From assembly GCA_965242695.1 (NCBI GenBank), contig CBDESU010000001.1, positions 832,001 through 896,000 of the forward strand: 64,000 bases of DNA. Reading direction: 5' to 3'. This DNA is from Cenarchaeum sp. (GTDB lineage Archaea > Thermoproteota > Nitrososphaeria > Nitrososphaerales > Nitrosopumilaceae). Below are positions 1-64,000 of this stretch, in pieces. Both the position numbers and the translations under genes were made by a program. Position 1 is the stretch's first letter, and each line of letters begins with the position of its first letter. The notes under the pieces were generated by a model. That model was not told the DNA's origin and did not search any database. It was given only the letters and a program-made list of their open reading frames with translations.

Positions 1-2
1 AC

Positions 3-3000
3 GGCGTGCAGCTCGTCCGCGTGCACGAAAACGGCACGCTGGGGGCGGCAGGCTGGCTCCGCGACACTACCGCCCTGACCCTAGAAAAGCCCAGGGCGGT
101 CCGCGCGTTTGACATGGGCAACCGCACGTACGCATTAGTGACCTCTGAAATCGACGACGGCGTGCAGCTCGTCCGCGTGCACGAAAACGGCACGCTCTCC
201 CCGGCCGGGATGGTCGTCAAGGGCCCTGGACTCAGCCTCAACACGGCCCACGGCGGCATCGACGTGTTTGCTGCGGGCAACCACACGTACGCCATCGTGA
301 CCTCCCAGGACAGAGTCGCCTACATAACCAGCACTCCTCATAACAACCTCAGAGGAGAAGTCCAGGTGATCCTGCTCTCGCCGGCGTCCGTGGAGAGCGT
401 ATCGACATCCCTGCCCGACGACGGCGAGTACGGGGAGGGTCACCGGTTCAACGTCACCGTCGGCTTTGACGCTCCGGTGTCTGTCTCGGATCCGCCGCCC
501 TCGCTGGTGCTCTCGCTAGGCGGGGGCGGTGGCGCAAACGGCGCTGTGACCAGACTTGCCGCGGAATACCTGGACGGCGACGGGACGGACTCGCTCGTGT
601 TCAACTACACGGTGGGGCCCGGAGACGAGGCGTCCGGCGCCCTGCGCCACGCGAGCGCCGGCTCGATGGCGGTGCTCGGCGACGTGGCGGACGCGCGGGG
701 AAAGGGCCCCTCGAACAGGCTGGTGATGCCGCCGTCCCAGGGCGACGTGGTCGTGGATCTGTTCGACCCCGGGCGGGGCCCCGCGGCCGCCGACCTGGAT
801 CTGCCGGGACCGCAAACCCTCTTGCAGAACGTCGTACTCGACGGCGCCGCGCCGCGCGTGGTCGGCATCACAGAGGCGGATCCAAAGGGAGCCGCGTACG
901 TGAAGGACGACTCGATCGGGATCGCGATCACATTCCACGAGCCCGTCGTGATCTCGGCAGGGGCCTCTCCCTCGCTCCGCCTTGCGCTCGGCGGGGGCGC
1001 CACGGCCGAGGCCGGGTTCGACCGCCTGTCCGTCGGCAACCGCACGCTCGTCTTTGCCTATGCGGTGGAGGACGGCGACATGGCGGATCTCCTCGACTAC
1101 GACGGCGCCGGGGCCCTGTCGCTCCCCGGCGGCGGGACCGTGGCGGATGCGGTCGGCAATCCTGCCGACTTGACCCTTCCCTTTTCCGAGGGGCGGGGGC
1201 TGCTCGCCGCGGCCGGGATCGAAATCGACACCGAGCCGCCGCGCGTCGCGTCCGTGTCCTCGCCCGACAGGAGCGACATGTACGTGGCGGATGCAAAGAT
1301 CAACATTACCGTGACCTTTGGCGAGGACGTCTACGTGACGGGGACGCCGATGCTGGCCCTCTCGACGAGCCCCGCCAGGAGCGCATCGTACGTCGGGGAT
1401 GTGGACGGGGATGCCGATCTCGAGTTCCTCTACACGGTGCAGCCAGGCGATGCCGCAAATCCCTTGGACTACGCGAACCGTAGCGCGCTGATGCTTAGCG
1501 GCGGAACCATACGGGACAAGGCCGGCAACGCTGCCGTACGCGAGCTGCCCCCGAGCGGAGGTTCGGACTCGCTCGCGGCCTCGGGGATTGAAATCGACGC
1601 CGTGGCGCCCGAGGTGGTGCTGCCGGCCGAGGCCGAGTTTCGGGACCGCATACGCGTCACGTTCGACGGGTCCGTCTCGTCCGGCAGTACGAAAGCCTCG
1701 GCCGGCTGGTCGATATCGGGGCCGAGCGCGGAGGGCTTGTCCATAGCGGATCTTGACCCGATCCGGCCGAACGAGCCGCTCACCGAGATCGTGCTCGTAC
1801 TCGACGGCCACCTACCCGACACGGCCCCGAACATCGCACTTTCCTACAACGCCAGCGCCGGCGGCATTGCGGACAAGGCCGGCAACCGGCTGCAGGACCT
1901 GGTTGGAATCGACGTGGCCGACCGCATGCGGCCAGAGTTCGTCGAGGCGCTGATCACGGGGCCGCGCGAGGTCACGATCGACTACACCGAGCCGGTCGCC
2001 GCCTCGCCTGGCGCCTACTCTGACCTTGACATCGGGGGAGTCGTGCGAGCGCTGGAGCCGCACGACACTGCGGCCCTCCGCCAGCATGTGCTCGGCTTTG
2101 TCGGCGCCGAGGCGCCCATCCCGGAGCCGCCCAGTACAATAACGATAGACGGGCGCGCCGTGCTCGACGAGGCCGATCCCTCGAACCCGCTCGGCAACGT
2201 CTCCGACACCGTGGAGATCCGCGACGGGCGGGTGCTGGAAGTGCACTCGTCGAGGATCACCGACCCCGACACGGCCGTCATTACGTACACCAGAAACGCC
2301 GCGGCGCCTCGGGACGCCTACTCGTCGCTCGTGGTCGCCGGGCAGCCTAGGAACATAACGGATCTGGACGGAGCCGGCGGCGACGGGCACTTCCACACGA
2401 TCACATTCTCGCCCGGCGGCGCGCCGCCGAACGCTACCGGCAGCGTCGACATCAACGGCTCTGCCGTCGTGTCACCGTCGAAGCCCGGCATGCGGCTCGG
2501 CGATGCCGCGATTACGGCCGCGCTTGCAGACGGCCAGTCCCCCTCTGCGCTCAGCGCCGCGGCCGTCTCGCTCGACACCATACGGATCTCATTCGACGAG
2601 GCCATACTGGCACCGGGCACGAGCGCCGCCGGCTGGTCGGTGTCGGGCGGCGATGCGGCCGGCCTTGCAGTCGCATCGAGCCGGGATGCCTCGGATCCGT
2701 CAAACACGCTCACGCTGACCCTCGACGGCCCGCTGCCAGACACCGCGCCGGACTCGATAACCCTTTCGTACCACCCTGCCGCCGGCAGCGTAGAGGATGC
2801 GGCAGGCAACGCGCTTGTCGCCTCGTCGATTGCCGTCGCCGACGGCATCGCCCCCGCCATCAGGTCTGCCGTCTTTTCGGGGCCCAACGAGGCCGAAGTA
2901 CGATACACAGAGCCCGTGTGGGCCTCGCCCGGCGCGTACGCATCCGTCGCGCTGGACTCGGGCGGGGATCCGCGCCCCGTCACGGATCTTGAGGGAAACG

Positions 3001-5144
3001 GGACGGACATGCACACGGTATCGTTCGACGGCAATCCCGTGGGCCTGGACGAGACCGGCTCGCTAGAGGTGGACGCGGCGGCCATTCGGGATGAGGCCAC
3101 GCTCCCGCTCGGCGAGGACGGCCCGATCGAGCTGGGCGACACCCAGCCGCCGTCGGTCAGAAGCGCCACGGCCGTCTCGCTCGACACCATACGGGTCGTA
3201 TTCGACGAGCCCGTGCTGGACCCGGGCACGGGCGCCGGCGGGTGGTCCGTATCGGGCGGCGATGCGGCCGGCATTGCAGTCGCCTCTAGCCCGGATATCG
3301 CGGCGCCGTCGGGCATGCTCACGCTGGCCCTGGGCGGCCAGCTGCCGGATACGGCGCCGGATGGGGTATTGCTCGTGTACGATCCGGCCGCCGGCAGCAT
3401 AGAGGACAGGGCCGGCAACGCGCTTGCCGCCTCGTCGACTGCCGTCGCCGACGGGATCGCCCCCTCGATCGCATCGGCCTTTGTCGCGGGGCCCAGCGAG
3501 GCCGAGGTACGGTATACGGAGCCCGTGTGGGCCTCGCCCGGCGCGTACGCATCCGTATCGCTGTCCTCGGGCGGGGATCCTCGCCCCGTTGAGGGGCTGG
3601 AGGGGAACGGGACTGCGGCGCACACCGTCTCGTTTGGGGGCGAGGCTGTCGGGCAGGGGACGACCGGCTCGCTCGTGATGGATGCGACGGCGGTGCGGGA
3701 TGCGGCCATGCTGCCGATCGGCTCGGACGCCGTGCTCAGGGTCGGACTGGCAGGCGAGGCGCCTGCGGTGGTGCAGCCAGGCGAGGCCACTGCCAAAGCG
3801 GTGTTTGCGGCCCGCAACACCGTATCCATAGCGTACTCTGCGCCGCTGGGCCCCCCGGCGGGCCACTCCGGCCCCGTGTACACCGAGGTTGCGATCAGCG
3901 GGCAGGGCGGAGGCGCCCGCCCCGTGTCGGGCGTAGAGGGGCTGGGAACCGCAATGCACACGGTCGCGTTCGGCGGGGCCGGCGTGAACGGGAGCCAGAC
4001 GGGGACGATCGTACTTGCAGTCGGACTAGAGGGGGCGGCCGGCGGCGACAATGGCGACCGGCCGCGGTTCGCGGCAGGCGCGATACCAGTGGCGTCGGGC
4101 AGGACAATTCAGACAGTCCTGCTCTCGCAGCCGCAGCAGGGGTCGCAAATGCCGGTCCGGATCGAGCCCGACGGCTTTACCCGGACGGTCGACGGGACGG
4201 CGGCCGGCAGTTCGGCGCGCCTTACCATCAACGTGACGGGCCTGGCCCAGCCATCGGCCGATCCGGGCACGGCCGTGTTCCCCGCAGAGGCAGTCACGCT
4301 GGCCGCCTCTTTCGCCCGGGTGACGTTCCCGCCAGGCGTGACCGCAACGTCCGTCCCCGCCGGCGGCGCAATCTCGCTGTACGTGGACGCCGTCCCAGCC
4401 GAGAACGCCACCTCTGCCCTGGGCTATCCTGCCGCAGGCGGGCTCGTCCTGCGGACGATCGTAGAGGTCGGAGGCGACACGGCGCCCGTCCTGTTCGACA
4501 GGCCCGTCCGAATATCCCTGGACGGCCAGGCCGGCGGCCGCGCGTTCTACATCGAGGGCGGCGCCACGGGCGGCACGATCGAGCCGATCGACCTGGCATG
4601 CGCGGCCGACGACACGGAGCGGGTCCACCGCCAGCTTGACGGCACGGGCGAGTGCCGGATCGAATCGGGCGACGACATGGTCATCCACACGTACCACCTG
4701 ACGCGGTTCGGCACCGTCGCATCCGATCGCGGCACGCCGCCTCCCGTCGTCCATACGTGCTCGATGCGCCTAGCCGCGGCCGACCTGGCCGTGGGCGCGA
4801 CCGCGGGCGCCTATTCCAAGGCGGTCCAACAGGCCGTGGTCAACTCTGGCTCGCAGCCGTTCGACCGCGTCGCGCTCGATGCGACCCCGTGGTACATCGA
4901 CCCCGTCTCGGACATGCCGGGCACGGATGCGCCGTCCCTGCCGGCCTCGCTTACAGTGACGAGCGATGCGGAGCAGGGCGGGCAGTTTGCGCCGCTGCCG
5001 GGCGCCGTCGCGGACGGGCTCGGCGGCGGGCAGGAGGAGGCACTGTGGCTTGCGATCAACCTGACGGGGCACGCCCAGGTGAACGGCACCCGGCTTGTGC
5101 AGGATGTCGCGTACACGGCCGAGTGCGGCGGCCCGCCGGGCTGA
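3..5144 (+). CDS. Giant surface protein/adhesin, 5'-truncated by window edge (LVIVD-like beta-propeller end, tandem Ig-like repeats, HLT domain, Cys-closed C-terminal domain)
   Basis: Frame open from the window start. DDGVQLVRVHENGTL propeller-type repeats; repeated 'F.EPV...D.AGN...D..AP' Ig-like units; ~600-bp internal repeats (~2530-3140 vs ~3140-3740); C-terminal part homologous to that of 17260-27249. Confidence 0.9.
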   Translation, partial: GVQLVRVHENGTLGAAGWLRDTTALTLEKPRAVRAFDMGNRTYALVTSEIDDGVQLVRVHENGTLSPAGMVVKGPGLSLNTAHGGIDVFAAGNHTYAIVTSQDRVAYITSTPHNNLRGEVQVILLSPASVESVSTSLPDDGEYGEGHRFNVTVGFDAPVSVSDPPPSLVLSLGGGGGANGAVTRLAAEYLDGDGTDSLVFNYTVGPGDEASGALRHASAGSMAVLGDVADARGKGPSNRLVMPPSQGDVVVDLFDPGRGPAAADLDLPGPQTLLQNVVLDGAAPRVVGITEADPKGAAYVKDDSIGIAITFHEPVVISAGASPSLRLALGGGATAEAGFDRLSVGNRTLVFAYAVEDGDMADLLDYDGAGALSLPGGGTVADAVGNPADLTLPFSEGRGLLAAAGIEIDTEPPRVASVSSPDRSDMYVADAKINITVTFGEDVYVTGTPMLALSTSPARSASYVGDVDGDADLEFLYTVQPGDAANPLDYANRSALMLSGGTIRDKAGNAAVRELPPSGGSDSLAASGIEIDAVAPEVVLPAEAEFRDRIRVTFDGSVSSGSTKASAGWSISGPSAEGLSIADLDPIRPNEPLTEIVLVLDGHLPDTAPNIALSYNASAGGIADKAGNRLQDLVGIDVADRMRPEFVEALITGPREVTIDYTEPVAASPGAYSDLDIGGVVRALEPHDTAALRQHVLGFVGAEAPIPEPPSTITIDGRAVLDEADPSNPLGNVSDTVEIRDGRVLEVHSSRITDPDTAVITYTRNAAAPRDAYSSLVVAGQPRNITDLDGAGGDGHFHTITFSPGGAPPNATGSVDINGSAVVSPSKPGMRLGDAAITAALADGQSPSALSAAAVSLDTIRISFDEAILAPGTSAAGWSVSGGDAAGLAVASSRDASDPSNTLTLTLDGPLPDTAPDSITLSYHPAAGSVEDAAGNALVASSIAVADGIAPAIRSAVFSGPNEAEVRYTEPVWASPGAYASVALDSGGDPRPVTDLEGNGTDMHTVSFDGNPVGLDETGSLEVDAAAIRDEATLPLGEDGPIELGDTQPPSVRSATAVSLDTIRVVFDEPVLDPGTGAGGWSVSGGDAAGIAVASSPDIAAPSGMLTLALGGQLPDTAPDGVLLVYDPAAGSIEDRAGNALAASSTAVADGIAPSIASAFVAGPSEAEVRYTEPVWASPGAYASVSLSSGGDPRPVEGLEGNGTAAHTVSFGGEAVGQGTTGSLVMDATAVRDAAMLPIGSDAVLRVGLAGEAPAVVQPGEATAKAVFAARNTVSIAYSAPLGPPAGHSGPVYTEVAISGQGGGARPVSGVEGLGTAMHTVAFGGAGVNGSQTGTIVLAVGLEGAAGGDNGDRPRFAAGAIPVASGRTIQTVLLSQPQQGSQMPVRIEPDGFTRTVDGTAAGSSARLTINVTGLAQPSADPGTAVFPAEAVTLAASFARVTFPPGVTATSVPAGGAISLYVDAVPAENATSALGYPAAGGLVLRTIVEVGGDTAPVLFDRPVRISLDGQAGGRAFYIEGGATGGTIEPIDLACAADDTERVHRQLDGTGECRIESGDDMVIHTYHLTRFGTVASDRGTPPPVVHTCSMRLAAADLAVGATAGAYSKAVQQAVVNSGSQPFDRVALDATPWYIDPVSDMPGTDAPSLPASLTVTSDAEQGGQFAPLPGAVADGLGGGQEEALWLAINLTGHAQVNGTRLVQDVAYTAECGGPPG

Positions 5145-5261
5145 TCCCCCGCGCGCAGCCGGCGCGGGCCGGATATGGGCTGCGCGGCCGCGCCCCTGCG
5201 CCGCACGGCGGCCCATGCGGCGCCCGCCAGTCTTATAGGATGCCTCCCGTTGCGCGACGCA

Positions 5262-5355
5262 ATGGCAGAGCCTGCCTCCTGCAAGCTGTGCGGCCGCGCC
5301 CTTGCACTGCCCGCCCCGTCGCTCGTACTGCGGGCAGTGCAGGGCCAGGGCCCTG
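5262..5355 (+). pseudogene. Zinc-finger family fragment (N-terminus only, frameshifted)
   Basis: MAEPASCKLCGR, then RRSYCGQCRARA in a shifted frame; preceded by the family promoter CCCGCCAGTCTTATAG at 5223-5238. Confidence 0.75.
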
Positions 5356-5594
5356 CGCTGGTACTCGCGGTTGTAGCGCCGTGTAGACTCGGCGCGGCAC
5401 TCTTTTGAGCAGTAGCGGGCGATCCTGCTCATCGTGGTGAACCTCTTGCCGCACTCCTTGCACCTTGCGCGCAGCTTTTCGGCGATCGCCCTGTCGGCCT
5501 TGGCGGTGCACCGCTTGCAGTAGATGCGGCGCTCGTCGCGCCCGCGCTGCCCAAGGCTGCGCCCGCACAGGCTGCAGGCGGTCCGGCCCGCCAT
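5346..5594 (-). pseudogene. Zinc-finger family gene truncated after module 1
   Basis: MAGRTACSLCGR..YCKRC..CKECGK..YCSKEC..RRYNREYQRRAL, after which homology stops at 5346; family promoter at 5618-5633 (-). Confidence 0.8.
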
Positions 5595-5861
5595 CGCCCC
5601 GTGCCCTGAATTGCGGGCTATAAGGCTGGCGGGAGCCGCAGCGCCGGCGCGTGCGCCCCGCCGGATCGGTCCGGACTCGGCATGCCTGCACGGGATCGAC
5701 TCGTCGCGCACGGCGCCTTCCCGGGCCGTCCCTCCGCACGCGCGCGCCGGATGCGGGCGGGCGCGGCGCCGCGCATGCCGGAGCCCGTCCCGGGCGCGTG
5801 CGGCAGCGCGGCGGCCGGGCGTCCGCAGCCGCCCGGGCCGCCAGCGGGGGAGCCAGCCCCC

Positions 5862-6170
5862 TCAGCCGCGCCGCCTGCGCTGCGCGAACCCTGCGCGGCG
5901 GCGCGGGGGGATCCGCACCTTGGCGACCCTTGCCGAGGCCGCGGCCGCCCTGGCCGACGCATCGGCCACGGCGCGCAGGCCGGCCTCTTGCCGACTGCGC
6001 AGGATGCCGCCGGGGCCGTCCGCAGCGGCGGTAGCCGGAACGGATGCGGACTCTACGGCGCTTACGACGACCTCTGCAGCGGCGGCCACGGCCTCGGTGG
6101 CCGCCTCGACGGCCGCCGTCGCAGCGGATACGGCCGCATCGACCGCAGCCGCGCTGTTCTGTGGTTTCAT
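5862..6170 (-). CDS. Small Ala-rich hypothetical protein
   Basis: ATG start with a CTTATA box ~28 nt upstream; low-complexity helical sequence with a basic tail. Confidence 0.45.
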   Translation of the reverse strand: MKPQNSAAAVDAAVSAATAAVEAATEAVAAAAEVVVSAVESASVPATAAADGPGGILRSRQEAGLRAVADASARAAAASARVAKVRIPPRRRAGFAQRRRRG

Positions 6171-6875
6171 AAAAAGCGGCGGGCCCGCTGCCTATAAGGA
6201 GTTCCTATACAATGTTCAGCTTGGGCGCCATGATGGCACGGCCTGACATGTACCGAGGTAGGAGCGGCAGGCGGGCGTCGGGCGCCTAGACATGCGGCGT
6301 AGTGAGGGCAGGGGCGACGCGTCCCTGTAGGCCATTGGACCTCCTGCGGAGGGTGGGTTGGGGGAGGAGGGACACTGTCGGCACGCGCGTCCTCCCTGTA
6401 AAACACCCTTTCGTTCAGGTACCGCGTTGCATAACCAAGTGTTGACGCCTACGGCATAGTGGCACGTAGGCGTCAAGATGGCCCTTATGCAACACGGTAC
6501 GTTCATGAGCAGCAACCCGTGAGGCCTGTAGTCTGATGCCGGGCAGGCGGCGATCGACATGCCTGCCGAACTGCCGCACGGCGTGGCACGGGCCACTGCA
6601 TAGGGCCTTTGGCCGGGATACTTGACCCGATATGGAACTGGCACCGGCGGCGGGGGCCGTCCAGGCACCGTCACTTGCACTATGCATGCCCGTCCATGCC
6701 TGCCACTAGTTGCGCTCGGCCGCTACCGTACGGCTTCGTCCCCCTGCCTCGCGTCAGTGACGTGTGATTGGGCGCATCACAGCCGTCAAACGATGCACCG
6801 GGCGTAGATTTAATTGGCCCTTTGGTCTACATTTCTCAACACGGGGGGCAAGGTCCCGTATGGGGTGTGGCTTAC

Positions 6876-7130
6876 ATGCGCGAGACTACTTGTGTGGTGA
6901 TCGTGGCCGAAAAAGCCGATCATGGAGAGTGGACCGCTCTTCAGGCCGGCTCCGAGATCGAAAGCCCTAAGGTGAACGTCGCTCTCAAGGCCGACAGGGA
7001 GAGGTGGGCGGCCAAGATCGGGGCCCGCGAGCGCGCTAACGTGCACGCTGGCGGATCGCTGGACTCCGTGGCGCCCACAGCAGGATGGGTTGCGGTCGCA
7101 CGCATCACGGGAGGCGACCTACAGAGATGA
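6876..7130 (+). CDS. Small hypothetical ORF overlapping the MmeI-like start (ATGA)
   Basis: TGA at 7128-7130 overlaps ATG 7127; no recognisable motif; start uncertain. Confidence 0.3.
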   Translation: MRETTCVVIVAEKADHGEWTALQAGSEIESPKVNVALKADRERWAAKIGARERANVHAGGSLDSVAPTAGWVAVARITGGDLQR

Positions 7131-8170
7131 GTGCCATGAATTGGGCCGAGATACGCGCACGCGCCGCTAGGTTTGCAAACGATTGGAAGGGCGCCTCGTA
7201 CGAGAGGGGTGAGGCGCAGTCGTTCTACGACGATTTTTTCCGCGTCTTTGGAAGGGATCGGCGCCTCGTTGCGGCCTTTGAGAGACAGGTCAAGAGGCTG
7301 GACACGGCGAAGTCTGGGTTCATTGACCTCTTGTGGCCGGGCGTACTCATTGCCGAGCACAAGAGCGCCGGCTACGACTTAGACAAGGCGATGAGGCAGG
7401 CCGAGGAGTACGTCGTCTCTCTGCCCGAGCCAGAGTTCCCGCGGTATCTCCTCGCATGTGACTTTGAGCAGTTCTTACTCGTCGACTTGGAAAAGCGCAC
7501 CGAGAGTAGGTTTCCACTTTCCGATCTGCCGGATCACGTGGGCGAGTTTGCGTTCATGGCCGGAAGGGGGCCCCCTCCCCGGTCCGGTGCGGAAAGGCCC
7601 GTTGACATAAGGGCATCCGCAATGATGGGAGAGATATTCACAATGTTGAGCCACCAAGGGTACTACTCGCCTCATGTGGAGCAGTTCCTAGTTCGCCTCG
7701 CATTTTGTATGTTTGCTGAGGATACAGGAATATTCGACAAGGGGATATTCGAGGCGTACGTCCGAACGCGCACCTTGCCGGATGGCTCCGATCTCGGCCC
7801 ACGCCTTGTCAATCTCTTCGAGGTGCTCGACACGCCGGGGGCCAGCCGCCAGGGCAACCTTGACGACGACCTCAAGGCGTTTCCATACGTGGACGGGGGG
7901 CTTTTTGCAGGGCAGATTGCGATTCCGGCATGCGACGCAGATCTGCGCCGCCTAGTCCCGAGGTCGTGCGAGTTCGACTGGTCCCGCGTATCTCCTGTGA
8001 TCTTTGGCAATCTCTTCCAAGGCGTCATGGATCCCGTTGAAAAGCACAGGGAAGGGGCCCACTACACGACAGAGCGGAACATTATGCGAGTGATTGGGCC
8101 TCTCTTTCTCGATGAACTAAAGGCAGATGCCAATGCTCTACTCTCGGACGACTTTGGCAATCTCTTCCAA

Positions 8171-8194
8171 GGGGGGGGGGGGGGGGGGGGGGGG
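8171..8194 (+). repeat. G24 homopolymer inside the MmeI-like coding sequence
   Basis: 24 G, in frame (Gly8), directly after a 21-bp copy (8152-8172) of 8002-8022. Confidence 0.9.
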
Positions 8195-8260
8195 AGGAGT
8201 GGCCCTACTTCTCATAAAAAAGAGATCGAGCGGTTTCAAGGCCGATTGTCGGAACTAAAG

Positions 8261-9726
8261 TAGTAAACGAGTTAGGGAATGAGAGTATACGGGGACAAAT
8301 CTTGGTTGTAGCGGCCAATAGACGGCAATTTTGGCGTCAACGAGGCAAAAAACCGCCCGAATGTCGCCAAACGGGCAGGGGCCACCAATTTTATGGCGCA
8401 GGAACATTTTGGGGTGACACTGCAGGGGAAATCGACCTGAAATTGGCAGGAAGGTTCGGGGCCGCGGGCCCGCCGCGCGTCCCGCGGCGGCGCGTGTGAT
8501 GCCAGCGCGCGGATCAGTTGTAGTACGGAGAGTGCACGACCTTTTTTTCCACCCTGACGGTGCAGCGGCGCGGCCTCGGCCTGTTCTTGTCCCTTGCATA
8601 CGAGGCGATCGGCACGATCAGGGCGTCGTCGCTCAGCAGAACCTTGCGCACGCCCTTCTTCAGGGCTTCGGTGTCGGCAAACGCGATGTTGGCAATCGCC
8701 TTGCGTATCACGCGCCACTGGATCTCGATCGAGTTGAGCTCGGGCGTGTACGGCGGCAGGTACACGAGGACCAGGCGGCCGCCGAACTCTTCCTCCAGGC
8801 TCTCAATGTTGCCTGCATGGTGGGCCGATGCGTTGTCGAGGATCGCCATGACCCACTCCCTGCGGGCCAGCTGCTTGCGCAGGAACCACTCGATGGCTTC
8901 GCTGTTGATCTTGTCAAAGAACTCTATGTCCAGCTCCCCGTCGTACAGGGCGCCGAGCATGTGGGTCCTCTTGCGGGACAGCGTGACGGGCGCAAACCGC
9001 GTCTTTCCGGTCGGGTACCAGCCGCGCTGCATGTTCCACCCCGCGATGAGCGAGGCCGAGTCGATCATGCAAACCGAGCAGCCCTTCCGCCACCCCCTCA
9101 TGGCGGCGACCCTGCGCTTGAACCTGGCCATTTCCTTCTTGGTGGCCGCCTTGGGGTGCCGCGGCCGCGGAACCCTGCTGGACAGCCCGATGCGGTGCAG
9201 CAACAGCTGCATCCCGCGCACGCCGTAGTCCACCTTGAACTCCCTCTTGACGACGGGAATCAGACGCCGCGCCGTCCACGCGTCGCCCGAATAGCCGTGC
9301 TTGGCGGGGCCCTCCTCGACTATCTCGTACAGCTTCCTGCACTGGTCGTCGTCAAGGCGGCACCTTGCGCCCTGCCTCTTCTTGAGGTCTAGGGCTGAGG
9401 GGCCCTCGCGCGCAACGGCCAGCAGCCAACGGTGCACGGTCGAGTATGGTACCTCTAGCTCGGCCGCAATGGCCGGAATCTCCATGCCCTTCTTGCGTTT
9501 TATGCATGCCTTGATGCGGTCTGCCTTTGTCCTGTTGGTTTCCTTCTTGAGCATCTTCTTTAGCTTGCCCACGGGATAGTTGATCAAAAGCTTTCCGCCC
9601 TTGGGTATCTCCTTACTTATTCTCATTGCCCGGCAGCGATCTACACCGTGTTTTTAATGTATGCCGCCCCGGCAGGCCACGGCCACCTGCCCCCCTGCAT
9701 TCTCTCATCTTTAGACTCGTTTACTA
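8261..9726 (-). mobile_element. IS630-family insertion sequence (~1466 bp)
   Basis: Perfect 12-bp terminal inverted repeats TAGTAAACGAGT (8261-8272) and ACTCGTTTACTA (9715-9726), extending imperfectly to ~30 bp; AG on both flanks. Confidence 0.92.
8514..9626 (-). CDS. IS630-family DDE transposase (HTH + winged HTH + DDE_3)
   Basis: IAAELEVPYSTVHRW, WTARRL, MIDSAS, ILDNASAH, YLPPYTPELNSIEIQWR. Confidence 0.95.
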   Translation of the reverse strand: MRISKEIPKGGKLLINYPVGKLKKMLKKETNRTKADRIKACIKRKKGMEIPAIAAELEVPYSTVHRWLLAVAREGPSALDLKKRQGARCRLDDDQCRKLYEIVEEGPAKHGYSGDAWTARRLIPVVKREFKVDYGVRGMQLLLHRIGLSSRVPRPRHPKAATKKEMARFKRRVAAMRGWRKGCSVCMIDSASLIAGWNMQRGWYPTGKTRFAPVTLSRKRTHMLGALYDGELDIEFFDKINSEAIEWFLRKQLARREWVMAILDNASAHHAGNIESLEEEFGGRLVLVYLPPYTPELNSIEIQWRVIRKAIANIAFADTEALKKGVRKVLLSDDALIVPIASYARDKNRPRPRRCTVRVEKKVVHSPYYN

Positions 9727-11569
9727 AGCTACTCGATCCGGCATGTGGGTCTGGAAATTTTCTGATCATAGCATACCGCGAGATCCGGCGGCTCGAGCTG
9801 CGCGTTATTGCCACTCTGCATGATGTCAAAGACCAGCGGCTTGATGTTTCATCTCTCTCAAAGGTTGACGTAAGCCAGTTCTTTGGAATAGAGAAGAACG
9901 AGTTCTCGGCCCGCATAGCAGAGGTGGGTATGTGGATGATGGATCACCTCATGAACCGCGAGCTCGGCGACATGTTCGGACATGCGTACAGCCGAATACC
10001 GATCCGCAAGTCGCCGAGCATCACCATCGCCGACGCATTGGAAGATGATTGGGGGGCGGTGCTGCCGCCGGAGCTCTGCTCGTACGTGCTGGGCAATCCG
10101 CCGTTCGGCGGCGCCAAGGTCATGACAAAAGCACAACGCGCCCAAATCCGCAGCATCGCTTCCGCGGGTAGGGGCGAGCGTAGCGGCATTCTAGACTACG
10201 TGTCCGGTTGGTTTATCATGGCATCTCGCTATGCAAAAGGGTCAACCCGTATCGGCCTCGTTGCGACTAGCAGTATCGCACAGGGCGAACAGGTGTCGCA
10301 GCTGTGGCCCACAGTGCTAGGATCTGGCCTTGATATCGTCTTTGCCCACCAGCAGTTCAAGTGGGGATCGGATGCTAAGGGCAAGGCGGCCGTATCAGTA
10401 GTCATAGTGGGGATGGCAAGAGATGCCGGTGGCGAGAAGAGGCGGCTATACTACCACGGAGGCGGCACTACCGCGCTGGAAGAAAATCCGATGCATATAT
10501 CTCCATATTTGATAGGCTCTGCGAAACCCCTCCCGTTAGTAGCTAGCGCCATAACAACACTCAACGGCTTGCCGCCCATGGAGATGGGATCAAAAGCGAT
10601 CGATGGTGGATACTATATACTCAGCGACAAGGAAAGGAAAGAGTTTCTAGAAAAGGAGCCCCAGGCGGAGGAGTTCATTCGACCATTTATTGGCACCCGC
10701 GAGTTTCTTAATAGTGTGGGAAGGTGGATATTTGCACTCCACAATGCCGAGCCGGATCGCCTGCGCTCCATGCCCGAGACAATGAAGCTCGTGCATGCAG
10801 TAAGAAAATTCCGCTTGGCGAGCCGGAGCGGTCCAACACGTGATCTTGCCGCGACGCCGACGAGGTACCACCTCAATGTGCTGCCCGACGCGCAGTTCTT
10901 GGTCATTCCCCGCATCAACGTCGAGCGCCGTGAGTACCTGCCCGTCGGCTACTTGGAGCCGCCGACCATACCGAGCGATTCGGTCATGGTAGTGAGGGGG
11001 GCTAGCCTCGGTCTGTTTGGACTCGTGTCGTCGTCGATGCACATGACATGGCTTAGGAGAATAGGCGGGAGGCTAGGCGACGGGCTAAGGTACTCAAAGG
11101 AGATTGTGTACAACACCTTTCCGGTCCCGTGTCCTGATCTGAGGCCACTCGAGGCCGCGGCGCGCGGCGTACTGGCGGCGCGCGCAAGGCACCACGGCTC
11201 GACGCTTGCCGACCTGTACGACCCCGATGCGATGCCGGCCGACCTGCGCAGGGCCCACCGTGCGCTGGACAGGAGGGTCGATCGGCTGTACCGGCGCGAG
11301 CCGTTCAGGACGGACATGGACAGGCTCGAGTTTCTGCTCGACAGGTACGAGAAGATGGCGGGGCGGGGCGGGGGCGGCTAGCCGCGCCCTTTGGCCGGGC
11401 GGCATTCGATTCCGCCGCGGCGCGGCAGGCAGCGGCGCGGGATGCGCCGTGTCGGAGGTGCCAGGGCGCAGAGCGGGCCGCGGCAGGAGGAACGCCGGTC
11501 TGCTCCAAGGGGGCGGCGGCCCGACCGCGCCGCAAAACGGCATAAAGCGGCGGGAACGGGCCGGCCGGC

Positions 11570-12400
11570 ATGGGCGCGGCCGGCGGACCGGATGCCGGAT
11601 CGGCGGCTGCGCGCGTGTGGGCCGCGGCGGCCGCTGCAAGGGCGTGGACCGCCGCCGTGTACAACCTGGCCGCATGGGGATCGTACCGGCAGGGATGGGA
11701 TGCCATGGCCGAGTCGGCGGCGGCCGGCCGCAACGCGGCCGCTGCCTGCGGCGAGGCCGTGGGAAGGGACGGCCGGATGGACAGTGCGGCCCTTGAGAAT
11801 ACGGCGTCTACGCTCAAGGCCGCGGCGCGGGCGCAGCGGCGCGCAGGGGCCGCGTTTAGGGCGGCGGCCGCGCACGCGAGGTCGTCGGCGGCCGGGCAAA
11901 AGCGGGCGGCGGCGGCCGCGTATGCGATGGCGAACGGCTCGTAGGGCCGGCGAGCGTTCCGCGGGCGGGCCGCGCAGGCGCGCAGGATGGCGCGGGCGGC
12001 GGGCAGGCGGGCCGAAGGCGGACACTGACGCGAAGACGACCCGAACGGCGTCGCGCATGTGGAAGAAAAACGCGGCCCGGTGGGCGGACGGGGGCGCATG
12101 GCCGGGCGGCAGGGCCGCATGGGCCGACAGACGGGCCGCGATACGCGCCGACGCCGAGCGCGATCGCGCAATGTGGTCGGGCAAGGCGGAAGGTGCGAAC
12201 AGTACGGCACGGGCGGCGGCCGGCGGCATGCGGCAGTGCGCGGACGCGGCCGCAAGCGCCGCCGATGCGGCGGGGCTGCCCGGCGCGGCTCCGCCCGGCG
12301 CGCAAGGGGCCGCGGCGGCGTGGGAGGAGGCCATGGAGTCGGCCTGGCGCGCGGCCGCCGCGTGCCGGCCCGCCGAGCGATTGGAACAGGGCGGCCCGGC
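11570..12400 (+). pseudogene. Ala-rich helical hypothetical protein, paralog 1 (interrupted near 11940)
   Basis: ATG after AACGGCATAAAG; aligns with the 12451 copy (WAAAAAARAWTAA vs WEAAADAMSWTAA; AAAAWEEAM vs AAAAWRRAV); stop at 11942 with homology resuming in another frame; end approximate. Confidence 0.5.
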
Positions 12401-12450
12401 GCGCGGCGGATGGAACGGCATAAAGGCGCCGCGCGGCGGCGCCGCGGCGG

Positions 12451-13300
12451 ATGGGGGCGGAACCGGCCGATGCGGCCGTGCTGTGGGAGGCGGCCGCCGA
12501 TGCCATGTCGTGGACGGCGGCCATGCGCGCTCACGACTCGCTGGCGGAGTGCCGGAAGGGATGGGCGGCAAGGGTCGAGTTCGGCGATGCGATGAAGGGG
12601 GCCGCGGAGAAGTGCGGGCGGATCGTCGACGGACGGGGGATGGTGGACACCGCCTCGATCGGGCTGGCGGGGGATGCGATGAGGAGGGCCGCGGACCCGC
12701 TGGTGCGGGCGTCCAGGGCGTTTGCGCGGTCGTCCCGGCTCGACAAGGCGGCGGGGGCCGAGCTGGACCGGGCGTCCAGGGCGTACGGGCGGGCGGAGGA
12801 CCCGGAATACGCCGCGGCCGTGGCCGAGCGGGCCGCCCGCTCGCGCGCGCGACCATGCGCTGTCTTCGGCGGGGATGGCGAAGACCTCGCTGGACAGGGC
12901 CGAGTCGCTCGTGCGCGATGCGGCAAAGCTGGCGGCCGCCGCCGCGGCCAAGCAGCCGCCGCCCGGGCCCGCTCGGCGGTCGGACCTCGCCGAGATGTCG
13001 TCGCCGCAGGCCGACATGTGGGAGGGCGCAAAGCAGGATCGCCTAGAGTCTGTGGTAGCGCTCGGCAGGATGGACGAGGCCGTGCAGGCGACGGCGCGGA
13101 TACGGCAGCTTACGGCAAGGGCGGCCGAGATGTCGGCGGCGCGGGCGGCCGCGGCGGCGGCGCGGGGGCGGGGCAGTCCGGACGTGGAAAGGGCGGCCGC
13201 GGCGTGGAGGAGGGCCGTGGCAAAGGCGCACGGCGTGGAGGACAGATCGCGGCGGCGGGATGCGAATCGGGCCGCACAGGCAGGCCCGCCAGTCTTATAA
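12451..13300 (+). pseudogene. Ala-rich helical hypothetical protein, paralog 2 (frameshift near 12850)
   Basis: Same upstream AACGGCATAAAG motif; protein-like sequence switches frame at the CGCGCGCG run near 12842-12851. Confidence 0.55.
13285..13300 (+). promoter_or_regulatory. Zinc-finger family promoter cassette (CCGCCAG + TTATA box)
   Basis: CCCGCCAGTCTTATAA with TTATA 29 nt before ATG 13324; near-identical at 5223, 5618(-), 14074 and 46242; degenerate at 40431, 47191, 47531, 48375 and 49163. Confidence 0.75.
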
Positions 13301-13323
13301 CGCGCCGCGGGTTGCGCGGCGCG

Positions 13324-14022
13324 ATGTCGGGGCAGGCTGCCGCCTGCAGGATGTGCGGCGCGGGCTTTGCGCGGTACGGCCGCGGCGCCGGCGCCCTCTG
13401 CAAGCGGTGCGCGGCAAAGGCCGGCAGGGAGGCGGGCAGGGCGCTGCGCGCAAGCTGCAAGGCGTGCGGCAAGGGGTTTGCCGCGTCCACCCGCTCCGCC
13501 CGCTACTGCTCGGCCGAGTGCCGCGCAGACGGCGCGCGCCGCCGCAACCGCGAGCACCAGCGCAAGTACATGGCAGACCCGGCGAGGCGCGCCCTGGCCA
13601 TGGCGCGAATGAGGGTCGCCGCGGCGGCCCGCGCGACCCGCGAGAGGGGCGGGAGGCCGCCGCGGCGGCAGGCGCCTCCCCGCGTGGACCCGAACGCCGC
13701 GCCGTCCGTGTGCAGGCTGTGCGGGCGCGGCTTTGCGCAGTACGGCGGCAGCAACCGGCACGCCTACTGCAGGCGGTGCACGGCAAAGGCCGACAGGGAG
13801 ATGGGCAGGACGCTGCGCGCAAGCTGCAAGGCGTGCGGCAAGAAGTTCTCGACGGCCAGCCGCGCCGTGCGCTACTGCTCGGCCGAGTGCCGCGCCGAGG
13901 GCCTGCGGAGCAGCCGCCGGGGAAGCGACAGGAGGCTCAAGACCGATACGAAGAAGCGCGCCACGGCGGGGGCCCGAAAGGGGGCGCGCAGCGCCGCCCG
14001 CAGGGGCGGGGCGGGCCGGTGA
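13324..14022 (+). CDS. Double-module Cys-rich zinc-finger protein (family member)
   Basis: Two copies of CxxC..CxxC..CxxCGK..YCSxxC followed by an Arg-rich helix ending in D(P/T)xxRA; promoter-defined start. Confidence 0.85.
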   Translation: MSGQAAACRMCGAGFARYGRGAGALCKRCAAKAGREAGRALRASCKACGKGFAASTRSARYCSAECRADGARRRNREHQRKYMADPARRALAMARMRVAAAARATRERGGRPPRRQAPPRVDPNAAPSVCRLCGRGFAQYGGSNRHAYCRRCTAKADREMGRTLRASCKACGKKFSTASRAVRYCSAECRAEGLRSSRRGSDRRLKTDTKKRATAGARKGARSAARRGGAGR

Positions 14023-14112
14023 CGCGGGCGGCGCATGCGGGCCGCCCCCTCCGCCGGCGCGCGCACCGGCCGGCCCGCCAGCCTTATATCTGCATATTCG
14101 ATGCGCGGCGCG

Positions 14113-14811
14113 ATGGCCGGCCCGACCGCATGCCGTACGTGCGGGCGCGGCCTCGAGCGGCACGGCGGCCGCAGCCGCGCCTTCTGCAAGGAGTGCGCGG
14201 CAAGGGCCGACAGGGAGATCGCCAGGAAGCCGCGCGTCAAGTGCAAGGAGTGCGGCAAGAGGTTTACCGCTGCGAGCAGGATCGTCCGTTACTGCTCGAG
14301 GGGGTGCCGCGCCGAGTTCGCGCGCCGCTACAACCGCGAGTACCAGCGAAAGCTGCTGGCCGACCCGGAAAAGCGAGCCATAATCCTGGCGCGCACAAGG
14401 GCATCGGCCGCGGCGCGAAGGGCGCGAAAGAGGGGCGGGAGGCCGCCGCAGCAGCAGCCGCCGATGCGCGTGGACCCGAACGCCGAGCCGTCCGTGTGCA
14501 GGCTGTGCGGGCGCAGCTTTGCGCAGTACGGGCGCACCAACCGCCACGTCTACTGCAGGCAGTGCACCGCAAGGGCCGACAGGGAGATCGCCAGGAATCT
14601 GCGCGTAAGGTGCAAGGAGTGCGGCAAGGCGTTCACCACGACCAAGCGCTCGGTCCGCTACTGCTCGGACGAGTGCAGCGCCGAGGGCGTTCGGCGCAGC
14701 CGCCGCAGGAGCAACGCTAGGCGCACGACCGACCCAGAGAGGCACGCCGCCAGGGCGGCGTACATGAGGGCGCGCAGCGCCGCCCGCGGGGGCAGGGAAC
14801 CGGGAGGATGA
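14113..14811 (+). CDS. Double-module Cys-rich zinc-finger protein (family member)
   Basis: Same architecture, 232 aa; TTATA box 29 nt upstream. Confidence 0.85.
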   Translation: MAGPTACRTCGRGLERHGGRSRAFCKECAARADREIARKPRVKCKECGKRFTAASRIVRYCSRGCRAEFARRYNREYQRKLLADPEKRAIILARTRASAAARRARKRGGRPPQQQPPMRVDPNAEPSVCRLCGRSFAQYGRTNRHVYCRQCTARADREIARNLRVRCKECGKAFTTTKRSVRYCSDECSAEGVRRSRRRSNARRTTDPERHAARAAYMRARSAARGGREPGG

Positions 14812-15112
14812 CGCGGGCGGCGCCCGTGGCATGCACTTCGCCAGGCCGAGCCCCCCGGAGGGCCGGATGCCGCCCGCAGGCCGGCCGATATCAGGCTGCC
14901 GGCGGCGGCGCGTGCGGGAGCGGCCGGATGCCGCCGGCCGTGCCTGCGGGCTAGGCGGCCATTGAAAACTCGCGGCCGCACGCCCGGCAGCGCAGGGCCG
15001 GCCCCTGCCCGGCCCCCGGCGCGGCGTTTCCGCCGTCGGTGCGCGCAAACCTGCGCCCACCGCACGAGGGGCATACGGGGCACGCCCTGCCGGCCCCGGC
15101 CATGCCACCGCC

Positions 15113-15652
15113 TCACGCCTCGGCCGGGACGGTGTCCGACTTTGACACGGCGGCGACCCTCTCGGCCCCTCCGATCTCGCGCATGTACCCGGCGACGGCG
15201 CGCGGGACTAGCCGCTCCCAAGAGCCGTCGCCGCGCGCCATCATCTCCCTGATGCCCGACCCGACGTACCGCGAGCGCTCGACCATCCGCGGCCGGTCGA
15301 CCCTCGCGCCGGCGCCGGAGAGCAGCAGGGCCACGTACGGGTTGCCGCTGAGCACGGCGCCAAACGGCGGCAGGGCCGACCGCAGGTGCGCGGCCCACGC
15401 CGCGTTGTCGGGCCTGTCGTCGATCGGCAGCACGATGCACCGCGACAGCGCCCCGTCCGGCCCCTCGTCCGCAAGGGCCCTGCGGACCATCTCTACGCGC
15501 TCGCCGGCCGTGAACGGGTCCCTCGGCAGGTAGTTGTACTGCGCGCTAGCCACGGCGACCACGGCCTCGTCGTACATGGACAGGGCCTGGCCTACCAGGT
15601 CCAGGTGCCCGAGGTGGAACGGCTGGAAGCGCCCGACGACAAGGCCCCTCAT
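15113..15652 (-). CDS. nadM: Nicotinamide-nucleotide adenylyltransferase
   Basis: MRGLVVGRFQPFHLGH, DPFTAGER; TTAAA box 28 nt upstream. Confidence 0.95.
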   Translation of the reverse strand: MRGLVVGRFQPFHLGHLDLVGQALSMYDEAVVAVASAQYNYLPRDPFTAGERVEMVRRALADEGPDGALSRCIVLPIDDRPDNAAWAAHLRSALPPFGAVLSGNPYVALLLSGAGARVDRPRMVERSRYVGSGIREMMARGDGSWERLVPRAVAGYMREIGGAERVAAVSKSDTVPAEA

Positions 15653-15680
15653 GCGGCCGCCGCGGCGGGCGGCGATTTAA

Positions 15681-16658
15681 CTATGGCGGGCCGCCGCCCG
15701 GCGGGACCAGCCTGCCGCTCCCCGCTATCCTGGTCGTGCCCGACTCTGGGCGCAGCACGACGGCCCTGTACGGGGCGGCCCATGCGGCGGGCTTTTCCAA
15801 GGCGATCCCGAGGCGACCGTCCCCCACGGACGCGATGCGCGCGGCCTTGACCTGCATGCCGATGCCTACCAGGCACCCCTGGCCGGCACCCATCGGCCCC
15901 TTGTAGAACGGGCTCGGCGCGTACTCTAGGGACACCTCTTGGCCGGCCGGGACGACCGCGCACCCGCCCTCGCCGCCGCGCCCGGCGACCACGTCGCCGC
16001 GCGATACGTCGTCGGGCCGCACCCCCTTGAGGGACAGCCCGACGCGCGCCGGAAACCGCGCCTCGTCGACGGGATCGTCGTGCATCTGGATGGACTTTAC
16101 GACGGCCTCTGCGCCGGACGGCTGTATCGACACCTCCTGGTACTTGTGGACGGTCCCGGCCTCGACCCTGCCGAGCGCGACCGTGCCGACCCCCTTTACG
16201 TCAAAGCAGTGGTCAATGGCGACGCGCAGGGGATCGTCCCTTTCCGCGCCCCCGCCGCCGAGCGGCCCGAGGGCATCGGCGGCCTCGCGCAACCCGTCGG
16301 GCCCCGCCCGGGCGTACCCCTCGAGGACCGTTCCCCGCACGAGCGCATCGAGCCTGCCCTCGTCTATCTCGTACGAGTGGCCGAGGACCCCGCCGCGCAT
16401 GCCGAGCATGTCGAGCGCGACGGCCTGCTCGCCGGTAAACCTGTCAAGGGACGCGACGTGGAACACGGCGTACTCGGCCATGCCGATCGCCTGTACGAGC
16501 GGCTGTATCCTGTCCGGAAACCCGCTCGGCGCGACGTACGTTCGCAGGACGCCGCCGCCCTTGCGGTCGTACAGCGCAAGGTCGCTTGTGGTCCCCCTCT
16601 TGCCGAGCTGCGATGCCACCTCTTGGTCGCCGAGGACGGCGATGTTTACAGAGTCCGT
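15681..16658 (-). CDS. EF-Tu/SelB-like archaeal protein (degenerate G domain + EF-Tu domain II)
   Basis: LGKRGTTSDLALY, IDHCFDVKGVGTVALG, VKSIQMHDD, RVGLSLKG. The conserved N-terminal SVNIAVLG lies upstream of the first GTG, and the predicted start position is an ACG at 16658. Confidence 0.88.
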   Translation of the reverse strand, partial: TDSVNIAVLGDQEVASQLGKRGTTSDLALYDRKGGGVLRTYVAPSGFPDRIQPLVQAIGMAEYAVFHVASLDRFTGEQAVALDMLGMRGGVLGHSYEIDEGRLDALVRGTVLEGYARAGPDGLREAADALGPLGGGGAERDDPLRVAIDHCFDVKGVGTVALGRVEAGTVHKYQEVSIQPSGAEAVVKSIQMHDDPVDEARFPARVGLSLKGVRPDDVSRGDVVAGRGGEGGCAVVPAGQEVSLEYAPSPFYKGPMGAGQGCLVGIGMQVKAARIASVGDGRLGIALEKPAAWAAPYRAVVLRPESGTTRIAGSGRLVPPGGGPP

Positions 16659-17259
16659 GCGGCGCTGTGCGCGCGCGGCAATTTAACGGTGATCCGCCGG
16701 CCTGGGCGTGCATTCGTCCATGTGACGCCGTCCACTTTACGGCGCCGGGCGCCGCGGAAGGTGCTCTTGGAGGGCCGTGGGGGTGAGGGCTGTGCAGATG
16801 TGCCGAAAGCGGCGGAAGGCCGCGCCCGGCGTGCAGTGCGGCCAGTACGGGGGCGGGCGGGGCCGAAGCGGCGCCACCGCCTCGACTCTGCGCCTATTCC
16901 CCTTCGGCTCAGTCTTCGCACAACTTTGTCCCTCTGCCGCCCAGGTTTTCTCATAGGCGCGCCCGGCGCGCCGGCCTGGCGGGCCAGCCGGAGGGTGATC
17001 CTTGTCGACGGCCCGCTCCGTACCCCGTGCCCCCTACCCCCTACCCTCATGGCCGGCGTGGCTGCATTGGGAGGAGTGGGGGGAGGGAGAGTTCTGCGCC
17101 CGTCCACAGGGCGGTTTTACTGGCGGGGGGGGGGGGGGGGGGGCGCGGTACCCTCATATACCCTAGATCGGGCGCGCCGTCCTGAAAATGCACAAGAGAA
17201 ATGCGCCGATGGCCGGCCGACTCGCCGCGGTGCAGATTGCGGGGGGGGGGGGGTGAGCA

Positions 17260-20200
17260 GTGACCGCCACAGGCGGGCATGCGCCCTGCCGCTTCAACGC
17301 AATGGCGATTGTGGCCGTGGCCGTACTGGGAGCTGCCGTGGCCATGGCGGTGCCGGACCACATCGCAGGCGAGGCGTTCGCGCAGTCGGCCGACGGCGCG
17401 CCGGAGTGCCCGTCGGCTGCGGCCGGCGACGAGTGCGAGTACCACGTCACGGAGGCGCTCGCAATACGGGACATACTGCCGGAAATAGTGCGGATCGATC
17501 CTGACACGGGGTATGTATACGTCTCTACTAGGCCCAAGCAGGGCGCAATGGATCTCAACTATTCGTACCTCAACGTCTACAACAGCTCGGCCAACGGATA
17601 CCTTCCGATCGCAGAGTTCAAGTTCGACACTGGAATAAACACCCGCATAGAGGGCTTTGAGATCAACAACCGGACAAACGAGCTCCATGTGGTTCACCTG
17701 TGGGGCATGCATGATGCGTCCGAGGGGTGGACTGGAGAAGGGTGGGATGTGAGGGGCAAGGCCAACCTGACGACGATCGACCTCGACACGCACCAGATGA
17801 CAAAGACGATCCGGCTCGGCTATACGGAGAGCCCTGCCGTAACCAGCGCGCACAATTCGTTCTGGTACCAGACCGATCGGTTCTTCATGCACGACATTGC
17901 GCTCGACACGGTGCGGGATCTGGCGTACATTGGCGCCGAGCGCGCGCCCATCCTGGTAGTGGACACGAACACGACCACGCTCCTGCCCTCGAGGGTGGAT
18001 CGGGGCGGCACATCAGACCCTGGCGACGGGTGGAACGCATTCGCAGAGGGCACAATCTCCATGTCCATGGCGGTCGATGAGGACTCTGGAATCGTATATG
18101 CCGGCGTCGTCGTCGGCGACAAGCTGGACGAAACCGGAGGCACATGGGGGATCGCGGCGCTCAACTTTACGGACCCGAGCGGGAATCCGACGACAAACTA
18201 CACCAGCATGCACTTTTTGGGGCTGCTGTCAAACCCGCCCCCCAATACTGGAAAGTGCTTCAACAAACCTGGAACGCCTCACAACGAAACCAACTACTAC
18301 ACCTACCCTTGTTACGAATTTGTGCGCGTCGAGGCGTTGCATTTTGACGGGGGCAACAACAAGCTGTTCGCGCTATACGAAAACCACACCGTATGGGCGG
18401 TCGAACTAGACGAAAGCGGACGCCCCCAGAGCATGGAGGAGTTGGACGTGCGGGCAGGCGATCCCCGCCATGGCCACAATCCGATTCGCGACATCGCCCT
18501 CGACTCCCAGAGGGGCCTGCTGTACACCTCGCTGTACGACTATACCGACCCGCGCGTGGTCGTAATGGACTCTGCGACCCATGCCCGCGTGGGCGTCGCC
18601 TCGACGACGAGCCAGACCGCCGAAATGGGGATCAACCCTGCCAACGGGGCCGTCTACGTGCTACCTGATTGGGCGCTCGGGGCATATGTCATCGAGGGCG
18701 AGCCAAAGTCCGACCTACAGAGGAGGATAGACGACGCGTCCGACGGCGACACGATCGTCGTCGAGCCGGGCATCTACGACGACACGGTTCTCGACATTTA
18801 CAAGCCGCTGACCCTGACGACGGCATCCGGACAGCCCGGCGCCGCAAAGTTCACGGGGTACTCGCGCATCGAGGTAGAGGCAGACGACGTGACCGTCAGG
18901 GGCATCTCGTTTGAGAATACCGACTGCATGCCCGGCTTTGGCGGGTCGCTCATAGAGATAAGGACGCACCACGACGTGACTCGAAACAGAGTCACGATCG
19001 AAAACAACGCGTTCCGCGACACGTGCCACGCGGCAATCCAAAAGGAGGGCCGCGGCAACCTGGTGGACATCAACATACGGGACAACACGTTCATCAACAT
19101 CGGACTAAAGGTCCCGCCGGGCTGGACCGAGCCGCTCGACACGGGGGGCGAGAACGAGTTCCAGATCATGCACGGCGCGATCGGGCTCGCGCACCACCCG
19201 AACCAGAACACTGTCGGCGGCGAGATCTCGGGCAACTTCATCAACGGCACAAGCGCGGCCGGCATACGGGTGTTCAACGCGCACGACATGGCGATTACCG
19301 ACAACTACATTGCAAACACGCCGGCTAGCGCCATCGGGCTGGCGCACAACCCGCAGGACGTCCAGGTTCTCCGCAACACCATCGTCAACGCCAACAGCGA
19401 ACCCGACCTGGACTACCTTGCCGGCATCGAGGGCAGCGGCGATGCGGACTACTGGCGCTTTTTCGGAAAACCCGCGATACTGGACGGCATCGACCCCACG
19501 CCGCAGGACCACCCGACGTACGGCGACGGACTGCCGGCGCCGGACGCCGCAATCAACGTGTGGTCCGACGGCCAGAACATCAGGGTAGAGGAAAACACCA
19601 TACGAGGCAGCGACGGGGCCTTTACCGTGTGCACCGGCGTGTGCGCGTTCGAGAGCGACGGGCTCGTGCGCGGGGGGAACAGAAACATACCGCTCGACAC
19701 AAACATTGACGGCGCCAACATCGTGTTCCGAAGCAACGTCGTATACGCGCACAACGGTACGGACAACAACGGCGTGCTGATCCGGAGCAATGTAACGCAG
19801 GGAACGCTAGATGCGACGGACAACAGCTTCCCCGGGTATTCGGCCGCATCGGACGTTCCCGTCCTGGGGGCCATGGACCTGGGGTCTAGCGTATTGGCGC
19901 AGGCTGTTCCGGACGGCGAGGACGCGCAGTGCCCGTCGTCTGCGGACGCGGACAGCTGCACGTACCACGCGACGGGGTCGTTTACGGCGGGCGACGTCTC
20001 GCCGGCCACCGTGAGGATCGACCACGAGCGCGGGATCGCCTACGTGGCGAGCAAGATCAACGCGGGGGCATCGAACCCCGAAGAGGTCGTCCTGCTCGCA
20101 TACGAGATCGACGCCGCCCGCGGGTACCCGCTCGTCAAGGCGTTCGATCCTGTGGGCACGCACTATCCGCGCGTCCCGGCCATGGAGATCGACGTAGAGA

Positions 20201-23200
20201 ACCGCGCCCTCTACGTCGTCCACTCGTACAACCACTCGTACAGGATAGGCGAGGCGTACCTGGGCAGCCACGACGCAGATGCCCACCTTGCAAAGATCGA
20301 CCTGGACACCATGGAGATCGAGTGGTCGACGCCGATGCTCAACCACACCAACCGGAACGGCGATGTCAACACCCGCTACGACCTGTTCGACATCGCGCTG
20401 GATCCGGCAAACGAGGCGGCGTTCATAATGACAGAGGGGCACCGCCCTGACAACGAGAACGACAGGAATGCAAGCCCCGTCCTGGTCGTAAGCACGAACA
20501 ACGGGACGGTCCACCCCGCCATCTTCCATGACGAGAGGCACCCGTACAACTACACGCAGGATCCGGCCGCCGTCCTGGCGGTCGCCAACCCGAGCGCGAT
20601 GGCAGCCAACCTGACGGACAGCCACACCGCGTACGTCGTCGGGCGCATCGGCACTTTTGCCGACCCCCACTGGGGGATAGCGACGGTCTCCTTCGAGGGC
20701 CCGAACGGCGAGGTGCATCCCGACTACGAGGTGCACGACTTTGTCACCCTGATCGACAACCCCGCCAGCCACCACAACTACCACACGTACCGCAACGGGC
20801 ACGAGTCGTACAACTCCGTCCTGGCCAGGGATGTGATCCTGGACGACGAGAACAACCTCCTGTTCGTCCTGATGCGCAACCAGACCATGTTCAAGTACGA
20901 CCTGAGCACTAATACGACGCTGATCGGGGGCGACACGATAGGGCTGCCGCGCAACCCCGAGACGGTGGCCAACCTGCCCGGCACCATCACCGGCATCGGC
21001 CTGGATGCAAAGAACGGCATGCTGTACGCGGTAAGCAACGACTGGCAGAGGCCGTCCGTGTACGCGATCCGCACCAGCGACATGGCAGTAGTGGGCGAGT
21101 CGTCCCTGAACGACCAGATGATCGCAATTTCAGTCGACCAGGGCAACGGCACCGTGTACGCCTCGCCCTCTTGGACGCCGTCCGTGTACGTGATCGACCC
21201 GCTGCCGCGCACCGGCCTGCAGAACCTGATAGACGCCGCGGCGCCTGGATCCGTCGTGACAATACCCGACGGGACGTACGACGACACGGTCCTGGTGATC
21301 GACAAGCCGCTGACCCTCACGTCGACGACGGGCGAGGCGGGGCCCGCCATGTTCACGGGACACTCCCGCATACAGGTGCAGTCGGACGACGTCGCGATAC
21401 GGGGCCTGTCGTTCGAGGATACGGACTGCATGCCGGGCCTGTCGTACAACCATATCGGCATACACAACAAGGCGGCTCGCTCTGGCATCACAATAGAGGA
21501 CAACCGCTTTGCCGACACGTGCCACGCCGCCGTGCAGACAAAGGGCGCCAACACGCTAGAGGACGTAAAGGTGCGCTTCAACGAGCTCGTGAATGTGGGC
21601 ACAAAGATCGCGCCGGGCAAGGCCGAGCCGCTCAACACGGGCGGCGAGGACGAGTGGCTGTACACGCACGGCGGGATCGGACTGTCGTACCACCCGGGCC
21701 AGGGCGAGGTGAGGAACGCCGAAATCTCCTACAACGACATTCGGGGGACGAGCTCGGCCGGCATCCGCGTGTTCAACCCCGACGACGTCCGGATCGTCGG
21801 AAACACCATACGGGACACGCCAGAGGCCGGCATTGCGCTCGCGCACAACAGAAACTACGACGCGTCCGACGTGCTGATCAGGGCAAACACGCTGACCGAC
21901 ACGAACACCGAGCCGGACATGGACTACCTCGACGGGGTGGAGGGCAGCGGCGAGCTCTCGTACTACACGGCGGTCGGGCTCCTCGGCAGGGCCTCGCTCA
22001 CGGGACCGGGACAGTCGCCGCACTACGAAAAGCCGACGCCGAGCGCGGCCATAAAGGTGTGGGCCAACCTGGAGAACGTGACCGTAACGGACAACACGAT
22101 CAGGGGCAGCGGCGGCGCGTTCGTCGCATGCGCCGGAACGTGCGCCACCGAGAGCGACGGCGTGATCCACACCGGACCCGACAACCGCGACCGGTGGAAG
22201 GTCCGCAACATACTGCTCCCCGCGTACGACGACAGCGGCTTTGGGAGCTACAGCATCAACGTGACCGCAAACAACTTTGCGTTCAACTGGAACGCGATAT
22301 CGGGCGACAACGGCCGGAACGGCGCCGACCTGATCGCCAACAACGCGACCGGCGTCCTTGACGCGACAAACAACTACTATCCGGGGATGATCGCACCGGG
22401 ACAGATACGCAGCCCCGACACGGTCGACTATTCCACGACGGCGCGGGCCGTCGCCAGCGTCTCGCCGGCATCCGCCGGCGTGCAGGGAATCGGCGATGCG
22501 CTTGAAATTGCGGTCGCATTCAACAAGGACACCGTAGTGGACACGCTGCACGGAAAGCCGTCGCTCCTCCTGTCCACGGGACCAGAGACCGGCACGGGCA
22601 CCGCCGAGTACAGGGGCGCCTCGGCCGATGCCCTCAGCTTTGCGTACACGGTAAGGGAGGGCGACCTGCTCGGCTCGGACATGCTGGTCCGCATGGACCT
22701 CGACGGGGCCCTGATCGACGCCGAGCCGAACCCCGATGCCGTGCTGGAGCTGCCCGCCATAAGCCGCGTTCCGACAATCGACAGTATGCGCCCGTACGTC
22801 GTGAATGTCACGACGACGACGCAGGCCGGATCGTACTATCCGGGCAGCGCGATCGAGATTGTGGCGGCGTTCAGCGAGGATGTGGCCGTGTCCGGCGCAC
22901 CAACCCTCCCCCTTGCGACCGACCTGCCTGGCTCGGCCGCGTTGTACTCGGGCGGGAACGGCACGAGCCTCATCGCATTCAAGTACACGGTGCAGGGCGG
23001 CGACACGGCCGACCCGCTAACGAACGCGGCCGCGGATATAATCCTCGCCGGCGGCGCCTCGATCAGGGACATGGCCGGCAACGATGCGGCGCCGGGGCTG
23101 CCCGGCGCGGGGACGGGCGCATCGCTTGCCGAGACGAGCGGCGGCCAAATCGTCATACTCGACAGGGATACGACAGAGACGGCAGCCGAGGCGGTATTCT

Positions 23201-26200
23201 CGGCAAGGAATACCATCCGCATCGACTATACGGCGCCGCTCGGCCCACCGAGCGACTACACGGGCGACGTGTACGGCGCGATCGAGCTCTCCGGCGGGAC
23301 GACCGCATCGCCGACTGACGTGGACGGCCTGGGGACGGCAACGCACACGGTGCGGTTTGGCGGGCCCGGCGTCTCGCGCAGCGACACGGGCACGATCGCG
23401 CTAAACACAGACCTGGAGGGGCGCAGCGCCGGCGGCACGCCGCAGACGTTTACGGACGATACGATACCGGTGAGGGCCGGCACGTTCGCCGTAACGGTGG
23501 CGCCAACGGGCGATGCGCCCGTCGTGGTCATCGAGCGGGACGGCTTTGTCCGCCAGGTCAACGTCGTTGACGGCGGAGACACGGTGCGCCCGGCCGTCAA
23601 CGTCTCGTCGCTCGCCGAGGTACCACTCGAGGAGAACGGGACGAACACGGTGAGGCTTCCCGGCACGGATACAGTCGCCATAGTCGCATCGTTTGCCGAG
23701 GTCCACTTCCCGCCAAACGTCACGGCCACGATGGTTCCCGCAGACGGCCTGCTAGAGCTGTACGTCTCGCCCGACAGGCCGACCGTTCAGGAGGTCGCCG
23801 AGGCGCTCGGCGATGATACCCCCTCGGGCCTAGAGGTGCAGCAGGTCGTAGAGGTCGGCGACAGCGAGGCCAGGATCGTATTCGACCTGCCGGTCCGCAT
23901 CGTGCTCGACGGGCAGGCCGGCGGCAGCGCGTTCTACGTGAACACATCGGACGGGGCAATCGTGCCGATTATGACCGTATGCGAGGCCGACGACACGGCC
24001 GCAGTGCACGCGCAGCTTGGCGGGTCGGGCGAGTGCCAGCGCGACTCTGGCGGCGACAAGGTCATACACACGTACCATCTGACAAAGTTTGGGACGGCCC
24101 GTGCCGCCTCTGCCCTCGAGGACATGGTCTCGGCGGCCCCGCCGGGCGGCACCGTCCAGGTGCAGCCGGGCGAGTACAGCGCCGCCGTCCTGATAGTCGA
24201 CAAGCCGCTGACGATAGAGGCGGCCGATCCGGACGACCGGCCGGTCTTTACCGGCTACTCGCACATCATAGTCGAGCCGGCCGCCGCGGGCCCCATAACA
24301 ATCCGCAACCTCGCGTTCATGAACACGACGCACACGTCGGGAGCGGGCGGCCTGGCCTCGATAACCGTCCTGTCCAAGACCGGCTCAGCCGCCGGCGCCG
24401 CGCCGGTCACAATAGAGGGCAACACGTTCCGCGACACGTGCGACAGCGGCATCCGCGCGGCGGCCGACGCCGGCGCCCCGCCGATAGCGGATCTGACCAT
24501 ATCCGGCAACAGGTTCTACGACATCGGGTCAAACTCGGCCGGCTGCATGTCCCCGTCGGCCCCAGACAGGGCCGACGCCATAGTGGCCGGGAGGCACGGG
24601 CCATTCACGGCCGGCACGACCGAGCTGGCAAACGCCACAATACGCGACAACTACATCTTCGGGACGACATACACGGGGATGAGGGTGGCAGGCGCCGACG
24701 GCCTCGTCATAGAGGGCAACCACATCGAGGGCGTGCCCGACGACGGCGTACGGATACTCCCGTCTAGGAACGTCGACGTCCGCAGCAACACCATAATCGG
24801 CGCCAACGGCGCGCCGCACGCGCCGGCGGACGGCGCGCCGGCGCACGAAGGCCTGGCCGGAGCGGCGATCGAGGTGTGGTCCGGCTCTGACGATGTGGTC
24901 GTCGCGCTCAACCGCATATCGGGCAGCGCCGGCGCGCTTGCCGTGTGCGCCGGCACGTGCGATCCGGGGGCGGACGCGGCCGACGGGACGGGAGGCGATC
25001 CGGTCCCGGTCGGCAGGGCGCAGCTCGGCTCGCCCGACGGCGCAAACGACGTGCGGTTCAGCCACAATACAATCGACGCGACAAACACGGCGCCGCTCGT
25101 GGCAAACAGCGCGGGCGGCACGCTCGCCGCCCGCAGCAACTACTATCCGGGACACGCGGCATCCGTGGCGGCCGGCACCGGCATGGCGGCAGCGTCCGGC
25201 GCGAGCGTAGAGTACGCGCCGGCGATCGACGACGGCGGCCCCGTCAGGGTCGGCGTCATTGTGGCCGACGCGCCGGGATCGCCCGTGCGCTCGATAGACG
25301 CGGCAGTGGCGGCCGGATTCGCAGCCGGGTCGTCCGCATACAACGAGGGACAGGCGCGCATGGGCGGGCTGGTCGGGATCGAGCCCGTTCCGTACTCGGT
25401 CGCATCGCCCGACATGGCCGACTCTGCAGCGCACGCGGCGGCACTCGAAGCGCTGCGCACGGGCGCAAACGACGACGACCGGATGCGCCCCGTCCTGGAA
25501 AACTCGATAGCCCGGGCGATCGCGCTGTACGACGGGAACGCGACGGGCGGCCTTGCGGCGATAAGCGCCATGGAGGCCGAGTACGGCCACTATCCGTTCG
25601 CAACATCCCGGAACGGGACCCTGGTCGCCCACGGCGCAAACCCCTCGCTCGTCGGGCGGGCCGACGTCGTGCTCGGCATTGCGGGCGGCGCCGATGGCCT
25701 GCGCGCGCTATACGACTTTGGCGACGGGACAGCATCGACGGGAATCGAGGGGTACCCCAACGCCAGTTGGAAGTGGTGGACGTACGAGTTTGCAAACCCG
25801 GCGGCCGGAGGCGAGATGCAGTCCAAGCGCTCGATCATCGTCCTGCACAACGGCCCTGACGGCGAGGCCGGCACGGCCGACGACCTGGTGTTCGGGGCCG
25901 GCCACTACCCGCCGGGCGCGCCGTCGCACCTGCTCGTGGCCGCCGGCGATGCGGCGGCCGCGGCCGACCCGGCGGGCGGCTCTGGTATAGTCGTCTCGCC
26001 GACCTCGACGGCCACGGCGCCGACGCGGCTCGCCTCCGCGGCCGACTCGCTCTTCCGCCTCGCCCCGCCGGACGGCACGGCCGCCGGCGTGCTTGCGGGC
26101 CTGCTCGGCGCCGACACGTCAAGGGTCGTCGTCCTAAACGACAGCGCATCGCTGCAGAGCATGAGCATGGCAGCCGCCCTTGCATCCCCGTCGTCGGACG

Positions 26201-27249
26201 CATCGGCCGGCGGCAGGACGGTACAGGTCGTCTCGTACGACTCTGCATCCGAGGATGAAAGCTGGGCCGCCGCCGCAATGGAGGCCGTAAACGCGGCCGT
26301 CGGAGGCGGCGCGCAGGCCAACGACACGGCGGTAGTCTACACGGGCAGGGCCGGCGCGTTTGCGGCCCTTGCAGGGACGGAGGCGGCCGGCAGCGCGAGT
26401 CCGGACGCGAGCTGGTACGCCACGGGCGAGCTGGCCAGGGCCGAGCTCGGCATGCCGCCGCCCGGCCTTGCGAGGGCGACAGGGCTTGCGGTGGTATCGC
26501 AGCACGCGGCGCCGAGCGCTGCAATCGACGCGCGGCTGATGGCTGCAATATCCGCCGTCGTATTGGACGACTCTACGAGGGGCCCCGCATACGCGGCGTA
26601 CGACGCGGCGTTCCTGCTTGGCCGCTCGATCGCCGCCGCGGGCTCGACCGCGCCGCGGGACGCCGCCCCGGCCGACGTGGCCGCCAAGTTGCCAGAGGTC
26701 GCGCGCAAGTACGACGGCTCGGCCCTGGGCGGGAGGCTCGTCCTGGATGCCAACGGCGACCTTGCCATGCCGGCAAGGTACGCCGTCTCGGCCGTCGGCG
26801 CCGACGGCTCGTGGAGCCGCATCGGCGAGCCGCGCGAGGGGGCCGGGACGTGCAGCATCGAGCTTGAAAAGGCCGCTACGGACTTTGGCCCGCTAATGCC
26901 AGGCCAGCGCTCGAGGGCCGACACGCAGACGGTGCTCAACAGCGGCACCATGGCGTACGGCGACGCAGGAGTGGCCGTCTCGGCCGGCATGTGGGAGTAC
27001 AGATCTGCCGCTGCCAACGCCACCGCCCCGCCGACGACGGCGCTAGACCGAGGCCTTACGATGTACCGCATGGTGCAGGGTGCAGGCGCCGAGTACGCCG
27101 GCCTCGAGGCCTCGACCGCGCTGCCCGGCTCGTCGCTCGGCCCCGGCGAGGAGGTCGCAGTGCAGTTTGTCGTCGACCTCTCGTCGATGCCGGCGCTCGC
27201 CGCCGGCACGATGTCGCAGACCATAGCGTACTCTGTCTCGTGCAACTAG
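17260..27249 (+). CDS. Giant secreted surface protein, 3329 aa (2x beta-propeller + parallel beta-helix, Ig-like, HLT domain, beta-helix, type I periplasmic-binding fold with inserted Cache domain, terminal domain)
   Basis: Signal peptide AIVAVAVLGAAVAMA..AFAQ; YVTN-like blades; 'G.Y....L.I.KPLTL' beta-helix caps x3; start may be GTG 17260 or ATG 17302. Confidence 0.92.
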   Translation: MTATGGHAPCRFNAMAIVAVAVLGAAVAMAVPDHIAGEAFAQSADGAPECPSAAAGDECEYHVTEALAIRDILPEIVRIDPDTGYVYVSTRPKQGAMDLNYSYLNVYNSSANGYLPIAEFKFDTGINTRIEGFEINNRTNELHVVHLWGMHDASEGWTGEGWDVRGKANLTTIDLDTHQMTKTIRLGYTESPAVTSAHNSFWYQTDRFFMHDIALDTVRDLAYIGAERAPILVVDTNTTTLLPSRVDRGGTSDPGDGWNAFAEGTISMSMAVDEDSGIVYAGVVVGDKLDETGGTWGIAALNFTDPSGNPTTNYTSMHFLGLLSNPPPNTGKCFNKPGTPHNETNYYTYPCYEFVRVEALHFDGGNNKLFALYENHTVWAVELDESGRPQSMEELDVRAGDPRHGHNPIRDIALDSQRGLLYTSLYDYTDPRVVVMDSATHARVGVASTTSQTAEMGINPANGAVYVLPDWALGAYVIEGEPKSDLQRRIDDASDGDTIVVEPGIYDDTVLDIYKPLTLTTASGQPGAAKFTGYSRIEVEADDVTVRGISFENTDCMPGFGGSLIEIRTHHDVTRNRVTIENNAFRDTCHAAIQKEGRGNLVDINIRDNTFINIGLKVPPGWTEPLDTGGENEFQIMHGAIGLAHHPNQNTVGGEISGNFINGTSAAGIRVFNAHDMAITDNYIANTPASAIGLAHNPQDVQVLRNTIVNANSEPDLDYLAGIEGSGDADYWRFFGKPAILDGIDPTPQDHPTYGDGLPAPDAAINVWSDGQNIRVEENTIRGSDGAFTVCTGVCAFESDGLVRGGNRNIPLDTNIDGANIVFRSNVVYAHNGTDNNGVLIRSNVTQGTLDATDNSFPGYSAASDVPVLGAMDLGSSVLAQAVPDGEDAQCPSSADADSCTYHATGSFTAGDVSPATVRIDHERGIAYVASKINAGASNPEEVVLLAYEIDAARGYPLVKAFDPVGTHYPRVPAMEIDVENRALYVVHSYNHSYRIGEAYLGSHDADAHLAKIDLDTMEIEWSTPMLNHTNRNGDVNTRYDLFDIALDPANEAAFIMTEGHRPDNENDRNASPVLVVSTNNGTVHPAIFHDERHPYNYTQDPAAVLAVANPSAMAANLTDSHTAYVVGRIGTFADPHWGIATVSFEGPNGEVHPDYEVHDFVTLIDNPASHHNYHTYRNGHESYNSVLARDVILDDENNLLFVLMRNQTMFKYDLSTNTTLIGGDTIGLPRNPETVANLPGTITGIGLDAKNGMLYAVSNDWQRPSVYAIRTSDMAVVGESSLNDQMIAISVDQGNGTVYASPSWTPSVYVIDPLPRTGLQNLIDAAAPGSVVTIPDGTYDDTVLVIDKPLTLTSTTGEAGPAMFTGHSRIQVQSDDVAIRGLSFEDTDCMPGLSYNHIGIHNKAARSGITIEDNRFADTCHAAVQTKGANTLEDVKVRFNELVNVGTKIAPGKAEPLNTGGEDEWLYTHGGIGLSYHPGQGEVRNAEISYNDIRGTSSAGIRVFNPDDVRIVGNTIRDTPEAGIALAHNRNYDASDVLIRANTLTDTNTEPDMDYLDGVEGSGELSYYTAVGLLGRASLTGPGQSPHYEKPTPSAAIKVWANLENVTVTDNTIRGSGGAFVACAGTCATESDGVIHTGPDNRDRWKVRNILLPAYDDSGFGSYSINVTANNFAFNWNAISGDNGRNGADLIANNATGVLDATNNYYPGMIAPGQIRSPDTVDYSTTARAVASVSPASAGVQGIGDALEIAVAFNKDTVVDTLHGKPSLLLSTGPETGTGTAEYRGASADALSFAYTVREGDLLGSDMLVRMDLDGALIDAEPNPDAVLELPAISRVPTIDSMRPYVVNVTTTTQAGSYYPGSAIEIVAAFSEDVAVSGAPTLPLATDLPGSAALYSGGNGTSLIAFKYTVQGGDTADPLTNAAADIILAGGASIRDMAGNDAAPGLPGAGTGASLAETSGGQIVILDRDTTETAAEAVFSARNTIRIDYTAPLGPPSDYTGDVYGAIELSGGTTASPTDVDGLGTATHTVRFGGPGVSRSDTGTIALNTDLEGRSAGGTPQTFTDDTIPVRAGTFAVTVAPTGDAPVVVIERDGFVRQVNVVDGGDTVRPAVNVSSLAEVPLEENGTNTVRLPGTDTVAIVASFAEVHFPPNVTATMVPADGLLELYVSPDRPTVQEVAEALGDDTPSGLEVQQVVEVGDSEARIVFDLPVRIVLDGQAGGSAFYVNTSDGAIVPIMTVCEADDTAAVHAQLGGSGECQRDSGGDKVIHTYHLTKFGTARAASALEDMVSAAPPGGTVQVQPGEYSAAVLIVDKPLTIEAADPDDRPVFTGYSHIIVEPAAAGPITIRNLAFMNTTHTSGAGGLASITVLSKTGSAAGAAPVTIEGNTFRDTCDSGIRAAADAGAPPIADLTISGNRFYDIGSNSAGCMSPSAPDRADAIVAGRHGPFTAGTTELANATIRDNYIFGTTYTGMRVAGADGLVIEGNHIEGVPDDGVRILPSRNVDVRSNTIIGANGAPHAPADGAPAHEGLAGAAIEVWSGSDDVVVALNRISGSAGALAVCAGTCDPGADAADGTGGDPVPVGRAQLGSPDGANDVRFSHNTIDATNTAPLVANSAGGTLAARSNYYPGHAASVAAGTGMAAASGASVEYAPAIDDGGPVRVGVIVADAPGSPVRSIDAAVAAGFAAGSSAYNEGQARMGGLVGIEPVPYSVASPDMADSAAHAAALEALRTGANDDDRMRPVLENSIARAIALYDGNATGGLAAISAMEAEYGHYPFATSRNGTLVAHGANPSLVGRADVVLGIAGGADGLRALYDFGDGTASTGIEGYPNASWKWWTYEFANPAAGGEMQSKRSIIVLHNGPDGEAGTADDLVFGAGHYPPGAPSHLLVAAGDAAAAADPAGGSGIVVSPTSTATAPTRLASAADSLFRLAPPDGTAAGVLAGLLGADTSRVVVLNDSASLQSMSMAAALASPSSDASAGGRTVQVVSYDSASEDESWAAAAMEAVNAAVGGGAQANDTAVVYTGRAGAFAALAGTEAAGSASPDASWYATGELARAELGMPPPGLARATGLAVVSQHAAPSAAIDARLMAAISAVVLDDSTRGPAYAAYDAAFLLGRSIAAAGSTAPRDAAPADVAAKLPEVARKYDGSALGGRLVLDANGDLAMPARYAVSAVGADGSWSRIGEPREGAGTCSIELEKAATDFGPLMPGQRSRADTQTVLNSGTMAYGDAGVAVSAGMWEYRSAAANATAPPTTALDRGLTMYRMVQGAGAEYAGLEASTALPGSSLGPGEEVAVQFVVDLSSMPALAAGTMSQTIAYSVSCN

Positions 27250-27391
27250 GCGACGCGGCCCGGGGCGGCGCAAACTGCGTCCCCTGCCGGCTCTGTATCA
27301 CCCCTTCAGAGAAGCGGCTGCGCCTCAGCACTGAGCCGCCCTTTTTTCCCGATCCGCCGCAGCTCCGTACATGTGCATGAACGGGCGCCGG

Positions 27392-27530
27392 CTAGGGGAA
27401 CTCTAGTACCTCCGCGCAGCTTGCGAACCTGTTGTTTTCAGGCCTTGCCTCGGCCTCCCTGTACTTTGGCACCGTCTGGCCGTGCGCTCCGTACAGGCCG
27501 AGCGCGCCGTCCGGGCGGGGCCTGCCGCCG
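27392..27530 (-). repeat. Diverged direct duplicate of the 3' end of the hydrolase gene (29306-29447)
   Basis: GGRPRPDGALGLYGAHGQTVPKYREAEARPENNRFAS..FP* vs GGRPRPDDPLGLYGAHGQTVPKYREVEVRPENHRFAS..FP*; shared core CCTCCCTGTACTTTGGCACCGTCTGGCCGTGCGC. Confidence 0.92.
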
Positions 27531-27674
27531 AGAGGTCTGCCGCGCAGTCTGACTCGGCGGACGGCGCCTGCAGGCCCTGCCGTCCGCCCTATGCCGTCCG
27601 CAAGCCGCCGATCTGCGCGCCATACGCGCGGCGCGCACGCCAAGTTTTTAACGGCGAGCCTTGGCGCCGCTCTT

Positions 27675-28607
27675 GTGCGACTCCTCGCTAGCGCCGAGCG
27701 CGTGCCCTCCCGCCGCAGGTCGAAGCCGCCCGCCGCATCCGGCCTGCCGGCGGCGCAGCGGGCCGCGGCGCCCTTTGTCCCTCCGATCAAGACCCAGGGC
27801 ATAAAGACCAAGCTGGTCGACTTCATCCTGGGCAATGTCGACTGGGACGGATTTGCGGGGCAGGGCGGCAGGTGGATAGAGCCGTTTCTGGGCTCCGGCG
27901 TCGTGCTGTTCAACGCGCGCCCGCGAATGGCGCGCTCGGGAGACGCAAACGTCCACATAGTCGACTTTTACACCGGTATCCAGAGCGGGCGCATCACTTC
28001 GGCCGCCGTCCGGACGTTCCTAGAGCGGGAGGGCGGAAAGCTCGGCCGGATTGGCGACTCCTACTACTACGAGGTGCGCGACAGGTTCAACAGCGGCGGC
28101 GAGCCGCTCGACTTTCTGTTCTTGAACAGGGCCAGCTTCAACGGCCTGATGAGGTTCAACTCGAGGGGATGCTACAACGTTCCGTTCTGCAAAAAGACCT
28201 GGCGGTTCACAAAATCGTACGTGACAAAGATCGTCAACCAGGTCGGGCGGACGGCCGGCATACTGGGCGGATCCGGATGGTTGGTAGAGGCCGGCGACTG
28301 GCGGGGCGCCGTCGAGTCGGCCGGAAGGCGCGACTTTCTGTACCTGGACCCTCCGTACAACGGGCGAAGCGCGAACTACTACGACACCTGGGGCGACGGA
28401 GACATGCGGAGGCTCTCGGACGCGATCTCGGCGACAAGGTCGAAGTTTGCCATGTCCATCTGGTACCGCAACAGGTACCGCGTCAACGACGACATAGGGC
28501 GCTACTTTGCTGGATTCAACATCAAAAAGCACCGGCACTTTTACCACCTGGGATCGAAGGAGTCGCTCCGCAACGAGATGATCGAGGCGTTGATCACCAA
28601 CTATTGA
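27675..28607 (+). CDS. Dam/M.EcoRV-like N6-adenine DNA methyltransferase
   Basis: FVPPIKTQGIKTKLV, EPFLGSG, FLNRASFNG..RFN..YNVPF, YLDPPY, HFYHLG..EALITN all resemble M.EcoRV; start (GTG 27675 or 27702) uncertain. Confidence 0.93.
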   Translation: MRLLASAERVPSRRRSKPPAASGLPAAQRAAAPFVPPIKTQGIKTKLVDFILGNVDWDGFAGQGGRWIEPFLGSGVVLFNARPRMARSGDANVHIVDFYTGIQSGRITSAAVRTFLEREGGKLGRIGDSYYYEVRDRFNSGGEPLDFLFLNRASFNGLMRFNSRGCYNVPFCKKTWRFTKSYVTKIVNQVGRTAGILGGSGWLVEAGDWRGAVESAGRRDFLYLDPPYNGRSANYYDTWGDGDMRRLSDAISATRSKFAMSIWYRNRYRVNDDIGRYFAGFNIKKHRHFYHLGSKESLRNEMIEALITNY

Positions 28608-29260
28608 CGGCGCATCCTACCTCGGCGCGGATGCCCTTTCGAGTAGCTGCGCCAGTAACTCTCGAAGTCCTCGTTGTCTGTGAACTCTGGTTCGTGACTC
28701 TGCAGCCTTTTGAGCGACGTTATTCCTCCTATGTTCGCAGTGTCTCCCGACCCGGATGATCGGCCGGCAAATTGCCACTTTTGCCCTACACATATGTCTT
28801 TTATGTCCACCATGCTGGGTGACGCCTCGTGTGGACGCCACTCGTACACCACTGCAATGATCCAGTGCTCTGCGTAGTCGTTGTAGCATCGCGTTCCACG
28901 GCAGAGTTTTTTAGAGTCGGGTTCTAGGAAGTAACCGTTGTACGTGCCCAGCGTCATCGTGCTTATCCTGTCGCCCTTGATCACGCGTGCGGACTTTACT
29001 TCAATTGCCAGCAGCTTGCCATCCTGCCAAAGATCGGCATCGGGATACCCTCTTCCGAACGACTCGTTGACTACAAGCTCGCACCCGGTTCGCCCTGCCC
29101 ACGAGGCTATTTTTTCCAGCACCAGTGACTGGAGCAGCTCCGTGACTACCCTAGACTCTGCGGGAATCCTAGTGACGGCGCCGCCCACATGCAGAACGCC
29201 CTCTATGTCCCATACGGTGCCGGCTAGCGCGCCCTCGAGCTCGCTGCGCATGTCGAGCAT
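28601..29260 (-). CDS. EcoRV-like Type II restriction endonuclease
   Basis: YPD..IEVK catalytic motif, TLGTY, Y.EHWII..VY, KW..AG..SGSGDTANIG, FESYWRSY; convergent with the MTase gene. Confidence 0.9.
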   Translation of the reverse strand: MLDMRSELEGALAGTVWDIEGVLHVGGAVTRIPAESRVVTELLQSLVLEKIASWAGRTGCELVVNESFGRGYPDADLWQDGKLLAIEVKSARVIKGDRISTMTLGTYNGYFLEPDSKKLCRGTRCYNDYAEHWIIAVVYEWRPHEASPSMVDIKDICVGQKWQFAGRSSGSGDTANIGGITSLKRLQSHEPEFTDNEDFESYWRSYSKGHPRRGRMRRQ

Positions 29261-29305
29261 GCCGGGGCGGGCGGCCGCCCCTATTTGACTTGATGCGCCG
29301 CGGAC

Positions 29306-30244
29306 CTAGGGAAACGCATCGAGGACGGCCGCGTAGCTCGCAAACCTGTGGTTCTCGGGCCTTACCTCGACCTCCCTGTACTTTGGCACCGTCTGGCCGT
29401 GCGCACCGTACAGGCCGAGCGGGTCGTCCGGGCGGGGCCTGCCGCCGGCCTCTTCCCCCCCGCCGCCGGCCCCGGCATCCCCGGCCGCCTCGAGCAGGAC
29501 CTCGTCGGTCGGCGCGTAGTGGCTCGTGACGGAGGAGCGGACCGCCGCCGAGAGGGCCGCCGCGTAGTCCGACCCTGCGGACGGGGCGGACGCCGGCACG
29601 GATGCGCCGAACAGGTGGACCGACTCTACGGGGGGGCGGGCCCTGCCGCCGCCCCTGGCCAGATCGGCCAGGGCGCTGAATATGACGTGCGAGCCGAGCG
29701 AGTGGCCGATCAGCCGCACGCGCATCGAGGGGCTCGGCACCCTGATCGCCCGCACAAACGCGGCCAGGCGCGGCCCGTTCTGCTCGGCTATCCGCACGGC
29801 AGCCTCCGCCGCGCGGGCCCTCCTCGCGGGGGACGTCGCCGAGGCCCCCGAGGTGTTCGAGTCGTAGCTGTACCCGACGACGGGGTGGCCGTACCCGAGC
29901 TCGCGGAGGCGGTCCTTTGCGATCGCAAACTTGCGCGCCGCATCCGACGTGGTGTTGCGCATGCCGTGGACCATTACGACGAGCTCGGGCGAGCCTGCAA
30001 GCCCGTCAAAGTACGACTTTGGGTACAGGCGGTACGGCGGCCGGGCCTTGCCTGCGGCCGGTGCGGTCCCGCCGCCCTTGCCTGCGCCCCGCTTCCGGCG
30101 CACGTCGCCGCCCTCCCATCCGGCGACCGGCTCGCCCGTGGACAGGTCGTACGCGCCCCTTGTCGTTATGCGCGGAAACCTGGCGCCGGCGACGACGGGC
30201 ACGGCCGACGCGGCGGCCCTGTACTGCGCGCCTCCTGCCGTCAT
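29306..30244 (-). CDS. Alpha/beta-hydrolase fold protein (DUF726/DUF900-like)
   Basis: VMVHGM, LIGHSLGS nucleophile elbow, DEVL; ATGA overlap with the metG stop. Confidence 0.85.
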   Translation of the reverse strand: MTAGGAQYRAAASAVPVVAGARFPRITTRGAYDLSTGEPVAGWEGGDVRRKRGAGKGGGTAPAAGKARPPYRLYPKSYFDGLAGSPELVVMVHGMRNTTSDAARKFAIAKDRLRELGYGHPVVGYSYDSNTSGASATSPARRARAAEAAVRIAEQNGPRLAAFVRAIRVPSPSMRVRLIGHSLGSHVIFSALADLARGGGRARPPVESVHLFGASVPASAPSAGSDYAAALSAAVRSSVTSHYAPTDEVLLEAAGDAGAGGGGEEAGGRPRPDDPLGLYGAHGQTVPKYREVEVRPENHRFASYAAVLDAFP

Positions 30245-31950
30245 GCCCGCCCCGCCCCCTTGGATGCGCCGCCGGCCCCGGCCAGCGCGCCCCTGCGCCG
30301 CTCGATGTCCGCCGCGTCGATCTTTGCAAACAGCGGCCCGGCCTCGCCGAGGCGGTGGCCCGGCCGGATGGCCATCTCGGACATCTCGTCCCATGCATGC
30401 GAGCCGGGCCCCCCCTTTTCCCCGCCTGCCAGCCCGAGCTGCCCCCACATGGCCTCGGAGGCGGCCGGCAGGAACGGGTGCAGGGCGAGCGACATGCTCC
30501 TCACCGCGTTGACGGACGTGTACACGCACGCGGCGGCCCCGTCGCCTCCCTTCCACGGCTCGCTGTGCTGAAAGTACCTGTTGAACGATGCCGAGAATTC
30601 AAGGACCGCCTTGAGGGCCTTGTCGAGGCGGTTCTCGGCGAGCGGCCGGCCGACGTCCCCGGCCAGGGCCGCTATCCGCCGCTCGGCGTCCCTGTCGGCC
30701 TCGCCCGCAATGCCGGGCTCGGGCACCTCGCCGCCGTGCCTCCGGCACGCGAACCCGACGGCCCTGTTGACGAGGTTTCCGACGTTGCCGATCAGGTCAG
30801 AGTTCACGCGCGCCGCAAAGTCGGCCCAGTCGAAGTTGAGGTCGTCCTGCGAGTACGGGCTTATCAGGAGCAGGTAGAACCGCAGGTAGTCGGCGGGGTA
30901 CGCCTCGAGGAACTCGCGCAGCCCGATGTACCAGCCGCGGCTCTTCGATATCTTCCTCGACTCGAGCGTCAGGTGGCCCCTCGTCGGCATGTAGTCGGGG
31001 AGCTTGAACCGGCGGCCGAGGCCCATGCGCATCGCCGGCAGGAACAGGTAGTGGTGGTACACGATGTCCTTGCCGATAAAGTGGTACACGTCGGCGTCGT
31101 TCCAGAACCGCTCGGCGTCGATGCCCCTGCCCTCCAGGAACTCGGCCGCCGCCGAGATGTACGACAGGTGGTTGTCGAACCAGCCGTACAGGACCTTTGG
31201 ATCCCCGCCCTCGGCCCCGCCGGCGGCCGGCGGGACCGGCACGCCCCAAGACATGTCCCGCGTAATGTCCCAGTCGGACAGGCCGCCGCGTATCCAGTTG
31301 AGCACGTACCTCTTTACGTCGGGCTGCAGGCCGGCGCTGCCCTCGAGCCACTCGGACAGCTCGCCGGCGAACCCGCCGAGCCTGAAGAAGTAGTGGCGCG
31401 AGCTGCGCTTGACCGGCGCGGCGCCGCAGATCGAGCAGCGCGGCGAGGCGATCTCGTCGGGTATGCGGCCGCACGACTCGCACAGGTCCGAGTACTGGTC
31501 CTCGGCGCCGCACGACGGGCAGGTGCCGCGCACGTACCGGTCGGGCAGGAACATGCCGTCGGCCTCGCAGTACGGCTGGACCACATCGGACTCGTAGATG
31601 TGGCCGGCAGCGAGCAGCTCGTCGAACGCGCGGCGGGCGAACTCGACGGCCCGCGGCGAGCTCGTCGCCCCAAAGTGGTCGAACGAGACCCCGAGCGCCT
31701 CAAAGTCCTCCTTGTCCCGCCTGTTCCAGTGCTCCACGTACTCGGCCGGCGTCTTGCCCTCCCTCTCGGACTGGATGAGTATGGGCGTGCCAAAGTCGTC
31801 GGACGCGCAGATGTAGTACGCCTCGACGCCCTTCATGCGTAGGAACCTTGCCGTGACGTCGGCCGGCAGGTACGTCGAGGCGACGTGCCCCAGGTGTATC
31901 TCGCCGTTGGCGTACGGCAGGGCGCTCGTAATGACGGCCTTGTCCCTCAC
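30241..31950 (-). CDS. metG: Methionine--tRNA ligase (short form)
   Basis: SALPYANGEIHLGH, zinc knuckles, FIGKDI, KISKS; no C-terminal tRNA-binding appendage. Confidence 0.97.
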   Translation of the reverse strand: MRDKAVITSALPYANGEIHLGHVASTYLPADVTARFLRMKGVEAYYICASDDFGTPILIQSEREGKTPAEYVEHWNRRDKEDFEALGVSFDHFGATSSPRAVEFARRAFDELLAAGHIYESDVVQPYCEADGMFLPDRYVRGTCPSCGAEDQYSDLCESCGRIPDEIASPRCSICGAAPVKRSSRHYFFRLGGFAGELSEWLEGSAGLQPDVKRYVLNWIRGGLSDWDITRDMSWGVPVPPAAGGAEGGDPKVLYGWFDNHLSYISAAAEFLEGRGIDAERFWNDADVYHFIGKDIVYHHYLFLPAMRMGLGRRFKLPDYMPTRGHLTLESRKISKSRGWYIGLREFLEAYPADYLRFYLLLISPYSQDDLNFDWADFAARVNSDLIGNVGNLVNRAVGFACRRHGGEVPEPGIAGEADRDAERRIAALAGDVGRPLAENRLDKALKAVLEFSASFNRYFQHSEPWKGGDGAAACVYTSVNAVRSMSLALHPFLPAASEAMWGQLGLAGGEKGGPGSHAWDEMSEMAIRPGHRLGEAGPLFAKIDAADIERRRGALAGAGGASKGAGRA

Positions 31951-32128
31951 GGCAAGGAGCCGGCGCGCGGGGTAAAAAGTCTAGCGGCGGGGCGCCTCGG
32001 GCGCCATTTCGGGCCCCCAGGCGCCCACTCCGGGCCGCAGGCGCGATCGCAGGCGCACCGCCGTCCGCATGCGATCGCCCTTGCCGCCCGCCGCCACCTT
32101 AATACGCGGGGCCCCCGGCCCGTGCCGC

Positions 32129-32914
32129 ATGGAGGGGCAGGAGCCGGCGGCCACCTTTACCTTCCGATCGTCCGACGGGACGGTGTACGAGATACCCGTG
32201 CGCACGGCGGCCGAGGCCGAGCGGATGTTCCGCGCCGCGCAGGAGGTCGCCGGGCGGCTTGCCAGGGACGGCGGCGAGGGCGCAGAAGGGTACGCGCCGG
32301 CGCAGGTACAGGCCGCGCTGCCCGGCGGCGGGCAGGGCGCCGGCGCGGGCGCCGCCTCAGAGTGCGGCTTCGAGTGCGACGCGGCCGGCGACGATGCGGC
32401 CGCGGCCGCGGCCCAGGCCGCCGGCGACATCGGCGTTGCGATCGACATACTGGTCGCCGAGGGCGTGCCCCGCGAGGACACGATGCGCGAGCCGTGGATT
32501 ACATTCGCACCGAGGCGCCTCGGCTGGAAGGATGCCCTGGGCGACTCGCCCGACCGCCTCTGCGTGAGGGGGATCGACCACTACATCCTCCAGGGCGCGC
32601 CGGGCACCATCATTATCGACGAAAAGGCCGCATGCGTCGTCCCGGGCGGTATACTGCTCCACCCGTCCGTCGCGTTCCACTGCCCGAACCCGCGGTGCGG
32701 GTACCCTCCCCACGTGCTGGACCTGGACGGCCCCTGGTACGGCACCCGCGCCGGCGCCGGCGCCACCAGGGCGCGCCGGAAGGCGTACAATGCGGCGGGC
32801 CTGCCGGCGATCACCGTCTCGACGTGCGAGCACCCGCTCGGCACGTGGACGGGGGTGCTGCAAAAGTCGATACGGCGCCACCTGCGGCCGGGGCCGCGCC
32901 GCAGCAGGCGGTAG
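32129..32914 (+). CDS. Hypothetical protein, possible degenerate Vsr/DUF559-like C-terminal domain
   Basis: TTAATA box upstream of ATG 32129; HPSVAF..VLDLDGPWYG..RRKAYNAAGLPAITV pattern. Confidence 0.65.
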   Translation: MEGQEPAATFTFRSSDGTVYEIPVRTAAEAERMFRAAQEVAGRLARDGGEGAEGYAPAQVQAALPGGGQGAGAGAASECGFECDAAGDDAAAAAAQAAGDIGVAIDILVAEGVPREDTMREPWITFAPRRLGWKDALGDSPDRLCVRGIDHYILQGAPGTIIIDEKAACVVPGGILLHPSVAFHCPNPRCGYPPHVLDLDGPWYGTRAGAGATRARRKAYNAAGLPAITVSTCEHPLGTWTGVLQKSIRRHLRPGPRRSRR

Positions 32915-32941
32915 CGGGCCTGCCTCGGCCTCGGTCTCGGC

Positions 32942-34255
32942 CTACCAGCTGCTCGCGTACCTCTTCTGCTCGGCGCCGAGCCTGTCGATGGACACGCCCA
33001 TGGCGGCGAGCGCATCGCGCGCGACCTGCACGTCGATCTCGGCCGGCACCCTGTGTATTCCGTTGTCCATCGATGCGTGGTTCTTTAGGATGTGCAGTAT
33101 GGACAGTATCTGGTTCGAGAACGACTGGGCCATGACCTCGGGCGGGTGGCCCTCGGCGGCGACCAGGTTGGCCAGGCGGCCCCTGCCGATGAGGTACACG
33201 CGCCGGCCGCCGGGCAGCCTGCACTCGTCGAGCCCCTCGCGCACCTTTCTCACCTTCGAGCCGCCGCCGAGGAGGTACTTTCCGTCGATCTCTACGTCAA
33301 AGTGGCCGACGTTGCCGAGGACGGCGCCGTCCTTCATGCGGTCGATGTGCTCTTTTGTGATGATCCCCGTCATCCCCGTGCACGTAATGAACACGTCGCC
33401 GAGCCGGGCTGCCCTCGACATGGGCATGACGTCGTACCCGTCCATGTGGGCCTCTAGGGCGCGCACGGGGTCGACCTCTGTCACGATCACGCGCGAGCCC
33501 ATCCCGCGGCAGCGCGCGGCCACGCCCCTGCCGACCCAGCCGTATCCGGCCACGACGACCCTCTTTGAGGCCATGAGGAGGTTCATCGAGCGCAGCAGGC
33601 CGTCGACCGTGCTCTGGCCCGTCCCGTACCTGTTGTCGAACATTAGCTTTGTATGCGCGTCGTTTACGACGATGATCGGGTAGCGGAGCTGCCCCTTTGC
33701 CGCCACGGCGCGTATGCGGTTGACGCCGGCCGTAGTCTCCTCGGTCGCGCCCAGTATCTCGAGCCCCGAGAACCTCTTGTCAAAGTGCGCCTTTATGTTC
33801 ATGTCGGCCCCGTCGTCGGTCAGGATCGACGGGCCGTGGCCTAGCACCTGCTCTATGCACCAGTCGTACTCCCTGGCCGTCTGGTCGTTCCACGCGTACG
33901 CGTGGATGCCGCTCGATGCAAGGAACGCCGCGATGTCGTCCTGTGTGGTGAGCGGGTTGCCGGGGCAGGCCGCCACGGTCGCCCCGAGCTCCTTTGCGCC
34001 CATGAGCAGGACCGACGTCTCCTTTGTGATGTGCAGGCAGAAGCCGAGCGTGATGCCCTTGAGCGGCTGCGAGGGCCTGAGGCGGGAGAGCGTGTTCTCT
34101 AGTATGCTCATGTGCGAGCGGGCCCACTCGTACGACAGGCGCCCCTGCCCGGCGAGCTTGATGTCCTTGACCTTGTAGCCCTTGGCGGGGCCTCTGCCCT
34201 TGCCGGCGCGTCCCGCCGCCAGCGCCCTGCCGCCCTTGCGCCTAGTAGCCGCCAC
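32942..34255 (-). CDS. ahcY: Adenosylhomocysteinase
   Basis: CLHITKET, GATEETTAG, FDNRYGTGQS, GYGWVGRG, GHFDVEI, GRLANL..EGHP; start placed at GTG 34255 by TATA spacing. Confidence 0.97.
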   Translation of the reverse strand: MAATRRKGGRALAAGRAGKGRGPAKGYKVKDIKLAGQGRLSYEWARSHMSILENTLSRLRPSQPLKGITLGFCLHITKETSVLLMGAKELGATVAACPGNPLTTQDDIAAFLASSGIHAYAWNDQTAREYDWCIEQVLGHGPSILTDDGADMNIKAHFDKRFSGLEILGATEETTAGVNRIRAVAAKGQLRYPIIVVNDAHTKLMFDNRYGTGQSTVDGLLRSMNLLMASKRVVVAGYGWVGRGVAARCRGMGSRVIVTEVDPVRALEAHMDGYDVMPMSRAARLGDVFITCTGMTGIITKEHIDRMKDGAVLGNVGHFDVEIDGKYLLGGGSKVRKVREGLDECRLPGGRRVYLIGRGRLANLVAAEGHPPEVMAQSFSNQILSILHILKNHASMDNGIHRVPAEIDVQVARDALAAMGVSIDRLGAEQKRYASSW

Positions 34256-34496
34256 GGGCGGCGCGGCCGGGCGCTTCAATTAAAACCCTTATGACCGCAC
34301 ACTTGGCGAAAGATCGCACCCTGCTACTCCTCTGACACTCATAGTCAAGCGACCCGTTGTAAACAGGGCCACCGTGCAAGTCTCTGGCAAGGGCTAGGTC
34401 TGTAGATCGAGTGGTGATGATGTACGCTACGCGGGCGCCGACCACGGCTTCATCTTGCCCGAAAGTTATATCACCCTGCTCCGAGCGGCCGCGGTA

Positions 34497-37432
34497 ATGC
34501 CCGGTAGACGCAGGTCAAGGAAGGTACATGGGAAGGGCCCTAGCAAGGTGAGTAAGGGCAGGAACAGAGAAGAGGCCGTCAATATCATGATGGCACAAAT
34601 CCTAGATCGCGAGCCTGGCTGGTCTGCCACTCCAGAACGCACCCGAGTCGTCCGCGGTCAGATCCGTCGAAGACCCGACATCGTGATCGATGTGGGCGGG
34701 CGAGCCATCGTCATCGAGACAGAATTTCCGCCGGCCAACGGACTCAGTTATGACTTAACAAAAGCCGCAGGCTATGACTTGGAAGGTCTAGGTCTGCCTA
34801 TCGCGACAGTTGGCATTGTGCTTCCACACGTCACCATGCAGTGCGATATTAACGAGATTGAAGACCATCTGATGGCATGCAACAGTCTAGAATACAACGT
34901 TGTGCCCCTTGACGGCAGACGGTTTCCACCCACTGGTTACTTGGTGGGATCACTCTTAGATGTACGTGCTGCCATACGACTGTCGTCCGTCCCCGATGCC
35001 GACATAAGGAGAGGCTACGAAATGATGGCCGATGGAGTCGACAAGATCGAGCACATAATACGAGAACGGGTGGGGTGTGATACGCATGATGCTGTGTGCA
35101 GATTTCTTCGCCAAAAACCGGGAGATGGAACGTGGCGAATGGCGGCTCTTGTGCTTCTCAACGCATGTGTGTTCTACGATGAGTTGTCAGGACACCGTGA
35201 TGATGTGGAGACCATTCCTTCGCTATCCGTTGTCGGAACGGTTGACCATGCCACGCTGCTCGGCGCGTGGCGCGCAGTACGGAAAATTAACTATGCACCC
35301 ATATTCGACACTGCCATAGCGGTGTTGGGGGCAATGCCACCTGCGGTTGCAAACGAGATAATTGCAGTCATGATACGTGTGTCGTCACGTGTGATGGCAA
35401 CTGGTGCCAACCGCTTTGTCGATTTCTACGGTATGTTGTACCAGCGGTTGTTATATGAACGCAGGCTGGTGGCTGCATACTACACACGGCCCGAAGCGGC
35501 CACACTTTTGGCAGGCCTTACAATCAGGGGTTGCGAGGACGACATGTGGAGGGATCAAGACCGCATTAGAAGGCTTCGAATTGCCGATTTTGCCTGCGGT
35601 TCGGGGTCGCTACTGCATGCGGCCTATTCCCACGTAATCCACTGCTCACCGTTTGACGTGTCTGACATGCACTCCCACGTGATGGAGAATTGTATATGGG
35701 CCGCGGATATATTCCCCATTGCCACGCATTTTGCGGTATCAGCTTTGTCGTCAATGTTTCCCAGTAAAACATTCAGTGACTGTCACATCTACACCCGAAA
35801 ACTAGAACCTGGAGCCACTGGGGGGTATCACCTGGGTTCGCTGGATCTTATCGATGATCTCGAACCTTTTGTCGACGCGGGGGTAATGTACGGAGGGAGC
35901 GGCCCTCGTCCCGTACGAGCTGCCACATTACAGCATGGCTCATGCGACTACATCTTGATGAACCCCCCTTTTGCTCGTGCCACCAATCACGGTGGCAACA
36001 GGCCTGATCCTGTGCCTCCGTTCGCGATACATGGGATTAACCCTGAGATGCAGATTGAAATGGGGAAGCACAACAGCAATTTGTTTAAGGGCACATGTGC
36101 ACACGGTAATGCAGGATTGGCGTCCCATTTTATGGCCATATGCAACAAAAAAATAAGGGGGGGGGGGGGCGGTTCGGCCTAATCCTTCCCGACACAATTA
36201 CAACGGGGCAATCATGGGTATCAGCTAGAGCCATGTTGGAAGAATGGTACGACGACATAACAGTCACTATTGTTGGTCACGGGGACGATGGCACGTATTC
36301 GTCCGATACCGCCATGCATGAGGTGATGCTTGTGGCACAAAAAAGGGGTGAGAAGCGCACATCGGGCGATCCTGCCCCGAGAATAAAATTCGTGCAGCTT
36401 GACAAGATGCCGTCGTCACGTCTCGAAGCACTAACCCTATCAAAGGTAATTCGTGACACAAGTGTTGTAAAGCTTGAAGATGATGTGGGCATTACATCCC
36501 TGATCATCGGTGACACGGATACTGTTGTGGGTAGGGCGGTTAGTTGTCCCGTCGAAGCAAACATGCCTTGGTTTTGTAGACGCGTAAAAAATATAGGGTT
36601 GTTACAGTTTGCGTACAATCTATCCCGTGGAAGACTTTCGTCTTTTGATAACGTAGGCGATAGTGGGTTAAAGCCCAAAGCGTCTGCGCATACAATTCCG
36701 ATAACACTGCTCGGGGAGTTTGTTGATATGGGTAGGCATCACTTGGATATCATAGGAAAGAAGCCCGATGGAACGCCACGAGGTCCATTTAACAAAATAG
36801 TTCGTTTAGATGGGTCGAAGTACAAGTGTTTGTGGAACAACGATGCAAATACACAACAAAGCATGCTAGTTGAGCACGATTACTCGCTGGAGGCAAAGCA
36901 TGACGCTACGCGCAAACACATTGCCGCGACCTGGGCTACAAGTGGCAGGGTTCATTTAAACAATCAGGCGGGATACGGATCACAGCGTTTGATTGCTGCA
37001 TATACTAAAGATCCCGTTCTTGGAGGGGCGTCGTGGCCCAACGTTGTGGGTCTTGAGGAGAAATATGAAAAGGCCTTCACCACATGGTGTAATACAACAT
37101 TTGGGTTATTATTGTATTGGTTGGTTGCTGGAGGTCAACAACGAGGACGTGGACGAATGGGAGTGGATTCATTCCGTAAGACATTTTCAGTACTAGATGT
37201 TAGGAATCTCAACGGTAGACAGCTAACAAAATTTAACAATCTTTTTGACGCAACTTGTAGAACCAAACTAAAGCCGTTCAGCAACCCTTCTGATGATCCT
37301 ACACGTAAGTGTATTGATAAGGAAGTGATGCACATCTTGGGTATGAATATAGACATAAACGAACTGTACGAGTGGATTGAGAATGAACCCCAGATTAACA
37401 ATGACGGAAACATGGTGGTAAGCCAAGATTGA
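34497..37432 (+). pseudogene. Type IIG restriction-modification enzyme, frameshifted at a G13 tract (phase-variable candidate)
   Basis: PDIVI..IETE nuclease, YYTRPEAA.LLA, DFACGSGSLL, MNPPF in the first frame; RFGLILP and the TRD continue in another frame after G13 at 36157-36169; visibly lower GC than its flanks. Confidence 0.88.
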
Positions 37433-37485
37433 TGACCGCATTGATTGTCTCGCCTTTACCACAGAAGTTTACGGAATGCCGCTAC

Positions 37486-38388
37486 TCATACGTGCACTGC
37501 AAACACGTACGGCGTCCCCCCTCCCTCCGACTCGATCGTCCACCGCGTGGGCAGCTCTAGCACGCCAAGCACGTCTAGGTCGAACTTGTCGAGCAGGGGG
37601 CCCCATCCCCACCGGTTCTCGGCGCCCCCTATGCCGCCGGACGCCTCCTCTCCGACACCTGCAAGGACCAGGAGCGGCCCGGCGCCCCCGTCCCGCGCGC
37701 CGCCCTGGGCCGCGCAGGCGACGGCATCGGCGAGCAGCTCGCCTACCTGCGGTAGGGCGCCGACAAAGAGTGCGGCTGCGCCGCCTTCTTCCCGTACCGG
37801 CCCCGCATAGTCGATGCCGAACGCATCCTCGCCCGAGCCGGATGCACCCATTTCGACGCCCGTCCTCTTTGATATGGCCAGCTGCGCGGCGGCGAGCCCG
37901 TCGTCGATCTCGACTGATCGCACGCGCATGCCGGCCGCACCGCAGCAGTACGCGATGCGGCCGTCGCCGGATCCGACGTCGACGGCAGCGCGCGCGCCGA
38001 GGGCTAGCGCCGCAGATGCGAGCGCATATGCCGAGAGCATCCACGTCGGGTAGAACGGCGCGGCGCTCGCATCGTGCTTTAGGCTGTCGAGCCAGTGGCC
38101 CGTCGCGTCGCCCTCGCATAGGGTGCACCGCACTCCGCCTATGGCCTCGTCCGACAGCCTCGCATAGACGGGGCTTGCCCGCGCGAACGCGCCGAGCGCC
38201 GCCGCGCCAGCCGCATCGACTCCGATCGACGGCTCGGCCCCCGACGGTATGGCCTCGTACAGGTGGCTGTTGCCCCTGTACGATCGACTCGTCTCGCCGG
38301 CGATCCGCAGAATCGCATCGGCCGCGCGCCGCCGCCGCCCAAGCTCGGCAGCTGCCGGCCCGGCCGAGAGCATGCCCATCCACAGCAC
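37486..38388 (-). CDS. Conserved hypothetical class I SAM-methyltransferase-like protein
   Basis: VDVGSGDGRIAY motif I, SVEID; lies directly downstream of fen. Confidence 0.8.
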   Translation of the reverse strand: MLWMGMLSAGPAAAELGRRRRAADAILRIAGETSRSYRGNSHLYEAIPSGAEPSIGVDAAGAAALGAFARASPVYARLSDEAIGGVRCTLCEGDATGHWLDSLKHDASAAPFYPTWMLSAYALASAALALGARAAVDVGSGDGRIAYCCGAAGMRVRSVEIDDGLAAAQLAISKRTGVEMGASGSGEDAFGIDYAGPVREEGGAAALFVGALPQVGELLADAVACAAQGGARDGGAGPLLVLAGVGEEASGGIGGAENRWGWGPLLDKFDLDVLGVLELPTRWTIESEGGGTPYVFAVHV

Positions 38389-38395
38389 CCTGCCG

Positions 38396-39424
38396 CTAGA
38401 ACCACTTGTCCAGGTTCTGGCTGCGCCTCTCTAGCGCCCTGCGCAGGCGGTCGAGGGCCGAGGCAACGCGCGCCTCGGAGAAGCCGCGCTCGCCGACCAG
38501 GTACGACGAGACGGCCTCGGCGTCGGCCTGGCCGTACTCGACGGGGGCGCCGCAGTCGTCCGGCACGTCCGGCTCCAGGAATATCTTTCGTATGCGCTCG
38601 TAGTCGACCTTGCCGAGCTCTTCGCGTATGCGCGGGATGTCCTCGAGCCGGCCGTGCTCCCTGACCAGCTTGAGGGCCGTCTTTGGGCCTATCCGGGAAA
38701 ATCCGTCGGGGTTGAAGTCGGTCCCGATCAGTATGGCAATGTCGACGAGCTGCCCCCGCTCCAGGCCGAGCGACTCTAGCGTGCGCGCAGACTCTATCAC
38801 CTCTGGCTCGACGTCGACGTACATGTTGCGGTTGGGTAGCTTGCGCCTGCCACTCGTCGCAAAGTTGCGAACTAGCCGTACCGCGCCGAACAGGACCGAG
38901 TCAAAGTCCTGGCTGGCCGACGCGTACGCCTCGCCCGTCTTTGTCAGGTGCGCCGCGGCGGCCTCGCCCTCTGACGGCGCGTCCACGCACGGGATGCCGA
39001 GCAGCCCGAGGAGCCGCTTTGCGTCGTCGACCATGCCGTCGGTCATCGTCGTCGTCTGCTGGGCGTACTTTTTTGCCGCCTCCATGTCGCCGGCCTCGAC
39101 GGCGCGCTCGTACTTGACGGCCGCATCCTTCTTGACGGCGCGGCGGCGCGCGATCTCGGCGGCCTTCATCGACGGCGGAGTCCCGTCAAAGACGTAGACG
39201 GGGCGTATGCCGAGGGACAGGTAGTTTACGTTGCGGTGGAGCAGGCCGCTGAGGTGGCTCGTCACGCGGCCCTGGTCGTCCGAGAGCGGCGAGCCGTCGG
39301 GCCCCCGTATGGTCGAGAGGAACTGGTACAGGGCGTTGTACGCGTCGACGGCGACCGTGCGCGAGGCGAACGCATCGAGCGTCGTCGGCTCCCTCTCGAC
39401 GAGCGCCTTTATGTCGACCCCCAT
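38396..39424 (-). CDS. fen: Flap endonuclease 1
   Basis: [37 protein letters not shown]-terminal PIP box QNLDKWF. Confidence 0.97.
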
Positions 39425-39541
39425 GCGCGGGCGGCGCGGCCGGGGCGTATTCATGGGTTGCGGCCGCGCGGGCCGCGCCGGCGGCGGCCGGCGGCGCCTC
39501 GCACGGTCTATGTGGACGCCCCGCGGAGCCGCCGCGCGGCC

Positions 39542-40174
39542 GTGGACGAAGATGCCGCCGGGCTGGCGGCGGGGGCGCCGCAGGGCGCGGTGCCGGCGCC
39601 ATGCGACGGCGGCGCGCCCGCCGGGCCGCGGCAGGCCGGCGCGGCGCCGGGCGGATCGCGCGCGATCATGCCTAGGCCTGGCGGCAGGTTTGGCGACGAA
39701 GAGCTGGGAGCCAGGCTTGGCGTGCCCCTGGCGGGATCGATGCGCGCCAGCCGCGAGAACAAGTGCATCGTACTCGTGGACCTCCAGGATGGCGACTCGC
39801 GGGACGGCGACATGGCCGTGTACGTGGGCCGGGACAGGCGCGGAGGCCGACGGGCGGATCAGTCGACGGACGGCGGCGGCCCCGATCTGCCCCTCTTGGA
39901 TGCGAGTGGGTACGCGGTGCTCGACTTTGCAAGGGACGGCGGCATGCTCGTGCTGGAAAGGGTCGCAGAGTTCGGCTCGCTCAGCCTTGAGAAGAGGGAC
40001 GGGCGAGACGTGGCCGTTTTCAAAGTGAGGGCCGTCGACGGCGAGGCATGGGACGGCGAGGAGCTGAACCCCGATGCCGAGAGGCCGCTCCAGTCGATAG
40101 AGTCCGGGACGTTTGCCGGCAAGAGGTGCACGGTCGACGAGTATATTGAGCATGTCCGGAAGGCTATGGCGTAG
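39542..40174 (+). CDS. SRA/PUA-like domain protein with antitoxin-like C-terminal tail (paralog of 52598-53629)
   Basis: [33 protein letters not shown] aligns with the 52598 gene; tail [22 protein letters not shown]; start uncertain (39542 or 39668). Confidence 0.65.
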
Positions 40175-40460
40175 CGCCGCATTGAGAAATTGGTGCGACG
40201 GCAGGATGCACAAGGCGCTGAAGGGACTGTGGGGGGAAGCGCACCCGCAGTCCGTCGACCCGACTCTGGCCTCGCGGGGGCGGCATGCACTCGAGAACTT
40301 CCATCATTCGGGCGCCCATATCTGGCACGCCGCCATTGATATCCGCTGAACGCGGTCGGACGGGCGCCGCCGCGCCCTGGGCGCGCCATGTGCAGCCGCA
40401 CGCGCGCGCACTTGGCGGCGCCCCTTCAAACTTATAGCGCGGAATTTGGAGCGCGGCGCA

Positions 40461-41147
40461 ATGGCGCAGACCGCCGACTGCCGCCTGTGCGGCCGCAGCT
40501 TTGCGCGGCACGGCCGCCATGCCTACTGCAGGCGATGCGCCGCCAAGGCCGACAGGGCGATCGCCCGGGATCTGCGCGTGGACTGCAAGGAGTGCGGCAA
40601 GCCGTTCCAGACGGACAACCGGAGCGTCCGCTACTGCTCGGATGCATGCCGCGCCGATGCCAAGCGGCGGAGCGCCCGTGAGCATGGGCGCAGGCAGTTG
40701 ATGGATCCAAGGAGGCGAGCCATTGCAGCGGCGCGCGTCAGGGCGATCGTGGCCCGGCGCAGGGTCGGGGACGCAGGCGGGTCGCCCAAGCGGCGGCGGA
40801 AGCAGGCAGATGGCGGCACTGCCATGTCTAGGACGCTGACCTGCAAGCTGTGCGGCCGCAGCTTTGAGCTGCGCGGCATGGGCATCCGATCGTACTGCAA
40901 GCGGTGCGTCGCCATGGCGGACAGGGAGGCTGCCAGGAAGCCGCGCAGGCAGTGCAAGGAGTGCGGCAAGAAGTTTGACTCGAAGGCGCATTTTGTCCTC
41001 TACTGCTCGGACGAGTGCCGCGCCAAGGTCGCGCGTCGCCGCGAGCGCAGGAGCAACCGCCGCCGCTCGGCCGACCCTGAAAAGAGCGCCATTGCGGCGG
41101 CGCGAAGCAGGGCCTACCGCGGCGGCCGGAAGGCGCGGCGCGCATAG
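40461..41147 (+). CDS. Double-module Cys-rich zinc-finger protein (family member)
   Basis: Two modules; CTTATA box 29 nt upstream; linker contains PKRRRK. Confidence 0.85.
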   Translation: MAQTADCRLCGRSFARHGRHAYCRRCAAKADRAIARDLRVDCKECGKPFQTDNRSVRYCSDACRADAKRRSAREHGRRQLMDPRRRAIAAARVRAIVARRRVGDAGGSPKRRRKQADGGTAMSRTLTCKLCGRSFELRGMGIRSYCKRCVAMADREAARKPRRQCKECGKKFDSKAHFVLYCSDECRAKVARRRERRSNRRRSADPEKSAIAAARSRAYRGGRKARRA

Positions 41148-41230
41148 CGCGCGCGGCGCGCAGCGGCGGCTACGGCGCGCCCTTTTGCCCCCCTGCAAGC
41201 GGTTATTAGGGGCCGGCCACGACTCTTGCC

Positions 41231-41314
41231 GCCAGGTTAGCCAAGTGGTACGGCGACCGACTCGAGATCGGTTGCGCTCTGCGTTCAGGGGTTCGAATCC
41301 CTTACCTGGCGCCA
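41231..41314 (+). tRNA. tRNA-Ser(CGA)
   Basis: Acceptor stem GCCAGGT/ACCTGGC, anticodon arm ACCGA-CTCGAGA-TCGGT, long variable arm, GGTTCGAATCC T-loop, G discriminator, encoded CCA. Confidence 0.97.
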
Positions 41315-41729
41315 CCTTCGCTACCGCGCCAACCTGCGCAGTCCGGCCGGCCGGCCGTCGGGCCGGCCGGGCACACCGCGACGCCGCCCCCTACCCGGGC
41401 AGGCCCTCCACGGCCCTTGCCAGCCAGTAGGCCTCGGTCTCGGCGAGCTCGGCGCTGCGAAACCCCGACAGGAGCGATCGCGCCCCGCCCCTCGTCAGCG
41501 CGTACTCGGCGCCGGGGCAGAAGTCGCTCCGCGGAAGCTGCGCAAAGAACCTGCCGCCCTCCCTCAGCACCCTGGCCGCCTCGGCCGCGTACGACGCCTG
41601 CACCTGCCGCGGCATGTGCTGGAACGCCAACTCGGAGTAGACGACGTCGAACGAGCCGCCGGCGAACATGCCGAGCGTCCTGCCGTTGTTGACATGGAAC
41701 GTCGCGTTGCGAACGCCCCTATGCCCCTC

Positions 41730-41827
41730 CGACTGTCGATAAAGTCCTTTTCTAGGGCCGTCTTGTCGTCATCCTTGACCGTTGCCACGCACATCTTTTT
41801 GTGTACATCCACCCATACGTGGATCAT
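41730..41827 (-). mobile_element. IS110-family transposase N-terminal remnant
   Basis: MIHVWVDVHKKMCVATVKD resembles the first DEDD motif; purine-rich SD-like sequence upstream. Confidence 0.6.
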
Positions 41828-41861
41828 CCTCTCACCACCCTTGCGATCATGTTGGGGTTTT

Positions 41862-42313
41862 TCAAGGCCTGGTTGAGCGGAAGACTCCATTCACCGTCTG
41901 TGCGGTATACCTTCGTCCGCTTGATACCTGGGTCAGGCTCCCAGACACCCTCGTACGGGGTAAGTTCATGACGACCCTTAGGCCCATGGCCCGGAGCGCA
42001 GAAGCCCTGTTTGCTAGGCTTGACATGAAGGCTCCCATCTTTTTTAACTCGGCAATGACCAGGTCCTGTTCGCCGGCGACGATCTTGAGCGACTCGATCT
42101 CCTTGGCCTGCGCCTTGGCCGAATCGCTCCTGCCGCTGCCTCCCATGCCGGCAATCTCCCTCTTGCCGGCGTCCATGAGCCCCTTGCTCCAGTTGTCGAA
42201 CGCGGTCGGCGAGACGCCGTGCTTGCGGCATATCCCTGCCACGCCGATGTTCGTCGAGAGGTACCCGACCACATGTCTACCCGCTCCCTGGCGGTCCACC
42301 GCCTGTGCGTCAT
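41862..42313 (-). mobile_element. IS3-family OrfA-like remnant (HTH + coiled coil)
   Basis: RRWTARE..VAGICRKHGVSPTAFDNW..EIESLK..ELKK; A6G slippery-type motif near 42039-42045 (-); frameshift near 42275; no integrase core. Confidence 0.7.
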
Positions 42314-42379
42314 TTTTTCGCCTCCCCGGCGCCCCCATGGCTCTCAACCCCTTCCATTCCGATCGTTCTCACTCTACGG

Positions 42380-42700
42380 GGGCCCTCGACACTCGGGCGA
42401 AGAACTGTCGATCCTTGGCGACGTATCCGATGCCCTTGACAACGTGTGCGCGTCCCTGCACATGGAGATGCGCAGGCGTCGAGCGCCAGCTACTTGTGGT
42501 GCGCCATCCGCGAGCGGATCGACAGAGCCGAGTCGCTGAGGGCTGAAATTCCTGCAAGCCAGCGCCATGCGGCGCTGGAATGCTTGGCCGTTTGCGTGCA
42601 GGGCGCTATCGCCAGCCTTAAAAATAGCCCTGTGCGCCTGCGCAGCATGGCGGACATGCACGGCATGAGCGCGTTCGAGTTGGAGGGCGGCTGGCGATGA
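42380..42700 (+). pseudogene. Degenerate first copy of the two-gene unit at 42697-43343
   Basis: SILGDVSDAL..VCASL and YL.CAIRE.IDRA.SL.AEIP..QRHA.LE are both repeated; this copy is 5'-truncated and its second start codon is lost. Confidence 0.7.
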
Positions 42701-43104
42701 GCGTCATGGGCATGCTCGGCACCAACCTCAGCTGCGCGACGCGGGTGCACAGGCCGTACCGGGATGCCCTGAGGGCCATCAAGTCGCGCGGCGGCTTCGT
42801 GGAGCGGCCGGACGAGGCCAAGAGCCTCTTGGCCGTACTGACCCCTCTGTGCCACCACCTCGGGGGCAAGGCCTACTTTTCACTTGGCGTCAACGGCGAG
42901 GAAATGTCCAAGTTTCTGTACCTCCGCCACCGCGAAGGCTGGCTTGGCGCAAGGGACGGCATACTGTCCGTCAGGGCCAGGCTCGAGGAGGTCTCCGGCG
43001 AGCGGATGGAACTCTCCGGCGAGGACGCATCGATCCTCGGCGACGTCTCGGATGCCCTTGGTAGCGTCTGCGCGTCCCTGTTCGAGAGGATGTACAGACT
43101 ATGA
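42697..43104 (+). CDS. Hypothetical protein (135 aa)
   Basis: ATGA overlaps at both ends; partial paralog immediately upstream. Confidence 0.7.
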   Translation: MSVMGMLGTNLSCATRVHRPYRDALRAIKSRGGFVERPDEAKSLLAVLTPLCHHLGGKAYFSLGVNGEEMSKFLYLRHREGWLGARDGILSVRARLEEVSGERMELSGEDASILGDVSDALGSVCASLFERMYRL

Positions 43105-43343
43105 ATACCGGCTACTTGAGGTGCGCCATCCGCGAGCAGATCGACAGGGCCGGGTCCCTGAAGGCCGAAATTCCTGACAGGCAGCGGCATGCGTCGTTGG
43201 AGCTGCTAGCCACCTGGTGCAGGGACATGTTTGCGCCGATGAGCAACAGGGCGCGGACGGGATCGGCCGCCGTTCCGCCGGCGGGCAGCGGCAGGACTAG
43301 TATGCGGGAGGAGAATCCCCGTTCGCATGGCGAACACCGCTAG
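43101..43343 (+). CDS. Hypothetical protein (80 aa)
   Basis: ATGA-coupled to the previous gene; paralog at ~42480-42700. Confidence 0.6.
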   Translation: MNTGYLRCAIREQIDRAGSLKAEIPDRQRHASLELLATWCRDMFAPMSNRARTGSAAVPPAGSGRTSMREENPRSHGEHR

Positions 43344-43449
43344 CGAGGATGCCGAAGAGGTCGTCTACATCGACGGCGAGCGGATCGAGATCGCCGGCAC
43401 GTACCCCGACGTAGAGTCCACCATAAAGGCCCTGCACGAGGGCGGGTAG
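43327..43449 (+). CDS. Small acidic hypothetical protein (40 aa)
   Basis: MANTASEDAEEVVYIDGERIEIAGTYPDVESTIKALHEGG*; host-like codon usage; below the ORF-track cutoff. Confidence 0.4.
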   Translation: MANTASEDAEEVVYIDGERIEIAGTYPDVESTIKALHEGG

Positions 43450-43948
43450 TGCGATGCCCCTGTTGTGCTCGCGCGCCTTGGCGATCATATCGGGGACAAA
43501 GTCGGCGCCGTGGTACTCGGCGACCTGCCTGCACATCCTGCCCATTCCGCAGGCAAGGTCCAGGACGACCGTGCGGGGCCCGAGCTCCGATGCGTCAAAG
43601 TGGACGCCCCCCCCCGACTGAACTGCTCGAGGGTGAACCCGTCGCATATTGCATGGACGGCGGCCTCTGCGCTCCCGCCTGCCGCCTCTTCCCAGTATCC
43701 CCTGGTGAGGGATCGATTGCGGGGGCCGCGCCCCAGCCGGGCAAGCAGTCTGCCGGCAATGGCCATGCGCCCGCGCCTTGGGGCCGCATGTATGAGCATA
43801 ACCGGAGGCGGCCTGCCGAGCCCGGCGCCGGCTGCGGGAGGACGCCCCTCATGCGGCCCCGGGCGATCGGCGCGGCGTTGCTCCCGCGGCGCCCGCGGCC
43901 TTCCGCACCCCTGAAGCGTTAAATTACTCCTAGGCGCGGGCGCGCCCG

Positions 43949-44977
43949 TTGGGAAGGTGGGAGCGCGAGGATGCCGGGCGCGAGGATGATCGCCCCGGAC
44001 AGTACATGGACTCCAACATCCAGGAACTCCTCGACGAAGGGGACGTCCAGGGGGCCCTGGACCTGGCCAACCAGAACGTCCTGCACGCCCCGGGCAGCGC
44101 CGCTGCCTGGATCGACAAGGGCGACGTGCTGTACGACATGGGCAGGTACTACGAGGCCGCCGCCGCCTACGACAAGTCGCTAGAGATCAACCCCGAGCAG
44201 CCCGAGCTGCTCACCAAGAAGGGCCTCATGCACGAGACGCTCCACGACTACGGCAGCGCCCTGCTCTGCTACGCGCGCGCCCTGCGCCTAGAGCCCGAGG
44301 ATATGGTGGCGGCTACCAAGAAGGCGCACTGCCTCCTGCACGTCGGCGGGGGCAAGGACGGCGAGGATCCCGTCGCCGAGTCCATTGCGATGTGCGAAAA
44401 GATCATAAAGGCCGACGACGGGGACATCGACGTGCTGCGCGTCTACTACGAGGCGCTCGGCCTGGCCCGCCGCAACCTGGACGCGCTTGCGGTGGCGACG
44501 AGGATGCTCGAGATCGACCCCGCCGATGCCGACCACTGGTCGTTCAGGTCCGAGCAGCTTGCAATCCTGGGCAGGCACGATGCCGCCCTGTCCGCGGCCG
44601 ACGGGGCCATACGGGCCGACCCGTCTAGCGCGCAGGCAAGGGTGGCGCGGGGCATAGCCCTGGCGGGGCTGGACAGGCACGCCGAGGCGCTCGAGTCGTT
44701 CGACGATGCGATCTCGCTGGATCCGGGGATGGGCCAGGCGTGGGCCGGCAGGGCCGCCAGCCTGGCTGGGTCGGGCAAGCACGGCGAGGCGGCCGATGCG
44801 ATGTTCGTGGCCATATCGGTCGACCCGGGGAACGCGACGGCGCTCGACGATCCCCTCTGGAAGAGCATGCGCGAGGGGATCGTAAAGCGGCTCGGCGGGC
44901 GCGGCGCGCTGAGGCGCCGCATGGCCGGCGGCCGCGTCGCCTCGCTCCTGAGGTACGGGTCGGGCGCGAGCACTTAA
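43949..44977 (+). CDS. Tetratricopeptide repeat protein
   Basis: AWIDKGDVLYDMGRYYEAAAAYDKSLEINP-type repeats; TTTAAA box ~29 nt before TTG. Confidence 0.92.
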   Translation: MGRWEREDAGREDDRPGQYMDSNIQELLDEGDVQGALDLANQNVLHAPGSAAAWIDKGDVLYDMGRYYEAAAAYDKSLEINPEQPELLTKKGLMHETLHDYGSALLCYARALRLEPEDMVAATKKAHCLLHVGGGKDGEDPVAESIAMCEKIIKADDGDIDVLRVYYEALGLARRNLDALAVATRMLEIDPADADHWSFRSEQLAILGRHDAALSAADGAIRADPSSAQARVARGIALAGLDRHAEALESFDDAISLDPGMGQAWAGRAASLAGSGKHGEAADAMFVAISVDPGNATALDDPLWKSMREGIVKRLGGRGALRRRMAGGRVASLLRYGSGAST

Positions 44978-45001
44978 TACCGCATGCGGCCGCGCACCGC
45001 C

Positions 45002-45241
45002 ATGTCGCAGGAGAATGGCCCGCGAAAGCTCGACGCGACGGGCCTGTTCTGCCCCGAGCCGGTATTTCGCACAAAGATAGAGATCGAGCGCATGCAGGTC
45101 GGCGAGGTGCTGTGCGTGCGCGCCGACGATCCGGCCGCCGAGGACGACATTTCGCGGTGGGCGAGCCGGACGGGGCACGAGCTGGTCTCTACCTCAAAGG
45201 ACGGCGCCGTCGTGGAGCTGTCGATCAGGAAGGCAAAGTAG
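45002..45241 (+). CDS. tusA: TusA/SirA-family sulfurtransferase
   Basis: LDATGLFCPEPV, ADDPAAEDDI..W. Confidence 0.92.
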   Translation: MSQENGPRKLDATGLFCPEPVFRTKIEIERMQVGEVLCVRADDPAAEDDISRWASRTGHELVSTSKDGAVVELSIRKAK

Positions 45242-45492
45242 CAGAGCCGGCAGTGCGGCCGCAGGCCGCTCCGTCTCGGATCGTTTTCAGGCACTCCTCC
45301 CCGCGCCAGAGCGCGCACGGGGGGGGGGGGGGGGGGGGTGGTAGCCACGGCCGCCTGCATGCCGGGGAACAGAGCGGGGCGGGGCGCCGGCATGCGGCAG
45401 GCCGGGGTCGCCGCCCATGCCCCTCCCCCCGCGCACGCCTGCGGCGGCGGCCCGCCGCCAACGGGCATCCTGACGGTACAGGCCAGGACTGG

Positions 45493-45858
45493 CTACTGCG
45501 GGAACGGAAGCTCGTCCTCGATCCGGCGCAGCTTCTCGTCGGCCGCCCTGCGGTGGCCGTCGCTGTACCTGTACCCCTCGCGGTACCTGGCCCGAATGCT
45601 CATCGCGTAGAGGTTTCTGTAGTCCTTGCACACCTGCGGCAGCTCGCGCTCGACCTGCCGGTTCCTCTCGGAATGGTTCTCGGGGGCCCGCCCTGTCAGC
45701 ACGACCAGCTCGTAGTTTATCCTGTGCAGGCCAGAGTAGAACAGCACGTTGACCTTCCAGTCGTGTGCATCATCTGGCCGAGTAGCCTGAATCCATTCGT
45801 AGATGCCCCGATTGTACTCGCTCTGCTTCCGGTACCATTCGGCTGTGGGGGCCGTCAT
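45493..45858 (-). CDS. HEPN-domain protein (putative toxin)
   Basis: DW....FYS.LH, P.NH.ER, LY..S..ARY pattern; overlaps the upstream partner gene. Confidence 0.7.
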   Translation of the reverse strand: MTAPTAEWYRKQSEYNRGIYEWIQATRPDDAHDWKVNVLFYSGLHRINYELVVLTGRAPENHSERNRQVERELPQVCKDYRNLYAMSIRARYREGYRYSDGHRRAADEKLRRIEDELPFPQ

Positions 45859-46106
45859 TGACGCGCCTCCCGCTCGTATATCACCTTGCTGTCGGCAAGG
45901 ATGCCCTCGGGCAGGTCGGGGCCGTCGTTGATTTCCAGCGCGGTGATCATGCGATCGGGCACCTTGTGCTCGATCTCTATGCTCCTGTCCCCAATCTCGT
46001 CGATCGTCTTGGACACCCTGCCAGGGTCGTCGTCGTGGACGACCAGGACGGTCACTTCCCGTCCGTCGTCGATGTACCGACCCTCATGACGTAGCCTAGG
46101 GTGCAT
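45855..46106 (-). CDS. Degenerate minimal nucleotidyltransferase (MNT)-like partner
   Basis: VTVLVV.D core and a C-terminal SKVIYER typical of MNTs; GS motif absent, so possibly truncated. Confidence 0.5.
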   Translation of the reverse strand: MHPRLRHEGRYIDDGREVTVLVVHDDDPGRVSKTIDEIGDRSIEIEHKVPDRMITALEINDGPDLPEGILADSKVIYEREARQ

Positions 46107-46278
46107 ATCCTGTCGAGTATGAGCGACTCTAGCCTTGACACTTGGACAGTCGACATCGGCGGCGCGCCGAGGCGCCCCCTGTTAAGGGTTGCTGGGCTGG
46201 ATGCACCGCGAATCGCACCCCCTCCGCCCCCACCCCTCCCACCGCCAGTCTTATAGCGGACGGCCTGGTGCGCGGCGC

Positions 46279-47058
46279 ATGGTCGTGCTGATCGCCTGCA
46301 AGCTGTGCGGCCGCAACTTCAAGCTGCACGGCGGCGGCCACGTCTCCTACTGCAACAGGTGCATGGAGAGGGCCGGCGGGAAGCTCCACAGGGTACAGAG
46401 CCTGAAGTGCGCTGTGTGCGGCAAGGGATTTTCCGCGTCCACGTCCCTCGCCCGCTACTGCTCGGACGGGTGCCGCGCCGAGGGCAGGCGCCGCTCCTAC
46501 CGCGAGTGCTATCGCAGGCGCATGGCCGACCCCGAGAAGCGCGCCCTGGTGCGGGCGCGCGGGAGGGTGGCGGCCGCCGCACTTGCGGCCCGGAAGAGGG
46601 GCGGGCGGGGGCGGGGGCGGCCGCAAGCCGGCAGGGGCGCAGCAAGCCCGCCGCGCAGCGCGGAGGGGATCGCGGTCGCCTGCGACCTGTGCGGCCGCAA
46701 CTTTGTGCCGCGCGGCCGCGCCAGCCCTCTGTACTGCGGGCGATGCACGGCCAGGTCCGAGAGGGAGCTTGCCCGGGTGCTGCGCGTAAAGTGCAAGGAG
46801 TGCGGCAGGACGTTTTCCACGAAGGACCGCATCGTCCGCTACTGCTCGGACGAGTGCAGCGCCGCGGGCGTGCGGCGCGGCCGCCTCGAGAGCGTCCGCA
46901 GGCGCATGCCCGACCCCCAGAGGCGCGCCGTCGCGGCGGCGCGCACGAGGGCGTGGAACGCGGCCCAGAAGGACAAGGCGGGAAGGCGCCGCGGGCGGCC
47001 GCGCGCGCAGCGCCCCGCCGGATCGCCTCCCGACAAGCCGGCGCGCGGCCGGCGCTGA
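46279..47058 (+). CDS. Double-module Cys-rich zinc-finger protein (family member)
   Basis: Two modules; promoter CCGCCAGTCTTATAG at 46242-46256. Confidence 0.85.
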   Translation: MVVLIACKLCGRNFKLHGGGHVSYCNRCMERAGGKLHRVQSLKCAVCGKGFSASTSLARYCSDGCRAEGRRRSYRECYRRRMADPEKRALVRARGRVAAAALAARKRGGRGRGRPQAGRGAASPPRSAEGIAVACDLCGRNFVPRGRASPLYCGRCTARSERELARVLRVKCKECGRTFSTKDRIVRYCSDECSAAGVRRGRLESVRRRMPDPQRRAVAAARTRAWNAAQKDKAGRRRGRPRAQRPAGSPPDKPARGRR

Positions 47059-47227
47059 AAGGCGCGCCGAAGGATCGGCGCGCGAGGGGGCGCGGGCCGC
47101 GCCCCGCCGTGCCCGGAAACGGGCGGCGCGCCAGGGGCAGTGGCGGCTGCGGCGGCGGCCGTACTCCATGCGCGCCTCGCGCGGGGGACTCGCCAGTCCT
47201 ATGACGCAGAATTCGATGCGCGGCGCG

Positions 47228-47483
47228 TTGGCCATGCCGGCCATGTGCAGGGCGTGCGGGCGCAGCCTTGACGCCTAACTGCAGGGAGTGCGGCAAAAAG
47301 TTCCCTGCGTCCGGCCGCCGCGCCCGCTGCTGCCCAAAGGGGTGCCGCGCCGCCGCCAGGAGGCGCAAGAGCCTGGAGTCTGCCCACAGGAGCATGGAGG
47401 ATCCAGAGAAGCACGCAGCGATGCTGGCGCGAGCAGGGGCGTGGAATGCCGCCCACAGGAACGAGGGGGGGGGGGGCGGGTGA
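47228..47483 (+). pseudogene. Zinc-finger family pseudogene (single module, internal deletion)
   Basis: Degenerate promoter at 47191; TTG in place of ATG; CRACGRSL, stop, then CRECGKKF..DPEK in another frame; G12 at the 3' end. Confidence 0.75.
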
Positions 47484-47569
47484 CCGGGCGGCGCCGGCGG
47501 CATCGGCGCCCGCGCCCGCCTCATGGCCAGGCCGGCCAATATTATACCCCGCAATCCGCGCGCGGCGCG

Positions 47570-48286
47570 ATGGGCAGGTCGACCGCGTGCGGGCTGTGCG
47601 GCCGCTCGTTTGCGCCGTACGGGGGCGTCAGCCACCACGCCTACTGCGAACGGTGCACGGCCAAGGCCGACAGGGAGGTCGCCGGCGTGCAGCGCATCGA
47701 GTGCAGGGAGTGCGGCAAAAAGTTTCCCTCTAGTACGCGCTCCGTCAGGTACTGCTCGGATGCGTGCCGCGCCTCTAGCAGGCGCCGCCTCAACGCCGAG
47801 GCCCAGCGCAGGTACATGGCCGACCCCGAGAAGCGCGCCATGTCGCTGGCCCGGACAAGGACCTCCTCGGCCGCGCGCAAGGCCAGGGCGCAGGGAAAAA
47901 AGCGGCCGCCCGCCGGGCGCAGCCCCAGCACCGCCGGGCGCAGCCCGCGCGGCGCAAAAAGGCCGGCGCCGTCAACGTGCCGGCTGTGCGGGCGCACGTT
48001 CGCGCAGTACGGCTACCACCGAACCAACTACTGCAAGCGGTGCAGGGCCAGGATCGACCGGAAGATCAGCACCGTACTGGACGTGGGCTGCAGGGAGTGC
48101 GGCAAGAGGTTTTCCACGAAAAACCCCCTGGCAAAGTACTGCTCCGTGGAATGCCGCAACGCGGCCAGGAGGCACAAGAGCCGCGGGGTATCGCGCAGGA
48201 TCACGGCCAGCCCCGAAGAGTACGCCAGAATGCTGGCGCGGCATAGGGCGTGGGATGCCGCCAACAGGAACAAGGGGGGCAGGTGA
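47570..48286 (+). CDS. Double-module Cys-rich zinc-finger protein (family member)
   Basis: Two modules; TTATA box 28 nt upstream. Confidence 0.85.
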   Translation: MGRSTACGLCGRSFAPYGGVSHHAYCERCTAKADREVAGVQRIECRECGKKFPSSTRSVRYCSDACRASSRRRLNAEAQRRYMADPEKRAMSLARTRTSSAARKARAQGKKRPPAGRSPSTAGRSPRGAKRPAPSTCRLCGRTFAQYGYHRTNYCKRCRARIDRKISTVLDVGCRECGKRFSTKNPLAKYCSVECRNAARRHKSRGVSRRITASPEEYARMLARHRAWDAANRNKGGR

Positions 48287-48412
48287 CAGTGCCGCGGCGG
48301 CGCCCGCGAGGATCGCCGGATCGGCGCCCCCTCCCCGCGCGCTTCTTCTGGCGGGGCAGGGAGGGGGGCGGGGAGCCTGCCGATATTGTGCCCCCTGCTC
48401 GGGCGCGGCGCG

Positions 48413-49129
48413 ATGGCCAGGCCGGCCGCGTGCCGGCTGTGCGGGCGCGGCTTTGAGCGGCGCGAGCGCCACGGCCGCCGCGTCTATTGCGAGCAGTGCA
48501 CGGCCAGGGCCGACAAGGCGATCGCCGGGAAGCTGCACGTCAAGTGCAAGGAATGCGGCAAGGCGCTTGCCACGACCAGCCACCGCGTCCGGTACTGCTC
48601 AAAGGCGTGCAGCGCCGAGTACGCTCGGCACTACAACCGCGAATACCAGCGAAAGGCCCTGGCCGATCCGGCGAAGCGCGCCATAATCCTGGCGCGCGTG
48701 AGGGCATCGGCAGCGGCCCGCGCGGCCCGCAAGAGGGGCGGGAGGCCGCTGCAGCGCCAGGCTCCTATGCGCGTGGACCCGGACGCCGAGCCGTCGACGT
48801 GCAGGCTGTGCGGGCGCAGCTTTGCGCAGTACGGGAACACCAACCGCCACGCCTACTGTAGGCAGTGCACGGCCAGGGCCAACAAGGCGATCACCGAGAA
48901 GCTGCACGTCAAGTGCAAGGAATGCGGCAAGGAGTTCACCACGACCAACCGCTCCGCCCGCTACTGCTCGGACGAGTGCCGCACCGATGGCACGCGGCGC
49001 AGCCGCCGCGAGTGCCGCCTCAGGCGCATGGCCGATCCGGAGAAGCGCGCCACCGCGGCGGCGTACGCGCGGGCGCAGAGCGCCGCCCGCAAGGTGGAGA
49101 AGCAGGGCGATGCGGGCCGCGCCGCCTGA
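48413..49129 (+). CDS. Double-module Cys-rich zinc-finger protein (family member)
   Basis: Two modules; central part closely matches 14113-14811. Confidence 0.85.
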   Translation: MARPAACRLCGRGFERRERHGRRVYCEQCTARADKAIAGKLHVKCKECGKALATTSHRVRYCSKACSAEYARHYNREYQRKALADPAKRAIILARVRASAAARAARKRGGRPLQRQAPMRVDPDAEPSTCRLCGRSFAQYGNTNRHAYCRQCTARANKAITEKLHVKCKECGKEFTTTNRSARYCSDECRTDGTRRSRRECRLRRMADPEKRATAAAYARAQSAARKVEKQGDAGRAA

Positions 49130-49201
49130 TCGCCACCCTTGCCCGCGCATCCGCCGCGTCCGCCCGCCGGTCTCATACCCGCATATCTGATGCGCGGTGC
49201 G

Positions 49202-49367
49202 ACGGCCGGGCGGATCGCATGCGGGATGCGCGGGCGCGGCCTTGAGCGGCACGGCACCGGCGGTGGCCGCCGCGTCTACAAGGAGCGCACCGCTAGGGCC
49301 GGCAAGGCGATCGCCCGGACACCATTCGCGCAGTGCAGGGAGCGCGGCGGCAAGTTTTCGGCGCCCC
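49202..49367 (+). pseudogene. Zinc-finger family pseudogene truncated at the tandem array
   Basis: ACG at the ATG position; several Cys codons mutated (CGMRGR, YKERTA, CRERGGKF); ends where the 34-bp repeat begins. Confidence 0.75.
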
Positions 49368-49658
49368 GCAGGGTATGTTATATGTACGGTGGCGCCGTTA
49401 AGCAGGGTATGTTATATGTACGGTGGCGCCGTTAAGCAGGGTATGTTATATGTACGGTGGCGCCGTTAAGCAGGGTATGTTATATGTACGGTGGCGCCGT
49501 TAAGCAGGGTATGTTATATGTACGGTGGCGCCGTTAAGCAGGGTATGTTATATGTACGGTGGCGCCGTTAAGCAGGGTATGTTATATGTACGGTGGCGCC
49601 GTTAAGCAGGGTATGTTATATGTACGGTGGCGCCGTTAAGCAGGGTATGTTATATGTA
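49368..49658. repeat. Perfect tandem repeat, 34-bp unit x 8 plus 19 bp
   Basis: Unit GCAGGGTATGTTATATGTACGGTGGCGCCGTTAA at 49368, 49402, 49436, 49470, 49504, 49538, 49572, 49606, partial at 49640; no spacers. Confidence 0.97.
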
Positions 49659-49686
49659 TATAAGGCCTGTTGTGGGGGTAGCGCGC

Positions 49687-51174
49687 ATGGCGACAAGTGA
49701 TGAAAGACTAGACGAGGATACAATGGTAGAGCGTATGGCACTACTGAATCCGTGGTGGGCGACAGGGTCTGTGCCGACTTGGTTTGTCAAAGAGTTCAGG
49801 AGGCGCGACCATACAGCCTTGGCGCGGCACATGGACAAGCCCGAGGCCCAGACAATCTTGGGCGCTAGGAGGGTAGGAAAGACGACCATGCTCTACCAAC
49901 TTACCTCTGACCTTCTTTCGTCCGGCACCGATCCGCATCGCATACTGTTTTTGTCCCTAAGGGAGCAGGGCATTGGCCGGAACTCTGAAAACCTCCGGCA
50001 CGTGCTCGAGGTGTATGCCCGCAACGTCCTTGGCGAGTCCATCTACAGCCTGACAAAAAGAGCCTACGTCATCCTCGACGAGGTGCACCTGATCAAAGAC
50101 TGGCAGATCATAGTCAAGCATTTTTACGATCAGGCATGGCCCGTAAAGTTTATCGTGTCGGGCTCGTCGGCTGCAGACATACTGGCCGGCTCGTCCGAGT
50201 CGCTTGTGGGGCGTGTGTGGCATCAGACACTGTATGCTATGAGCTTTGTTGAATTTGTCGCATTCAAAAATCCTAGAATTGCGGATGCCTTGGAGTCTGC
50301 CGGCTTGGCAATGAGGTCGGGCTTGATCAGGTCTGCCGAAGGGGGCGGTGCGTTGCCTTTCTACGAGAGCGTCAAGCAGGCCTCGCTCGGTCTTGCCATG
50401 CACAAGACGAAGATTGTGGCGAACCTTGCGGAATACATGCGGCACGGTGGCTACCCCGCGGTGGCCGCGAACGACAATCCCATGGAGCGGAAGGATATGA
50501 TCAAAATGTATATCGACATTTCGTTACACAAGGATGCCGCCAGATCCAGCAACGTGAGGAACCAGGAGCTGCTCGAACGTACGTTCTACGATCTTGCGTG
50601 GAAGTCCCCCCGTATGATCAACATGACTAGGATGTCTAGCGATTTTGGGGCCAGCAAAGAAACTATCTGTGCCTACGGCGACGCGTTAAAGTGGGCGTTT
50701 CTCGTCTCGTACGCCGAGTTCTACACGCCGCGCCCAGCGATCAGGCACCGCAAAGACACAAAGGTATATATCAACGATGTCGGCATTCGAAACGCGGCCA
50801 TCTCGCCGCTTGCCAGCGGTAATCCTGCCACAGATCCCACGGAGGCCGGAAGGATGGCCGAGACTGTGGCCGCCGACCACACGAGGAGGCTATGGCATTC
50901 ACTCGAGCCAATGTCAACTTCCTTCATTCCGTACTACTGGCACAACGGAGGTGGGGTAGAGGTAGACCTAGTTATTACGCTACACCAGCGGCCAATTCCT
51001 GTAGAGGTAAAGTACAGGCAGCGCGTGAAAGAGTCCGATCTCAAAGGCCTGTCGCGCTTTTCGGCCAGGTTCGACCCGCCGCTGGGCATCGCCGTGTCGC
51101 GCAACGACGTTCGCCTCATCGGGGACGGGGACATAGTGGCGGTTCCGCTGTGGCTATACCTGCTCATGTGCTAG
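49687..51174 (+). CDS. AAA+ ATPase with DUF4143 / C-terminal PD-(D/E)XK-like domain
   Basis: NPWW, GARRVGKTT, ILDEVH, SGSS, ESLVGR, GGYP, KVYINDVG, EVDLV..PVEVK; TATATAA box ~29 nt before ATG 49687. Confidence 0.92.
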   Translation: MATSDERLDEDTMVERMALLNPWWATGSVPTWFVKEFRRRDHTALARHMDKPEAQTILGARRVGKTTMLYQLTSDLLSSGTDPHRILFLSLREQGIGRNSENLRHVLEVYARNVLGESIYSLTKRAYVILDEVHLIKDWQIIVKHFYDQAWPVKFIVSGSSAADILAGSSESLVGRVWHQTLYAMSFVEFVAFKNPRIADALESAGLAMRSGLIRSAEGGGALPFYESVKQASLGLAMHKTKIVANLAEYMRHGGYPAVAANDNPMERKDMIKMYIDISLHKDAARSSNVRNQELLERTFYDLAWKSPRMINMTRMSSDFGASKETICAYGDALKWAFLVSYAEFYTPRPAIRHRKDTKVYINDVGIRNAAISPLASGNPATDPTEAGRMAETVAADHTRRLWHSLEPMSTSFIPYYWHNGGGVEVDLVITLHQRPIPVEVKYRQRVKESDLKGLSRFSARFDPPLGIAVSRNDVRLIGDGDIVAVPLWLYLLMC

Positions 51175-52289
51175 TCGACGCCGCCGGCATTGCCCGACTC
51201 CTGCGCGCCGGATGTTGCGGCGGGAGTCTGCCATCCGCCACCGACGCCGGCCTCTTCGCCCCGCTCGTCTAGGTACCTGTTGACGTCGAGCGCGGCCATG
51301 CACCCGTAGCCGCCCGCCGTAATGGCCTGCCTGTACCTGCGGTCGTGCACGTCGCCGGCGGCGAACACGCCCCTGGCGCTAGTCTCCGTGCCGTTCCTGA
51401 CGACGACGTACCCGTCCCCGTCGGTCTCGACCTGGCCGGCGAACAGGGCCGTGTTCGGGTCGTGCCCGATTGCGACGAACACGCCGGATGCCCGTATCGT
51501 CTCGTCCTGCCCCGTCCTCGAGTTGCGCACCACTACCTCAGAGACCTTGTCGTCGCCGCGAATGTCGGCGACCTGGCACGACAGGTGCATCGTAATGCGC
51601 GGGTTGGCCATGGCGCGCTCCTGCATTATCTTGCTGGCGCGCAGCTCCTCGCGCCGGTGCACCACGTGCACGTTCGGCGAGAACTTTGTCAGGAACGTGG
51701 CCTCTTCCATGGCCGAGTCGCCGCCGCCGACGACGACGATATCCTTGTCGCGAAAGAACGGCCCGTCGCAGGTGGCGCAGTACGAGACGCCTCGGCCGGC
51801 AAGGGCGCTCTCGCCGTCGAGTCCTAGCTTGCGCGGGCTGGCCCCCGTGCATATGATCACGGCGTCCGCCTCGTACTCTTCGCCGGACGTGAGGACCTTT
51901 AGCGGCTCGCGCCTAAAGTCGACGTCGATGGCCTCCTCGTCGAGCATGGTCGTGCCCATCGCCTTGGCCTGCTCCCTCATGTCGGCCATCAGGTCGGGGC
52001 CCATCACGCCTGCCTTGAAGCCCGGATAGTTCTCGACCTCGGTCGTGTTGACGAGCTGGCCGCCGGGCAGGGGGCCAGAGAGCAGCAGCGTGTCGTGCCG
52101 CGCCCGAGAGCAGTAGATGCCGGCCGTGTATCCGGCCGGGCCGGCCCCGATTATAATGACCTCGTACCGGGTCTTCTTGCGCTCAATGTCCGGCGGCGGA
52201 GGGGGCGGAGGGGGAGGGGCGCTGCGCCCCTCGGCGCCGCCGTCCCTGCGGAGGAGCACGGTGGAGCCGGACTCTGATCCCGCCATCAT
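51171..52289 (-). CDS. trxB: Thioredoxin-disulfide reductase
   Basis: IIGAGPAG, GGQL, CATCDG, GGGDSAMEEA, HRR, FAAGDV..YRQAITA. Confidence 0.97.
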   Translation of the reverse strand: MMAGSESGSTVLLRRDGGAEGRSAPPPPPPPPPDIERKKTRYEVIIIGAGPAGYTAGIYCSRARHDTLLLSGPLPGGQLVNTTEVENYPGFKAGVMGPDLMADMREQAKAMGTTMLDEEAIDVDFRREPLKVLTSGEEYEADAVIICTGASPRKLGLDGESALAGRGVSYCATCDGPFFRDKDIVVVGGGDSAMEEATFLTKFSPNVHVVHRREELRASKIMQERAMANPRITMHLSCQVADIRGDDKVSEVVVRNSRTGQDETIRASGVFVAIGHDPNTALFAGQVETDGDGYVVVRNGTETSARGVFAAGDVHDRRYRQAITAGGYGCMAALDVNRYLDERGEEAGVGGGWQTPAATSGAQESGNAGGVD

Positions 52290-52597
52290 GACGGCCCGCG
52301 CGGCCGGCAGTTACAATTTAAGTCATGGGCGGAGGCCCCTCCCGGACGGTGGGCGGCTTTCGCGCAGGGGCGCATGCGAGGTACAATGGCCCATGTCCCG
52401 GCCGCCGACTCCGCGCGGCGGCTGGATTGGCACGGGAGTGGGGGATGCGGGCGGGCTCGATTCGATGCGCGGCCGCCGACCGGCGGGGCTGCCATGCGGA
52501 TTGCCACGCGCCGGACATCTGCAGGCTGAACGCCCACCTGAGGATGTCCAAACGCCTGTTAGCCACCATTCATATACCATTGGTAGGGCGGGGGTTC

Positions 52598-53629
52598 GTG
52601 GAATCTGTAACAAGGCAGGTCACTAGACAGGGCAGTCCTGCGGAGGGGAGGGGAAGAACTGCCACGCCCCACGAGTCCTTGACAGGTTCTAGCGGCGTAG
52701 AAGAGTCCCTGCCACCCCTCCCGCAACTTGGCGACAAGTTTACGGAGGAGCAGATGCGCGAGAGGTTTGATGTAGCCACAACAGGCGGCATCCGGGCAAG
52801 CTTGACATCGTCTGACATCGTGCTTGTCCGCAATGTGCACAGTGACTACGACGACGTTGAAGACGGCAAACGCATCACGTACATCGGCCAGTACTACAGT
52901 GGAAAGCATGATCAGATGATCCTAGGAAATCTGAAGCTGGCAAAGTCGCGGGAAAACGGCCGCCGCGTCCTATACTTTGTCAAGCAGGACGGAGTGCTTG
53001 AATTCAGCGGCCTTGTCGAGTGTGTCGCATCCCGCCACAAGGACGATCCCCTGCGCCCAGGTGCGCTTGCCTTTGAGCTGGAAATGATCGATGTCGCTGC
53101 CGGTGCGGCCGCCGAACGCCGGAATGGTCACGCCGACCAGCCGAGATTCTCCGTGTCGACAGTGCCCGATCTTGACATGATCATGGAAGTAGAGCGCAAA
53201 ATTTTTGATCGGCGCTCCTTTTCCAGCCGATCCGAATTGGCCGCGGCCCTGCCCGCAGGCATCGCCTCGGCACTGCTTGACAGGGTACTAAACTATTTGG
53301 AGTATTCTGAAAAGATCACCACCGACAATGGATCCATACGCTGGTCGTTCAGCGGCGCCGCTCCACCCGAAGATTCAAGTACCGGTTGCAAGGACGGCGG
53401 CGCATTGGCAGCTACCGCCGTGACAGAGGAGCCTGTCCACATTCTCACCCTAGAAGAGCGCCTCTCGCCTGATCTCGACAACGATCTGCCGTACAGCGAA
53501 GAGATCGAGAGGGCGATTGCCGACTGCGAGGCCGGCCGTAACATGGGAAAGACCTACGCACCAGGTGAATACCGTGAACATCTTAGGAAGGAGTATGGCA
53601 TTGGCACCGTGGAACATCAGGCCGAGTAA
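52598..53629 (+). CDS. SRA/PUA-like domain + winged-helix-like segment + antitoxin-like tail
   Basis: GGIRAS..IVLV..YDD..ITYIGQ..DQM..GNLKL..RVLYFVK..FEL resembles SRA-like domains of modification-dependent nucleases; tail EEIERAIADCEAGR; start GTG 52598 by TATA spacing. Confidence 0.7.
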   Translation: MESVTRQVTRQGSPAEGRGRTATPHESLTGSSGVEESLPPLPQLGDKFTEEQMRERFDVATTGGIRASLTSSDIVLVRNVHSDYDDVEDGKRITYIGQYYSGKHDQMILGNLKLAKSRENGRRVLYFVKQDGVLEFSGLVECVASRHKDDPLRPGALAFELEMIDVAAGAAAERRNGHADQPRFSVSTVPDLDMIMEVERKIFDRRSFSSRSELAAALPAGIASALLDRVLNYLEYSEKITTDNGSIRWSFSGAAPPEDSSTGCKDGGALAATAVTEEPVHILTLEERLSPDLDNDLPYSEEIERAIADCEAGRNMGKTYAPGEYREHLRKEYGIGTVEHQAE

Positions 53630-53882
53630 ACGAGTCGAAGACGCACTTCGATATTACAAGGCCGACAAGGCGGTTTGTAACGGTTATGGCCACATTGTTG
53701 AGGACTTGATACGCTCGACTAACCCCGCATCCGTGGGCGTTCCAAAAAAAGGCCGACATGGCGGTTCTGTTGGCACACATGTGACAAAATCCGTCGTTCT
53801 TATTTTTAGAACCGACTACCTAGCACACCGTGTCGATCTGACGTGGATGGGAGATCACAAGAAGGTGAATGGACGCGACTGA
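53595..53882 (+). CDS. RelE/ParE-superfamily toxin-like protein
   Basis: 95 aa, basic; NP..G..KKG, VVLIFRTD, C-terminal GDHKKV; overlaps the upstream gene by 35 nt. Confidence 0.7.
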   Translation: MALAPWNIRPSKRVEDALRYYKADKAVCNGYGHIVEDLIRSTNPASVGVPKKGRHGGSVGTHVTKSVVLIFRTDYLAHRVDLTWMGDHKKVNGRD

Positions 53883-54204
53883 GGCAGTCGACCGGCATCC
53901 GCCCACGGGCGCGCCTTGAAAGACAGTCGGTGCTTTGACCCGATGCCAGCGCATGCGGCGCATTTGGCCCGCGCCGGCGGGGTCTTGGCCCGCGCGCCGA
54001 TGCTTGAAGCGGGCAGATTTCCGCACTGCATCGGGCAGGACGGCACCGCCTCACAGACGGGACACGATGCGGCGAACCGGGTGTTATGGCCTCGACCCCG
54101 CGGTGCGCCTCTGCCGGATCGACCGTACTCTCTTCCGAGTCGGCACCGGCGCCGGGTGCGCCGCGCGACCAGTCGGCCGCGCCCGCGCCCGCCGCGGGCA
54201 TCGA

Positions 54205-55035
54205 TCACCGCCGGCCCAAGTGCCCGCCGCCCTCCTCCTCAGCCCGGATCCTGTCATCCTCCGCCGCATGCGCCGCAAGCGCCGCCCGGTGCGCGCCGCA
54301 CAGCCGGCCCGAGCGCACCTGCGAGTGCAGCAGGTCGGACTGCCAGTGGGCGTTGTACAGGCGGCAGTCGCGATCCTTGCAGAACGCCTCGCCGGTAACA
54401 AAGTGCATCGCGGCCTGCAGTGCATACCCGTACGCCGCCTCGGCGAGCCGCGCATCGCCGCCCACGAGGAACTCGCCGGCGTACCGCCTGTCGATCTCTT
54501 CCAGATCCGCGCCGCCCACCGCCCGCGAGGCCATCACATCGATGCAGTACCGGCGGGGCCTTGCCGGCGCCTCCACAATCCCCGTCGTCGAGACCAGCGC
54601 GGGGTTTGCCGCGACAAGAGCCCTGCCGTGGTATCTCATCCCGTCGGGGTCGTACGTGCACGGCAGGCGGTCCGTCAGCACCACGTGAAACGCGTACGGG
54701 TCGGACGCATCCCGCCCCGGGATCATGGATGCCGCAGCGCGCTGCAGCTCGAACCCGTCGTAGCATGTGATGTCCCCGTTCCGGCCTCCGCGCATCTCGC
54801 GCTCGACGGCCTCTTCGTCCGGCTCGCGCCGCTCGAACGGGCGGTAGATGCTGCGCACCGCACACGCCGCCAGGGCGCGCGCCTGCCGGCGCGTGGGGCT
54901 CGGGAACAGGCCCGCGGGCCGCCCCTCGTGCCGCACGCGGGGCCCGAGGGCGGCGGCCAGCCGCCGCGCCAGCGCATGCGAATCGATCGCCGCCTCGGAC
55001 GGCTCGCCGTGTACTACGACGCGCTCGATCCTCAA
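54205..55035 (-). CDS. Conserved archaeal putative metallopeptidase (DUF6775-like)
   Basis: YDGFEL, TDRL.CTYD..RYHGRA, STTGIVEAPARP, FC..DCRLYNAHWQ..LC..H. Confidence 0.8.
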   Translation of the reverse strand: MRIERVVVHGEPSEAAIDSHALARRLAAALGPRVRHEGRPAGLFPSPTRRQARALAACAVRSIYRPFERREPDEEAVEREMRGGRNGDITCYDGFELQRAAASMIPGRDASDPYAFHVVLTDRLPCTYDPDGMRYHGRALVAANPALVSTTGIVEAPARPRRYCIDVMASRAVGGADLEEIDRRYAGEFLVGGDARLAEAAYGYALQAAMHFVTGEAFCKDRDCRLYNAHWQSDLLHSQVRSGRLCGAHRAALAAHAAEDDRIRAEEEGGGHLGRR

Positions 55036-55060
55036 CGCGCAGCGCCCGCTTGAAGCGGGC

Positions 55061-55894
55061 CTAGCCCCGCTCGGCCGGGCCGTACTCCTTTACCTTTGCG
55101 GCGGCGACCTCGGCGGCCTTTTTCCCAGAGAACAGCATCGAGCCGAACGTGGGGCCCATCCGCGCCAGCCCGTGCGTCTCCGTAACCGACATGCCGGCCG
55201 CGACGAGGCCGGGGTACACCTCTCCGGTGCTGCGCACGACCTGGTCCTCGCCCTCGTCGACGTGCATCGGGTCCATGCCCTTCCACTCGACTAGCCCCCT
55301 GTCGACGAGCCGCTTTACGGCGACCGAGTCGTGGCCGGACGCGTCGATCACGACCCTCGACTCTAGCGCGACGGGGTCGACGCATGTAATGTTGCGCGGC
55401 AGCGCGGACACGGGCATCCAGTTGACGACGACCCCGGCGACGCGGCCGCCCTTTAGCACCAGGTCGTCGAACTTTGTCAGGTTCAGGAACTTTACGCCCG
55501 CATCGCAGGCCGACGCGATGAGCTTTGAGACGGCGTGGGGGCCGGGCGTAAGGTACAGCCCGTCGGCGGCCTTCTTGTACGGCACGCCGAGCTCGTCCCA
55601 GACGCGGTTGGCCGGCTCCCGCACGGTGACGGGGTTCATCATGTAGCCGCCGAGCCAGTACCCCCCGCCGAGGTAGTTGTTCTGCTCTATGACAAGGACG
55701 CGGAACCCCATGAGGCCGAGCTCGCGCGAGGCCGTCAGGCCGGCGGGGCCTGCCCCGATGACGAGCACGTCGGACTCTGCCATGTCGAGCAGGACGCGGT
55801 TGAACTCTGTCGCAATGGCCCTCGTAATCGACGCCTCGCCGACGGGCGCGAATATCTTTGACGGGCCGGCCTCGGCGTCGCTTGCCCTCTGCAC
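55061..55894 (-). CDS. thi4: Thi4-family adenosine diphosphate thiazole synthase
   Basis: IGAGPAG, LGGG.W.GG, CVDP, DASGHD, GM, HGLARMGPTFGSM..SG.KAA. Confidence 0.95.
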   Translation of the reverse strand: MQRASDAEAGPSKIFAPVGEASITRAIATEFNRVLLDMAESDVLVIGAGPAGLTASRELGLMGFRVLVIEQNNYLGGGYWLGGYMMNPVTVREPANRVWDELGVPYKKAADGLYLTPGPHAVSKLIASACDAGVKFLNLTKFDDLVLKGGRVAGVVVNWMPVSALPRNITCVDPVALESRVVIDASGHDSVAVKRLVDRGLVEWKGMDPMHVDEGEDQVVRSTGEVYPGLVAAGMSVTETHGLARMGPTFGSMLFSGKKAAEVAAAKVKEYGPAERG

Positions 55895-56303
55895 GGCCGG
55901 CGGCGGGGCGGGCCCGATTAATACCCTTGGCGGGCGGCCCGAATCCGGCCGCCTCGCCGATCTGCGCCGGCTGCCGGCATGCGCGGGGGCTTAGTGGAAG
56001 GGGAGGGGGGGAGGGGGAATGCCGGCCATGGCCCTTGGCTCAGCGCGTGCGCTGCACGGCTGGATGGGGGAGGGGGTGACGGCGGCGCGCGGCGGAGTGT
56101 GCAGTGCAATGGGGGGGGGGAGGGCCGCCTTGACGCGGCATCGGGAACTGGAAGGGAGAGGGGCAGGGGGCGGCCGGGAGCCGCCGGCAGCCTCCTGGGA
56201 TGCGCCGACCTTTTTTTTTGCACGCCGCTACATGGGCCGGCCCGGGGCAGGCGCCGCCCCTGATGGTTCTTATAACCGGGCAAGTGGGGCGGCCTTTACG
56301 GAC

Positions 56304-59300
56304 ATGACGACCTTGCCAGGGCGCTCAAGTTCACCGCGCACGGGGCGATCGGCTCCATCGGCGCAGCGCCGCGGGCGCGTGTGGGGGACTGCCGCCGGTA
56401 CCTCCCGGCCGCGCCTGGCCCTGATCGGGGCGGCAGCGGCCTGCCTGGCCGCCTCCGCAGCCGTGGCGGCGACGGCTGCCGTCGACGGCGGCGAACAGGG
56501 CGCCGCCCCGCAGTACGGCCAGCTGCTGCCGGAGGCGCACGCGCACGCCATCTCCGGACTGGCCGTCGATGCGTACGCCGTAGGGCCGCGGCAGGTCAAC
56601 GTCGTCTTTGCGCCAAGCCTGCCCAACGTGGACCGCCTGCTCGGCACCCCCTCCATAAGCGACCACCGCGCGAGGACGCAGACCGCCTACCACGCAGGGG
56701 GCACGACGCACACGATTACGCTGAGCGGCCCGGACATGCCGACGGACGCGACCGGCTCGGTGCAGATGCACTCGGGCGGCATCCACTTTGGCGTTCGGCA
56801 CAACCACCGCCTTCCAAATTCGTTCACCATTGCAATACACGACCGCCAGGCTCCCCACCTCGACACCAGGGTGACCCCTACGCTCGACCTGAGCGCGGGC
56901 ACATTCACGTTCAGGGCGACCGAGCCGCTCGTGGCCGGCCCCGGCGGGACCACAGCGGCGCACGTGGGGCTGGCCGGCCTCGGGTCGCTGACATCCGCCG
57001 ACGCGGTGTCCTTCAGGGGCGCCGACGTCACGATCGACCTGTCGACTGCGACGCACGAGCGACTCGACAGGGACGTCCGCGCCTGGCCCTCGTCGAAGAC
57101 GTCGACGACCATGAAGTTCACGACGGTCGGCCTGCGCGACATCACCACATGGCACGACCGCGTGCACCACGGCCACCGCGGCTACGACCTCGACTCGGGC
57201 AGGTGGTGGCTGCCCATGGCGGTCGTCCGCGACACGGTTCCGCCCGTGCTCACACGCAACCCGCAGCTCGACTTCAACACGGGCGTGCTGACCATTACGC
57301 TCAGCGAGCCGGTCACCTACTTTTACATGCCATACCTGTTCCTCGAGGACAGGAACGGCGGCAGCCGCCAGCACGTCGCCGGCGCGTCGTACCCGAGCGG
57401 CCTGGACTCGACCGTCGTGCCGATCACCCTGTCGGCAGCGCAGCTCGAGAGGCTCTCGACCATGTACGCCGCATCGGGGGGCCTGCGCCTCGACATGCAC
57501 CGCGGCACGGTGAGGGATGCGGCCAACAACCCACTCGAGGGCGTCTTCGACAGGGCGATCGATGTCACGGCCGACAACGTAAGGCCGGCGCTCGACGGGG
57601 GCAGGTCCCCGAGCGTCGACCTGTCGAGGCAGCGGATAACCGTGCACTTTGCAGAGACCATGGACGTCTCGAGGACGGATGCCTCGAAGATATACGTGTC
57701 AAACTCGACCGCCGGCTCTGAGGTTCCGCTCTCGGACGGGACCGTGTCTGGCCGCGACGGGAGGGCCGTCACGGTGTCGTTCCCGCCGGCGACAAAGGCC
57801 ATGATTGCAGAACGTGGCACCGCGCTGCGCGTCGGCGCCGATCCGGACGCGTTCCGCGACATCCAGGGCAACGGTAACGGACGCATCGATCCCGTGTCGG
57901 CAACCTACACGCGCGACACGTCGCGGCCGGGGATTGCATGGCACAGCCCCGCCCTGGACCTCGGCACTGGGCTGCTGACCATACGGGCGACCGACGTTAT
58001 CGACACGGATCGCATATCCCCCCGGGGATTCTCCCTGCACCTTACCGACTCTGCCGATGCGCACCGCAGTACGGACCTGCCGCTGGCGGGGGCCGGCGTG
58101 GCGAGTACGGGACCCTACGCGGAGACGATGGAGCTGAGGCTCACCGAGTCCCAGAGGGCCGCCGCCGTCTCCGCCTCGGCCGACGGCATCCCGAGCGCAA
58201 AGGTCGGGATCAGGGGCTGGGCGTACCAGGACTATCCCGAGCACAACCATGGGTGGTACGTGTTCGGCGCGGGATCCGCCCCCGTGGCAGTCACTGCCGA
58301 CCGCGTGCCGCCGCAGCTTGCGTCGGATCCCGTCCTGAACCTGGACGACGGCACCGTGCGGCTAGAGTTTGACGAGTACATTGACGCATCCGGGATCAGC
58401 CGGTCGGGAGTGGACGTGTCCGTATTCGCCAACGGCAGCGTGTCGCTGTCCGCGGGCGGCCGCCTGCTCCCGGCGGCAGAGCAGGCCGGCGGCACGCTAG
58501 TCGTCCTGGACATGACGGATGCCCTCGAGGACGCCGTGTACAACGCGCACGGGAACGGATCGACCTTTACCTTGGGGGTGCCCGGCTCTGCGTTCTACGA
58601 CATGTCGGGCAACGCGCTTGCCGCGGTGACAAACAGGACTGCGAGCGCGACGGCCGGCCAGGCCGATCTGGAGCTGGCATCGAGCGTCCTTGATCTCGGC
58701 TCCGGCGAGCTCTCTCTAGAGTTCAACCGCGACATCTCTGCGCCGGCGCCGGCCTCGCTGTCTGGCATTGTGGTGGCCGGCGCATCGGACGGCGCGGGGC
58801 GGACGGACATGTTGGGCCTGCCCGTCAACCACACCGGAAGCGGCGTGTCGATCTCGCTGACGGCGGCCAAAAAGGCCGATCTGGTTGCCGCCAACATGTC
58901 CGGCAGCTTGGTACTGTCGATCGGGCCCGGCGTGTTTGTCGACGAGCACCACCACGCCCTTGACAGTATGACCAACGCGACCCTTGCGGTAGTTGGGGAC
59001 GACGATCTGCCTGCAATTGTTGGGAGTCCAAAGCTGGACCCGTTCGCAGGCCGCCTGTCGATCGCGTTCGACGAGTACATAGACATGGACGGGGTAGATC
59101 CGGGCCAGATTGCGCTGTACGGCGGCGGCGGCGGCGGGACGATCGTGCGGCTGACGGGCAACACGGTGCTGTCGCAGGCCGACGGCGACGAGCTCGTCGT
59201 GGCCCTAGAGCCACTGCAGGTGCTCCAGGTGCACCACGCGCGGCGCGCCAGTTCCGAGGGCCAGCTGCTCGCCGACGTCAACTCGTCGGCCGTGCACGAC

Positions 59301-62300
59301 CTGTCGGGCAACGCGCTTGAAGGGATAACCGGCGAGCCCGTATCGATCGGTCGGTTCGAGGTTGGCGGGAGCGGAGGTGGAGGCGGATCCGGCGCGAGTC
59401 CAAACCAGCAGGGCGGCACCGGCCCGCCCTTTTCGGCCTCGTCGCCGCGCCTTGGGGCAGAGCCCGCCGGCGGCGCCTCGACCTCGTTCGAAAAGATTCC
59501 AGGCGGGATTGGCGGGCTCGGGCCCGTGGGCGGGGACGGGAACGGCGGCCCGGCGCCGCTCTATGCCTTTGGCTTCCCGCCGGTCCTGGCAGCCCAGTCG
59601 CCCGTCCGGCTCGACCTGAACACGGGGGTGCTGGAGGTGGAGTTTGCCCTCTACACCTTTATCGACATGCAGGACGTAGACCTTTCGGGCATCGAGATAC
59701 ACGGCGACGGCGTCCGAGTGTCCCTTGGGGGGGCATCCCTCGACCTGACCGGCGCCGACATGGTCGGCAATGGATTGTATGCCACGACAGTGGTCGTCAA
59801 CCTCACCGCTGCCCAAAAGGCCGCCGCCGTCGATGCAGGCAGCGGCGCGCTCATCGACATTCCGTACGGCGCGTTCACCGACGGAGATCCGTTCGCCGGC
59901 GTCGTGGGCGAGCGGATCGCCATAACGAGCGACACGACTCCGCCGGCCCTGCTCGCCAATACCACCTCGCTCGACCTGGGAACCGGCAGGCTCGTACTCG
60001 CGTTTGACGAGCACATTGCGGCGCCGTCGGCCGTCAGCCCGGCCGACTTTGACATCCTGCCCGGCGGCGATTCTGCATCGCGCGTAAACCTCGACGACTC
60101 CAGGTCGATCACCGCGTACAACGGCACCGTTGAAATCGTCCTGTCCGCCTACCAAAAGGCACTGGTCGTCGGCGCGCGCGGCGGCCCGTCCTCGGCGGCC
60201 GCGGGCAACGCATCGGTCAGTACCACGGTTGCCGGCGCCGTGCGCGACGCGTCGGGCAACGCCCTGCCGGCCGTGGATGGCCTTTCCGTCAACACCCTTG
60301 CAGACGGCGCGGCGCCCGTGCTTGCCGCGGCGCCCGTCCTAAACCTAGGCACCGGCACGCTCACGCTAGACTTTGACGAATATGTCGGCACCGACGCCGC
60401 GGCCGGGATAGTGCCGGCGCAGGTCAGCGTGACGGCGCCGGGCGCCTCGCCATCCTCCTGGCAGCCGCAGTCGCTTGCGACGGCCGAGAACGGCACGCGC
60501 CTCCAGTTCGCGTTCGGCGATGCGCAGACGGCCGCCCTTCGGCAGGCCAACGCGTCCACAACGGCTCCTCTCGCCCTGGGCGTGGCGGCCGGGGCCGGAA
60601 TTGCCGACCTGTCGGGCAACGCGTTTGAGGCAGCCGCGGCCAACCTGACAACCGTGGACGATGCAACGCCGCCTGCACTCGAGGCCGACACACTCCCCGT
60701 CCTGGATATCGGGCGCGGCACGATAACGATGCGGTTTACCGAGCACATAGAGGCCGGCGGCATCGACATATCGGGTATGGCCATCGAGGATGCGAGCGGC
60801 GCCGCGCGAGTGCACCTGACCGGCGCCGCCGTAAAGCCGCCCGTCGACCCATCATCGCCGTACATTACAGAGGAAGATGCATCCCTTGTCATCACCCTTA
60901 CGGCGGCACAAAAGGGCGCCGTGGCGGCGGCCCAGCTGGCGGCAGGCCCCGTGCGGATCGACGCGCCCCCGTCTGCCATAACCGACGCGGCAGGATTCTG
61001 GTTTGCCGGAATGTCAAACCACCCGCTCGACATCGTGCCAGACACAGTGCCGCCTGCCGTCGCCGACCCGTCGGCCGTCGCCGACCCGTCGGCATCCTTC
61101 CCGCGCCTCGACATGGCCCGCGGCATCCTCTCCGTCCAGTTCGACGAGATCATAGACGCCGGCACGGCCGACCCGTCCGCATTCACGCTGCACTCGCTGC
61201 CAGTCGGCGCCGATGCCGCCGGCCTGGCGCCGACCGCGGTCCTGCTCGGCGCCGCGACCGTCCTGCCGGCCCGAGACGGCGCCGATGCCACCGTGCTGGA
61301 ACTCAAGCTGACGGCGGCCCAGCTTGCCGCCGTGTCGGGACTGGCCGGTTCCGCAGGTGCCCCCTCCGTCAACCTGACTATTGCCGCCAAAGCCGTCCGC
61401 GACGTGTCGGGCAACGCGTTCGAGGCGGCAGACGTGGGACCCATCTCTGCGACCGAAGACGGCTCTTCGCCGTTGCTCGCCGCCGAGCCGGTGCTCGACC
61501 TCAATGCCGGCACCGTCCTAGTACAGTTCAGCGAGTACGTCAACGCAAGCGGCATCGACCTGTCCCGGGTGTCGCTGGTCGGAGTCGAGGCCGAGGCGGC
61601 GCTAGTGCAGCTCGGAAGCGGCGGCGCCGGCGGCTCGGCGCAGTCGTCGGCCCACGGCCAGATCATCGAGAGCGGCGACGGGTCGGTACGCGCATCTGCG
61701 TCCGTCCTGATCAACCTGACCGGCGAGCAAAAGGCGCTCGCCGCGCACGCATCCGCCTCTAGGATCAACATAGGGGAGGGCGCAGTCGACGACCTGTCTG
61801 CCAACGCCTTCGAGGGCATCGACAGGGGCCTGCTGGCAGTCATACCCGACGAGACGGCGCCCGCCCTGGCCGGGAGCGGCACCTACCTAGACATGGGCGA
61901 CGGCGTGCTGCACATAATATTCGACGAGCATGTAGACCCAGCCACGGTGGATCCGTCGCGCATCGTACTGTCCATATCCAGCGCATCGGCCAACGGCTCG
62001 GCTCCCTCCATTGTGAGCCTGGCCGGCGCAGCGCCCCTGCGCTCGACCCTGTACACGGATGATGCATCGATACAGCTTACGGCGGCGCAGCGGGCCGCAG
62101 TCCAGGATGCGATCAATGCGGCCGGCTCGGCCGCCATCGAGATCACAGTCCTGCCAGGCGGCGCCGCATCCGACCTGTCCGGCAACGGCGCCGCGCGCAG
62201 CGCTGCCCCCGTGCAGCTGCGCGCCGACGGGTCGGCGCCCGTCCGTCAGGGCGCCGCCGTCCTGAATCTGGCAAATGGAACTCTGACGTTAAGCTTTGAC

Positions 62301-64000
62301 GAGTACATCGACGCATCGTCTGCAAACGCGTCGGCCATCGCAATAGAAGACCAGGCCGATGGCCAGCGCACTGCCCTTGAGGGCGCATCGCTTGCGGGCA
62401 TCTCCGACTCGGACCGCATCGTCGTCCTGCTCACCCCCGCCCAGCGGGCGGCCGCCCAGGCCGTCAACGCAAGCGCCGGCGGCCCCGTGCGGATCGACAT
62501 TGCGGCAGAGGGCCCCGCGTTCATGGACCTTGCTGGAAACGCATTCGGCGGCGCGTCAAACCTCAACGTGTCGACTACGAACGACTCTGTCGATCCCAAG
62601 CTGGCCGGCACCCCCGTCCTGGACCTAAACGTTGCCAAGGCCACGCTGACGCTGCAGTTCGACAAGCGCATTCCAGCGGGCGCTGCCGACGCCTCTGGGA
62701 TGTACGTGCAGGGCGCCGACGGGACGACCGGCACGACGAGCCTTGCAGGCGCGGCCGTGTCGCACCGGCAGGCGGCAGGCGGCGGACAGGGAACCGACAT
62801 CGTAGTGAGCCTCACAGCGGCCCAAAAGGCGTCCGTCGTAGAGTCGTACCGGGCGACGGATACTCGGGCGGCGACCCTAGACGTTTCCCCGTCCGCCGTG
62901 GAGGATCAGTGGCACAACCGGTTCGCCGGGCGGGCCGCCGAACCGCTAGACGTCACGGCCGACGAGACGCCTCCGGGAATGATCGGCGCTCCCGTGGTCG
63001 ACCTCGGCGCCGGCACCGTGCGCATCGCATTCGACGAGTACGTCCGCGCCTCGAGTGTCAACGCGTCCGCCTTGTCGATCGTGGTGGACGGCACGGCGAC
63101 CTCCCTTGCCGGCGCGCACACGCTCACAAGCGGGGATGGCTTGTCAATCCTGCTTGAAATGACCGCTGACCAAAAGGCCGCCGCCGAGTCCGAGCACAAC
63201 GGGGCAGGATACCTGACCGTCATGGCAGGCGCATCGTTCGTGTCCGACATTGCCGAGAACACGTTCGCATCGGGCGCGCCGGCCGCAAACGCGACCGTGC
63301 GCCTCGACTCTAGGCCGCCGGCGCTCCTGCAGGCGCCGCCGCCGTCGCTCGACCTGGGAACCGGCCGCCTTGTCCTCGTGTTTGACGAGCACGTCGACGT
63401 CTCCGAGGCCAAGCTGTCGACCGCCTCGATCGTCCTGCCGCCCGCGCCTTCGTCGTCCGGCCGTACCCCGCTGCCGGTCGGCCTGTCCGGCGCCTCGGCC
63501 GCCTCAAGCGGCGACGGCCAGCGCGTCGAGATCGAGCTGACCGCGGGCCAGAGGGGCCTCTTGATCGCAGGCGCCGCCGCATCGCCCGGCCACGCGGGCG
63601 CGCAGCTCCGCCTCGGCCAGGGATTCGTCTTGGACCTGGGCGGAAACCCGACCGCGGCCGTCCAGGCGGTCCGCATCGACGTATCCCAGGACGGCGCCGC
63701 CCCGTCGCTGGACCCGGAGGCGCCGCCGACGCTCGACCTTGGCAGCGGCGCGTTGCGCATTGCATTCACAGAGCAGATCGACCCCGCCGTATCCGACCTC
63801 GTGCGCCTGTCGATTACGGCCTCTGCATCTTCCGATGCGCCGCGCGTACAGCTCGCCTCGGCACACGTCGAGCCGCGGGACGGCGGCACTATGACTCTCA
63901 CGCTGCTGCTCACGCGCGACGAAAAGGGATCCCTCCTGGCATCGTCCCAGGGTGGCAACCTGGACGAGGCCCGCCTCTACGTCGGCACCGGCGCATTCTC
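56304..64000 (+). CDS. Giant repetitive surface protein (>2560 aa), 3'-truncated by window edge
   Basis: Absent from the ORF track because it has no stop. ATG 56304 follows CTTATAA; hydrophobic signal segment ending LLPEAHA; many ~120-aa repeats LDL.TG.L...FDE.ID..LTAAQKAA..D.SGN; the same frame is open at the window end. Confidence 0.9.
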   Translation, partial: MTTLPGRSSSPRTGRSAPSAQRRGRVWGTAAGTSRPRLALIGAAAACLAASAAVAATAAVDGGEQGAAPQYGQLLPEAHAHAISGLAVDAYAVGPRQVNVVFAPSLPNVDRLLGTPSISDHRARTQTAYHAGGTTHTITLSGPDMPTDATGSVQMHSGGIHFGVRHNHRLPNSFTIAIHDRQAPHLDTRVTPTLDLSAGTFTFRATEPLVAGPGGTTAAHVGLAGLGSLTSADAVSFRGADVTIDLSTATHERLDRDVRAWPSSKTSTTMKFTTVGLRDITTWHDRVHHGHRGYDLDSGRWWLPMAVVRDTVPPVLTRNPQLDFNTGVLTITLSEPVTYFYMPYLFLEDRNGGSRQHVAGASYPSGLDSTVVPITLSAAQLERLSTMYAASGGLRLDMHRGTVRDAANNPLEGVFDRAIDVTADNVRPALDGGRSPSVDLSRQRITVHFAETMDVSRTDASKIYVSNSTAGSEVPLSDGTVSGRDGRAVTVSFPPATKAMIAERGTALRVGADPDAFRDIQGNGNGRIDPVSATYTRDTSRPGIAWHSPALDLGTGLLTIRATDVIDTDRISPRGFSLHLTDSADAHRSTDLPLAGAGVASTGPYAETMELRLTESQRAAAVSASADGIPSAKVGIRGWAYQDYPEHNHGWYVFGAGSAPVAVTADRVPPQLASDPVLNLDDGTVRLEFDEYIDASGISRSGVDVSVFANGSVSLSAGGRLLPAAEQAGGTLVVLDMTDALEDAVYNAHGNGSTFTLGVPGSAFYDMSGNALAAVTNRTASATAGQADLELASSVLDLGSGELSLEFNRDISAPAPASLSGIVVAGASDGAGRTDMLGLPVNHTGSGVSISLTAAKKADLVAANMSGSLVLSIGPGVFVDEHHHALDSMTNATLAVVGDDDLPAIVGSPKLDPFAGRLSIAFDEYIDMDGVDPGQIALYGGGGGGTIVRLTGNTVLSQADGDELVVALEPLQVLQVHHARRASSEGQLLADVNSSAVHDLSGNALEGITGEPVSIGRFEVGGSGGGGGSGASPNQQGGTGPPFSASSPRLGAEPAGGASTSFEKIPGGIGGLGPVGGDGNGGPAPLYAFGFPPVLAAQSPVRLDLNTGVLEVEFALYTFIDMQDVDLSGIEIHGDGVRVSLGGASLDLTGADMVGNGLYATTVVVNLTAAQKAAAVDAGSGALIDIPYGAFTDGDPFAGVVGERIAITSDTTPPALLANTTSLDLGTGRLVLAFDEHIAAPSAVSPADFDILPGGDSASRVNLDDSRSITAYNGTVEIVLSAYQKALVVGARGGPSSAAAGNASVSTTVAGAVRDASGNALPAVDGLSVNTLADGAAPVLAAAPVLNLGTGTLTLDFDEYVGTDAAAGIVPAQVSVTAPGASPSSWQPQSLATAENGTRLQFAFGDAQTAALRQANASTTAPLALGVAAGAGIADLSGNAFEAAAANLTTVDDATPPALEADTLPVLDIGRGTITMRFTEHIEAGGIDISGMAIEDASGAARVHLTGAAVKPPVDPSSPYITEEDASLVITLTAAQKGAVAAAQLAAGPVRIDAPPSAITDAAGFWFAGMSNHPLDIVPDTVPPAVADPSAVADPSASFPRLDMARGILSVQFDEIIDAGTADPSAFTLHSLPVGADAAGLAPTAVLLGAATVLPARDGADATVLELKLTAAQLAAVSGLAGSAGAPSVNLTIAAKAVRDVSGNAFEAADVGPISATEDGSSPLLAAEPVLDLNAGTVLVQFSEYVNASGIDLSRVSLVGVEAEAALVQLGSGGAGGSAQSSAHGQIIESGDGSVRASASVLINLTGEQKALAAHASASRINIGEGAVDDLSANAFEGIDRGLLAVIPDETAPALAGSGTYLDMGDGVLHIIFDEHVDPATVDPSRIVLSISSASANGSAPSIVSLAGAAPLRSTLYTDDASIQLTAAQRAAVQDAINAAGSAAIEITVLPGGAASDLSGNGAARSAAPVQLRADGSAPVRQGAAVLNLANGTLTLSFDEYIDASSANASAIAIEDQADGQRTALEGASLAGISDSDRIVVLLTPAQRAAAQAVNASAGGPVRIDIAAEGPAFMDLAGNAFGGASNLNVSTTNDSVDPKLAGTPVLDLNVAKATLTLQFDKRIPAGAADASGMYVQGADGTTGTTSLAGAAVSHRQAAGGGQGTDIVVSLTAAQKASVVESYRATDTRAATLDVSPSAVEDQWHNRFAGRAAEPLDVTADETPPGMIGAPVVDLGAGTVRIAFDEYVRASSVNASALSIVVDGTATSLAGAHTLTSGDGLSILLEMTADQKAAAESEHNGAGYLTVMAGASFVSDIAENTFASGAPAANATVRLDSRPPALLQAPPPSLDLGTGRLVLVFDEHVDVSEAKLSTASIVLPPAPSSSGRTPLPVGLSGASAASSGDGQRVEIELTAGQRGLLIAGAAASPGHAGAQLRLGQGFVLDLGGNPTAAVQAVRIDVSQDGAAPSLDPEAPPTLDLGSGALRIAFTEQIDPAVSDLVRLSITASASSDAPRVQLASAHVEPRDGGTMTLTLLLTRDEKGSLLASSQGGNLDEARLYVGTGAF

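Follow-up and report, generated by a model that had tools for sequence, protein, structure and literature searches.

Small genes for cysteine-rich, very basic proteins recur through 64,000 nucleotides of a Cenarchaeum sp. genome (the whole stretch that was analysed, referred to here as the window), and the question they raise is what a sponge-associated archaeon does with so many fast-evolving copies of one double zinc-finger gene. The inventory agrees with a preliminary description of this DNA, which had claimed ten copies at four loci, including a five-unit tandem array at 46.2-49.4 kb. Six are intact genes, all on the + strand and encoding products of 228-259 amino acids (aa), and four are broken. 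The copies and their promoter cassettes are as follows.

5227-5300, + strand: fragment, intact cassette and about 12 codons, ATG at 5262
5277-5640, - strand: fragment, cassette and one complete module, ATG at 5594 (E 3.3e-24, query residues 1-116)
13283-13323, + strand: promoter cassette of copy 1 (CCGCCAGTCTTATA, about 24 nt, ATG), TTATA starting at 13295, 29 nt before the ATG
13324-14022, + strand: copy 1, intact zinc-finger gene, 232 aa, two modules, 16 Cys (E 4e-101)
14072-14112, + strand: promoter cassette of copy 2, second in-frame ATG at 14101
14113-14811, + strand: copy 2, intact, 232 aa from 14113 or 236 aa from 14101 (E 1.8e-109)
40420-40460, + strand: promoter cassette of copy 3, variant AAACTTATA
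40461-41147, + strand: copy 3, intact zinc-finger gene, 228 aa, the sole window copy exceeding the Pfam Ecl1 cut-off
46239-46278, + strand: promoter cassette of copy 4
46279-47058, + strand: copy 4, intact, 259 aa, opening the tandem array
47049-47483, + strand: pseudogene remnant of module 2, one internal TGA, RYCS changed to RCCP (E 5.2e-10)
47530-47569, + strand: promoter cassette of copy 5, CCAATATTATA
47570-48286, + strand: copy 5, intact zinc-finger gene, 238 aa, grouping with a congener's clade
48374-48412, + strand: promoter cassette of copy 6, degenerate, GATATTGTG
48413-49129, + strand: copy 6, intact zinc-finger gene, 238 aa (E 3.6e-107)
49164-49367, + strand: dead copy, TATA changed to CTCATA, ATG to ACG at 49202, Cys lost (E 1.5e-6)

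The fragments at 5262 (+) and 5594 (-) are arranged head-to-head, the pseudogene at 47049-47483 has a read-through counterpart (P0011) in another assembly, and the dead copy ends at a 34-bp tandem repeat. For copy 2, 14113 is favoured over 14101 as the leaderless start because of the TATA spacing.

Within each protein a module of about 105 aa occurs twice, as an internal duplication; in it a C4 zinc ribbon is followed by a short helix, a CxxCG...YCSxxC finger, and an Arg-rich helical hairpin whose ADPEKRA turn is conserved. The two-module cysteine pattern reported earlier holds: 16 of 16 Cys are invariant across the six window proteins and would therefore bind four Zn per protein, and in a 90-sequence alignment 12 are invariant and the other four are conserved at 90% or more. 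The pI of the proteins is 10.4-11.8 and their net charge lies between +31 and +59. The fold predicted for copy 2 (14113), at pLDDT 85.8 over its full length and 87.6 for a single module, comprises the ribbon, the finger, and the helical hairpin. Pfam, NCBIfam, and PADLOC revealed no catalytic domain, bearing out the claim that no nuclease is attached, and none of three proteins matched a PADLOC-DB defence protein model at E up to 0.01.

These copies are real genes rather than GC artefacts, as is evident from a third-position GC of 0.89-0.91 in the three copies passing the frame filter and from Cys codons that change only synonymously: 0 of 208 Cys codon pairs changed the amino acid, giving an omega of 0 at a dS of 0.55. 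The selection figures here derive from a pairwise codon model purpose-built for this analysis, in which gene conversion is ignored. Whole-gene omega is 0.34, compared with 0.11 in 12 control orthologs, and no region exceeds 1 (loop 1, 0.40; linker, 0.42; helix A, 0.51). A site-wise test placed 70 of 230 sites under significant purifying selection and flagged one of 230 as positive, which is below chance expectation. Constraint is strict on the zinc ligands and only moderate elsewhere. Loop 1 varies in length and sequence, but its column entropy is no greater than that of other non-Cys segments. The dN/dS pattern foreseen in the preliminary description is therefore half realized: purifying selection on the Cys scaffold is present, whereas the loops, termed hypervariable there and expected to be the focus of diversification, do not stand above the other non-Cys segments by entropy, region-wise omega, or the site-wise test.

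These measurements bear directly on whether the family is a repertoire of sequence-specific transcription factors, with paralogs of diversified DNA specificities like those of eukaryotic tandem ZNF arrays. The idea draws on the many paralogs with a fixed scaffold, on sister copies that differ at about 35-45% of amino acids, on loops that carry indels, on relatives fused to WhiB, and on an omega above the housekeeping value, yet divergence is even and not concentrated on a recognition surface, loop 1 evolves like the linker and helix A, and positive sites are fewer than chance would give. We regard it as unlikely, and the 'diversified specificity' of the paralogs is pure conjecture.

The 5′ cassette claimed for the copies is real and family-specific, with 13 of the 15 occurrences of CCA[GA][CT]CTTATA in the 3.89 Mb genome lying upstream of zinc-finger genes. 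It is also shared across species: of the 27 full-length copies in two species, 26 have a TTATA-like box 45-50 nt ahead of the first Cys codon (exactly 47 nt ahead in 20 of the 26), and GCCA and TTATA are 96-100% conserved between the two, although interspecies dS is about 1.3. In archaeal leaderless genes the centre of the TATA box is expected about 26-27 nt ahead of the start codon or the transcription start site. Most copies here have TTATA beginning 29-30 nt ahead of the ATG, and the genes have the BRE/TATA spacing expected of an archaeal leaderless gene. Each would be driven by its own conserved BRE/TATA box and transcribed as a leaderless mRNA.

The genome holds 15 full-length copies, all with open frames, and seven partial matches (31 modules by a strict pattern search), together with pseudogene fragments and relic promoter cassettes. 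Strong matches occur in only two of five genus genomes, this one and a congener carrying at least 12 copies, and in only two of 401 sampled genomes of the taxonomic family; none was found in the three remaining congeners or in about 396 further genomes sampled from that family. Copies group by species in the tree (support 96/93), with the exception of the copy at 47570, which falls in the congener's clade. This clustering and the pseudogene debris fit the birth-and-death turnover proposed at the outset, which is further backed by the tandem arrays, the relic promoters, and a recent array duplication in one congener. Births would occur by unequal tandem or segmental duplication, and deaths by truncation and promoter decay.

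Such debris, in a neighbourhood of IS elements, restriction-modification genes, and other expanded families, could also be left by functionless or selfish relics of mobile elements drifting neutrally in a variable island, and the youngest pairs do reach an omega of 0.45-0.71. Against this stand the 16 Cys, all at omega 0, the open frames of 15 of 15 full-length copies, the promoter conserved across species, and an omega significantly below 1 in older pairs (2dlnL 22-56). Homology between copies, moreover, extends about 45 nt on the upstream side and about 35 nt on the downstream side, and no terminal repeats or transposase accompany the gene. Neutral relics are thus extremely improbable.

The finger does have relatives, as it belongs to a class widespread in phages and prokaryotes. 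The closest profile is phrog_1271 (PHROG, phage 'HNH endonuclease'; E 4.5e-19), to which module residues 3-98 align at profile positions 176-262, covering the whole module. All three proteins tested matched it, in two stretches each (E 3.6e-15 to 4.5e-19), with matches limited to positions 133-262 of 361, the non-catalytic finger region, and no HNH family (Pfam HNH, HNH_3, HNH_5) is listed for the six window proteins. Among 137 distant relatives scanned, 54 match Ecl1, 41 NinG, and 21 DUF2116 (best DUF2116 E 1.4e-20), and HNH models are matched as well (HNH 11, HNH_5 8, HNH_3 3, HNH_4 1). Metagenomic proteins bear up to 28 fingers of the CxxCG...YCSxxC class. In P0155, P0203, and P0219, 7-9 fingers come after an N-terminal HNH_3 domain, P0156 joins a NUMOD4 domain to fingers, and one viral-contig protein joins WhiB to fingers.

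In some HNH homing endonucleases, this finger class makes up the repeated region outside the catalytic domain. Since it is arrayed in phage and prokaryote proteins and repeated in those endonucleases, the archaeal genes look like free-standing relatives of finger arms, and the family perhaps derives from arms of this phage type. The phage link relies on profiles and metagenomic proteins, because tblastn against GenBank phages returned no match. Within Pfam, the module's finger is of the DUF2116/Ecl1/NinG-N class, and membership was rejected for each family. Only one of six window proteins exceeded the Ecl1 (PF12855) cut-off of 28.3 bits (34.4, the copy at 40461), the others scoring 20.1-27.9 bits or being unlisted, with matches covering only about 8-50 of 170 profile positions. 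For NinG/Rap (PF05766), which is defined by an N-terminal finger together with a C-terminal junction-nuclease region, the best score was 21.1 bits, against a cut-off of 25.4, over only about 3-61 of 193 positions, and none of the six was listed for DUF2116 (PF09889, cut-off 26.8 bits) at E up to 1.

No solved structure matches the whole module, with best VIA scores of Z 4.1-4.2, where Z <5 is the noise range, and no Foldseek match at E <=1e-3. For the whole model, the highest-ranking structure is 4tma_I, YacG bound to gyrase (Z 4.2, rmsd 5.0 over 45 residues; second score Z 3.4, weak and below the noise limit of Z 5). Other weak matches are 2w0t, the FCS finger of L3MBTL2 (rmsd 2.7 Å, 35 columns, 26% identity, E 1.5), and 1lv3 (rmsd 4.1 Å over 34 columns). 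YacG, an inhibitor of gyrase, binds protein, and the L3MBTL2 FCS finger binds RNA or, nonspecifically, nucleic acids; neither of these closest counterparts at the level of the finger reads DNA in a sequence-specific way. Local HMM matches to ZFP568 and PRDM9 arise through a CxxCGKxF knuckle, to which the resemblance to C2H2 fingers is confined. The C2H2 class (PF00096 and kin) was rejected, with ligands that are all Cys, Pfam scores below cut-off, and Foldseek TM <=0.1.

The YacG match and weak MYND matches in Pfam would suit fingers that make protein-protein contacts, in the manner of YacG on gyrase or of MYND/FCS fingers, as inhibitors or adaptors acting, for example, against host or viral DNA enzymes. 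This is very unlikely, given structural scores in the noise, a YacG sequence match of E 0.59, a charge and Arg-rich helices better suited to polyanions, and relatives whose fusion partners act on DNA. Chaperone-like or ribosome-associated RNA binding is suggested by the extreme basicity, by reports that FCS fingers bind RNA, and by an N-terminal ribbon that weakly aligns to chains of ribosome entries (6zu5_LGG, Z 3.9; 9e6q_Ac, Z 3.6; 9qf4_BV). However, those matches are all weak, the recurrent fusion partners HNH, NUMOD4, and WhiB are DNA enzymes or DNA-binding factors, and 15 fast-turnover paralogs would be unusual for a core RNA function, which leaves an RNA role quite unlikely.

The explanation that we favour, and consider somewhat probable, is a nuclease-free, lineage-specific, tandemly amplifying, and extremely basic family of predicted DNA-binding zinc proteins, kin to phage-type finger arms. 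For this family, whose DNA ligand and cellular role we infer, nucleic-acid binding is plausible from the net charge and the HNH, NUMOD4, and WhiB fusions of its relatives. The two fingers, together with the basic helices, would bind double-stranded DNA, with sequence specificity that is probably modest. A long shot is an arms race like that of KRAB-ZNF proteins with transposons, in which a fast-turnover DNA-binding repertoire, domesticated from the arms with which phage homing endonucleases find their targets, would recognise and silence or mark invading DNA (IS elements, viruses), one cassette switching all copies on, perhaps via a TFB paralog. The two symbiont genomes with the family are large, at 3.7-3.9 Mb, and are described as swollen in that scenario.

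If the favoured DNA-binding explanation is true, the family would be a rare prokaryotic example of a large, tandemly evolving zinc-finger repertoire, a genome architecture generally regarded as eukaryotic, and would show a phage DNA-targeting module losing its nuclease and then being amplified by a host. It is a sharp genomic difference within the genus, present in two large genomes and missing from three others, and could bear on genome expansion and host adaptation of sponge archaea. The wider class, whose multi-finger members reach 28 fingers and in some cases carry an HNH nuclease, merits its own description; no paper on it was found in the literature searched.

Compared with eukaryotic tandem C2H2 (KRAB-type) ZNF arrays, the archaeal genes share tandem duplication, lineage-specific expansion, and the CxxCGKxF knuckle, but their ligands are Cys4 rather than Cys2His2, there is no structural match, their fingers are not arrayed along one long protein, and no positive selection was detected at contact-like positions. 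YacG and FCS/MYM-type fingers are locally alike in having a small C4 finger followed by a helix, but all scores are in the noise range (E >0.1, Z <5), with no sequence-level membership. The DUF2116 'probable treble clef', Ecl1, and NinG-N have the CxxCG...(Y/F)CSxxC finger in common with the family, a likeness that for Ecl1 and NinG is limited to the finger (positions 8-37 of 170 in Ecl1, about 5-58 of 193 in NinG) and does not extend to the rest of the profile. In line with the preliminary description, the searches made brought up no archaeal equivalent that has been described; the finger type is already known. Phage HNH homing endonucleases share with the family the CxxCG-x(6-18)-C[ST]xxC motif and a basic helix, whereas the archaeal proteins lack an HNH or NUMOD domain, contain exactly two composite modules, both of which carry an additional C4 ribbon at the N-terminus, and are encoded by chromosomal genes amplified to about 15 copies.

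The zinc-finger genes of the window are best read as members of a lineage-specific family of nuclease-free proteins, each combining a ribbon, a finger and a helical hairpin, that are predicted to hold four zinc ions and to bind DNA. Their finger best fits a class that is widespread in phages and there makes up the non-catalytic repeat region of homing endonucleases. The ORF listing and alignment bear out the six intact genes (228-259 aa) and four broken copies of the preliminary description, with all 16 Cys invariant in the six proteins.

Zinc-finger genes and remnants in the window
13324, + strand, intact gene
14101/14113, + strand, intact gene
40461, + strand, intact gene
46279, + strand, intact gene
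47570, + strand, intact gene
48413, + strand, intact gene
5227-5300, + strand, promoter and ~12 codons
5277-5640, - strand, one module, facing the 5227-5300 fragment
47049-47483, module-2 remnant with an internal TGA
49164-49367, dead copy with CTCATA for TATA, ACG for ATG and Cys residues lost

In a 90-sequence alignment that takes in metagenomic homologs, 12 of the Cys positions are invariant and conservation at the other four is 90% or more. The three copies that pass the frame filter have a third-position GC of 0.89-0.91, and this, together with Cys codons that change only synonymously, indicates that these ORFs are real genes rather than phantom frames of high-GC DNA.

A profile of the six proteins, run on the source genome (3.89 Mb, two contigs, 68% GC), finds the family at 22 places, comprising 15 full-length and seven partial copies, and 13 of the 15 full-length copies lie within 808-881 kb of C1, the contig on which the window spans positions 832001-896000. 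The spread among relatives that had been looked for is narrow. The same search gives 15 matches in the 3.7-Mb genome of a congener, G004, where two arrays comprise about five genes each, and none in three further genomes of the genus, which measure 1.8, 2.0 and 3.2 Mb and are 96-99% complete. Among 401 sampled genomes of the taxonomic family, strong matches are confined to these two, and G057 has a single 39-residue match (E 4.3e-6). In a library of 5.8 billion proteins, 146 near-length relatives score E ≤1e-3; among the 120 matches listed, the source is ena, lgn or none shown, and no protein is named. A pattern scan of GTDB genome contigs returned nothing beyond one weak bacterial locus. Sequencing runs designated 'sponge metagenome', from two studies, contain 37-72% of the words sampled from window positions 40.3-49.5 kb, and contigs at 90-100% identity to this stretch occur in four runs from four studies. 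In these fragmented metagenome contigs, the sequence on the sides of array joints that link one paralog position to another is short (21-57 nt) and indistinguishable from other paralogs.

Each gene was described as carrying its own promoter cassette, and the genome supports this: the motif CCA[GA][CT]CTTATA occurs 15 times, 13 of them upstream of zinc-finger genes, making the cassette a feature of the family and not a general promoter of the genome. A TTATA-like box lies 45-50 nt upstream of the first Cys codon in 26 of 27 full-length copies from the two species, at a distance of exactly 47 nt in 20 of the 26. The consensus, CGCCCGCCAGTCTTATA, in which GCCA and TTATA are 96-100% conserved, is shared by both species despite a synonymous divergence of ~1.3. 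The family also keeps a conserved GC block at -14 to -1. The ATG stands 29-30 nt downstream of the box start, and in archaeal promoters such TATA-to-start geometry marks a leaderless transcript; judged by this spacing, the zinc-finger genes are probably transcribed without leaders. The only copy without a box, at C1:811013-811726, is a full-length open two-module frame that also lacks an ATG, GTG or TTG before its first Cys, and is possibly a gene silenced only recently.

Turnover by birth and death, as proposed, is visible in a 27-row tree (from which the one-module copy at C1:836770, the fragment at 1,054,171 on the second contig, C2, and the 115-aa L031_10750 were left out). The tree parts the copies of the source genome from those of G004 with 96/93 support, the one exception being the window copy at 47570, which is sister to the G004 clade. 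At least two lineages are therefore older than the species split, with the family expanding separately in each species. Gene conversion among copies would be a possible alternative. Birth and death is further reflected in relic cassettes, found downstream of two copies, and in gene fragments, including a cluster on C2 broken by TAG stops. The G004 array is recently duplicated and rearranged, with pair dS of 0.12-0.36. Homology of dispersed copies stops ~45 nt upstream and ~35 nt downstream, so the duplicated unit is the gene with its own promoter only. The possibility that the gene is itself a mobile unit was rejected, given this short homology and no repeats or transposase travelling along. 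One G004 gene (L034 4166-8520, a stretch at ~2213-2217.5 kb of that genome's contig C2) lies inside a ~7 kb insertion together with an N6_Mtase/Eco57I-like methylase. The insertion is flanked by genes syntenic with C1:960-962 kb of the source genome, and the profile search found no zinc-finger match in the corresponding region there (C1:958-967 kb).

The region around the genes is variable and also encodes TPR proteins, an IS66 transposase, giant repeat proteins, a D12 methylase and an AAA_14/DUF4143 ATPase, interspersed with housekeeping genes such as those for MetRS and AdoHcy hydrolase. Three giant ORFs with internal repeats and many genomic paralogs, at window 6-5144, 17257-27249 and 55995-63998 (>1700, 3331 and >2660 aa), look by eye like surface or adhesin proteins. 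Between 34000 and 38000, GC falls to 53-56%, against 68% for the genome, and no ORF passes the third-position-GC filter; this segment may be foreign DNA. A short transposase-like ORF at 41862-42368 (- strand) and 42142-42448, of helix-turn-helix type by eye, has a summed contig depth of 453 in run X1, against ~90-110 in its flanks, and this 4-5x excess suggests a multi-copy IS. An MmeI-type restriction-modification gene at 7040-11381, in a patch of lower GC (59-62%), is split in two as follows.

7040-8263, N-terminal and helicase-spacer domains of the MmeI-type gene
8514-9653, opposite strand, DDE_3 (IS630-like) transposase splitting the gene
9564-11381, methyltransferase, TRD and C-terminal domains of the MmeI-type gene

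Several zinc-finger genes are flanked by members of another expanded family, whose helical proteins of ~270 aa are rich in Ala and Trp and match nothing in Pfam; two of its copies, both frameshifted, lie directly upstream of the first zinc-finger gene in the window. About 40 profile matches, at window 11526-13252, C1:782-827 kb and C1:1037-1049 kb, correspond to at least 35 copies, of which many are arrayed in tandem, and the family is also present in G004 (stretch L030, 15735 and 16852). A role as specific partner of the zinc-finger genes was rejected, as most of these copies are far from any of them. Downstream, the last dead zinc-finger copy is truncated by a 34-bp unit in 8.6 perfect tandem copies (49368-49658; 100% identity), unique in the genome, which ends in a TATA-like box directly before a lower-GC AAA_14/DUF4143 ATPase gene (49606-51174) and thus has the appearance of an amplified promoter region.

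Pairwise omega by the NG86 method is 1-2.2 for many paralog pairs, and these values were rejected as an artefact of ~90% third-position GC, because 12 control ortholog pairs from the two genomes gave 0.28 by NG86 versus 0.11, with twice the dS, by maximum likelihood under a codon-frequency-aware model (GY94-type, F3x4). Maximum-likelihood omega for zinc-finger pairs is 0.18-0.71, with young G004 pairs at 0.45-0.71 and pairs of the source genome at 0.18-0.32. Partition values were computed over 13 independent sister pairs.

Maximum-likelihood omega by protein segment
16 Cys, 0.00 (0/208 amino-acid changes, dS 0.55)
Loop 2, 0.28
Basic helices, 0.37
Loop 1, 0.40
Linker and termini, 0.42
Helix A, 0.51
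Whole gene, 0.34

The Cys scaffold is thus under purifying selection, and the remainder of the protein is moderately relaxed. The loops had been called hypervariable and diversifying, a view these data do not sustain, as loop 1 evolves like the other non-ligand segments and is not set apart by column entropy either. A SLAC-like count over 230 sites gives one positive and 70 purifying sites at p <0.05, with low power for positive selection since 87% of changes would be non-synonymous under neutrality as well.

The proteins are extremely basic, with 18-25% Arg, a pI of 10.4-11.8 and a net charge of +31 to +59, and AlphaFold2 models are confident (pLDDT 85.8 for the whole protein, 87.6 for a single module). 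Each predicted module consists of a ribbon of two strands, one helix, a finger formed by a second beta hairpin, and a helical hairpin of 40 residues. For both whole model and single module, Foldseek against the PDB gave no match at E ≤1e-3 and the wide VIA-align search no chain with Z ≥5, results that would not in themselves make the modelled fold new. The only plausible local resemblances are between finger 2 and YacG (Z 4.2 and 3.4) or the FCS finger 2w0t (rmsd 2.7 Å over 35 columns, with no Foldseek E ≤1e-3), and between finger 1 and chains of solved ribosome entries. Kinship with the mammalian C2H2 ZNFs ZFP568 and PRDM9, raised by a PDB sequence search (E 5e-9 to 1e-5), was rejected, as it reflects only the CxxCGKxF knuckle, matched locally several times over with E >2 for each stretch. 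In Pfam, the Ecl1 zinc motif is above cut-off in one of the six window proteins, and the NinG N-terminus, DUF2256, MYND and DZR are all under it; NCBIfam gave no relevant match and PADLOC none. Two longer, fused forms of the family were found, neither with an extra Pfam domain. The best family match comes from PHROGs, where the three proteins tested hit phrog_1271, 'HNH endonuclease', at E 3.6e-15 to 4.5e-19; in two of them, residues 3-98 or 7-96 of a module align with positions 176-262 of its 361.

An exhaustive profile search of 1.84 billion representatives places this finger in a far larger class, with 3836 proteins at E ≤1e-3, 274 at 1e-10 and 32 at 1e-30. After the 13 closest of the 150 matches listed were dropped as family members, the other 137, which are multi-finger proteins (28 fingers at most), matched Pfam Ecl1 (54), NinG (41), DUF2116 'probable treble clef' (21), HNH (11), HNH_5 (8), PLATZ (7), HNH_3 (3) and HNH_4 (1). 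The metagenomic relatives P0155, P0203 and P0219 have HNH_3 at the N-terminus followed by 7-9 fingers, P0156 carries NUMOD4, and a protein from a viral contig joins WhiB to three fingers; these fusion partners (HNH_3, NUMOD4, WhiB) argue for DNA as the ligand. Finger repeats are encoded on 12 IMG/VR contigs, in one of which the neighbours are an HNH gene and, recognised by eye, a terminase-like one. The largest array, in the 1662-aa metagenomic protein P0169, has 28 fingers of the class after a 300-residue N-terminus, whose match to a TFIIB zinc ribbon (E 0.0027) is below cut-off and was not counted as evidence. A tblastn search of GenBank phages gave no match. The nearest ESM Atlas clusters are unnamed and mostly viral, with a recognition of 1937, under the guide value of 2300, and serve as a lead only.

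Literature listings on sponge archaea, DUF2116 and phage HNH finger repeats gave no description of the family; neither 'zinc' nor 'finger' occurs in the main text of PMC7848895 or PMC6697440, whose supplementary ortholog tables might list it. Set beside the eukaryotic tandem ZNF arrays to which it had been likened, the family differs in fold, in ligand type and, on present evidence, in diversifying selection, and the likeness that stands is one of gene-family dynamics.
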